Notes under the pieces: model-generated | What the model saw: only the letters and a program-made list of their open reading frames with translations | The model's database searches: none | What the model was told of the DNA's origin: nothing | Program-made: the position numbers and the translations under genes | Source: Bilabrum cf. latius | Lineage: Eukaryota | Assembly (NCBI GenBank): GCA_965178125.1 | Contig: OZ237748.1 | Span: 310,001 to 374,000, forward strand | Direction of reading: 5' to 3' | Length of the DNA: 64,000 nt | Shown here: one piece after another, positions 1-64,000 of the stretch | Layout of the letters: each line of letters opens with the position of its first letter | Position numbering within the stretch: the first letter of the stretch is position 1

Positions 1-9666: not shown

Positions 9667-11625
9667 CCTGTGTCGGGTTGAAGTCGCCGGCAATCACGAG
9701 TCGGTCCCTGGTAAAGTTACCTGCCGGTCCTTGGCTCCGTCGTTGCCCTAGGGTCAGATGTGAGTCGACCACGAAAGCCTTGCCCAATACTGAGCCTCTC
9801 GTTTCTGCTCCAAGGGCAGCCCCTTGCGGTGGGTTGTAGCAGGCTATCACCGTCAGCATGCGTCGGTCGTGGTGCAGGACGTCACATACGAGGCAGTCCG
9901 GCGCATCCAGGTCATCATCTCCCATGTCTGCCCACCGTCTCAGTACGAGGCCTGAATCTCGTTTGACGGCGACGCATACCCCGTGTGGGGCTCCGTTTCC
10001 TGCCCTCGTCTCCATCGCGTACAGGTCCGGGACGTCAGTGACGTAGCGTCCTCTAGCATCCTGTGTCTCCGTGCCAACAAACACATCGGGCATCTTGGTC
10101 TCCGTAAGGGCAACCTCCATCGCTTCGAGGTTCCCTTTGCGTCCCAGATTTTTGGTTGCAATCCTAACCTGCTTGGGCGGGGTCGTGTCCATGATCCTGA
10201 TCTGATCCCAGCCCCCGCGAGTACCTTGGACGCCTCGTGGCTGATGTGCCGTGCTTGTCCCGGGGGCGACTAACCACACAGATTCTCGGTCCCCCACTAC
10301 CGCATTGCGGTTATTGATCCAGGGGAAGCACTCCGGTATCCAGGTCCTATCGGTCCTCTGCTCATCCGTAAGCATCACCCGGAGAGCTCCAAGCAGTTCC
10401 GCCCCGGTCACTCCGTCCTCCCATTGGTCTCCTGGGCGGACTGATAGGACCATGACCGGTTCCTCGTTCAGTTCCCCTCTCGTTGACAGCGTACGCACAA
10501 CTCTGGCATCCGCATCTCCTTCCTCCTCCCGTTGCTCAGGTCGCAGCACCAGGCAGGCGTGCCTCCGGGACCCGTGTCCACCCGGCGGATTGATTCCTGT
10601 AGGGATGAAGACCTCACAGTGGGTGCGGGAGATGGCAATATTCATCGTGCCCTGGATCGCTTGGTCATCGGTGGCGTCCGAGTTGAGTCGCTCACACCAG
10701 TTGGCAAGGCTGGTCCCCTCTTTGTCGGCTGGGTGGAGTCGCACTGAACCCCCTCGCTGCTGTGCCAGGGCCATCACTGACAGTGTGAGTCCTCGCAAGC
10801 TAAGCCCGTGGATTCCTTCCCCTTCCTCGCCAAAATAGGTGCGGAGTGTGTGCATGATGGTGGAGCTGGGGTCTAGGCCAGCTAGAACGGCGAGGGGGAG
10901 CTACGCGCATCCCTGCCAGCCTAAGTGCTCTGGCGGCCCGAAGAGGTTACCCGTGCCTACCACGAGTGGTTCAAATGCATCGTACGGAGTAGTCAGAAGC
11001 GCAGTTCCTCCGCCGCCGGGACTCCAGAGGCACTCGGCCACACTGTGTGGGATCGACGTCAGGGTTTCCTGGAGGGACTTGCTTCCGGACGAAAATGAAA
11101 AACCGTGTAGCCCCGAGTCCATTCTCATACTCAGCGGTAGATCGGCTAGTCGTACTGCGGAGTAGTGCCCTCCTGCCACCCTGACGCATCCTCTCGCCCC
11201 GATTGATCCCATTGTCTCAGTCGAACTGGGCAGGTGGCGCTGTAGCGAGAAGTTCTCTCCTTGGATTGCGATGCTCATGATGGCCGTCCTCGTGATCTCT
11301 GCTGCGAGCGTGACGGAGAGCGAGCAAGGTAGCTCTCCCACCGAGACTCCGTCTGCAGTGTAGGTAGCCACCGCCTGTTGGATATACCAGGCTACTTGGG
11401 CCTTGAAGGGGTCGCTAGTGCGGCGCTGGGCTGCGGCCACCAGCGCCGCTGCTTCTTCTCTTGCGTGTGCCCCTGCATCGAAGTCTCTCGTGGCCATGTC
11501 CGACCTCCTCGCATACACCGACACTGACAGAGCTGCCACTACAGGAAGGGCAAGACAAAACCTAATCAGGGCTCGCTTATTGCCTCCAGAGATAGCCATG
11601 AGCCTGTTCCCGTGCGTCTCTGCAA
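9667..11625 (-). mobile_element. Non-LTR retrotransposon ORF with APE (EEP) endonuclease domain, interrupted by the viral element
   Basis: Track ORFs 10901-11686 and 9617-10855 are one frame via TAG. APE motifs RIATKN, PDVFVGTETQ, GVCVAVK, VIACYNPP and VIAGDFN; coding is cut three codons after GDFN. Sequence beyond ~11625 matches the host upstream region also seen at ~29676 and ~47990. Confidence 0.8.
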
Positions 11626-11736
11626 ATGGTATTTTGGCTCTAGTTGCGTGTGCATAGAACATTCCCCGATCCGGCCAATTGTCCATCTTCCAGCCTGCTT
11701 GTAGGGCACTGGTTCTTATTGTGATATCAGTTTGAG

Positions 11737-14700
11737 ATGTAAGATAGTGTTAATTTTATATTTGGCTGTTTGTACAACTCGTAGAGTCTGATACCGCTCC
11801 GTAGCAGCTGTTGTTACAGTGTGTATCCTGGCTACCTATGGTGCGCTGTGATGTCCTCGTGGATTCTATCCGCATGAGTCTGCTTCACGCGATACATAAA
11901 TTACTTACGTCAATTTTCAAGCTTCTCAGGGGAGACGCGCTTATATCAGCAGCCTCCAGTGGCAAGGTGGACGACCTGAGGGCTTGCCTGGATTCGGGAA
12001 CGGACATCGAATCCAAAGATAGCGTGAGATTGTGTATATCTGACCGGGCTTTTGGATTCCTTCTTGATTGATTTGAATGCTAAGACCCGAAGGTCCACGC
12101 ACAGGCTGTCACGGAGCTCATCAGCGATCGGATGACGGCAGTCCACCATTGGAGACCTGATGCACGCCATCGATTCATCGGCGAGCCAAATCAGGGGGCG
12201 AGTCGGGGGAGCTTATTTGATTCAGGTGCAATGGTGTGCGTACTTGACAGTGGCATGCACCTCTTGTTTTGCTTGCTCTCCGCGCCTGGCCATCAGCGGA
12301 TCCTCACCCCCCGCCACCAGGTTGCTCCCTTCCCTCGGGGTCTGCCACCCGCGGCTACCTACCAACGGTTAAGTCTTTCTTTAGTGCATCGCAGAGTGGT
12401 GAAACAGCAGCACATTTGGCTGCATACTACGGCAAGGCGGCTTGCCTGAAGCTGCTCATCGAGAGGGGCGCCAACGTGAACGCTGCCAGCAACGTGAGAG
12501 AGAAAGAGGCTGCCTGACCAATAGGGCGGGTTGTGGGCGGTAATTGGGATGTTTCATTTGGTTTGAGTGCGCATCAAACTGTTTGTACCGGTTCAAGTGG
12601 CTGACACGGCATCTAGCTAGCTCGTCGTCGATCGACCCGGGCCCCCGAGCAAGTGCTACCCGGGGGTGACTGACGAGGTCTCAAGGGGAGGCGCGATTTA
12701 GCATTGCTTTCTTGTGGATGCGGTCGAATGAATGTTTTCTGTTTTTGACATTGTATGTCTGCAAATATTGGTGCGCGGTAGTATTGCTATCGTTAAGCCC
12801 CGCCCGGCTGGCCCACGTGGCTCTCGTGCTGGGTGGGGCAGGTGGGTGGCTACTTGCAGGATGCGGATTCACCGGGATCGTGTCTGGGATTTCAAGGCGA
12901 ATGCCTATTATTTAGTTGACTTTGTGAACTAGCTATGTTCAAGGTTGGTTGTCGATCGATGGCAGCTCCCCGGGGGAGGACAGGACTGGCCTGTGTGACG
13001 AGCATTCAGCTCGATCCTCATTGCCTGGCTTGCGCCTCCGATGGGCAGAGTTCAACGAGTTTGCACTGATCAGTACATGCATAGTATGACATAGATATGA
13101 TAAATTTGAGTCATTTGTCTTTCAGGACCTGCACAGCCGGCGATGAGACTGCTGCCTGTCCCCCCAGAGGGCCCCTCGGCTATCTCAGCCCCCAGGCGGA
13201 TTCAGAGGCCGGGGCCGGTCCCTGTCGTGATGCAATGGCTTGATAGGAAGATTGGTGCATGTTTGGATTGGTTTTGATTTTAATGATTTTGTCCCTCGAG
13301 CGGGAATCGATCCGGGGACTGCGCCCCTAGGGCCCAGAGCGACTCCCACCGGTCCGTCCCAACGCCCCCCCCACACCCCCATCACCCGCCCCATGCCCAC
13401 ACACATCCACACCCATACCCACCCCAAGCACACCCCCTGCTCCCCCCCACCCCCTGTCTCCCATCCCCCCACCGCAGTATGGCAGCACACCCGCTCATAT
13501 GGCATCCGCGCGTGGGCACGATGATTGCCTTCGATTGCTGGTTGAAAATGGGGGGGACGTGCATGCGGTGAACAAGGTGAGAGAGAAAGACATATGTTGA
13601 GGGAGAGGTTGGTCTTGTGTGTGTGTGCTTGTGTGTTGGATGGGTGTGTGTGTCTGTTCGGCTTGGGATTGCCCGCTCCCGGGTCCGAGACCCGCTGGCA
13701 GGGGTCCTTCGCGGTGCTCCCGCTGCGTTGACGGATTGGGGCTGGACGCTAGTGCGCGTATCTCGGGCTGTAGGTATGGTATGCTATCATGGTTTGGACC
13801 CATCGGCGTGATTTTGGGAGCGCAATCCTGCGATCGGATTCGACTCCGGATCCGAATGGTCGCATGGGATCGCCGATCGGGAGCGATTGGTCGCAATGAT
13901 TAGGTTCGGAAAGCTTCAATCTTATCGAAATATGGATGATTTTGTTGATTAAGTCACCCATTGACGGATTGGCCGGTTCCGGAAGGCTGCAACTGCACTC
14001 GCCTGGCCAAGCCTTGACTGGTGCTCGATGGTCCTTTCCGTTCTCAAGCGGAGAGCGTTTGGCTCAATTCGCGGGGCGTATTATTTTCATTATAGTGTAT
14101 TTCGTCCTTTTTGCATGTTGTTGGAGTCGGGGGGTCATATCCAGCCGAGATGATCCTCCAGCTGTGGGTCCTTGCGAGAACAGTGGCCGTCCATGAGCGT
14201 TTGTTGGGCTATGAAGCGATGCTTGATGCATGATTTGGATGCATTGTTTGGCGATTTCGTTAATTCGAACTTGTTTGGGCCAGATCGATGGTGCATTTGA
14301 TGCTTGACGGGCCTTGAACTGTGTGTCTGAACGGCTCTGTCTGGTTCGTTCTGGCGAAGCTTCGCTGGCATCTGATCACCCGAGATTTTGGGCTGCTTTT
14401 CCAGTGGAAATCAATTTGCTTGGTTGGTTTGTATCTGGAGCCTGTATCAAATTACTTTGTGTGCGTGGAGCTTGCTGACAGTGCAACTGGATGCTGTATG
14501 ATCAGTTTTCTGCAGTCGTTTGAGCACAGCACCTGAACTCTGTGGATGCAGCTCGTCTTAATCGGCACTGCCTAGTCTGGAGCCGCAATGGATTCAAAGC
14601 AATGTATGTGTTTGGTTGGATTGCCGTTAGTGGTGGTGTGGCAGCCCACCTGGCGCTGCCTCTCGGAATCGGCTCGCTGCTCCGGGACCGCTGCCGCACC

Positions 14701-17700
14701 ACGCCTTGCACATCGGTGGATTATGTGTTCCATGGACTTAAACTCTGAAAGATCGATCGGCCAGGCAATTGCCTCAGATTTTTCATGTTGGCTCTTTGAC
14801 CTTTCAGAACCCTCCGATTCACCCGCAGAATGGAAACACCCCCCTGCACAGGGCAGCGTCCAATGGCAAGACCGCCTGCGCCACGATCCTCATGGAGGCA
14901 GGGGCCCGCAGGGACATCAAGAACAACGTGAGCTTCTACAGATGCACCACAACAGCACTTGATTCCCGAATATCCATCAAGCTATCCAAGGGATCGAACG
15001 ACCTCCCGTTCGTCTTTGACTCGTGCGACCCATCCTCTCTCCGTCGCTTCCTTTGATCAAGCAGGATGGCAAGACTCCAGTTTAGATGGCAGGTTCCGAG
15101 ACAGCTGCCGTCATCCGGTCTTTTCCCGCCAAATTCGTTGCCGATCTGCGAGACCAGTTGAGGCAGCGCGATGCCCAGGTGCAGACCAAGGACCAGCAGC
15201 TGAGGGAGCGCGATGCCCAGGTGCAGGCCAAGGACCAGCAGCTCGCCGCCGCCGCCGCCCAGCACCGCAATGCACTGCAGGCCAAGGACCAGCAGCTCGC
15301 CACCGCCGCCGCCCAGCACCGCAATGCGCTGCACTCCCGCCGCGCCCTGCAGCACGCCGGCCTGTTGCTGGCCCACGCCGCGGAAGAGGCCAGGGAGGTG
15401 CCCGAGGCAGCCGCGGGGGTGGCGGGGACGGGGGCGGGGGTAGGTGTGACGAGTGCGGTGCAGGGTGGTGAGGGTGGTGGGGTTGTCGCCGATGGAGCGG
15501 ACGAGGCCACCGCCGCTGGTGCTTCGGGAGAGTCGGTTGCAACCGGCAGCATGGCCCTCCTGGTGGCGCGGGGCACCGGCCGGGCGATCCTCGGTGGGCT
15601 GGGCGTGGATGCATCGGCGCAGGCAGAGCTGGCTGCGGGGGAGCAGCGCACTCTGGCTCGGGTGCACCTGGGTGTGATCGAGGAGAGGGGCATGGACAGG
15701 CGCAGCAGCGGGGGCCCGTCGGCAGTGGGCAACTGGACCAGGGAGCATCCTCCCCTGGTGCGGGGCCCCGACGGCCGTCTGGATGAGGCCTCCCTGGGTG
15801 CCCCCGCCGTGCTGGAGCGGCTGGACCAGGGCAGGATCAGGGTCCTGGACGGTGTCACGGGGCAGCCCGTGGACCGCAGCGGGGGCGATGGGGGTGTGAC
15901 GAGTGGGGAGGGCGGGGGGGCCGAGGCCCGTCGCGCTCGGCCCCTGCACTGGCGGGAGGGGGGCGCGCGTGGTGGGAGCGGGGGTGGTGTGACGAGTGGA
16001 GACCGCGGGGCCGCTTCGCCATCACCATCACCACCACAACCATCGGCGGCAGGGGCCAGCGCCGGTGCGGTGGGGCAGGGGTGCAACAGCGTGGTGTTTG
16101 CGATCGAGGCCGTGCATGGCGGGGATGGATCGCGTGGGGACCGTGAGGGTGCACCGCATGGTGGTGCAGTCGCCTTGGATGGAGGCGAATCTGCAGCTGG
16201 TCCCGGTGGGCCGTCCGCTGCATGGCCCGCTGGCTGGCAGGGCATTCTCAAAGGTGCACTGCCCATCGGGGTGCAGGGGCAGTACTATGAGCCCATGGCC
16301 AAGCAGCAGCAGAGGGACTGGCTGATGCCCGCGCTGCTGGGCCCCCGGAGAGGCACTCGCGGGGAGCCGGTGCTGCATGCGCACCCCAACGTGCTCCGCG
16401 TGCTGCACAGCTTCCTGGGCTCCTCCCAGCTGATGGTGCAGTGGGTGCCTGCCTACAACGACCAGCCCATGGCGCTGCGGCGCAAGACCACCTGGGTGGT
16501 CATGGAGCGGTTCCCCACCACGCTCAAGGGGGCCTTCGCGGCTGTCCGGGAGAAGGGGGGGCGCGTGTCGGGGCGGCAGGTGTGTCTGTGGCTGCTGCAG
16601 GTGCTGCAGGCGCTGCAGCACGCCCGGTCCCGCGGGGTGGTGCATCGGGACGTGAAGGCGGACAACGTGTTTCTGACGGCGGATGGTCGGGCCGTGCTGG
16701 GCGACTGGGGCAGCGGGCTGCTGCTGTACACGGGCGGCCTGTCCGTGCAGATCGACCGCACGCTCCAGGGCCTGGTGAACATCTAGAACGAGGTGCCTGT
16801 GCCATCGCAGGGGGCAGGTGTGACGAGTGACCTGATGCCCATCAACGAGGAGGACCCGTCGGCGTTCATCCGCGAGGGCCCCAAGGCCGGGCCAGGGGCA
16901 CCAATGGGAGGATCCGGAGGAAAGGGTGTGATGAGTGAGAGCAAGCCCGCGCCTGCTGCCTCCGCCGGTCATGTACCCGCATCACCGGCGGGAATTCAGG
17001 CCCAGTCGCTGTTCCTGGGGAGCGGATCGGGGGCTCATCCAGAGGCGTTCTCGAGGGCTCAGGTGGGCGAGGGTGGTGCTGGTGTGGCCCAGGGTCCCGA
17101 GGTGCATGCCCGCGCACAGGGGGGGCAGCAGGGGGCCAAGGACCCGTGGGGGAGGGTGATGCTGACCGCGGCGCAGGTGTACGCCTACAGTGACGCGTGG
17201 GCGGCGGGTCGCATGATGTGGGAGAAGCTGGCGGAGCAGGGGCGGGCTGCAGGGGGCGAGGCAGTGACGCTGGATGGCCTGGCATTCGGGCAGGAGGGTG
17301 GGGGCGGCACGTCTCTGCCGATGCTGCCGCCCGAGGCAGGCTGCCCCCCCCAGCTGGAGGCGGTGCTGCGGGGGCTGCTTTAGGCCCGCCCCCAGGCCCG
17401 GCTGCCCCCGGAAGAGGCCATCCGCGCCCTCACGGCGATGCTCTACGGGAAGCACGGAGGGACTGTGACGAGTGGCGATGGGGGTGCTGCCGATGGTGCA
17501 GATGCGGGGGAGGCTGAGGAGGATCCCGCGGGGGGTGGGTCCGTGGACGTGGTGGAGGCGTGGGTGCGGGAGCAGCGGCTGCGGCTGTGCGAGGCCGAGC
17601 ACCGGCGGGCCCCTCTGTCGCGGGCCGCGCTGGTGGGTCACCGGGCAGCCCTCGAGGCGGAGGCAGGGAAAGCAGTGTCAATCAGATGCCGCCCCTGCGA

Positions 17701-17806
17701 GTGGCTCGAGCTTTGCATTGGACGGTGCCAGCAAGAGGCAGACGAGGGGCAGAAGGGGGAAGGGGTGGGGGCATACGGGGACAGGGGGCGGAAGTGGAAT
17801 GGATGA
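11737..17806 (+). CDS. Ankyrin gene G1: ankyrin repeats + coiled coil + PINK1-like Ser/Thr kinase (type A), C-terminus truncated or chimeric
   Basis: Inferred exons AT 11737-38, 11930-12023, 12395-12493, 13478-13576, 14829-14927, 15065-17806, all with GT-AG. The last exon is open through TAG15083/16784/17381. Kinase motifs GQGCNSVVF, LKG, HPNVLRV, HRDVKADN, DWG, SDAWAAG. Confidence 0.82.
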
Positions 17807-18429
17807 GCGACTAGCCGTAGCTGGCAAGGCATGGGGTGGGTCCAGCGAGGACAAGTGCGACCCAGCGGACGCCTCGATTGCGAGAGCCATAATAGAGGGT
17901 AGCTTTGCGACGGGAAGGCCGATGACGAGGGAGGCGCGGCGGCCACAATGGCTAGCGACAAGGATGTAAAGGGAAAATCCCGATTCCCGATTCCGAGGCG
18001 CAGATCGATGCCGAGGGGGAGGACACGGAGGACGCGCCTCTGGCGGCCAAGGGGGCGGCGGCTGTGTTGGCCAGCAAGCAGCTCTAGGCGTTCGACGCGA
18101 TCGGAGGGAAGAAGCCCCCGTTGCTGCCTGACCCGAAGAAGGCATCTGAGCGCCCTGCCGGCTCTGGTGGGGGGGGGGGAGCAACGGCCTGGCGTGGCCT
18201 GCCAGTGCCGTATTGGGGTGGCTGGACCCGTTCCAGGCAAACCCCCGCACTGCCTCGCCAGGTTGGGGGTGCTCCATGCAGTCCATGCGATAGAAATGCA
18301 ATGCAACAACAGGCTGCATCCTTGGACATGCGGCTGCAGACGAATTTCATCATCTTGCAACAATCGATGTCTAGCGCTTGTCGATACAAATGTTGTAATT
18401 AAGTTTAGTGACACAATGAAATAGACACT

Positions 18430-18520
18430 TTCATCTACATGGACTGCGCCAGAGGCCCATAGTCTACGTGATCTGGGCGCCTCTCCGGCAGTGCGCGGCG
18501 CCAGAACAAGTTCCGCTAAC
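18430..18520 (+). promoter_or_regulatory. Conserved upstream block of the short-tail ankyrin genes (also ~38187, ~54462, ~59391, partly ~63147)
   Basis: TCATCTACATGGACTGCG..CGTGATC..GGCGCC..GCGCGGCGCCAAAATAAGTTCCGC, located 70-170 bp upstream of the inferred start. Confidence 0.5.
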
Positions 18521-18594
18521 TTGAATGTGCCCAGCCGCCGCTAACGAGACTATCCTCTTGAAAGGCGCTGGACCCCTTGAGGCAGCAGTTTGAG

Positions 18595-21500
18595 ATGTAA
18601 GATAGTGTGTGATTGTATTTGATTATCGATACAACTTGTTGAGTCTGATACCGCTCCGTAGCAGCTTTTGTATCCTAGCTATCTATGGTGCGTTGAGATC
18701 TCCTCGTGGATTCAATCCACATGAATCTGCTTCACGCGATACATATAATATATAAGTAAATTTCCAAGTTTCGCAGGGCAGCCGCACTTCTCACAGCAGC
18801 TAAAAATGGCAAGGTGGACGACCTGGGGGCCTGCCTGGATTCGGGAACGGACATCGAATCCAAAGATAGCGTGAGATAGAGCTCTACTGGTCGAGCTGTT
18901 AAATTCTTTTGTTGAGTTGATAGTAATGTGAAGACCTGAAGGTCCACGTACAGGCTGTTTCGGAGCTCACCAGTGATGGTATGACTGCGATCCACCATTG
19001 GAGACCTGATGCACGCCATCGATCCATCGGCGAGCTGAATTAGGGGGCAAGTCGGGGAAGCTTATTTGATTCAGGTGCAATGGTGTGCGTACATGACAGA
19101 GACATGCACTTCTGGTTCTGCATGCTCTCCGCGCCTGGCCATCAGCGGATCCTCACCCCCCGCCACCAGGTTGCTCCCTTCCCTCGGGGTGTGCTTACCA
19201 TACACGGCTACCCACCAAAGGTTACATCTGTCTTGGCTCATCGCAGTATGGTCGGACAGCAGCATGGTGGGCTGCATCCTATGGCAAGGCAGACTGCCTG
19301 TAGCTGCTCATCGAGAGGGGCGCCAACGTGAATGCTGCCGACATCGTGAGAGAGATAGAGGCTACCTGGCCAACAGGACGGGTTGTAGGCGATACTTGGG
19401 ATATTCTAGTTGGCTTGATGGCTTAGTATACTATTTGCACCCGTTCAAGTGGCTGACACGACATCTAGCTAGCTCCTCGTCGATCGAGCCAGGCCGGACC
19501 CCCGAGCAGGTGCTCCCCGGTGATTGATGAGGTCTCAAAACGAGGCGCGATTGTTTTTTGTTGTCTTGATGATGCGGTCGATTGTATGTTGGTATGATTA
19601 AACCATGCATGTCTTCAAGTATTGGTGCTCGGTAGTATGGCCATGCCTCAGCCCCGCCCGGCTGGCCCACCTGGCTCCCGTGCTGGTTGGGGCAGGTGAG
19701 TGGTGGCTTGCGGGATGCGAATTCACCCGAGTTGTGTCTATGTTTAGAAGGCGAATGCCAATTACTTGGTCGGCTTTGTATACTTCCTTTGTTCAAGGTT
19801 GGTTGTTGATCGATGGCAGCTCCCCGGGGGAGGACAGGATTGGCCTGTGTGACGAGCATTCAGCTCGATCCTCATTGCCTGGCTTGCGCCTCCGATAGGC
19901 GGAGTTCAATGAGTTTGCACCGATCAGTACATACATAGTACAACATAGATGAGATAAATTTGAGTCATTTGCCTTTCGGGACCTGCACAGCTGGCGAGGC
20001 GGCCGCTGCCTGTCCCCCCAGAGGGCCCCTCGGCTATCTCAGCCCACAGGCGGGTTCAGAGGCCGGGACCGGTCCCTGTCGTGATGAAATGGCTTGATTG
20101 GAAGATTGGTGTATGTTTGGATTGGTTTTGATTTTGATAATTTTGTCCCTCGAGCGGGAATCGATCCGGGGACTGCGCCCCTAGGGCCCAGAGCGACTCC
20201 CACCGGTCCGTCCCAACGCCCCTCCCACACCCCCATCACCCGCCCCATGCCCGCACACACCCACACCCACACCCACCCCAAGCACACCCCCTGCTCCCCC
20301 CCACCCCCTGTCCCCCATCCCTCCACCGCAGAATGGCCAAACACCCGTCCATGTGGCATCCTACCATGGGCACGATGACTGCCTTCGACTGCTGCTTGAG
20401 AATGGGGGGGACGTGGATGCGGTGGATGAGGTGAGAGAGATAGAAATATGTTGAGGCAGAGGTTGGTCTTGTGTGTGTGTGCTTATGCGTTGGATTGGTG
20501 TGAGTGTCTGTCCGGCTTGGGATTGACCGCTCCCGGGTCCGAAACCTGCTGGCAGGGGTCCTTCGCGGTGCTCTCGCTGCGTTGATGGATTGGGCCTGGA
20601 TAGTAGTTCGCGTATGTTGGTCTGTAAGTATGGTTTGGTATCATGGTTTGGACCCATCGGCGTGATTTTAGGAGCGCAATCCTGCGATCGGATTCGACTC
20701 CGGAGCCGAGTGGTCGCATCGGATCGCCGTTTGGGAGCTATTGGTCGCTATGAAATGGTTCGAAGAGCTTCCTTCTCATCAAAATGTGGATGATTTTCAA
20801 TGTTAGGTCGCGCATCGACGGATTGGCCGGTTCCTGAAGGATGCAACTGCGCTCGCCTGGCCAAGCCTTGGCTAATGGTCGATGGTCCATTCGATTTTCC
20901 AGCGGAGAGCGTTTGGCTCTGTTCGCGGGTCTGATTGTTTTCATCTTAGTGTAGTGCGTCCTTGTGGCATGTTCTTGGAGGCGGGGTGACATATCCAACC
21001 GCGTAGATCCTCCTGCTGTGGTAGCTCGCAGGATAGCGGGCCTCCATGTGCGTGTGTTCGGCAAAGAAGCGATGACAGATGCCTGATTTGGATTTGATGA
21101 ATGGTTTTTCGGAGGAATCGAAGCCGACCAGGCCCGATTGATGGGTGCAATGGTTTCTTGGCGGGTCTTGGTATGTGTGTCTGAACGGTTCTGTCTGGTT
21201 CGCTTTAGCGAAGCCTCGCTGGCATCGGATCACACCCCATGCTCCCCCCCCTCCCCACTCCCTGACTCCCATCCCCCCACCGCAGGATAGCTGGACACCC
21301 GTTCATGTGGCATCCTACCATGGGCACGATGATTGCCTTCGACTGCTGCTTGAGAATGGGGGGGACGTGGATGCGGTGGATATAGTGAGAGAGATAGAAA
21401 TATGTTGCGGCAGAGGTTGGTCTTGTGTGTGTGTGCTTATGCGTTGGATTGGTGTGTTTAGCAGTCCGGCTTGGGATTACCCACTCCCGGGTCCGAAACC

Positions 21501-24059
21501 TGCTGGCAGGGGTCCTTCGCGGTGCTCTCGCTGCGTTGATGGATTGGGCCTGGATAGTAGTTCGCGTATGTTGGTCTGTAAGTATGGTTTGGTATCATGG
21601 TTTGGACCCATCGGCGTGATTTTAGGAGCGCAATCCTGCGATCGGATTCGCCTCCGGAGCCGAGTGGTCGCATCGAATCGCCGTTTGGGAGCTATTGGTC
21701 GCTATGAAATGGTTCGAAGAGCTTCCTTCTCATCAAAATGTGGATGATTTTCAATGTTAGGTCGCGCATCGACGGATTGGCCGGTTCCTGAAGGATGCAA
21801 CTGCGCTCGCCTGGCCAAGCCTTGGCTAATGGTCGATGGTCCATTCGATTCTCCAGCGGAGAGCGTTTGGCTCTGTTCGCGGGTCTGATTGTTTTCATCT
21901 TAGTGTAGTGCGTCCTTGTGGCATGTTCTTGGAGGCGGGGTGACATATCCAACCGCGTAGATCCTCCTGCTGTGGTAGCTCGCAGGATAGCGGGCCTCCA
22001 TGTGCGTGTGTTCGGCAAAGAAGCGATGACAGATGCCTGATTTGGATTTGATGAATGGTTTTTCGGAGGAATCGAAGCCGACCAGGCCCGATTGATGGTG
22101 CAATGGTTTCTTGGCGGGTCTTGGTATGTGTGTCTGAACGGTTCTGTCTGGTTCGCTTTGGCGAAGCCTCGCTGGCATCGGATCACACCCCATGCTCCCC
22201 CCCCTCCCCACACCCTGACTCCCATCCCCCCACCGCAGGATGGCGAAACACCCGTTCATTTGGCATCCTACCATGGGCACGATGATTGCCTTCGAATGCT
22301 GCTTGAGAATGGGGGGGACGTGGATGCGGTGGATATAGTGAGAGAGATAGAAATATGTTGCGGCAGAGGTTGGTCTTGTGTGTGTGTGCTTATGCGTTGG
22401 ATTGGTGTGAGTGTCTGTCCGGCTTGGGATTACCCACTCCCGGGTCCGAAACCTGCTGGCAGGGGTCCTTCGCGGTGCTCCCGCTGCGTTGATGGATTGG
22501 GCCTGGACAGTGATCTGTCACTGCGAGATTGTTTCGTATTGGTCGACAGTCCTCGCTACGATGCTGTGGTCTCAGGGCGGTGGCGTATTACCACCTTTGT
22601 AGACACGCGTGTGTCTAGTGACCGACCTGGCTCTATCTCCAGGTCATGTGCTAGTGGTCGGGCAGCCCTGATATGGGCTGCCGAGTCACCATGCCTCACG
22701 GCTCTGCCAAGACTTGGATTGTCTTGGCAAAGCGGTTATAACCGCTAACAGCGCCAACCAACAGCCTTGTATCGATTCACTGGCGGTCAGTACTTGCCCC
22801 GCCGTTAGACAGTTGTGCCGGGCAGGGTCAGCTGTTCGTTCGCGAACGTTCAGCTGATACTGGCGTGATCCTGTGATCGACCGGCGAGGTCTCATTCCGG
22901 TTTGAGTCTACACTGGGGAAAGAGAGAGATCAGCCTCTGCGCTAGACAGGATTAGCAAAGAAATACAGAAGCAGCCTTAGCCAGTAGCTTTCTTCTGTGG
23001 CACGGTCTGCGACGCCAAGATGCGACAAGCATTACAGGATCGCGTATGTTGGTCTGTAAGTATGGTTTGATAGCATGGTTTAGACCCATCGGCGTGTTTT
23101 TGGGAGCACAATCCTGCGATCGGATTCGACTCCGGATCCGAATGGTCGCATTTGATCGCCGTTTGGGAACTATTGGTCGCTATAAAATGGTTCGGAGAGC
23201 TTTATTCTTATCAAAATGTGGATGATTTTCAATGTTAGATCGTGCATCGACGGATTGGCCGGTTCCTGAAGGAAGCAACTGCGCTCGCCTGGCCAAGCAT
23301 TGGCTTATGGTGATTTATGGATTTATACTGTGAAAGATCGATCGGGGGGTAATTGTATGTGATAATCAAAGTTGGTGCATGACATTTTAGAACCATCCGA
23401 TTCAACCGCAGCATGGAGACACTCCCCTTCACAGGGCAGCGTGCTATGGCCGCACCGCCTGCGCCACCATCCTAATGGAGGCAGGGGCCCAAAGGAACAT
23501 CAAGAACAAAGTGAGCTTCCACAGCTGGGTTACAACAGCACTTGATTCCTACATTTCCGTCATGCTGCCCATAGAATCACAGGACACTCCTGTACACAAA
23601 TCACCCCCCTTGCTGTCGTGCCCACGCTACCATGCCTATTTTCCTCTGCTTTGCTACTTGGCCGCCTCTCCTCTGCCGCTCTGCCTCGCTTCCTTGATCG
23701 AGCAGTATGGCAGAACTCCCGCTGAGGCGGCAGACGCAAGGGGCAAGTCCGAGACAGCTGCCATAATCCGATCATACATCCCTGCTCGAGTCGAAAGAGC
23801 CATGTGCTGGAGGCGGGCAGTGGAGGCTAAGAGGGATGCATCGATGGTGTTCAGGGCAGCGAGCACTGGCAGGCCACTGGAGCTTGAAAAGAGGCTGAGG
23901 CTGGGCAAGCTGGCTGGTGGGCTGGAGATCAAGGGAATAGCGATACATGGCAGTGGTAGTTCTAGGCTGGTGCTTCCACTGGAGGCAGCCAGGCTGGGTG
24001 GGCACGACGATTGCGTGAAGCTGCTGCAGGAGGCCTGGAGATGGATTCTAGGCTGGTGA
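18595..24059 (+). CDS. Ankyrin gene G2 (7 repeat-bearing exons, short tail)
   Basis: Exons 18777-18870, 19247-19345, 20332-20430, 21286-21384, 22239-22337, 23412-23510, 23706-24059; third-type exon triplicated in ~954-bp units. Confidence 0.8.
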
Positions 24060-24308
24060 GGAGGAGGAGGCAGATCCCGCGGGGGGCGGGTCCGTGGACG
24101 TGGTGGAGGCGTGGGTGCGGGAGCAGCGGCTGCGGCTGTGCGAGGCCGAGCACCGGCGGGCCCCTCTGTCGCGGGCCGCGCTGGTGGGTCACCGGGCTGC
24201 CCTCGAGGCGGAGGCAGGGGCGGGGCAGGAGCGGGGAGGGGCCCGTGGGGAGGCGGGCACGGGGCCGGCCAGCGGGGCGGGGGCGGACGATCCAGGGCCC
24301 GATGAGTC

Positions 24309-24486
24309 TGCTGGTGCTGGTGCTGGTGCTGGTGCTGGTGCTGGTGCTGGTGCTGGTGCTGGTGCTGGTGCTGGTGCTGGTGCTGGTGCTGGTGCTGGTG
24401 CTGGTGCTGGTGCTGGTGCTGGTGCTGGTGCTGGTGCTGGTGCTGGTGTTGGTGCTGGTGCCGGTGCTGGTGCTGGTGCTGGTGCT
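24309..24486 (+). repeat. (GCTGGT)n coding microsatellite (poly Gly-Ala); paralogous tracts at 44291-44326 and 58045-58152; (GGTGCA)n tracts at ~25000, ~44846 and 58663-58747
   Basis: Directly visible; tract length differs between paralogs. Confidence 0.95.
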
Positions 24487-25316
24487 TGTGGGTAGGACGG
24501 GGTGGAGAGCGCGGTCTCGTCTACTCTTGCGGACGAGCTGATGGAGCAGGCCGTGCTGCGGGCCGCGGAGCAGCTGGGGCCCGAGGCGGCGGATGATGGG
24601 GCTGGCGGTGTGACGAGTGAGGTGGCCGCTGCGGTGGAGGGTCTGTCCATGGGCGTGGTGGGCGGGCATGCCTTCGAGGGGGAGCTGGCCGGGGCAGTGG
24701 GGGCCGGCGTGCTGCAGGACCGCGGGGAGGCCGAGCGGGCCGTGGTGCAGGCGGGGCCCATGGCCGTGCTGCGGCCCCCGAGCGCGGGCACGCGGGCCAT
24801 GTTCGGGTGGACCGCGGGCAGCATGCCGGGGCGCGTGCGTCCGCTGGTGGAGGGGGAGGCCTCGCTGTGGGACAGGCACCTGCGGCGGGAGCTGCTGTCC
24901 CGGGAGGATGCCGCGCGGGAGGTGCGTCTGAACGCCGAGTCGCTCCGGAGGACGATGCAGTGCTTCGGGCCCGGGACCGTGGCAGCGGCGGATGGGCCAG
25001 GTGCAGGTGCAGGTGCAGGTGCAGGTGCAGGTGCAGGTATAGGCCTGTCTTGGTGCCTCCCGTGGGATGGGCCCAGGGACAGGAGCTGGGTGCCTGCCTC
25101 GCTGTCCGAGACGGGGGCCGGGGAGCAAGAACCACTGCCGGAGGGATGGACGGCAGACGTGGACACTCGGGGGAGGGTGATCTACGAGCGCGCTGATGGG
25201 CATGTGACGAGGATCAAGCCCACGGAGCCTTTCGTGGCATCGGCGACGCAGGACCCGCTGCCCGGCGGGTGGGTCGAGATGGCGATGCCGGATGGCACCC
25301 CGATGTTCGTGCACAC

Positions 25317-26956
25317 CAGGGCTGTGCGTTATTAAGGCCAAAACCTTAATACCGGGACCCAATATCCGTGATTAAGCCGGTGATTAAGAAGATTTTCAAA
25401 ATAATCCACGTTATTAAGATCGGGTCCTTGGATCTTCTTCATTTCGTCCATATATTGGGAGCTATGCATGATATATAGGCCACATACTATAAACAACATC
25501 TTAGTTTACTACAAAGCAATACATTCTGGTAGTTATCCAGGCTGTGACGCTTGCCGGATAGCCACAAGAAGCCATGACACCCTTCACTCGTGCTCGACGA
25601 CCAAGGCTCGCAGAACCACATAGCTTGCATGGCACGGGCTGTAATAGGAGCCCATTAAGTGTATGGCGACCACTTGACGGGATGAGGAGGGGGCATGTAC
25701 CGAGTAGAAGTACCCATCAGGCCCTCGCTGCAGCCATTACTTCGATTTGACCACCCCACACACCGTCCTTGCGCACGCTGTTCACGTACTACTACAAGAT
25801 CAGCATCTTTTCCGTGCCGTCAGGTGTCCGCAACATCTCCCCGAGAACTGTCGAGCCTCCTCTGACGCCGTCGCCCATGCCCTTTTTGACCTCGTCAACG
25901 ATGGCCTTGCGCAACCTACAAGGCTATGAGGTGGTCGGGCCCTCAGGAAGCAGCTGCGCAAGCGAATTGAACAAACATGTACCGTCACCTGCAGCCTGTC
26001 CGATGGTTATTCCTGGTGCGAGATCCTTGTTAACCTTAAGGGCGTCATTGCGGCCTGCCTAGATCTACCCAGCAGATGCTCTTGCGTCTGCTTCGGTCGG
26101 AGAAGCTCACGCCTGTGGTATGCCTGAGCTTCGTACGAATCCATCAGCACCAGCCCATCCTCAGTAATAAAAACACATAGCCAACGGCGGTGTTTGGCAG
26201 CATCCACCACTTGTTCTTCTCGAGCCATGCCTTGCCCAAGACCCGAGCAGCCCGAGCAGCCGACGACGATGCATCCGAATTCATCCTCTTCAATACCGCA
26301 GATATAGCGTGATTTACCTTCATTATCCACATCAGTATAGTTCTAGCACGCTGAGTCCGCAAACAAGACGCCATGGCCTTTGCTTCTGGGCTGTCTGAGA
26401 AGGTGTTGGTGCGCCCAAGTGCAAGCATGGGCAGATCGTCGTGCTGCATCAGCAGACGCATTAATCGCGCCTCAAGCTCCTTCGCACTGGATGTTGTATC
26501 AATATCGGTAACATTGTGGAGTACATTAAAGTAATGTCCGGTCGGGCCACACAGTCTTGCACCCAAAAGGAGCCCTGCACCTAGCTTCAGTAGTAGCTCA
26601 GCTGCACTCCTAATCTCGTGGTATTTCCGAATACCAGCCGGCTATTTTGAGTAAGCATCTCTTGATCTTGCTATTAAGCTAGACTTTGGCGGCGATATCT
26701 GCCTTTTCTTGGCCTAGTGCCGACCTGCGTGGGTTCGACGTTAAAGGTTTGAATTGTAGCACGCTCATACTGGCTAAATAATAGCAAAATTGATATTACA
26801 ACCGCCCATACGAATAAACTAAAAACTATTTAAACTATATTTACTATTTTCAACCATTATCATGGGCTATTGAGGCGACAAAGTGACTTCCGTTATTAAG
26901 GCCTCCGCTGGCGATAATCCACGTTATTAAGGAGCCCTTAATAACGCGCAGCCCTG
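25317..26956. mobile_element. Non-autonomous hAT-type DNA transposon, 1640 bp
   Basis: 21-bp TIRs CAGGGCTG(T/C)GCGTTATTAAGG at 25317-25337 and 26936-26956; 8-bp TSD GTGCACAC at 25309-16 and 26957-64; subterminal TTATTAAG repeats; no intact transposase. Confidence 0.92.
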
Positions 26957-27684
26957 GTGCACACTGCCACGAGGCAGACCAGGTTCGATCGACCCACGTG
27001 AGGGCATGGATCGAACTGAGGCTTCTGAGAGTCTCATCGGGGTAGGTGGTTGGATGTGTTAGTTGGATTTGAAGTTGGACTGGGCCTGGGGCTTGCCTTG
27101 GAATGGTAGCTCCGGCCACTGCTTGCTTTCTGTGACTGACTGTATCCACGGATGGATACGGATGAATCAAGTTAGCTGTATCAATCGTTTCGCATCCAGG
27201 ATGTTAACTATAATTGCTGCCAAGCCAAACCGCTATGTTGAGAGCTGCTTCTGATCCAGGATTGCAGCCAAGCAGGATTTAATTCCAGTTTAGCATCCAC
27301 TGGATCCTATCATTGCCCGTAGACCGTCCAACCGCCTCATTGATTCTCATCCATGGGAGCGTCATTGAGGCCTCCCAACCAGGTGGTGCTGCTACACGTT
27401 TCTACGGAAAGGCTGCAAAGAATTATTCTCACCGAATAATGCCAGGCATGACTGCATCATGTCCCTGCTGCCGTTCACTCCCGCGACACAGCGGTGGTCA
27501 AAGTCGTACACCACACACCGCGCGATGGGCTCGAGCGCAAGTCCTGCGAGAGAAACGAGGGATGAACAAAATGGACGAATACGATGGAAGTGCCGGCTCA
27601 CGCAAGGAGAGGAGTGCTAATTCTCGTGCGAGGACACGCGGCGCCGATCGACTGCCCACACTACCACCTGTGGCACCAGCAGCG

Positions 27685-29441
27685 TCAGACACGTGCGGAG
27701 GTGTGACGACTAATAGTCATCTTTAGCCACCTGCGAATTTCTTCCTCCCAACCGGCTTTGGCCACCTCGCCCAGGTGCCAGGCGCTGACGGTGCCCACCA
27801 GCGCACCCCCGCACACGCTCACCCACACGCCCCCCTTGCACAGACCCCCCACGCGGCCGCGCACAAGCTGGCCCGGCTTCACGCTGCCCCATCCCTGCAC
27901 CCCGCCCAGCGGAACCGCCGCGTCGCCAAACCGGCTGGGCCCGCCCTTCCCCTTCCCCTTCCGCTTGCCCTTGGCTGCAGCTCCATCGGATCCGGAGTCC
28001 CTCGCGATCTCGTACCCTCCCGTCCGGACCTGCAGCACAGCCGTCCCGTCCCCCCTTACACTCGTCACACGGGTACCCAGCAGGTATCCCCCCTCCGTCA
28101 GGGGGTTCCCCTGCCCGTCCGTCCCGTCAGTCGCTGCAAAGGGAAGGAACCCCCGGAGGCCCCTGCCGCCCGACGCACCTGCACCCGCACCACCGTTCCC
28201 TGCACCCTCCCCCGCCCCGACCCCCAGATCCACCACCCACCCCTCGTCCTCGGCCGACACCAGCTGCCCCCCCACCGGCGTGCCAGCCTCCACGTAAGCC
28301 CTTGAGAGCCCCATCGCCAGCCGCGCCGGGGCCAAACTGCACGCTACTTCCAAACCGGAAGAACCCCTCGACCCGCTGGCGGCCTGTGCCCTGGCCGCCG
28401 CCGCCCCCTCCTCGTCCCCTCTGGCGGCCAGGAGCGCGGCACGGGCCTCTGCCGCCTGAGCCGCGGCCGCCGACTTGGGCTTGGGAGCGAGCGTGGAGGC
28501 CCGGAGCAGCTGCCCGGGCCTGAACAACGCCGTGAGCGGGGCGGGGCCGCGTGCATCTGCGCTTGGCCTGGATTCATGATCCTCATCGTCCTCATCGTCC
28601 TCATCGTCCTCTTCGCTTTCATCCTCTTCTTTCTCATCGTTTGCAGCCTCCGCACCCCCCTTGCCCCTGCCCCTGCCCTTGCCCCTGAGCCATCCCCTGA
28701 CCCTCCTCCTCACCACGGCGCCGCACTCCTACAGGGTCACCCTGCCCTTGATCCCAAAGGGGAGGGACAGCGCCAGGGACCGGGAGCCCACACTCGTCAC
28801 ACTCGCCAGGACCAGAGTGCCGGGCCGGATGGTCTGCGATGGGCAATCAGGGGAGGTCAACGGGGGGAGTGCGGTGGTCGCGGTACACAGGCAAACTCAC
28901 AGCATCAAAAGCATCAGGGCAGAGATGAGTGGTTGTACACTAGTATCTCGCTAGGCGTTGTCTGTCTCTTCCTCACCTTCGCCTTGAGGACCCACGCCTC
29001 CCTGGGTGCCTGCACCCCGGCTCGCCTTGCCACCGACAAGGGGCCCTGGGTCTTCCCCGCCGATGATGACGATGATGATGATGATGATGCGATTGATCCA
29101 GCTCCTCTTGCATGACCTCTGCGGCTTGACTCGGTGCGGGCTTCCATGCCCATGCCTCCGCCACTGCGGCTGCTGTCTGCCTGCTGCTCGGCTCGGGAGC
29201 TGGAAATCGACTTTCGCCTGCCGCTGCCTCTGGAACGGCGCTGCGACTGCTGCTCCTGCACTTGGGAGTTTGCATCAGCTCCGGCACTCCCGCCGGTTGC
29301 TGCCGATGCTGCGGGGCCGCTGCTTCCGAACAGCCTGGGAATGTGCTCGAGCGAAGTCGAGAGAGCTGGCTTCTTCGGCTTTGTACCGGTCATCGGCACC
29401 GCCCGTGATAGTCCTCTCGGAAATGATGACTATTGATTCAT
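27685..29441 (-). pseudogene. RRP5: Truncated RRP5/PDCD11-like S1-domain gene, copy A
   Basis: Starts MNQ(TAG)SSFPRG, the N-terminal FPRG motif of Rrp5. An intron at ~28976-28833 joins AWVLKAK|TIRPGTLVLASVTSV..LSLPFGIKGRV. Further S1-like segments VSAEDEGWVVDLG..LRGFLP and VKPGQLVRGRV..VWVSV..VGTVSAWHL. Ends after about 3 S1 domains, whereas full Rrp5 has about 12 S1 domains plus TPR. Confidence 0.72.
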
Positions 29442-29789
29442 TGAAGTACAGCCTGTTGTTGAAAATCTGCTGCCTATACTGCTGCTTGCTGCCAAACTTC
29501 AAATGGAGGCTGTGGCCAGTCGTTTTCAGCTTGAATAGGCTCCAGAACAAGGTTATGGAGATTCAGCCCAAATGCACAGCTAGCCAAGCAAATATTCAAT
29601 ATGAATACTTCCAAGCGAGCCTTCGATTACTTGTGGTTCGCACTCAAAGTGATGAGTTGCACCTCTGTGCTCCAAAATGGTATTTTGTCTTTAGTTGCGT
29701 GTGCATAGAACATTCCCCATGATCCGGCCTATTGTCCGTCTTCCAGCCTGCTTGGAGGGCACTGGTTCTTATTGTGATATCAGTTTGAG

Positions 29790-32700
29790 ATGTAAGATAG
29801 TGTTAACTTATATTTGGCTATTTGTACAACTTGTTGAGTCTGATACCGCTCCGTAGCAGCTGTTGTTACAGTGTGTATCCTGGCTACCTGTGGTGCGTTG
29901 AGATCTCCTCGTGGATTCGATCCGCATGAGTCTGCTTCACGCGATGCATAAATTACTTACGTCAAGTTTCAAGCTCCTCAGGGGAGACGCGCTTCGATCA
30001 GCAGCCAACAATGGCAAGTTGGACGACCTGAGGGCTTGTCTGGATTCGGGAACGGACATCGAATCCAAAGATTGCGTGAGATTGAGTACGACTGACCGGG
30101 CTTTTGGATTCCTTCTTGATTGGTTATGAATGCCAAGACCCGAAGGTCCACGCACAGGCTGTTACGGAGCTCACCAGCGATCGGATGACGGCGATCCACC
30201 ATTGCAGACCTGTTGCACGCCATCGATTCATCGGCGAACCAAATTAGGGGGCGAGTCGGGGGAGCTAATGTGATTCAGGTGCAATGGTGTGCATACATGA
30301 CAGAGGCATGCACCTCTTGTTCTGCTTGCTCTCCGCGCCTGGCCATGAGCGGATCCTCACCCCCCGCCACCAGGTTGCTCCCTTCCCTCGGGATCTGCTT
30401 TCCATCCACGGCTACCCACCAATGGTTCTATCTGTCTTTAGTGCATTGCAGAGTGGTCAGACAGCTGCATTGTGGGCTGCGAGCCGCGGCAAGACGGACT
30501 GCCTGTAGCTGCTCATCGAGAGGGGCGCCAACGTGAACGCTGCCAGCAACGTGAGAGGGATAGGCTACCTGGCCAACAGGACCGGTTGTAGGCGGGACCT
30601 GGCATATTTGATTAAGCTTGAGAGCTTATTATACTGTTTGTACCCGTTCAAGTGGCTGACACGACATCAAGCTAGCTCCTCGTCGATCGAGCCGGTCCGG
30701 GCCCCCGAGCAAGTGCTCCCCGGTGACTGATGAGGTCGCAAGGGGAGGCACGATTGTTTTTTGCTGTCTTGTAGATGCGGTCGATTGAATGTTTTGCGTT
30801 GTTGATATTTTATGTCTGCAAGTATTGATGCGAGGCACCCTTGCCATGCCTCGGCCCGCCCGGCTGGCCCACCTGGCTATTGTGCTGGGTGGGGCAGGTG
30901 AGTGGTGGCTTGCGGGATGTGGATTCACCAGGATCGTGTCTAGTTTTTCGAGGCGAATGTCTATTGCTTGGTTGACTTTGTGTATTTCCTTTGTTCAAGG
31001 TTGGTTGTCAATCGATGCAAGCTCCCTGGGGGAGAACAGGTTTGGCCTGTGTGACGAGCATTCAGCTCGATCCTCATTGCCTGGCTTGCGCCTCCGATGG
31101 GCAGAGTTCAATGAGTTTGCACTGAACAGTACATGCATAGTATGACATATATATGATTAATTTGATTCATTTGTCTTTCAGGACATGCACAGCTGGCGAG
31201 GCGGCCGCTGCCCGTCCCCCCAGAGGGCCCCTCGGCTATCTCAGCCCACAGGCGGATTCAGAGGCCGGGACCGGTCCCTGTCGTAATGAAATGGCTTGAT
31301 AGGAAGATTGGTGTATGTTTGGATTGGTTTTGATTTTAATGATTTTGTCCCTCGAGCGGGAATCGATCCGGGGACTGCGCCCCTAGGGCCCAGAGCGACT
31401 CCCACCGGTCCGTTCCAAAGCCCCCCCCCACACCCCCATCACCCGCCCCATGCCCACACACATCCACACCCACACCCACCCCAAGCATACCCCCTGCTCC
31501 CCCCCCCACCCCCTGACTCCCATCCCCCCACCGCAGAATGGCCGCACACCCGTTCATATGGCATCCTGGCATGGGCACGATGACTGTCTTCGATTGCTGG
31601 TTGCAAATGGGGGGGACGTGCATGCGGTGACTAAGGTGAGAGAGAGAGAAATGTGTTGAGGGAGAGGTTGGTCTTGTGTGTGTGTGCTTGTGTGTTGGAT
31701 GGGTGTGCGTGTCTGTCCAGCTTGGGATTGCCCGCTCCCGGGTCCGAGACCCGCTGGCAGGGGTCCTTCGCGGTGCTACCGCTGCGTTGACGGATTGGGG
31801 CTTGACGCTTGTGCGCGTATCTCGGGCTGTAGGCATGGTATGATATCACGGTTTGGACCCATCGGCGCGATTTCGGGAGCGCAATCCTGCGATCGGATTC
31901 GACTCCGGATCCGAATGGTCGCATCGGATCGCCGCTCGGGAGCGATTGGTCGCTTTCAAAAGGTTCGGAGAGCTTTATTCTTGTCAAAATGTGCATGATT
32001 TTCTTTGTCAGGTCGGGCATCGACGGATTGGCCGGTTCCGGAAGATGCAACTGCACTCGCCTGGCCAAGCCTTGACTGGTGCTCGATGGTCCTTTCCGTT
32101 CTCAAGCGGGGAGCGTTTGGCTCTGCTAGCGGGTCTGATTGTGTTCATTGTTGTGTAATTTATCCTTTTGGCATGTTGTTGGAGGCGGGGGGTCATATCC
32201 AGCCGATATGATCGTCCTGCTGTGTTTGCTGGCAAGAACAGTGGCCGTCCATGAGCGTGTGTTGGACTATGGAGCAATGCTAGATGCACTATTTAGATTG
32301 ATTGTTTGATGATTTTGTTGAATCGAACTTTTTCGGGCCAGATCGATGGTGCGTTTGATTCTTGAAGGGCCTTAACCTGTGTGCCTGAACGGCTCTGTCT
32401 GGTTCGTTTTAGCGAAGCTTCGCTGGCATCGGATCACCCAAGACTGGGATTTTGGGCTGCTTTTCCAGTTAAATCAATCTGCTTGATTTGGTAGTGTATG
32501 GATCTTTATCAAAATGCTTGGAGTGCGTATAGCTTGCCGCTTGTGTTGATTCGCTCGGATTGTCCGCGATGGCAGGGCTCGCTTGGCATGCATGGGTCGC
32601 TGGCATATAGAGATGTGACATGAGTGTCTGCTTGGACCTTTTATGGAAGCAAATGATAAAGTGTATATGTGGTAGTATCCATGGTGCATCTGGATGCTCT

Positions 32701-35700
32701 GTGTATAGTATCCTGCCTTCAGCATGGCACCTGAACTCTGTGGAATCAGCCCGTCTCGATCGGCATTGGCTGGTCTTGAGCAGCAATGGTTTCATTGCAA
32801 TGTAAGTGTATCTGGTGTTGCACTCATGCATGTGGATTGCTTGGATTGTAATCAATGAGCTGCACAGCTGGCGAGGCGGCGGCTGCCCGTCCGCCCAGTA
32901 GGCCCCTCAGCTATCTCAGCCCACAGGCGGATTCAAAGGCCGGGACCGGTCCCTGTCGCGATGAAATGGATTGATAAGAAGATTGATGTATGTTTGGATT
33001 GGTTTTGATTTTAATGATTTTGTCCCTCGAGCGGGAATCGATCCGGGGACTGCGCCCCTAGGGCCCAGAACGACTCCCACCGGTCCGTCCCAACGCCCCT
33101 CCCACACCCCCATCACCCGCCCCATGCCCACACACATCCACACCCACACCCACCCCAAGTACACCCCCTGCTCCCCCCCCCACCCCCTGTCTCCCACCCC
33201 CCCACCGCAGAATGGCTCCACACCCGTTCATGCGGCATCCTTGTGGGGGCACGATGGCTGTCTTCGATTGCTGGTTGAAAATGGGGGGGACGTGAATGCG
33301 GTGACTAAGGTGAGAGAGAGAGAAATATGTTGAGGGAGAGGTTGGTCTTGTGTGTGTGTGCTTGTGAGTTGGATGGGTGTGTGTGTCTGTACGGCTTGGG
33401 ATTGCCCGCTCCCGGGTCCGAGACCCGCTGGCAGGGGTCCTTCGCGGTGCTCCGGCTGCGTTGATGGATTGGGGCTGGACACTAGTGCGCGTATGTCGGG
33501 CTGTAGGTATGGTATGGTATCGTGGTTTGGACCCATTGGCGTGATTTCGGGAGCGCAATCCTGCGATCGGATTCGACTCCGGATCCGAATGGTCGCATCG
33601 GATCGCCGCTCGGGAGCGATTGGTCGCTTTCAAAAGGTTCGGAGAGCTTTGTTCTTATCAAAATGCGGATGATTATCTATGTTAGGTCGGGCATCGACGG
33701 ATTGGCCGGTTCCGGAAGATGCAACTGCACTCGCCTGGCCAAGCCTTGACGGGTGCTCGATGGTCCTTTCCGTTCTCAAGCGGGGAGCGTTTGGCTCTGC
33801 TAGCGGGTCTGATTGTGTTCATTGTTGTGTAATTTATCATTTTGGCATGTTGTTGGAGGCGGGGGGTCATATCCAGCCGATATGATCGTCCTGCTGTGTT
33901 TGCTTCTGAGAACAGTGGCGGTCCATGAGCGTTTGTTGGGCGACGAAGCGATGACTGATGCATGATTTGGGTTCATTGGTTGGCGATTTTGTTGAATCGA
34001 ACTTCTTTGGGCCAGATCGATGGTTCGTGTGATGCTTGGCGGGCCTTGGACTGGGTGTCTGAACAGCTCTGTCCGGTTCGTTTTGGCGAAGCTTCGCTGG
34101 CATCGGATCACCCAAGACTGGGATTTTGGGCTGCTTTGCCAGTGGAAATCAATTTGCTTGGTTTGTAAGTTTGTGGATCCTGCATCGAATTACTTGGTGT
34201 GCGTTGAGCTTGCTGACAGCGCAACTAGATGCTGGGTGATCAGTTTTCTGCAGTCGTTTGAGCACAGCACCTGAACTCTGTGGATGCAGCTTGTCTCTAT
34301 CGGCACTGCCTGGTCTGACGCCGCAACGGATTCAAAGCAATGTATGCGTTTTAGGTATTGTACGGCTCCATTTGGTTTGATTAAGTTGTCGTTAGTGGTG
34401 ATTTCGCAGTGCACCTGGCGCTGCCTCTCTGTCATCGGATCGCTTCCGGATCACACCAGGCCAAGCAAATCGGTGGATTTGCGTAACCCTAAGCTCTGAT
34501 ATATCGATCGATTTGCCGGGAAATTGCCTCAGATTTTTCATGTTGGCTCTTTGACCTTTCAGAACCCTCCGATTCACCCGCAGGATGGAGACACTCCCCT
34601 TCACAGGGCAGCGTACTGGGGCAAGACCGCCTGCGCCACCATCCTAATGGAGGCAGGGGCCCGCATGGACATCAAGAACAACGTGAGCTTCCACTCATGC
34701 ACCACAACAGCACTTGATTTCCACATATCCGTCGTGCTGCCAAAGGGATCGAGGAACCCTCCCACCCACGAATCCACCCCCCGTGCATCTTTGATCCCAT
34801 GACCACTCCTCTCTCTCTCGCTTCCTTGGATCAAGCAGGATGGCGAGACTCCTGCCGAGTTGGCAGACTCCAATGGCAATACCGAAGCAGCTGCCGCCAT
34901 CCGGTCGTTCACTCGGAGCTCCCCTCCCAGCGGTGGGGGTGCCTCTGGCGGGGCATCTGGAAGTGAGCTGGCTCGTGTGAAGCAGGAGCTGAGGGAGCGC
35001 GATGCCCAGGTGCAGGCCAAGGACCAGCAGCTGAGGGAGCGCGATGCCCAGGTGCAGGCCATGTAGCAGCAGCTGAGGGAGCGCGATGCCCAGGTGCAGG
35101 CCATGTAGCAGCAGCTGAGGGAGCGCGATGCCCAGGTGCAGGCCAAGGACCACCAGCTGAGGGAGCGCGATGCCTAGATCCAGGCCCTCACCCATCGGAC
35201 CCCACTCGGGGAGGCATGTCACGCGCTGGCCGCCGATGTGGATGCTGGGCTGCTGCCCAGTCCGGTGGAGGGCGCGGGGGACGATCCTGCGGCCATCGGG
35301 GCGGCGCTGCGGGCCCGGCTGGGGCTGGGCGAGGGGGCGGCGGGCGAGGCCGTGTGGAGGCAGCTGGCTCTGAGCATGGGCCGGCACCGGGCTGCGCTGC
35401 AGGACCTGGAGCTGGGGGCCGTGGCGGGCGGGGACTGGTTCGGGCATCTGCACGGGCGGCTGCAGTACGCCTCAGGGGGGGGCGGCTGTCTGGATCTCGG
35501 GACGGTTCTGTCGCCTGAGGAGCTGGAGACTGGGCTCATCGGCGGGCGAGGTCGAGTGATAGAGGCAGGGCCGGCCAATCGGCGCCCCGGCCGCGCGTCT
35601 GTCTTTGCTGCCGGCCAGTTGCCCGACTCTGCCTCGATGGCCGCGATCGAGGCCGGGCGCATCCCTCCGCTGAACCTGCCAGCGGGCAAGGAAGGGGCAA

Positions 35701-37409
35701 GTCAAGGAGTTAACGGCTTCGTGTTCGCGGTGGAGGTGGCGCGGCGGGGGGCGAGGGGTGCTGGCGGGGCAGGGGCAGAGGGGGGGTCTGGGTCTGGCGG
35801 TCGATCGCCTGTGCAGCTGGCGCTGAAAGGGCTGCTTCCCTAGGCCCAAGGCGATTCGCACGCAACGAGTCGATTGATGGCTCTACATCGTGAGGAGTGG
35901 AGGGTGCCGCAGATTATTGGGGGGCATCAGAACATCGTGCCCGTGAGACACGCGTTCTTCGGGTCCTCCATGATGCTGCTGCCATGGGTGGGCCCCGTTT
36001 TCCTGGAAGAAGCGAATGCTGTTTCACGTACCACCTGGCTGGCCATGCCCCTGTACCCCACGAGTCTCGAGTCATCCGTTAGGACAATGCCGTGCACGGG
36101 GCCCAGGGAGGCGGCGCTGTGGCTGCTGCAGGCGCTCGAGTCAACTCAGTACATGCTGTCTAGAGGAGTGGTCCACAGGGATGTGAAAGTGGACAATTTC
36201 TTCCTGGCCGGTGATGGGCGGCTGGTGCTGGGCGATTTCGGGGCTGGTGGTGTGTTGTTTCACGGTGGGAGGGCGGCAGAGCTGGAGCGCTAGTTCCGGT
36301 ACAATTAGCAGCAGCAACAGGCCGAGATGGCCGCAGCCACGTCGTCTTCCTCATCGAGTGCGGCGCAGGGAGCACTGGACCCTGAGCTTGGGGGCGGGCT
36401 GGCGGGACTACCCTCTGGTGCAAGTGTCCCACTTGGCCAGCACGAAGAGGAGGAAGAGGAGGACTGGGGGGAGGAGGCAGGGGAGGTGCTGCCTTCCCCT
36501 GGGGAGGTTTTCGAAGAGGCGGGGGATGGATCCACGCATGTCTAGTTCAATGTGACCGCGCTTGCCCCGACAGGAGCACCTGGTGCCAGGGCACCCGAGC
36601 TCATGGCCATGTGCAGGCTCGCCCGGCCCCTGAACGTTGATTCCAAGGGCAAGCCGCTTGAGACACTAGCCCAGGCCTACGAGATGGCCGATGCGTGGGC
36701 GGCGGCCAAGACCGTGTGGGGGCTGCTGGCGCAAGGGGATGCGGCTGCGTCTGCCCTCCCCGGCAACGACAGGCTGTACAAGGATTCTGCCATCCCGAGG
36801 CTGCCCCAGGCCGGCAAGGAGCTGGAGGCGATCCTGAGGGGGCTGCTGCAGTCGCTGCCCAGCAAGCGGCTGCGGCCCGAGAGCGCCATTGCCGCCCTGC
36901 GAGCCCTGCTGTACGGGCCCTGGAGCTGGGAGCAGGTGCAGCGGGCGGCTGGGGAGGGTGATGCTGCGAGCGGTGGGATGATGGGCGGGTCCAGCGGCGG
37001 CAGTACTGGGGCTGCTTCGGGGGCGGGAGCGGGGGATGCTGCATCGGCGACAGCAGCGGGTGCTGGAGCGGGTGGGTCTGGGCTGGTGGAGCTGGTCCGG
37101 GGGCAGCTGTGGGAGTGCGCGGCTGTGGATGCGGGGCGCAGGGGGGTGGAGGGCGTGCCTGCTGCTGGATTGTGCTGGGGCCTGGCGGGGCCTGCTCCCA
37201 TGGTGCGGCTGCCGATCGGGGAGGAGGCGTATGGGGCGTTCGGGTGGGGCGAGCGGCGGTGTGTCCCAGGAGAGGCGAGCCTGTGGGACCGGTTCCTGCG
37301 GCGGGAGGTGCTGCTGCGGGGGGGCGGGCCGGATGGGTCTGCGGCTTGCATGGCCAAGGACTGCAGGGAGCTGGTGGAGGCGGTGAGGAGGTTCGGGCAA
37401 GGAGAGTGA
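29790..37409 (+). CDS. Ankyrin gene G3: ankyrin repeats + coiled coil + PINK1-like kinase (type B)
   Basis: Exons 29982-30075, 30452-30550, 31537-31635, 33211-33309, 34584-34682, 34839-37409. The last exon unites five track ORFs in one frame via TAG only. Motifs ALKG, HQNIV, HRDVKVDN, DFG, APE, ADAWA. Confidence 0.85.
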
Positions 37410-37860
37410 TGGGAGCTGGTGGAGGCGGTGAGGAGGTTCGGGCAAAGAGAGTGATGGGAGCTGGTGGAGGCGGTGAGGAGGTTCGGGCAAGGAGAGTGAT
37501 GGGAGCTGGTGGAGGCGGTGAGGAGGTTCGGGCAAGGAGAGTGATGGGAGCTGGTGGAGGCGGTGAGGAGGTTCGGGCAAGGAGAGTGATGGGAGCTGGT
37601 GGAGGCGGTGAGGAGGTTCGGGCAAAGAGAGTGATGGGAGCTGGTGGAGGCGGTGAGGAGGTTCGGGCAAGGAGAGTGATGGGAGCTGGTGGAGGCGGTG
37701 AGGAGGTTCGGGCAAGGAGAGTGATGGGAGCTGGTGGAGGCGGTGAGGACGTTCGGGCAAGGAGAGTGATGGGAGCTGGTGGAGGCGGTGAGGAGGTTCG
37801 GGCAAGGAGAGTGATGGGAGCTGGTGGAGGCGGTGAGGAGGTTCGGGCAAGGAGAGTGAT
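37366..37860 (+). repeat. 45-bp tandem repeat x11 spanning the G3 stop codon
   Basis: Unit GGGAGCTGGTGGAGGCGGTGAGGAGGTTCGGGCAAGGAGAGTGAT. Confidence 0.95.
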
Positions 37861-38337
37861 GACCGCTTGTGGAGCTGATGGGGGGCTTTTCCTTCGTCGC
37901 CGAGCTGCAGAAATGGAGGCTACTGGAAAAGGGGGCCTGATGTGTTTGGTCATGAAATTTGAAATTGGGGCCGGAGCTTGTCTTGGAATGGCAGCTCGGG
38001 CCACTGCTTGCTTGCTGTAACTGACTGTATAAAGATAAATCCAAATGGATCAAGTTGACTGCATCATTGGTGCATCGCCCAATGTTTGTTGTCAAAGCAA
38101 ATATGTGCAAACAACACCCTTCGATTATGATGGCTACCATACTAATATAGTAATCAAACTTACTGATACAATAAAAACGACAGTTTCATCTACATGGACC
38201 GCGGCAAAAGCCCAGACGTGATCCGGGCGCCTGACCGGACGTGCGCGGCGCCAAAATAAGTTCCGCACACACAAATATGGTCGGCTGCTGCAACCGCTTC
38301 CTGGAAGGCACTAGTCCGATTGTTATATCAGTTTGAG

Positions 38338-41300
38338 ATGTGGGAAAGTTTGTGTTTTTATTTTAGTACCGGTACAACTTGTAGAGTCTGATACTGCTCC
38401 GTAGCAGCTGTTGTATCCTCGCTACCTATGGTGCGTTGAGATCTCCTCGTGGATTCGATCCATATGAGTCTGCTTGACGCGGTACATACAATTAGTTGGT
38501 AAATGGTCAAGTTTTGCAGGGGAGACGCGCTTATATCAGCAGCCGAGTATGGCAAGGTGGACGACCTGAGGGCTTGCCTGGATTCGGGGACGGACATCGA
38601 ATCCAAAGATAGCGTGAGATTGGGCTATACTGGTCGAGCTGTTGGATTCCTTCTTGGGTTGATATAAGTGTTAAGACCGGAAGGTCCACGTACAGGCGGT
38701 TTTGTAGCTCACCAGTGATGGTATGAGGGCGGTCCACCATTGGATACCTGTTGCACGCCATCGATTCATCGGCGAGCTAAATCAGGGGGCGAGTCGGGGG
38801 AGCTAATTTGATTCAGGTGTAATGGTGTGCGTACATGACAGTGACATACACCTCTTCTTCTGTTTGCTCTCCGCGCCTGGCCATCAGCGGATCGTCACCT
38901 CCCACCACCAGGTTGCTCCCTTCCCTCGGGGTCTGCTTGCCATCCACGGCTACCCACCAACGGTTTTATCTGTCTTGGTGCATCGCAGTATGGTAAGACA
39001 GCAGCATGGAAGGCTGCATACAATGGCAAGACGGACTGCCTGTAGCTGCTCATCGAGAGGGGCGCCAACGTGAACGCTGCCGACATCGTGAGAGAGATAG
39101 GCTACCTGGCCAACAGGACTGGTTGTAGTCGATACTTGGGATATTTGATTTGGCTTGAGATATTATTATACTGTTTGTATCCGTTCAAGTGGCTAGCATA
39201 GCATCTAGCTAGCTCCTCGTCGATCGGGCCGGACCCCCGAGCAAGTGCTCCCCGGTGACTGACGAGGTCTCAAGGGGAGGCGCGATTTGTTGTTGATGTC
39301 TTGTGGATGTGGTCGATTCTATGTTGGTATGACTAAACCATGCATGTCTTCCAATATTGGTGCTTAGTTTAGCCATCGTTAAGCTCCGCCCAGCTGTCCC
39401 ACGTGGCTCTCGTGATGGGTGGGGCAGGCGGGTGGTGGCTTGCGGGATGCGGATTCACCCGAGTTGTGTCTGGGTTTAGAAGGCAAATGCCAATTACATG
39501 GTTGACTTTGTGTATTTCCTTTGTTCAAGGTTGGTTGTCGATCGATGGCAGCTCCCCGGGGGAAGACACGATTGGCCTGTTTGACGAGTATCAGCTCGAC
39601 CCTCATTGCCTGGCTTGCGCCACCGATGGGCAGAGTTCAACGAGTTTGCATTAATCAGTCCATAAACACTATGACATAAATGTGATTAATTTGAGTCATA
39701 CGTCTTTCAGGACCTGCAAAGCGGTCGAGGCGGCTGCTGCCCGTCCCCCCAGAGGGCCCCTCGGCTATCTCAGCCCCCAGGCGGATTCAGAGGCCGAGAC
39801 CGGTCCCTGTCGCGATGCAATGGCTTGATAGGAAGATTAGTATATGTTCGGATTCGTATTTCAGTGATTTTGTCCCTCAAGCGGGAATCGATCCGGGGAC
39901 TGCGCCCCTAGGGCCCAGAGCGACTCCCACCGGTCCGTCCCAAAGCCCTCCCACTACACCCCCATCATTCGCCCCATGCCCACACACATCCACACCCACA
40001 CCTTACCCAAACACTCCCCCTGCTTACCCCCACTCCCTGTCTCCCATCCCCCCACCACAGTTTGGCCGCACACCTGTTCATGTGGCATCCGCGAATGGGC
40101 ACGATGACTGCCTTCGATTGCTGCTTGAAAATGGGGGGGAAGCGAACGCGGTGCACGAGGTGAGAGAGAGAGAGAAATATGTTGAGGGAGAGGTTGGTCT
40201 TGTGTGTGCGTGCTTGTGTGTTGGATGGATGTGTGTGTGTCTGTCCGGCTTGGAATTGCCCGCTCCCGGGTCCGAGACCCGCTGGGAGGGTCCTTCGCGG
40301 TGCTCCCGCTGCGTTGACGGATTGGGGCTGGACGCTAGTGCGCGTATCTCGGGCTGTAGGTATGGTATGGTATCATGGTTTGGACCCATCGGCGTGATTT
40401 TGGGAGCGCAATACTGCGATTATAATCGACTCCGGACTCGATTGGTCGCATTGGATCGCCATTCCGAAGCGATTGGTTGCTTTCAAAAGGTTCAGAGAGC
40501 CTCGTTCTTGTCAAAATGTGGATGATTATCTTTATTAAGTCACCTTATGCCGGATTGACCGGTTCCGGAAGGAAGTAGCTGCACTCGCCTGGCCAAGCCA
40601 TGGCTGGTGATCGATGGTCCATTCGATTCTCAAGCGGAGAACAGTTGGCTCTGCTAGCAGGTCTGATTGTTATCATCATTGTGTAGTTCGCTCTTTTGGC
40701 ATGTTCTTTGAGGCGGGGGGATGTTTCAAATTGGGAGTCGGAGCGCTCGGAGAGTTCCGGTTTGATCGGACCGTGGAGATGTGGCGCTGGAATCGTGGCA
40801 CCTTGTTGGGAGCACGCGCACCAACCAGCGCAGAAAGAGAGACGCCTGCAACACAAGGTAACACGCACTGAGTGAAGAAGGCGTACAACGGGAGTTGATA
40901 AATAGCTGACTGTGCATATCCAGCCGAGTAGGTCCTCCTGCTTTGGATGCTTGCGAGAACAGTGGGCGTCGATGAGCGTTTAATTGGCGATGAAGCGATA
41001 CATGATGCATGATTTAGGTTTATTGTATGGCGATTCTGATGCTTGGCGGGCCTTGGACTGTGTGTCTGAACGGCTCTGTCCGGTTCGTTCTGGCGAAGCT
41101 TCGCTAGCATCGGATCACCCAAGGATCGGGATTTTGGGCTGCTTTGCCAGTGGAAATTAATTTGCTTGGTTTGTTTGTGTATGGATCCTGTATTGAAATA
41201 TTTGGTTTGCGTAGAGCTTGCTGACAGCGCAACTGGATGCTGTGTGATCAGTTTTCTGCAGTCGTTTGAGCACAGCACCTGAACCGGGCAGGGTCAGCTG

Positions 41301-42424
41301 TTCGTTCGCGAACGTATAGCTGATACTGGCGTGATCCTGTGATCGACCGGCGAGGTGTCATTTCGGTTCGAGTCTACACTGGGGAAAGAGAGAGATCAGC
41401 CTCTGCGCTAGACAGGATTAGCAAAGAAATGCAGAAGCAGCCCAAGCCAGTAGCGTTCTTCTCTGGCACGGCCTGTGACGCTAAGATGCGACGCAGCTCA
41501 TCTCCGAGCAAGCATTACAGGATCTATGTGAATGCAGCTCGACTTAATCGGCACTGCCTGGTCTGGAGCCGCGATGGATTCAAAATTGTTTTCATTTTTC
41601 AGGTACCGGAAGAACTTGGTTTGCTTGATTGCCGTTAGTGGTGGTTTCGCAGTGCACCTGGCGCTGCCTCTCGGTCGTCGGTTCGCTGCCGGACCGCTGC
41701 CGCACCAGGCCGAGTTTATCGGTGGTTGTGATGTTGCATATATTCAAGCTCTCAAAGATCGATCGGTCGGGCAATCGTTTGAGATAATCCGTGTTGGCCC
41801 ATGACCTTACAGAACCCTCCGATTTTCCCGCAGTGGGTAGACACTCCCCTCCACTGGGCAGCGTACTATGGCCACACCGCCTGCGCTACCATCCTCATGG
41901 AGGCAGGGGCCCGCAGGGACATCAAGAACAAAGTGAGCTTCCACAACTGCATCGCAATAGCTCTTGATTCCCAAATGCTCATCAAGCTATCCAAGGGATC
42001 GAAGAACCCTCCCACCCACGAATCCACCCCCCGCACATCTTTGACCCCATGACTCCTCTCTCCGTCGCTTTCTTTGATCGAGCAGAGAGGCGAGACTCCT
42101 ACCAAGAAAGCAGACTCCAATGGCAAGTCCGAGGCAGCTACCACCATCCGGTTATTCATCCGCTCTAAGATTCGAAGAGCCATGTGCTGGAGGAGGGCAG
42201 TGGAGGCCAAGAGGGATGCATCGATGGTGTTCAGGGCAGCGAGCACTGGCAGGCCCATGGAGCTTGAAAAGAGGCTGAGGTTGGGCAAGCTGGCTGGTGG
42301 GTTGGAGATCAAGGGAATAGCGATGCATGGCAATGGGAGCTCTAGGCTGGTGCTTCCACTGGAGGCAGCTAGGCTGGGAGGGCACGACGATTGCGTGAAG
42401 CTGCTGCAGGAGGCCTAGGGATGA
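38338..42424 (+). CDS. Ankyrin gene G4 (short tail)
   Basis: Exons 38520-38613, 38989-39087, 40061-40159, 41834-41932, 42086-42424; ends EA(TAG)G-TGA. Confidence 0.8.
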
Positions 42425-42685
42425 GGTCTAGGCTGGTGCTTCCACTAGAGGCAGCCAGGCTGGGTGGGCACGACGATTGCGTGAAGCTGCTGCAGGAGGC
42501 CTAGGGATGAGCGCTAGGCTGGTACTTCCACTGGAGGCAGCCAGGCTGGGTGGGCACGATGATTGCGTGAAGCTGCTGCAGGAGGCCTAGGGATGAGATC
42601 TAGGCTGGTGCTTCCACTGGATGCAGCCAGGCTGGGAGGGCATGACGAGTGCTTGAAGTTGCTGCAGGCGGCCTACGGAGGTTGA
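42341..42685 (+). repeat. 86-bp tandem repeat x4 spanning the G4 stop codon (x2 in G6, ~57617-57790)
   Basis: Unit TCTAGGCTGGTGCTTCCACTGGAGGCAGC...GAGGCCTAGGGATGAGG. Confidence 0.9.
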
Positions 42686-42747
42686 TATTTTGTATTTGTT
42701 TCTTTAATTCACAATTATGGATACGCAATTGACCTTGTTGGAACGTC

Positions 42748-45177
42748 TGCTGCATGGCCCGCTGGCTGGAGGGGCATCCTCAAGGGGGCCCTCCCCATCG
42801 GGGCGCAGGGGCAGTACTACGAGCCCATGGCCAAGCAGCAGCAGAGGGACTGGCTGATGCCCGCGCTGCTGGGCTCCCGGAGAGGCACTCGCGGGGAGCT
42901 GGTGCTGCATGCGCACCCCAACGTGCTCCGCGTGCTGCACAGCTTCCTGGGCTCCTCCCAGCTGATGGTGCAATGGGTGCCTGCCTACAACGACCAGCCC
43001 ATGGCGCTGCGGCGCAAGACCACATGGGTGGTCATGGAGCGGTTCCCCACCACGCTCAAGGGGGCCTTCGCGGCTGTCCGGGAGAAGGGGGGGCGCGTGT
43101 CGGGGCGGCAGGTGTGTCTGTGGCTGCTGCAGGTGCTGCGGGCGCTGCAGCACGCCCGGTCCCGCGGGGTGGTGCACCGGGACGTGAAGGCGGACAACGT
43201 GTTTCTGACGGCGGATGGTCGGGCCGTGCTGGGCGACTGGGGCAGCGGGTTGCTGCTGTACACGGGCGGCCTGTCCGTGCAGATCGACCGCACGCTGCAG
43301 GGCCTGGTGAACATCTAGAACGAGGTGCCTGTGCCATCGCAGGGGGCAGGTGTGACGAGTGACCCGATGCCCATCAACGAGGAGGACCCGTCGGCGTTCA
43401 TCCGCGAGGGCCTCAAGGCCGGGCCAGGGGCACCAATGGGAGGATCCGGAGGAAAGGGTGTGACGAGTGGGAGCAAGGCCGCGCCTGCCTCCGCCGGCCC
43501 TGTGCCCGCATCACCGGCGGGAATCCAGGCCCAGTCGCTGTTCCTGGGGAGCGGATCGGGGGCTCATCCAGAGGCGTTCTCGAGGTCTCAGGTGGGCGAG
43601 GGTGGGGCTGGTGTGGCCCAGGGTCCCGAGGTGCATGCCCGCGCACAGGGGGGGCAGCAGGGAGCCAAGGACCCGTGGGGGAGGGTGATGCTGACCGCGG
43701 CGCAGGTGTACGCCTTCAGCGACGCGTGGGCGGCGGGTCGCATGATGTGGGAGAAGCTGGCGGGGCAGGGGCGGGCTGCAGGGGGCGAGGCAGTGACGCT
43801 GGATGGCCTGGCATTCGGGCAGGAGGGTGGGGGCGGCACGTCTCTGCCGATGCTGCCGCCCGAGGCAGGCTGTCCCCCCCAGCTGGAGGCGGTGCTGCGG
43901 GGGCTGCTTTAGGCCCGCCCCCAGGCCCGGCTGCCCCCGGAAGAGGCCATCCGCGCCCTCACGGCGATGCTCTACGGGAAGCACGCAGGGAGTGTGACGA
44001 GTGGTAATGGAGGTGCTGCCGATGGTGCAGATGCGGAGGCAGCTGATGAAGAGGATCCCGCGGGGGCCGGGTCCGTGGACGTGGTGGAGGCGTGGGTGCG
44101 GGAGCAGCGGCTACGGCTGTGCGAGGCCGAGCACCGGCGGGCCCCTCTGTCGCGGGCCGCGCTGGTGGGTCACCGGGCTGCCCTCGAGGCGGAGGCAGGG
44201 GCGGGGCAGGAGCGGGGAGGGGCCCGTGGGGAGGAGGGGGCGGGGCCGGCCAGCGGGGCGGGGGCGGACGATCCAGGGCCCGATGAGTCTGCTGGTGCTG
44301 GTGCTGGTGCTGGTGCTGGTGCTGGTGGGCAGGGCGGGGTCGAGAGCGCGGTCTCGTCTACTCTTGCGGACGAGCTGGTGGAGCAGGCCGTGCTGCGGGC
44401 CGCGGAGCAGCTGGGGCCCGAGGCGGCCGGTGATGGGGCTGGCGGTGTGACGAGTGAGGTGGCCGCTGCGGTGGAGCGGTGGAGGGTCTGTCCATGGGCG
44501 TGGTGGGCGGGCATGCCTTCGAGGGGGAGCTGGCCGAGGCAGTGGGGGCCGGCGTGCTGCAGGACCGCGGGGAGGCCGAGCGGGCCGTGGTGCAGGCGGG
44601 GCCCATGGCCGTGCTGCGGCCCCCGAGCGCGGGCACGCGGGCCATGTTCGGGTGGACCGCGGGCAGCATGCCGGGGCGCGTGCGTCCGCTGGTGGAGGGG
44701 GAGGCCTCGCTGTGGGACAGGCACCTGCGGCGGGAGCTGCTGTCCCGGGAGGATGCCGCGCGGGAGGTGCGCCTGAACGCCGAGTCGCTCCGGAGGACCA
44801 TGCAGTGCTTCGGGCCCGGGACGGGGGCAGCGGCGGATGGGCCAGGTGCAGGTGCAGGTGCAGGTGCAGGCCTGTCTTGGTGCCTCCCGTGGGATGGGCC
44901 CAGGGACAGGAGCTGGGTGCCTGCCTCGCTGTCCGAGACGGGGGCCGGGCCGCAGGAATCGCTGCCGGAGGGATGGAGGGCTGTCACGGACTCTGAAGGG
45001 GGCGTGATCTACGAGCGCGCTGACGGGCATGTGACGAGGATCAAGCCCACGGAGCCGTTCGTGGCATCGGCGGCGCAGGACCCGCTGCCCGACGGGTGGG
45101 AGGAGGGGTCCATGGGGGGCCGTGTGATGTACGTGCACCCCGCATCGGGGAGGATGCAGTTCGATCGACCCACGTGA
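42748..45177 (+). pseudogene. 5'-truncated kinase-A copy with Gly-Ala linker and two WW domains; frameshift at ~44476
   Basis: Near-identical to 16215-17668 but lacks the Gly-rich loop and ankyrin exons. An 8-nt duplication (CGGTGGAG) shifts the frame before the WW module. Confidence 0.78.
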
Positions 45178-45870
45178 TGGCATGGTTCGAACTGGGGCTT
45201 CTGAGAGTCTCATCAGGGTATGTGGCTGGATGTGTTTAGTTGGATTTGAAGTTGAACTTGGCCTGGGGCTTGCCTTAGAATGGCAGCTCGGGCCACTGCT
45301 TGCTTGCTGTGACTGACTGTAAACGAATAAATCATGCGCACATTATGGATAATAATTTGGTGTCAAGCCACACATCCATGTTGAGGCAATCCAAATGGAT
45401 ACCCTTCGTGTAAAAGCCATCGTACTCGGTGATAGGGCTGCTTCAGATTGCAGCCAGGCAGGATTTAATTCCAGTTTTGCATCCCCTGGATCCTGTCATT
45501 GCCCGACGACCGACCAACTGCCAGACTGATTTTCACCCATGGCAGCGTCAATAGGGCCTCACCACCAGGTGGTGCTGCTGCATGTTTGTACGGAAAGACC
45601 ACAAAGAATCACTCTCACCGAATAATGCCAGGCATGACTGCATCATGTCCCTGCTGCCGTTCACTCCCGCGACACAGCGGTGGTCAAAGTCGTGCAGCAC
45701 ACACCGTGCGATGGGCTCGAGCGCAAGTCCTGCGAGAGAAACGAGGGATGAACAAAATGGACGAATACGATGGAAGTGCTGGCTCACGCATGGAAAAGAG
45801 TGCCAATTCTCGTGCGAGGACACGCGGCCCCGATCGACTGCCCACACCATCACATGTGGCACCAGCAGCG

Positions 45871-47756
45871 TCAGACACGTGCGGAGGTGTGCCGACTAAT
45901 AGTCCTCTTTAGCCACCTGCGGATTTCTTCCTCCCAACCGGCTTTGGTCACTCCGCCCAGGTGCCAGGCGCTGACGGTGCCCACCAGCGCACCCCCGCAC
46001 ACGCTCACCCACACGCCCCCCTTGCACAGACCCCCCACGCGGCCGCGCACCAGCTGGCCCGGCTTCACGCTGCCCCATCCCTGCACCCCGCCCAGCGGAA
46101 CCGCCGCGGCGCCAAACCGGCTGGGCCCGCCCTTCCCCTTCCCCTTCTGCTTGCCCTTGGCTGCAGTTCTATCAGATCCGGAGTCCCGCGCGATCTCGTA
46201 CCCTCCCGTCCGGACCTGCAGCACAGCCGTCCCGTCCCCCCTTACACTCGTCACACGGGCACCCAGCAGGTACCCCCCCTCCGTCAGGGGGTTCCCCTGC
46301 CCGTCCGTCCCGTCAGTCGCTGAAAAGGGAAGGAACCCCCGGAGGCCCCTGCCGCCCGACGCACCTGCTCCCGCACCGCCATTCCCTGCACCCTCCCCCG
46401 CCCCGACCCCCAGGTCCACCACCCACCCCTCGTCCTCGGCCGACACCAGCTGCCCCCCCACCGGCGTGCCAGCCTCCACGTACGCCCTCGAGAGCCCCAT
46501 CGCCAGTCGCGCCGGGGCCAAACTGCACGCTACTTCCAAACCGGAAGAACCCCTCGACCCGCTGGCGGCCTGTGCCCTGGCCGCCGCCGCCCCCTCCTCG
46601 TCCCCTCTGGCAGCCAGGAGCGCGGCACGGGCCTCTGCCGCCTGAGCCGCGGCCGCCGACTTGGGCTTGGGAGCGAGCGTGGAGGCCCGGAGCAGCTGCC
46701 CGGGCCGGAAGAATGCCGTGAGCGGGGCGGGGCCGCGTGCATCTGCGCATGGCCTGGACTCATGATCCTCATCCTCGTCCTCTTCGCTTTCATCCTCTTC
46801 TTTCTCATCGTTTGCAGCTTCCACACCCCCCTTGCCCCTGCCCCTGCCCCTGCCCCTGAGCCATCCCCTGACCCTCCTCCTCACCACGGCGCCGCACTCC
46901 TACAGGGTCACCTTGCCCCTGCCCCTACCCCTGCCCCTGAGCCATCCCCTGACCCTCCTCCTCACCACGGCGCCGCACTCCTACAGGGTCACCTTGCCCC
47001 TGCCCCTGCCCCTGAGCCATCCCCTGACCCTCCTCCTCACCACGGCGCCGCACTCCTACAGGGTCGCCCTGCCCGTGATCCCAAAGGGGAGGGACAGCGT
47101 CAGGGATCGGGAGCCTACACTCGTCACACTCGCCAGGACCAGAGTGCCGGGCCGGATGGTCTGCGAGGAGCAAGCAGGGGAGGTCAACGGGGGGAGCGCG
47201 GTGGTCGCGGTACACGGGCAAATTCACAGCGTCAAAAGCATCAGGGCAGAGATGAGCGGTTGTACACTAGTATCTCGCTAGGCGTTGTCTTTCTCTTCCT
47301 CACCTTCGCCTTGAGGACCCACGCCTCCCTGGGTGCCTGCACCCCGGCTCGCCTTGCCACCGACAAGGGGCCCTGGGTCTTCCCCGCCGATGATGACGAT
47401 GATGCAATTGATGCAGCTCCTCTTGCATGGCCTCTGCGGCTTGACTCGGTGCGGGCTTCCATGCCCATGCCTCCGCCACTGCGGCTGCTGTCTGCCTGCT
47501 GCTCGGCTCGGGAGCTGGAATTCGACTTTCGCCTGCCGCTGCCTCTGGAACGGCGCTGCGACTGCTGCTCCTACACTTGGGAGCTTGCATCAGCTCCGGC
47601 AGTCCCGCCGGTTGCTGGCGATGCTGCTGGGCCACTGCCTCCAAACAGCCTGGGAATGTGCTCGAGCGAAGTCGAGGGAGCTGGCTTCTTCGGCTTTGTA
47701 CCGGGCATCGGCACCGCCCGAGATAGTCCTCTCGGAAATGATGACTATTGATCCAT
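45871..47756 (-). pseudogene. RRP5: Truncated RRP5-like gene, copy B, with an in-frame 81-bp triplication (46831-47070)
   Basis: Paralog of 27685-29441; starts MDQ(TAG)SSFPRG. Confidence 0.7.
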
Positions 47757-48106
47757 GGCTGTATAGACTGTTGTTGAAAAGTTGTTGCTTATACTGCTGC
47801 TTGCTGCCAAACTCCAGATGGAGGCTGTGGCCAGTCGAAATCAGCTTGAATAGGCTCCAGAACCAAGTTATGGATATACGGCTCAAATTTACTGCTAGCA
47901 AAGCCAAGCTTTATTAAGTATACTTGCAAGTGATCCTTCGATTACCCGTGGTTCTCACTCAAAATGATGAGTTGCGCCTCTGTGCTCCAAAATGGTATTT
48001 TGTCTTTAGTTGCGTGTGCATGGAACATTCCCCATGATCCGGCCTAGATTGTCCATCTTCCAGCCTGCTTGTAGGGCACTGGGTCTTATTGTGATATCAG
48101 TTTGAG

Positions 48107-51100
48107 ATGTAAGATAGTGTTAATTTACATTTTGCTACTTGTACAACTCGTAGAGTCTGATACCGCTCCGTAGCAGCTGTTGTTACAGTGTGTATCCTGG
48201 CAACCTAAGGTGCGCTGTGATGTCCTCGTGGATTCGATCCACATGAGTCTGCTTCACGCGATACATAAATTACTTACATTAATTTTGAAGCTTCTCAGGG
48301 GAGACGCGCTTCGATTAGCAGCCCAAAATGGCAAGGTGGACGACCTGAGGGCTTGCCTGGATTCGGGAACGGACATCGAATCCAAAGATAGCGTGAGATT
48401 GAGTACTAATTGTCGAGCTGATAGATTCCTTCTTGAGTGAAAATAAGTGTGAAGAGCGGAAGGTCCACGTACAGGCGGTTTTGTAGCTCACCAGTGATGG
48501 GATGACGGCGATCCACCATTTGAGACCTGTTGCACGCCATCGATTCATCGGCGAGCCAGATTAGGGGGCGAGTCGGGGGAGCTTATTTGATTCAGGTGCA
48601 ATGGTGTGCGTACATGACAGTGGCATGCGCCGCTTCTTCTGCTTGCACTCCGCCCCCGCCACCAGGTTGCTCCCTTCCCTCGGGGTCTGCTTGCCATCCA
48701 CGGCTAACTTCCAACGGTTTCATCTTTCTTTGGTGCATCGCAGGCTGGTAGGACAGCTGCATACTGGGCTGCGTGCAATGGCAAGACGGCTTGCCTGAAG
48801 CTGCTCATCGAGAGGGGCGCCAACGTTAACGCTGCCGACAACGTGAGAGAGAGAGGGGCTGCCTGGCCAACAGGGCGGGTTGTAGGCGATACTTGGGATA
48901 TTCAAGTTGGCTTGAGAGTTTATCATACTGTTTTTACCCGTTCAAGTGGCTGACACGACATCTAGCTAGCTCCCCGTCGATCGAGCCGGGCCCCCGAGCA
49001 AGTGCTCCCCGGTGGTGACTGACAAGGTCTCAACAGGAGGCGCGATTTATCCTTTCTTTCTTGTGAATGCGGTCGATTGCATGTTTTTTGTTGTTGACAT
49101 TATATGTCTGCAAGTATTGGTTCGAGGTTGTATGGCAATCGTTCAGCCCCGCCCGGCTGGCCCACCTGGCTCCCGTGCTGGGTGCGGCAGGTGAGTGGTG
49201 GCTTGCAGGCTGCGGATTCACCCGAGTTGTGTCTGGGATTTCAAGGCGAATGCCAATGAATTGGTTGAATTTGTGTATTTCCTCTGTTTAAGGTTGGTTG
49301 TCGATTGATGGGAGCTCCCCGGGGGAGGCCAGGATTGGCCTGTGTGACGAGCATGCAGCTCGATCCTTATTGCCTGGCATGCGCCTCCGATGGGCGGAGT
49401 CAAATGAGTTTGCACCGATCAGCACATTCATAGTATGCCATAGATGTGATTAATTTGAGTCACTTGCCTTTCAGGACGTGTACAGCCGGCGAGGCGGCCG
49501 CTGCCTGTCACCCCAGAGGGCCCCTCGGCTATCGCAGCCCACAGGCGGAATCAGAGGCCGGGACCGGTCCCTGTCGTGATGGAATGGTTTGATAGGAAGA
49601 TTGGTGTATGTTTGGATGGGTTTTGATTTTAATGATTTTGTCCCCCGAGCGGGAATCGATCCGGGGACTGCGCTTCTAGGGCCCAGAGCGACTCCCACCG
49701 GTCCGTCCCAAAGCCCTCCCACACCCCCATCACCCGCCCCATGCCCACACACATCCACACCCACACCCACCCAAGCACACCCCCTGCTCCCCCCCACCCC
49801 CTGTCTCCCATCCCCCCACCGCAGGATGGCCGCACACCCGTTCATGCGGCATCCGCGAATGGGCACGATGACTGTCTTCGATTGCTGGTTAAAAATGGGG
49901 GGGACGCGAATGCGGTGGATAAGGTGAGAGAGAGAGACATATGTTGAGGGAGAGGTTGGTCTTGTGTGTGTGTGCTTGTGTGTTGGATGGGTGTGTGTGT
50001 CTGTCCGGCTTGGGATTGCCCGCTCCCGGGTCCGAGACCCGCTGGCAGGTCCCTTCGCGGTGCTCCCGCTGCGTTGACGGATTGGGGCTGGACACTAGTG
50101 CGTGTTTCTCGGGCTGTAGGCATGGTATGGTATCATGGTTTGGACCCATCGGCGTGATTTTGGGAGCGCAACCCTGCGATCGGATTCGACTCCGGATCCG
50201 AACGGTCGCATCGGATCGCCGATCGGGAGCTATTGGTCGCAATGACAAGGTTCGGAGAGCTTTATTCTTGTAAAAATGTGCATGATTCTCTATGTTAGGT
50301 CGGGCATCGACGGATTGGCCCGTTCCAGAAGATGCAACTTCACTCGCCTGGTCAAGCCTTGACTGGTGCTCGATGGTCCATTCGATTCTCAAGTGGAGAG
50401 CGTTTGGCTCAATTAGCGGATTTGATAGTTTTCATTGTTGTGTAATATATCCTTTTTGCATGTTGTTGGAGGCGGGGGGTCATATGCAGCCGATATGATC
50501 CTCCTTCTGTGGTTGCTGGCAAGAACAGTGGCCGTCCATGAGCGTGTGTTGGGCTATGGAGCGATGCCAGATGCACTATTTAGATTGATTGTTCGGCGAT
50601 TTTGTTGATTCGAACTTGTTTGGGCCAGATTGATGGTGCATTTGATGCTTAAAGGGCCTTAGACTGTGTGTCTGAACGGCTCTGTCCGGTTCCTTCTGGC
50701 GAAGCTTCGCTGCCATCGGATCACCCAAGTCTTGGGATTTTGGGCTGCTTTGCCAGTGGAAATCAATTTGCTTGGTTGGTTTGTATGTGGATCCTGTATC
50801 AAATTACTTTGTGTGCGTGGAGCTTGCTGACAGTGCAACTGGATGCTGTATGATCAGTTTTCTGCAGTCGTTTGAGCACGGCACGTGAACGCTGTGGATG
50901 CAGCTCCTCTTAATCGGCACTGCCTAGTCTGGAGCCGCAGTGGATTCAAAGCAATGTATATGTTTGGTTGGATTGCCGCTAGTGGTGGTGTGGTAGCCCA
51001 CCTGGCGCGGCCTCTCGGAATCAGCTCGCTGCTCCGGGACCGCTGCCGCACCACGCCTTGCACATCGGTGGATTATGTGTTTCATGGATTCAAACTCTGA

Positions 51101-53999
51101 AAGATCGATCGGCCGGGCAATTGCCTGAGATATTCCATCTTGGCTCATGACCTTACAGAACCCTCCGATTCAACCGCAGTGGGGAGACACTCCCCTTCAC
51201 TTGGCAGCATCCTGTGGCAAGACGGCCTGCGCCACCATCCTCATGGAGGCAGGGGCCCGCAGGGACATCAAGAACAACGTGAGCTTCCTCAGATGCACCG
51301 CAATAGCACTTGATTCCCAAATGTCTATCAAGCTATCCAAGGGATCGAAGAACCCTCCCACCCACGAATCCACCCCCCGTGCATCTTTGATCCCATGACC
51401 ACTCCTCTCTCCCTCACTTCCTTTGATCGAGCAGGATGGCAAGACTCCCGCCGAATATGCACACTCCAATGGCAAGTCCGAGACAGCTGCCGCCATTCGG
51501 TCGTTCACTCGGAGCTCCCCTCCCATCGGTGCAGGTGCCTCTGGCGGGGCATCCAGAAGTGAGCTGGCTCGTGTGAAGCAGCAGCTGAGGGAGCGTGATG
51601 CCCAGGTGCAGGCCATGTAGCAGCAGCTGAGGGAGCGCGATGCCCAGGTGCAGGCCAAGGACCAGCAGCTGAGGGAGCGCGATGCCCAGGTGCAGGCCAT
51701 GTAGCAGCAGCTGAGGGAGCGCGATGCCTAGGTGCAGGCCAAGGACCAGCAGCTGAGGGAGCGCGATGCCCAGGTGCAGGCCAAGGACTTGCATCTAAGG
51801 CAGCACTAGCAGCAGATCCATGCCCTCACCCATCGGACCCCACTCGGGGAGGCATGTCACGCGCTGGCCGCCGATGTGGATGCTGGGCTACTGCCGAGTC
51901 CGGTGGAGGGCGCGGGGGACGATCCTGCGGCCATCGGGGCGGCGCTGCGGGCCCGGCTGGGGCTGGGCGAGGGGGCGGCGGGCGAGGCCGTGTGGAGGCA
52001 GCTGGCTCTGTGCATGGGCCGGCACCGGGCTGCGCTGCAGGACCTGGAGCTGGGGGCCGTGGCGGGCGGGGACTGGTTCGGGCATCTGCACGGGCGGCTG
52101 CAGTACGCCTCAGGGGGGGGCGGCTGTCTGGATCTCGGGACGGTGCTGCCGCCCGAGGAGCTGGAGACTGGGCTCATCGGCGGGCGAGGTCGAGTGATAG
52201 AGGCAGGGCCGGGCAAGCGGCGCCCCGGCCGCGCGTCTGTCTTTGCTGCCGGCCAGCTGCCCGACTCTGCCTCGATGGCCGCGATCGAGGCCGGGCGCAT
52301 CCCTCCGCTGAACCTGCCGGCGGGCAAGGAGGGGGCAAGTCAAGGAGTCAACGGCTTCGTGTTCGCGGTGGAGGTGGCACGGCGGGGGGCGAGGGGTGCT
52401 GGCGGGGCAGGGGCAGAGGGAGGGGATGGGTCTGGGAGTCGATCGCCCGTGCGGCTGGCCCTGAAAGGGCTGCTTCCTCTGGCACCCGACAGATCTGGGT
52501 ACTCAAAGCAGATGATCGGGACCCAACGAGAAGAGTGGAGGGTGCCTCAGGTGGTGGGCGGGCACAGGAACATCGTGCCCGTTAGACACGCGTTCTTCGG
52601 CTCTGCCATGCTAGTCGTCCCCTGGATCGGTGACTACCTGCAGCTGGCAGCGGTTGCACGCCGCACCACCTGGCTGGCCATGCCCCTGTACCCCACTAGC
52701 CTCGAGTCATCCGTGAAGGCAATGCCGTGCACGGGACCCAGGGAGGCGGCGCTGTGGCTGCTGCAGGCACTCGAGGCGATCCAGCATACGCTGAGGATGG
52801 GGGCGGTGCACCGGGACATCAAGGCGGACAACTTCTTCCTGGCCGGGGATGGTCGGTTGGTGCTGGGCGATTTCGGGGCGGGCTGTCTGCTCTTCCATGG
52901 GGGCAGGGCAGCCGAGCTGGAGGTGGAGTTCCAGGAGAGGCAGCGGCAGCAGGCGCAGGAGCACGCGGCCGCCATGGGTGCAGGTGCAGGTGCAGCTGAT
53001 CCCGAGATGGGGGCAGCAGGTGCAGCAGCAGGGGGCGATGAAGAGGAAGAAGAGGAGGAGGAGGAGGAGGAAGCAGGTGAGGTGCAGATCGTGCCTGGCG
53101 AGGCATTCGAGCAGGCAGGGGAAGGATCCGAAAGAACTCGATTCATGCTTCGCGACATCAACGAAGGTGGTGCGGGCGACAGTCGATCTCCTGAGCTGAT
53201 GGCCATGGGCAAGCTGAAGGTCACCAAGGACTCGAGAGGCAAGCCGCTCGAGACACTGGCCCAGGCCTACGAGATGTCCGATGCGTGGGCCGCGGCCAAG
53301 ACCGTGTGGGGGCTGCTGGCGCAAGGGGATGCGGCTGCGTCTGCCCTCCCCGGCAACGACAGGCTGTACAAGGACTCTGCCATCCCGAGGCTGCCCCAGG
53401 CCGGCAGGGAGCTGGAGGCCATCCTGAGGGGGCTGCTGCAGTCGCTGCCCAGCAAGCGGCTGCGGCCCGAGAGCGCCATGGCCGCCCTGCGAGCCCTGCT
53501 GTACGGGCCCGGGAGCTGGGAGCAGGTGCAGCGGGCGGCTGGAGAGGGTGAGGCTGCTAGCGGTGGGATAATGGGCGGGTCCAGCGGGGGCAGTACTGGG
53601 GCTGCTTCGGGGGCGGGAGCGGGGGATGCTGCATCGGCGACAGCAGCGGGTGCTGGAGCGGGTGGGTCTGGGCTGGTGGAGCTGGTCCGGGGCCAGCTGT
53701 GGGAGTGCGCGGCTGTGGATGCGGGGCGCAGGGGGGTGGAGGGCGTGCCTGCTGCTGGATTGTGCTGGGGCCTGGCGGGGCCTGCTCCCATGGTGCGGCT
53801 GCCGATCGGGGAGGAGGCGTATGGTGCGTTCGGGTGGGGCGAGCGGCGGTGTGTCCCAGGAGAGGCGAGCCTGTGGGACCGGTTCCTGCGGCGGGAGGTG
53901 CTGCTGCGGGGGGGCGGGCCGGATGGGTCTGCGGCTTGCATGGCCAAGGACTGCAGGGAGCTGGTGGAGGCGGTGAGGAGGTTCGGGCAAGGAGAGTGA
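48107..53999 (+). CDS. Ankyrin gene G5: ankyrin repeats + coiled coil + PINK1-like kinase (type B)
   Basis: Exons 48299-48392, 48744-48842, 49825-49923, 51180-51278, 51435-53999. Motifs ALKG, HRNIV, HRDIKADN, DFG, SPE, SDAWA. Confidence 0.85.
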
Positions 54000-54150
54000 T
54001 GGGAGCTGGTGGAGGCGGTGAGGAGGTTCGGGCAAGGAGAGTGATGGGAGCTGGTGGAGGCGGTGAGGAGGTTCGGGCAAGGAGAGTGATGGGAGCTGGT
54101 GGAGGCGGTGAGGAGGTTCGGGCAAGGAGAGTGATGGGAGCTGGTGGAGG
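53956..54150 (+). repeat. 45-bp tandem repeat x4 plus a partial unit, spanning the G5 stop codon
   Basis: Same unit as 37366-37860. Confidence 0.93.
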
Positions 54151-54616
54151 TAATGAGGGGCTTTTCCGTCGTCGCCGAGCTGCAGAAATGGAGGCTACTG
54201 GAAAAATAGGCCTGGATGTGTTTGATCATGAAATTTGAAACCGGGCCTGGAGCTTGCCTTGGAATGGCAGCTGGGGCCACTGCTTGCTAGCTGTGACTGA
54301 CTTCATACGGATGAATTCAAATGGATCAAGTTGACTGCATCGTTGGCGCATAGCACAATATTTGTTGTCCAACCAAAGAAATGTAGGCAACACCCTTCGA
54401 TTGTGATGGATACCATTGTTTATATGGTAGTTATTATAGTGACATAGTAAAAACGACAATTTCATCTACATGGACTGCGGCAGAGGCCCATACGTGATCC
54501 TGGCGCCTCGCCTGGCCTGCGCGGCGCCAAAACAAGTTCCGCTCACACCAAGGATGTGGTCAGCAACCGCTACAGCCTCTTGGAAGGCACTTGTCTCGCT
54601 GTTGTATCAGATTAAT

Positions 54617-57600
54617 ATGTAAGTATCGTTCTCAAGGTATCGGTTGAACTAGTCGAGTCTGATACCGCTCCGTAGTAGCTGTTGTATCCTAGCTACCCAT
54701 GTTGCGTTGAGATATCCTCGTCGATTCGACCCACATGGGTCTGCTTGATATGATGCATACAACATCTAGATTATTCTTCAAATTTAACAGGGGTGATGCA
54801 CTTCGAAGAGCCGCCGAACGTGGCAGGGTTGATCACCTGAGGGCCTGCCTGGATGCTGGGATAGACATCGAATCCAAAGATGGCGTGAGATTGTGTACTA
54901 CTTGTCGAGCTTTGAGATGGCTTCTCAAGTTGGTATTTATATTAAGGGCGGAAGGTTTGCGCGTAAAATGTGATGGATCTCACCAATGATGGGATGAACG
55001 ATCCACCACTCCCAGAGCTCACCAGCATTGGGATGACGATCTGCCATTGGAGCAAGGCAGACCTGATGTACGCCATTGATTCATCGGCGAGCTAGAGAGG
55101 GGGGGGGGGGGGGGGGCTATTATGTGTACATGGCAGTGAAAGGCACCTCTTGTTCTGCTGGCTCTCCTCGCCTGGCCATGAGCGGATCCTCATCCCCCGC
55201 CACCAGGTTGCTCCCTTCCCTCGGGGTCTGCCACCCACGGGAACCTTCCGATGGTTTCATATTTCTTTGGTTCATCGCAGGGTGGTTGGACTGCTGTATA
55301 CCATGCAGCGTGGGAAGGCAAGAGGGACTGTCTTAAGCTGCTTATCGAGAGGGGCGCCAACGTGAACGCTGCCATGCTTGTGAGAAAAGAGGTTGCCTGC
55401 TCAACGGGGCGGATTGTAGGCGGTTGCTTTGATATTGAAATTGGATTGGGTGTCTGGCATGCTTTATGTATCCATTAAAGTGGCTGACATGGCATCTGAA
55501 TGGCTCCTCATCGATCGAGCCTGGCCTCCGAGCAAGTCTGGTGTCTGATAAGTCTCAATAGGAGACTCGATTTGTTCCTGATGTCGTGTAGATGCGTCCT
55601 TTTGTTTACTAGAATGAATCGATAATGCAGGTCCTCTAGTTATCGAACGAGGTTGTTTTCCCATCGCTCAGCCCCGCCCGGCTGGCCCACTTGGCTCCCG
55701 TGCTAGGTGGGGCAGGTGAGTGGTGGCTTGCAGGATGCGGATTCACCAGTATATTGTATGGGTGTTCGAGGCGAATGTCTATTGCTTGGTCGACTTAGTG
55801 TACTAGCTCTGCTCTAATTACGTTCTTCATCTATGACAGCTCCCCGGGGGAGAACAGGGCTAGCATGTGTGCCAAGCATTCAGCTCGATCCGTACTATCC
55901 ATCGCTTGTGCCTCCGGTGGGCACAGCCCAATGAGTTAATACTGGTAGAAATATTCATCGTATGTCTTTCATGATGCGATAAATCTGTTTTATTTGTCTT
56001 TCAGGACGTCCACAGCCACCAAAGCCACCGCCCTTTGTCCCACTAGAGGGTCCCTCGGTTGTCTCGACTCACAGGCAGATTCAGAGGACGGTACCGGTCC
56101 CTGTTGTGATGAAATGGCTGGACAGGAATTTTGGTGAATGTTTGAATTGATTTTGATTTTGGTAGTATTGTCCCTCAAGGGGACATTTGCCATGGGACTG
56201 CGCCTCTTCGGCTCAGACCGACTCCCACTGGTCCGTGCCAATGGCCTCCCCGACCCCAGCACACGCCCCATTTTCACACACAGCTACAGCCACACGCACC
56301 CTTAGCACATTCCCTACTCCCATTTACCCGCTGTCTTCCCTATCCCCCGCAGGATGGTCACACACCTGTTCATGTGGCATCCTTGAATGGATAGAAATAT
56401 TGCCTTCGAATGCTGATTGAAAATGGGGGAGACGTGAATGCGGTAGATGAGGTGAGACAGATGCTGAAGGAGAGGTTAGAATTGTGTATGTGTGTTTACT
56501 TGTGGATTGAATGGGTGGTTGTGTGTCTGCTTGGCTTTGGATCGCCCGCTCCCGGGTCTGAGAACTGCTGACAGAACCCGCGCTGACTTAGTTGTGTCTA
56601 GTCGCACAGAGAAGGATCGACTGCTTCCGAAAGGATGCAACTGAGTTTGAACGGCTTAGCCTTTGTTGGTGGTTTATGGTCCGTTCGATGCTCAAGCGTC
56701 AAGCGTTTGGCTCTACAAGCAGATCTGATAGTTTTCATTTTAGTGTAGAATGTCGTTTTGTTATTACCCAGAGGCAGGGGGGGCATCCCGGCAAATAGAT
56801 CCACCTGCTGTGGTTGCTCGCGAGCACAGTGGGTGTCTATGAGCGTGTGCTTGGCAATGAAGCGATGCCTGATGCATGATTTAGATTTGTTGTTTGGCAT
56901 TTGTTATGACTTGAAGTTATTAAGGCCAGATCGATTGTGCGTTTGATGTTTGACGGGCCTTAGACTGTGTGTCTGAACGGCTCTGTCCGGTTCGATCTGG
57001 CGAAGCTTTATGAGAATCGAATCACCCAAGATCATTATGTTTGGCTGCTTTGCAAGCCAAATACATGCTAGTTTATGAACTTTCAGTACCCTCCGATTCA
57101 ACCGCAGGATGGAGACACTCCCCTCCATGATGCAGCGAGCGAAGGCTTCGCTACATGCGCCACCATCCTCATGGAGGCAGGGGCCAGTCGAGATATCAAG
57201 AACTACGTGAGCTTGCACAATTGCATCACCACAGCTATACATTCTCTCATATCCATCATGCTGCCAGATGAATTGAAGGACACTCCTACCCACGAATATA
57301 ACCCCCGCGTTCCCTGACGCCATGACTCCTCCTCGCCCTTAAACTTCATGGATCGAGCAGGCTGGAAAGAGTCCTGCAGAGGAAGCAGACTCAAGCGGCA
57401 AATCAGAGACAGCTGCAGCCATTCGGTCGTTCATCCCTTCTCGAGTCGGTAGAGTCATGTGCTGGAGGCGGGCATTGGAGGCCAAGAGGGACGCATCAAT
57501 GGTGTTCATGGCAGCGAGCACTGGCAGGCCCATGGAGCTAGAAAAGAGACTGAGGCTGGGCAAGCTGGCTGGTGGGTTGCAGATCAAGGGAATAGCGATA

Positions 57601-57699
57601 CATGGCAGTGGGAGCTCTAGGCTGGTGCTTCCACTGGAGGCAGCCAGGCTGGGTGGGCACGACGACTGCGTGAAGCTGCTGCAGGAGGCCTAGGGATGA
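54617..57699 (+). CDS. Ankyrin gene G6 (short tail; most diverged introns)
   Basis: Exons 54791-54884, 55281-55379, 56353-56451, 57108-57206, 57361-57699. Confidence 0.8.
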
Positions 57700-57799
57700 G
57701 GTCTAGGCTGGTGCTTCCACTGGAGGCAGCCAGGCTGGGTGGGCACGACGATTGCGTGAAGCTGCTGCAGGCGGCCCAAGGATGAGGTCTAGGCTGGTG

Positions 57800-59064
57800 A
57801 GGAGGCGGATCCCGCGGGGGGCGGGTCCGTGAACGCGGTGGAGGCGTGGGTGCGGGAGCAGCGGCTGCGGCTGTGCGAGGCCGAGCACCGGCGGGCCCCT
57901 CTGTCGCGGGCCGCGCTGGTGGGTCACCGGGCTGCCCTGGAGGCGGAGGCAGGGGCGGGGCAGGAGCGGGGAGGGGCCCGTGGGGAGGCGGGCACGGGGC
58001 CGGCCAGCGGGGCGGGGGCGGACGATCCAGGGCCCGATGAGTCTGCTGGTGCTGGTGCTGGTGCTGGTGCTGGTGCTGGTGCTGGTGCTGGTGCTGGTGC
58101 TGGTGCTGGTGCTGGTGCTGGTGCTGGTGCTGGTGCTGGTGCTGGTGCTGGTGGGCAGGGCGGGGTCGAGAGCGCGGTCTCGTCTACTCTTGCGGACGAG
58201 CTGATGGAGCAGGCCGTGCTGCGGGCCGCGGAGCAGCTGGGGCCCGAGGCGGCCGGTGATGGGGCTGGCGGTGTGACGAGTGAGGTGGCCGCTGCGGTGG
58301 AGGGTCTGTCCATGGGCGCGGTGGGCGGGCATGCCTTCGAGGGGGAGCTGGCCGAGGCAGTGGGGGCCGGCGTGCTGCAGGACCGCGGGGAGGCCGAGCG
58401 GGCCGTGGTGCAGGCGGGGCCCATGGCCGTGCTGCGGCCCCCGAGCGCGGGCACGCGGGCCATGTTCGGGTGGACCGCGGGCAGCATGCCGGGGCGCGTG
58501 CGTCCGCTGGTGGAGGGGGAGGCCTCGCTGTGGGACAGGCACCTGCGGCGGGAGCTGCTGTCCCGGGAGGATGCCGCGCGGGAGGTGCGCCTGAACGCCG
58601 AGTCGCTCCGGAGGACGATGCAGTGCTTCGGGCCCGGGACCGTGGCAGCGGCGGATGGGCCAGGTGCAGGTGCAGGTGCAGGTGCAGGTGCAGGTGCAGG
58701 TGCAGGTGCAGGTGCAGGTGCAGGTGCAGGTGCAGGTGCAGGTGCAGGCCTGTCTTGGTGCCTCTCGTGGGATGGGCCCAGGGACAGGAGCTGGGTGCCT
58801 GCCTCGCTGTCCGAGACGGGGGCCGGGGAGCAGGAACCTCTGCCGGAGGGATGGACGGCAGACGTGGACACTCGGGGGAGGGTGATCTACGAGCGCGCTG
58901 ACGGGCATGTGACGAGGATCAAGCCCACGGAGCCGTTCGTTGCATCGGCGGCGCAGGAACCGCTGCCTGACGGGTGGGTGCGGGGCGGCTCGGCAGATAG
59001 CCCGCTGTATATCCGGCTGAGCGACGGCCACCAGCAGTTGGAACGGCCCATCGACCAGGCCTGA
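57800..59064 (+). pseudogene. Orphan but open kinase-A C-terminal module with Gly-Ala repeats and two WW-like domains
   Basis: 411-codon open frame paralogous to 24075-27001 and 44050-45177; lies downstream of the G6 stop with no clear start of its own. Confidence 0.6.
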
Positions 59065-59538
59065 TCCCAGGGATTCAGAGCCCCACTGGTGAGGCAACGG
59101 ACGTGAGTGTTGCCCAAAGCTTGCTGCTGGGATAGGCGGCTCGATGTGTTTAGTTGGATTTGAAGTTGATCTTGGCCTGGGGCTTGTCTTGGAATGGCAG
59201 CTCGGGCCACTGCTTGCTTGCTGTGACTGACTGTATACGGATGAATCAAATGGATCAAGTTGACTGCATCATTGGCACATCGCCCAATGTTTGTTGTCAA
59301 ACCAAACATGTGCAGACAACACCCTTCGAATATGATGGCTACCATACTAATATAGTAATCAAACTTAGTGACACAGTAAAAACGACAGTCTCATCTACAT
59401 GGACTGCGGCAAAGGCCCAGGCGTGATCCAGGCGTCTCGCCGGCCCTGCGCGGCGCCAAAATAAGTTCCGCTCACACGTGGTCGGCAGCTGCTACCGCCT
59501 CTTGGAAGGCACTAGTCCGATTGTGATATCAGTTTGAG

Positions 59539-62530
59539 ATGTAAGAAAGTGTGTGTCTTTATATTAGTACCGATACAATTTGTTGAGGCTGACAGCGCTC
59601 CGTAGCAGCTGTTGTATCTATCCTATCTATCTATGGTGCGTTGAGATATCCTCGTGGATTCAATCCATATGAGTCTATTTGACATGATACATAGGATATC
59701 AAGGTAAATCATTGAAAATCACAGGGGAGACGCACTTCGAGCAGCAGCCAGATATGGCAAGGTGGATGACCTGAGGGCCTGCCTGGATTCAGGAACGGAC
59801 ATCGAATCCAAATATGGCGTGAGATTGAGTACTACTTGTCAAGCTGTTGGATAAGTTCTTGAACTGATGTTTATGTGAAGGGAATTATGTTTGCGTACAG
59901 GCTGTCACGGAGCTCACCATTGATCGGGTGACGAGCCACCTTTGGAGCGAAGCAGACCTGATTGATGTATGCCATGAATTCTTCCATGAGCCAGAGTGGC
60001 GGGCTATTCGTGAAAACGGATTTCCTTCAGTGCTACTGCTGCTTTGTATGCATGGCAGTGACATTCACCTATTGTTCTGGTTGGTCTCCGCGCCTGGTCA
60101 CTAGCGGATCCTCACCCCCCGTCACCAGGTTGCTCCCTTCCCTCGGGGTCTACCACCCACGGCTACCCACCAATGGTTACATATTTCTTCAGTGCATCGC
60201 AGTATGGTTGGACAGCTGCATATTTCGCTGCACGTTATGGCAAGACAGACTGCCTGAAGGTGCTCATCGAGAGGGGCGCGAACGTGAACGCTGCAAGCAA
60301 CGTGAGAGAGAAAGGGGCTGCCTGGCCAACAGGGGAAGGGGGGGTGAAGGCGGCACCTGGGATATTTGATTTGGCTTGAGAGATAATTATACTGTTTTTA
60401 CCCGTTCAAGTGGCTAGCATAGCATCTAGCTAGCTCCTCGTCTATCGAGCCGGGCCGGACCCCCGAGCTACTTGCAGGATGCGGATTCATCCGAATTGTG
60501 TCTGGAATTTCAAGGCAAATGCCTATTAATTGGTTGAATTTGTATACTTCCTTTTTTCAAGTTTGGTTGTCGATCGATGACAGCTCCCCGGTGGAGGACA
60601 GGACTGGCCTGTGTGACGAGTATCAGCTCGACCCTCATTGCCTGGCTTGCGCCACCGATGGGCGGAGTTCAATGAGTTTGCACTGATGAGTACATACATA
60701 GTATGACATAGATGTGATTAATTTGAGTCATTTGTCTTCCAGGAACTGCACAGCCGGCGAGGCTGCCGCTGCCCGTCCCCCCAGAGGGCCCCTCGGCTAT
60801 CTCAGCCCCCAGGCGGATTCAGAGGCCCGGGCCGGTCCCTGTCGTGATGCAATGGCTTGGTAGGAAGATTGGTGTATATTTGGGTGGGTTTTGATTTTAA
60901 TGATTTTGTCCCTCGAGCGGGAATCGATCCGGGGACTGCGCCCCTAGGGCCCAGAGCGACTCCCACCGGTCCGTGCCAAAGCCCCCAACACCCCCATCAC
61001 CCGCCCCATGCCCACCCAAACCCACCCCAAGCACACCCCCTGCTCCCCCCCCACCCCCTGTCTCCCATCCCCCCACCGCAGAGTGGCTGGACACCCGTTC
61101 ATTAGGCATCCGCGGTTGGGCACGATGATTGCCTTCGATTGCTGCTTGAAAATGGGGGGGACGCGAATGCGGTGGATAGGGTGAGAGAGAGAGACATATG
61201 TTGAGGGAAAAGTTGGTCTTGTGTGTGTGTATGCTCGTGTGTTGGATGGGTGTGTGTGTCTGTCCGGCTTGGATTGCGCGCTCCCGGGTCCGAGACCCGC
61301 TGGCAGGTCCCTTCGCGGTGCCCCCACTGCATTGATGGATTGGGGCTGGACAGTTGTGCACGTATCTCGGGCTGTAGGTATGGTATGGTATCATGTTTTG
61401 TACCCATCGGCGTGATTTCGGGGGCGCAGTCCTGCGATCGGATTCGACTCCGGATCCGAATGGTCGCATCGGATCGCCGATCGGGAGCTAGTGGTCGCTT
61501 TCAAATGGTTCGGAGAGCTTTATTCTTGTCAAAATGTGTATCATTTTCTGTATCTAGTCATCTTTTGCCGGATTGACCGGTTCCGGAAGGATGGAACTGC
61601 GCTTGCCGGGGCAAGCAATGGCTTCTGGTCGATGCTCCATTCGATTCTCAAGCGGAGAGCGTTTGGCTTAGTTCGCAGGTCTGACTGTTTTCATCTTAGT
61701 GTAAATTGTCCTTTTGTCATGTTGTTGGAGGCGGGGGTTCGTATTCTGCCGAGTTGATCCTCCTGCTTGGGTTGCTCGCTGCCGGACCGCTGCCGCACAA
61801 GGCCGAGCACATCGGTGGCAGATATGTTGGGTGGAGCTAAGCTCTGAAAGATTTGTCAGCCAGGTAATTGCCTCAGATATTTCAGGTTGGCTCATGTCCT
61901 TTCAGTACCCTCCGATTCAACCGCAGACTGGAGACACCCCCCTGCACAGGGCAGCGTACTGGGGTCGCACCGCCTGCGCCACGATCCTCATGGAGGCAGG
62001 GGCCTGCAGGGACATCAACAACAACGTGAGTTTGTTCAACTGCATTGCAATAGCTCCTGAGTTTCACATACCAAGCATGCTATCCTAGGTATCAACGGAC
62101 ACTCCCACGCACGAATCCATCCCCAAATCATTCCCCCCGCTACCTTGCCTCCTCACCTTTGTCCTTGTCTCCCCCTTCCTTGATCGAGCAGAATGGCAGG
62201 ACTCCCGTGGAGATGGCAGCTTAGTGCCGCTGCCTCGAAACCGCTGCCGCCATTCGGTCATTCATTCCATCTCGAGTCCGAAGGGCCATGTGCTGGAGGC
62301 GGGCAGTGGAGGCCAAGAGGGACGCATCAATGGTATTCAGGGCAGCGAGCACTGGCAGGCCCATGGAGCTTGAAAAGAGGCTGAGGCTGGGCAAGCTGGC
62401 TGGTGGGTTGGCGATCAAGGGAATAGCGATACATGGCAGTAGGAGCTCTATGCTGGTGCTTCCACTGGAGGCAGCCAGGCTGGGAGGGCACGACGAGTGC
62501 GTGAAGCTGCTGCAGGAGGCCTAGGCATGA
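59539..62530 (+). CDS. Ankyrin gene G7 (short tail)
   Basis: Exons 59725-59818, 60203-60301, 61082-61180, 61927-62025, 62192-62530; in-frame TAG in two exons. Confidence 0.8.
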
Positions 62531-63305
62531 GGTCTAGGCTGGCGATAGTGTTGGCCAGCAAGCAAGTCTAGGCGTTCGACGCGATCGGATGGAAGAAGCC
62601 CCCCTTGTTGCCAGTCCCAGAGGAAGGCATCTGAGCGCCCTGCCGGCTCGGGGGGCTGCGGGAGCGACGGCCTGGCACGGCCTGCCAGGGCCGCAGGGAC
62701 CCGTTCGGCGCGAAACTCCACACTTCTTCGCCCGTTTGGGGGTGCCCCTGCAATTCGTGTGATAAATTTGCAATTGAACAACATGCTTCGGTCACGCGCA
62801 TGCGGCTGCAGCCGCTGGGGCGGCCTGCAGACGGCCGCGAGCGCGTTTGGACGGGCTAGCTAGAGAGGCTCCTTGCGCCCGAACCAGCGCCATCCAGCGT
62901 CTCACACGAGTACAATCGAAAGGACATAGCATAAAGAGCAATATATCAAAAATCTGCCATGGAGGCCATAGGAGAAAAAATGTGCCGGGCCCGCAGATTT
63001 CGGCTGCAGTGGGCGAGACAGCCGCGCCGCCGGCAAATTTTCTGCAGCCGATCAAATCCCGGTGCAGTCGACGCATACATTCACAAAGAATAAGGTAGGA
63101 GCATTTTATCTCGAAGATTTTCTCCCCGCCCGCTCACAGAGGCCCAGACGTGATCCGGGCGCCCCGCCGGCCGCGCGCGCGGCCAAATCAGGTTCCGCTC
63201 ACGCTAGACTGGCGCGCGGCGCTACCGATCCGGCAGCCCAGGGGTCTTTTCTGCATCTTCCAACCTGCTTGGAAGGAATTGATCTCATTGTGATATCAGT
63301 TTGAG

Positions 63306-64000
63306 ATGTAAGATGGTTTGTGATTATGTTTGATTACCGTTACAACTTGTTGAAGCTGATACCGCTTTGTAGCAGCTGTTGTTACAGTGTTGTATCCTGG
63401 CTACCAATGGTGCGTTGCGATGTCCTCATGGATTCGATCCATATGAGTCTGCTTGACGCTACACATAAAATTTCTACGTCCATCGTCATACTACACAGGG
63501 GAGATACACTTCGAACAGCAGCCAAGTATGGCAACGTGGACGCCCTGAGGGCTTGCCTGGATTCGGGAACGGACATCGAATCCAAAGATAGCGTGAGATT
63601 GAGCTCTACTGGTCGGGCTTTTGGATTCCTTTTTGGGTTGATATACGTGTGTAGACGAGAAGGTCCACGCACAGGCTGTTTCGGAGCTCGAGAGTGATGG
63701 GAAGAAGATCCACCATTGGAGACCTGTTGCACGCCATCGATTCATCAGCGAACTAGATTAGGGGGGGGCTTCTAGGAAACTGATTTCAAACAGTTGCACT
63801 ACTGCTTTCTGTACATGACCGTGGTATGCACCTCTAGTTTTGCGTGCTCTCCGCGCCTGGCCATCAGCGGATCCTCACCCCCAGCCACCAGGTTGCTCCC
63901 TTCCCTCGGGGTCTGCTTGCCATCCACGGCTACCTACCTACGGTTTAGTCTTTCTTTCATGCATTGCAGAGTGGTAGGACAGCAGCATGGTGGGCTGCAT
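63306..64000 (+). CDS. Ankyrin gene G8, 5' part (runs off the window)
   Basis: Exons 63499-63592 and 63970 onward are paralogous to the other copies. Confidence 0.75.

Follow-up and report, generated by a model that had tools for sequence, protein, structure and literature searches.

A tandem ankyrin-repeat gene array in Bilabrum cf. latius with diversifying selection on the beta-turn/helix-1 face and predicted PINK1-like kinases in its long forms

What are tandem ankyrin genes doing when their framework residues and introns stay alike and the residues of one face differ from copy to copy, and is the partner of that face foreign? To our knowledge, families of innate recognition proteins have been characterised well in animals, plants and fungi and hardly at all in most protist lineages. 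The window, by which is meant the whole stretch of DNA analysed, is 64,000 nt from Bilabrum cf. latius (GCA_965178125.1, OZ237748.1, positions 310,001-374,000, forward strand). In our assessment the locus probably encodes tandemly amplified intracellular ankyrin-repeat binding proteins with a face diversified by selection, and with a partner that is most likely non-self.

Self-BLASTN finds eight tandem paralogs on the + strand between 11.7 and 64 kb of the window, with units starting near 11.6, 18.4, 29.7, 38.1, 48.0, 54.4, 59.3 and 63.25 kb, the eighth (gene H) being cut by the window end. Their ankyrin parts share 71-89% DNA identity with introns counted, so the eight paralogs with similar introns and framework described in a first-pass annotation of the letters alone are indeed there. 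A motif scan, tblastn and a boundary read-out give 32 ankyrin exons (8 ank1, 7 ank2, 10 ank3 and 7 ank4), all 32 open throughout and bounded by AG acceptors and GTGAG donors. All 24 exons of types ank2 to ank4 are 99 nt long in phase 0, one structural repeat per exon, and all 8 ank1 exons are 94 nt and follow a split ATG (GAGAT/GT in 8 of 8 units). Ank3 is present once, twice or three times per gene. The read-out recovers all seven second-repeat strings of the first-pass annotation and all six of the fourth type, the seventh fourth-type exon, in gene G, being HRAAYWG again. In the window every tblastn ankyrin match lies on the + strand, none on the - strand, and the single ankyrin remnant within an intron is weak (14413-14472, E = 0.016). 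The protein begins directly at ank1, with no evident signal peptide or membrane segment, and the recognition module is predicted to be five stacked repeats, ank1 to ank4 followed by a capping ank5. In the long forms (A, C and E) the ankyrin module is followed by a coiled coil and then a PINK1-like kinase; short forms (B, D, F and G) stop at TGA after an ankyrin-like last exon of 112-117 aa. The features are collected in the table.

Table. Coordinates of the array and of its surroundings, in window positions.
Feature	Position	Strand	Exons	Remarks
Virophage-like element	1..9500	.		AT-rich, GC 0.30-0.35; cut by window start
Further ORF in the element	142-1125	+
Major capsid protein ORF	1138-3054	+		Pfam MCP_V20_C, E 3.2e-7, 30.4 bits, cut-off 27
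Primase-polymerase/helicase ORF	4703-7531	-
Gene A, long form	11737..17806	+	ank1 11930-12023, ank2 12395-12493, ank3 13478-13576, ank4 14829-14927, last 15065-17806	Pfam Ank on exons, Pkinase match, PINK1 best PDB match; start codon split (exon ends AT at 11737-8, G at 11930); last exon with ank5 cap, coiled coil, PINK1-like kinase, C-terminal region, stop TGA
Gene B, short form	18595..24059	+	ank1 18777-18870, ank2 19247-19345, ank3 20332-20430, 21286-21384 and 22239-22337, ank4 23412-23510, last 23706-24059	Last exon 117 aa, ankyrin-like C-terminal module, stop TGA
Putative coding frame downstream of gene B	24064..25335	+		Homology to post-kinase C-terminus of long forms; Gly-Ala microsatellite runs, two WW-like motifs; frame differs from gene B last exon
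Intervening ORFs	25717..28896	-		OTU-like cysteine protease piece 25717-26106; weak RRP5-S1 match 27685-28896, duplicated at 45871-47223
Gene C, long form	29790..37409	+	ank1 29982-30075, ank2 30452-30550, ank3 31537-31635 and 33211-33309, ank4 34584-34682, last 34839-37409	Last exon: coiled coil, kinase with HRD and DFG, stop TGA
45-nt minisatellite, 11 copies	37366..37861	+		Unit is final 15 codons of gene C, TGA included; also after gene E, 4.3 copies (53956-54150)
Gene D, short form	38338..42424	+	ank1 38520-38613, ank2 38989-39087, ank3 40061-40159, ank4 41834-41932, last 42086-42424	First intron donor GTGGGA; Val in place of Gly2 in ank4
86-nt tandem repeat, 4 copies	42337..42679	+		End of short-form last exon, stop included; also after gene F, 2.2 copies (57612-57799)
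Truncated kinase remnant behind gene D	42744..44776	+		96% identical to A 16212-17668; no N-terminal part, no acceptor site at break; tail frame-shifted vs B and F
Gene E, long form	48107..53999	+	ank1 48299-48392, ank2 48744-48842, ank3 49825-49923, ank4 51180-51278, last 51435-53999
Gene F, short form	54617..57699	+	ank1 54791-54884, ank2 55281-55379, ank3 56353-56451, ank4 57108-57206, last 57361-57699
Gene F tail remnant	57802-59064	+
Gene G, short form	59539..62530	+	ank1 59725-59818, ank2 60203-60301, ank3 61082-61180, ank4 61927-62025, last 62192-62530
Gene H, cut by window end	63306..64000	+	ank1 63499-63592	Split start and ank1 only

Reading these frames requires the right genetic code, for which code 15 had been chosen, and that choice stands. 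TAG aligns with CAG within the coiled-coil repeats and so reads as Gln, and in-frame TAG occurs 3, 7 and 4 times in the three long last exons, each of which lacks internal TAA and TGA and closes with TGA. A tRNA scan of the window finds no tRNA gene, hence no suppressor tRNA there.

Pfam Ank (PF00023) matches 5 of 5 tested 33-aa exons at 31.6-35.4 bits against a cut-off of 21.1 (E = 1e-8 to 2e-7), from profile position 1, 2 or 3 to position 30, 32 or 33 of 33, and because the matches span nearly the whole 33-position profile, one exon is one repeat. The same family gives no match to any of 3 other pieces, the 31-aa ank1 exon, the 21-aa ank5 piece and the 112-aa short last exon. The variable Pfam Ank positions are 1, 3, 8, 11, 12, 32 and 33, which make up the beta-turn and the helix-1 face, and the six most variable in the register are, in order, 1, 11, 12, 8, 33 and 3. 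For the a priori test we used what we take to be the positions randomised in DARPins, and the top six include 5 of these 6 (hypergeometric P = 1.5e-4; Mann-Whitney P = 0.0017). Variation is therefore concentrated and not evenly spread. A second designed-library set, that of ANK-N5C, is taken from PMC4308713, and the overlap with designed positions asserted at first sight is borne out on these sets. The aromatic enrichment asserted along with it is also present, since Trp and Tyr account for 37 of 216 residues at hypervariable positions versus 6 of 824 in the framework. Judged by repeat register and literature, the variable residues would lie on the concave binding face, which is where positively selected sites of the ankyrin repeats of fungal NLR proteins fall (PMC4986451).

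The main point of interest is whether these positions evolve faster than neutral DNA. By the Nei-Gojobori method, dN is 0.548 at the a priori DARPin positions and 0.670 at those picked from the data, compared with a framework dN of 0.07-0.11, an exon dS of 0.287 and an intron-flank divergence of 0.262; the comparison of site classes with introns that had been proposed as a check thus puts face dN at about twice both exon dS and intron divergence. The ratio pN/pi(intron) at surface codons is 1.77 (1.32-2.18), and 0 of 1000 bootstraps fall at or below 1. Under a codon likelihood model with trees built from the introns, the DARPin set has omega 3.37 (LRT 42.5, P = 7e-11), the ANK-N5C set 3.43 (P = 8.5e-11) and the framework about 0.41, on a small sample in which one genome contributes 7-10 copies of each exon type. 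Taken singly, each of the four exon types has omega between 2.3 and 8.5 (P = 0.028 to 5e-7), where one tree per exon type is an approximation because the paralogs recombine, and three control sets of six other positions stay at 0.07-0.23. Purifying selection acts on the last exons, with dN/dS 0.24-0.51 in the short forms and 0.42 in the long. Diversifying selection on the beta-turn/helix-1 face, claimed from the letters, is supported, at omega 3.4 for a priori positions versus 0.4 for the framework.

Two explanations do without this selection, in whole or in large part. According to one, the face positions are merely the least constrained, conversion homogenises the rest, and positive selection is absent. 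In natural ankyrin repeats the highest entropy is indeed at positions 2, 3, 5, 10 and 13 of the designed-library numbering (PMC4308713), but relaxation cannot exceed the neutral rate and face dN does, being about twice exon dS and intron divergence, so this explanation is disfavoured and we consider it highly improbable. An omega of 3.4 with P below 1e-10, recent duplicates standing 4-14-fold above their own introns, and an aromatic enrichment that drift in a GC-rich genome would not be expected to produce all weigh against it as well. The recent duplicates are pairs of ank3 exons within one gene: between ank3a and ank3b of gene B, 7 of 18 a priori codon bases differ versus 23 of 844 intron bases (P = 7e-7), and between those of gene C, 6 of 18 versus 94 of 1197 (P = 0.002).

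According to the other, which has a precedent in the conversion of chicken immunoglobulin genes, the cause would be mainly mutational, either short patch-wise gene conversion from distant paralogs or targeted hypermutation of surface codons. The differences do cluster at adjacent bases, 327 of 777 hypervariable codon pairs differing at 2 or 3 bases, 5 of 9 first bases differ between ank3a and ank3b of gene B, and paralogs outside the window carry other surface letters. No donor tracts are identified within the window, however, and tracts of 3-9 bases falling on exactly the face codons in four exon types need either selection or a dedicated mechanism; we regard a mainly mutational origin as quite improbable. 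Homogenisation of introns by conversion after the surface codons had diverged would inflate omega, but for the surface codons to be kept apart despite such conversion, selection would still be needed. A mutagenesis of adenines in the manner of diversity-generating DGR systems was considered and rejected, the variable-codon changes not being limited to one base type.

Whether the genes are transcribed and spliced, as the annotation assumed, can be judged from contigs of public runs. In three of them (X1-X3), which carry no recorded run type and of which X1 is rated 'probably DNA' by the tool, contigs join exons at predicted GT..AG borders: ank3 to ank4 of gene A in X1, and ank2 to ank3a and ank3a to ank3b of gene B in X1-X3. 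Exons are covered in these runs and many intron bins are near zero depth; stretches uncovered in them were left out as evidence. The DNA-like run X4 covers all 30 bins and has none of those exon joints. These observations favor transcription and splicing, for runs whose type is unrecorded. Joint rows other than GT..AG number 8 of 13, two of them seen only in X4, and several probably stem from contigs of other paralogs or from joins that repeats induce. A joint at 14603>14829 is seen as well. The contigs also reveal further paralogs outside the window, with 39 other letters at the ank2 to ank3 joint and loose ends after ank4. A recurrent 13-mer was entertained as an intron border and dropped, X1 contigs crossing three of its copies unspliced.

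The next question is what the ankyrin module is attached to. Pkinase (PF00069) matches over the catalytic loop (E = 1e-9 to 7e-11) in A, C, E and the remnant behind D, scoring 36-42 bits with a cut-off of 31.7 and covering only profile positions 69-148 of 263. In an 11-sequence alignment of the window kinases with 8 environmental relatives, the HRD motif, the catalytic-loop Asn and D(F/W)G are invariant, the last reading DFG in C and E and DWG in A. Both kinase subtypes have PINK1 as best match in the PDB comparison (E = 1e-13 to 3e-13), ahead of the next families at 6e-9 and 2.5e-6. The N-lobe has a weak profile match and large low-complexity inserts, and the AlphaFold model of the kinase region from the 11 sequences is poor, with a mean pLDDT of 48.5, so the domain is spoken of here as a predicted kinase. 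A coupling of the array to kinase outputs had been proposed; among the seven complete genes it fits A, C and E and fails for B, D, F and G, which end at TGA after the exon of 112-117 aa, the kinase behind D being truncated. Searches further afield came back empty: a protein word search with residues 16-560 of the gene A long last exon and a comparison of the ank3 exon and its contiguous flanks with longer proteins gave no match, and a metagenome DNA pattern built from the ank3 framework gave 0 matches. Eighty metagenome loci obtained with the kinase alignment were set aside, as short catalytic-loop stretches of 26-61% identity that look like generic kinases.

For the short last exon, AlphaFold gives a pLDDT of 72, and most of the Foldseek PDB matches listed for the model are ankyrin-repeat proteins or DARPins, none reaching E = 0.001 and the best at 0.16, a hint that the C-terminal module of the short forms may be ankyrin-like. 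This module is conserved, and in related organisms it is joined to other N-termini.

An alternative to non-self recognition presents itself here, namely that the proteins are substrate or adaptor modules whose specificity for the cell's own proteins diverged under positive selection after duplication, for example with different ubiquitin-like or organelle proteins as targets of a PINK1-like kinase. PINK1 is the closest solved relative of the kinases, two more distant relatives (P0015 and P0019) have a ubiquitin domain, and ankyrin plus kinase proteins of unknown role occur in molluscs (P0022). In Pfam scans, moreover, the long last exons and the tails yield only Pkinase, PK_Tyr_Ser-Thr and coiled-coil-type families, with none of the immune-type domains NACHT/NB-ARC, TIR or death-fold. 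Against this, surface codons diverge even between duplicates whose introns differ by 2.7-7.9%, those codons are enriched for Trp and Tyr, and the copies show birth, death and truncation. Since ongoing divergence, aromatics and birth and death typify an open-ended arms race more than a handful of settled specificities, recognition of own proteins seems to us rather unlikely.

Birth and death can be read directly from the pieces of the array. The exon-plus-intron unit of ank3 in gene B is triplicated, the copies being 96% identical by self-BLASTN. Gene D has its ankyrin part closest to B, while the kinase remnant behind it is 96% identical to A. Part of the array is decaying, and the D kinase is a remnant. 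The tails of B and F may be dead; dN/dS between them is 0.61, with 0.92 in a control frame.

Upstream of the array lies the element that had been called an adjacent endogenous virophage. The element is real: its MCP_V20_C match identifies a Sputnik-type double jelly-roll major capsid protein, and three of its ORFs are open only if TAG is sense. In the part that the window start leaves, no penton, packaging ATPase or protease is identified, and the capsid protein has no relatives among the viral contigs. As an association with the ankyrin genes the claim is weaker, this being one instance only, and one in which a 718-aa ORF of a different kind stands between the two.

We return to selected ankyrin-repeat binders as the preferred explanation. 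Positive diversifying selection drives the residues of the beta-turn and helix-1 face apart as framework and introns stay alike, repeats are gained through tandem duplication of exon-plus-intron units, and unequal recombination reshuffles whole genes and gene pieces, as in the A-like remnant behind the B-like ankyrin part of D. Each paralog would recognise its own version of a rapidly changing partner, most likely a non-self protein from a virus, a parasite or a conspecific, and we infer from this a role of the array proteins in sensing pathogens or other non-self. In the long forms, binding might alter coiled-coil-mediated assembly and kinase activity; short forms might work by way of the C-terminal module that they have in common, or as partners to the long ones.

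A more specific form of the idea, which we think unlikely as a whole, is a germline-encoded non-self repertoire of ankyrin modules set on a kinase or a C-terminal module, duplicated in pairs and diversified patch by patch. Were it true, a scaffold not used for non-self recognition elsewhere would be wired to a PINK1-like kinase in the long forms and to an ankyrin-like C-terminal signalling module in the short, long and short genes would duplicate together as pairs, surface codons would be diversified by patch-wise conversion or mutation drawing on further paralogs, and the whole would amount to a natural DARPin library for antiviral or antiparasite defence.

A binding face evolving about three times faster than neutral DNA, together with a virophage-like insertion in the same organism, makes this a concrete candidate for a protist system. 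It would add an ankyrin-kinase without a NOD domain to the variable-binder scaffolds, which include Ig, LRR, WD40, TPR and the ankyrin of fungal NLRs. Nature appears to have reached nearly the variable positions that engineers picked for ankyrin libraries, and one repeat per exon combined with tandem exon duplication is a simple genetic route to changes in repeat number. If the targets are endogenous, the locus is still a clean natural experiment on the evolution of ankyrin specificity.

The closest known systems are the hypervariable ankyrin repeats of fungal NLRs and the one-repeat-per-exon receptor candidates of Ectocarpus. In Dyrka et al. 2014 (PMC4986451), the fungal repeats have, like the array, a near-identical framework with a few hypervariable, positively selected positions on the helix/beta-hairpin face, concave in the fungal repeats and predicted to be so in the array, and repeat number varies in both. 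The fungal repeats lie C-terminal to NACHT/NB-ARC in one continuous coding region and diversify inside one gene, whereas the array has its ankyrin module N-terminal with an exon per repeat, has no NOD domain, diversifies across tandem paralogs, and has as partner either a coiled coil with a PINK1-like kinase or no domain at all. The Ectocarpus ROCO-LRR and NB-ARC-TPR genes (Zambounis et al. 2012, PMC3341825) likewise give each repeat an exon of its own; as in the array, selection diversifies their repeat domain, genes are born and lost at a high rate, exon number varies, and the case for calling them candidate pathogen receptors is argued in the same way. They differ in repeat type, LRR (72-nt exons) or TPR as opposed to ankyrin (99-nt exons), and in output domains. 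Their introns hold shuffled and reverse-strand exon copies, in place of which the array, with its + strand matches and one weak intronic remnant, shows tandem exon duplication, ank3 being present 3 times in B and 2 times in C.

The designed libraries, DARPins (positions as assumed above; PMC8683736) and ANK-N5C (PMC4308713), resemble the array in a fixed 33-residue framework with beta-turn and helix-1 variation, and the six most variable positions of the array all fall inside the union of the two randomised sets. Unlike the array, they are man-made, contiguous and intron-less; in the array, variation extends to position 32 and, for ank1 and ank2, to position 7 (His in TPLH), neither of which they vary, and position 31 (designed position 33), which they do vary, is kept invariant. 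PINK1 structures (9kox, 9eih, 5oat and others) resemble the array kinases in an alignment from helix C to DFG, a second C-lobe stretch and large inserts, with good alignment over 122-125 residues only, and ankyrin repeats plus coiled coil replace the mitochondrial targeting and transmembrane N-terminus. The mollusc protein P0022 from Patella is uncharacterised and distantly related, but has the order of the long forms, N-terminal ankyrin repeats and then a kinase, with 36% identity over the matched stretch.

From 11.6 kb on, comparison of the window with itself resolves eight tandem units, genes A to H, of which H is cut by the window end. Their ankyrin parts, introns counted in, share 71 to 89% DNA identity. 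GC content is 0.30 to 0.35 in the AT-rich first 9.5 kb and 0.51 to 0.70 across the rest. Long open frames appear in the window only when TAG is read as sense. The 42-nt coiled-coil repeats have TAG in place of the CAG of other copies, and the three long last exons have 3, 7, and 4 in-frame TAG codons, no in-frame TAA or TGA, and a terminal TGA stop; code 15 with TAG as Gln, as assumed in the first-pass annotation, is therefore the right reading. A block of about 18 kb is present in duplicate and holds the tail of a short form, a minus-strand ORF, and the long form that comes next, so the array expanded partly by the copying of long/short pairs. The two minus-strand ORFs copied along with these pairs are 90% identical and have a weak, sub-threshold match to the RRP5 S1 domain; the second copy carries an extra 75- to 81-nt tandem repeat.

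A motif scan, tblastn with the gene A exons, and inspection of exon borders together give 32 ankyrin exons (8 ank1, 7 ank2, 10 ank3, and 7 ank4), all bounded by AG acceptors and GTGAG donors and free of internal stops. Exons ank2 to ank4 are exactly 99 nt long and in phase 0. Each of the 5 exons tested matches Pfam Ank, the match beginning at profile position 1, 2, or 3 and ending at 30, 32, or 33 of 33, so the exon is the repeat. GAGAT|GT occurs about 170 to 190 nt 5' of ank1 in all 8 units, from which we infer that GAGAT, with the single G ahead of ank1, supplies an ATG that the first intron interrupts. Genes A, D, E, F, and G have one ank3 exon, C has two, and B has three, the extra copies being tandem duplications of an exon-plus-intron unit. 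The Gly at repeat position 2 shapes the beta-turn; otherwise invariant, it is lost in 2 exons (see table). The last exon of the long forms A, C, and E (913, 856, and 854 codons) encodes a capping repeat (ank5) and heptad-like RERDAQVQAKDQQL repeats, together with a protein kinase domain plus a C-terminal region, while that of the short forms B, D, F, and G has 112 to 117 codons, ends in TGA, and is under purifying selection (dN/dS 0.24 to 0.51).

The variation between paralogs is concentrated as the first-pass annotation had described, and all the peptide strings it quoted are present (7/7 from second-repeat exons, 6/6 from fourth-type exons). In Pfam register, mean pairwise amino-acid difference is 0.58 to 0.84 at positions 1, 3, 8, 11, 12, and 33, 0.40 at 32, and 0.00 to 0.37 elsewhere. 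The positions randomized in DARPins, 2, 3, 5, 13, 14, and 33, corresponding to register 33, 1, 3, 11, 12, and 31, supply 5 of the 6 most variable ones (hypergeometric P = 1.5 × 10−4). Trp and Tyr make up 37/216 residues at variable positions; their share is 6/824 for the framework and 2.6% for the long exons. The published ANK-N5C library randomizes 2, 3, 5, 10, 13, and 33 (PMC4308713), and all 6 top natural positions fall within the union of the two designs.

Four tests say that this surface variation is more than relaxed constraint. Nei-Gojobori counts over 7 genes and 4 exon types give dN of 0.548 at the a priori (DARPin) positions, 0.670 for the data-driven set, and 0.07 to 0.11 in the framework, against neutral yardsticks of 0.287 for exon dS and 0.262 for 150-nt intron flanks; whole-intron alignments diverge by 0.19 to 0.25. 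Relative to intron diversity, the bootstrapped ratio is 1.77 (1.32 to 2.18), and none of 1000 replicates falls to 1 or lower. A purpose-written two-class codon likelihood model, using trees from flanking introns only, gives omega = 3.37 for the DARPin set (LRT 42.5, P = 7 × 10−11), 3.43 for the ANK-N5C set (P = 8.5 × 10−11), and 4.3 for the data-driven set; framework omega is 0.23 to 0.42 and the exon neutral rate 0.86 to 0.99 of the intron tree. Single exon types score 2.3 to 8.5 (P = 0.028, 3 × 10−4, 5 × 10−7, and 0.01), and 3 control sets of 6 other positions each score 0.07 to 0.23. Between the recent tandem copies ank3a and ank3b of B, the intron differs at 23/844 bases and the other exon bases at 3/81, against 7/18 in the a priori codons (P = 7 × 10−7 versus the intron); for the two ank3 units of C the counts are 94/1197, 5/81, and 6/18 (P = 0.002). 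The third copy in B is uninformative because its downstream intron is non-homologous past about 325 nt. Two or three base differences are found in 327/777 variable codon pairs versus 157/2962 framework pairs. The sample is one genome with recombining paralogs, and homogenization of introns through conversion could inflate omega; for conversion to spare patches of 3 to 9 bases at exactly the surface codons, selection or a dedicated mechanism would then be required.

Four public sequencing runs, none recorded as RNA (X1 to X4, X4 being DNA-like), were compared over 11600-20600 in 30 bins. Depth in X1 to X3 is mostly on exons, leaving 7, 12, and 13 bins empty; X4 fills all 30. Five of 13 joint rows are GT..AG, none of them in X4, and 4 coincide exactly with predicted borders. 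Therefore at least some family members are spliced as predicted, with the library type of the runs being a guess. A piece of gene A intron 3, present in X1 and X2 contigs and in X2 joined through a GT..AG junction to the ank4 acceptor, could represent an alternative exon or start. The other 8 rows are not GT..AG: 2, seen in X4 alone, are small deletions within introns, 2 occur in both X1 and X4 beside 13-mer copies, and 4 link framework stretches that belong to different repeats, separated by other letters or by unknown ones, as transcripts of paralogs beyond the window would give. In one of these, the 39 other letters read as an ank3 start absent from the window's ten ank3 exons, and loose ends past ank4 read as additional ank5 variants; the family therefore extends beyond the window. 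The 13-mer, GGTGTGACGAGTG, occurs 15 times with at most 1 mismatch (0.04 expected), on both strands and always sense relative to the local open frame, encoding G-V-T-S. Pairs 93 and 108 nt apart flank in-frame segments, and 3 copies are read through unspliced by run contigs.

Features of the window and joints in the sequencing runs
Feature	Position	Strand	Remark
Virophage-like ORF	142-1125	+	TAG 5, CAG 1; stop TAA
Virophage-like ORF	1138-3054	+	TAG 5, CAG 0; stop TGA
Virophage-like ORF	4703-7531	-	TAG 11, CAG 1; stop TAA
718-aa open frame	9593-11749	-	4 TAG; overlaps gene A first exon
Unit starts	near 11.6, 18.4, 29.7, 38.1, 48.0, 54.4, 59.3, 63.25 kb	+	self-comparison
Gene A intron 3 piece	14558-14701		X1, X2
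Joint	14603>14829		GT..AG; X2; ank4 acceptor, unplaced upstream donor
Joint A ank3 > ank4			GT..AG; predicted border
Joint ank1 end > B ank2			GT..AG; predicted border
Joint B ank2 > ank3a			GT..AG; X1 and X3; predicted border
Joint B ank3a > ank3b ("goes back 91")			GT..AG; X1-X3; predicted border
Joints beside 13-mer copies	15465>15889, 15554>16147		not GT..AG; X1 and X4
B ank3b	21286-21384		Gly to Ser, repeat position 2
D ank4	41834-41932		Gly to Val, repeat position 2
OTU-like ORF piece	25717-26106	-	between B and C
RRP5-S1-like ORFs	27685-28896, 45871-47223	-	
D last exon (contains C-terminal module)	42086-42421		matched by P0178-P0183
45-nt unit (last 15 codons)	37366-37861		after C, 11 copies
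45-nt unit	53956-54150		after E, 4.3 copies
86-nt unit	42337-42679		after D, 4 copies
86-nt unit	57612-57799		after F, 2.2 copies
13-mer	15443, 15893, 15986, 16817, 16925, 24607, 43349, 43457, 43991, 44444, 58270	+	
13-mer	28059, 28791, 46245, 47118	-	

Pfam Pkinase scores above threshold in A, C, E, and a remnant behind D, covering only profile positions 69-148. The best solved relative of both kinase subtypes is PINK1 (E = 1 × 10−13), and the C-lobe gives a further short match. An exhaustive search finds 711 proteins at E ≤ 0.001 and 24 at E ≤ 1 × 10−10; the nearest relatives, at 40 to 63% identity, are environmental fragments of both subtypes, and remoter ones include two ubiquitin-domain proteins as well as proteins from molluscs, one of which has ankyrin repeats at its N-terminus. 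HRD, the catalytic Asn, and D-x-G are invariant across the alignment; the predicted structure is of too poor quality for use. We consider it likely that the kinase is active and resembles PINK1; it is a candidate member of the PINK1 family. Next to these kinase genes, the ORF piece between B and C matches an OTU-like cysteine protease in Pfam (E = 6 × 10−8), which could be a coincidence or a ubiquitin-related link.

The final ~75 residues of the short last exon form a conserved module, also present in 6 environmental proteins behind unrelated, non-ankyrin N-termini, and therefore looking like a portable domain. A model of the short last exon has a moderate pLDDT of 72, and ankyrin-repeat proteins dominate its listed Foldseek matches, only at E = 0.16 or worse. 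Pieces of long-form genes sit 3' of B, D, and F. The D remnant has a kinase 96% identical to that of A and lacks the N-terminal part; the B and F tails are homologous to the post-kinase region in another frame, with WW-like motifs by eye and weak constraint (0.61 versus 0.92 in a control frame). Minisatellites built from the extreme coding end, including the TGA stop, lie 3' of C, E, D, and F.

The first-pass annotation also placed the array next to an endogenous virophage. The virophage-like element is real, with a capsid domain of Sputnik type and a primase-polymerase/helicase within 1-9500, but a 718-aa ORF intervenes before gene A, and nothing links the element functionally to the array. 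That ORF has no family match in Pfam; by eye, its C-terminal part is like a non-LTR retroelement endonuclease. In the virophage-like ORFs TAG exceeds CAG as a sense codon and there is no in-frame TAA or TGA; a giant-virus parasite thus appears adapted to the code of a host in which TAG is Gln and TAA still a stop.

The analysis shows the array to be an expressed ankyrin-binder family, arranged in tandem and in part decaying, with the canonical binding face under positive diversifying selection. Each paralog would recognize its own version of a partner that changes fast, and the long forms may convert binding to kinase signaling via coiled-coil assembly. For such open-ended diversification, a non-self role, immune or allorecognition, would be the most economical candidate. 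Among the papers listed by full-text literature searches, none describes a comparable ankyrin-kinase family. The two nearest systems are the ankyrin repeats of fungal NLRs, with a positively selected concave face and polymorphic repeat number (PMC4986451), and the Ectocarpus ROCO-LRR and NB-ARC-TPR genes, in which each exon encodes one repeat, selection is diversifying, and a role as pathogen receptors has been hypothesized (PMC3341825). The array mixes features of both, yet differs from them in having no NOD or ROC domain, in carrying its variable module N-terminally, in using a PINK1-like kinase or a common ankyrin-like tail, and in distributing its diversity across tandem paralogs.
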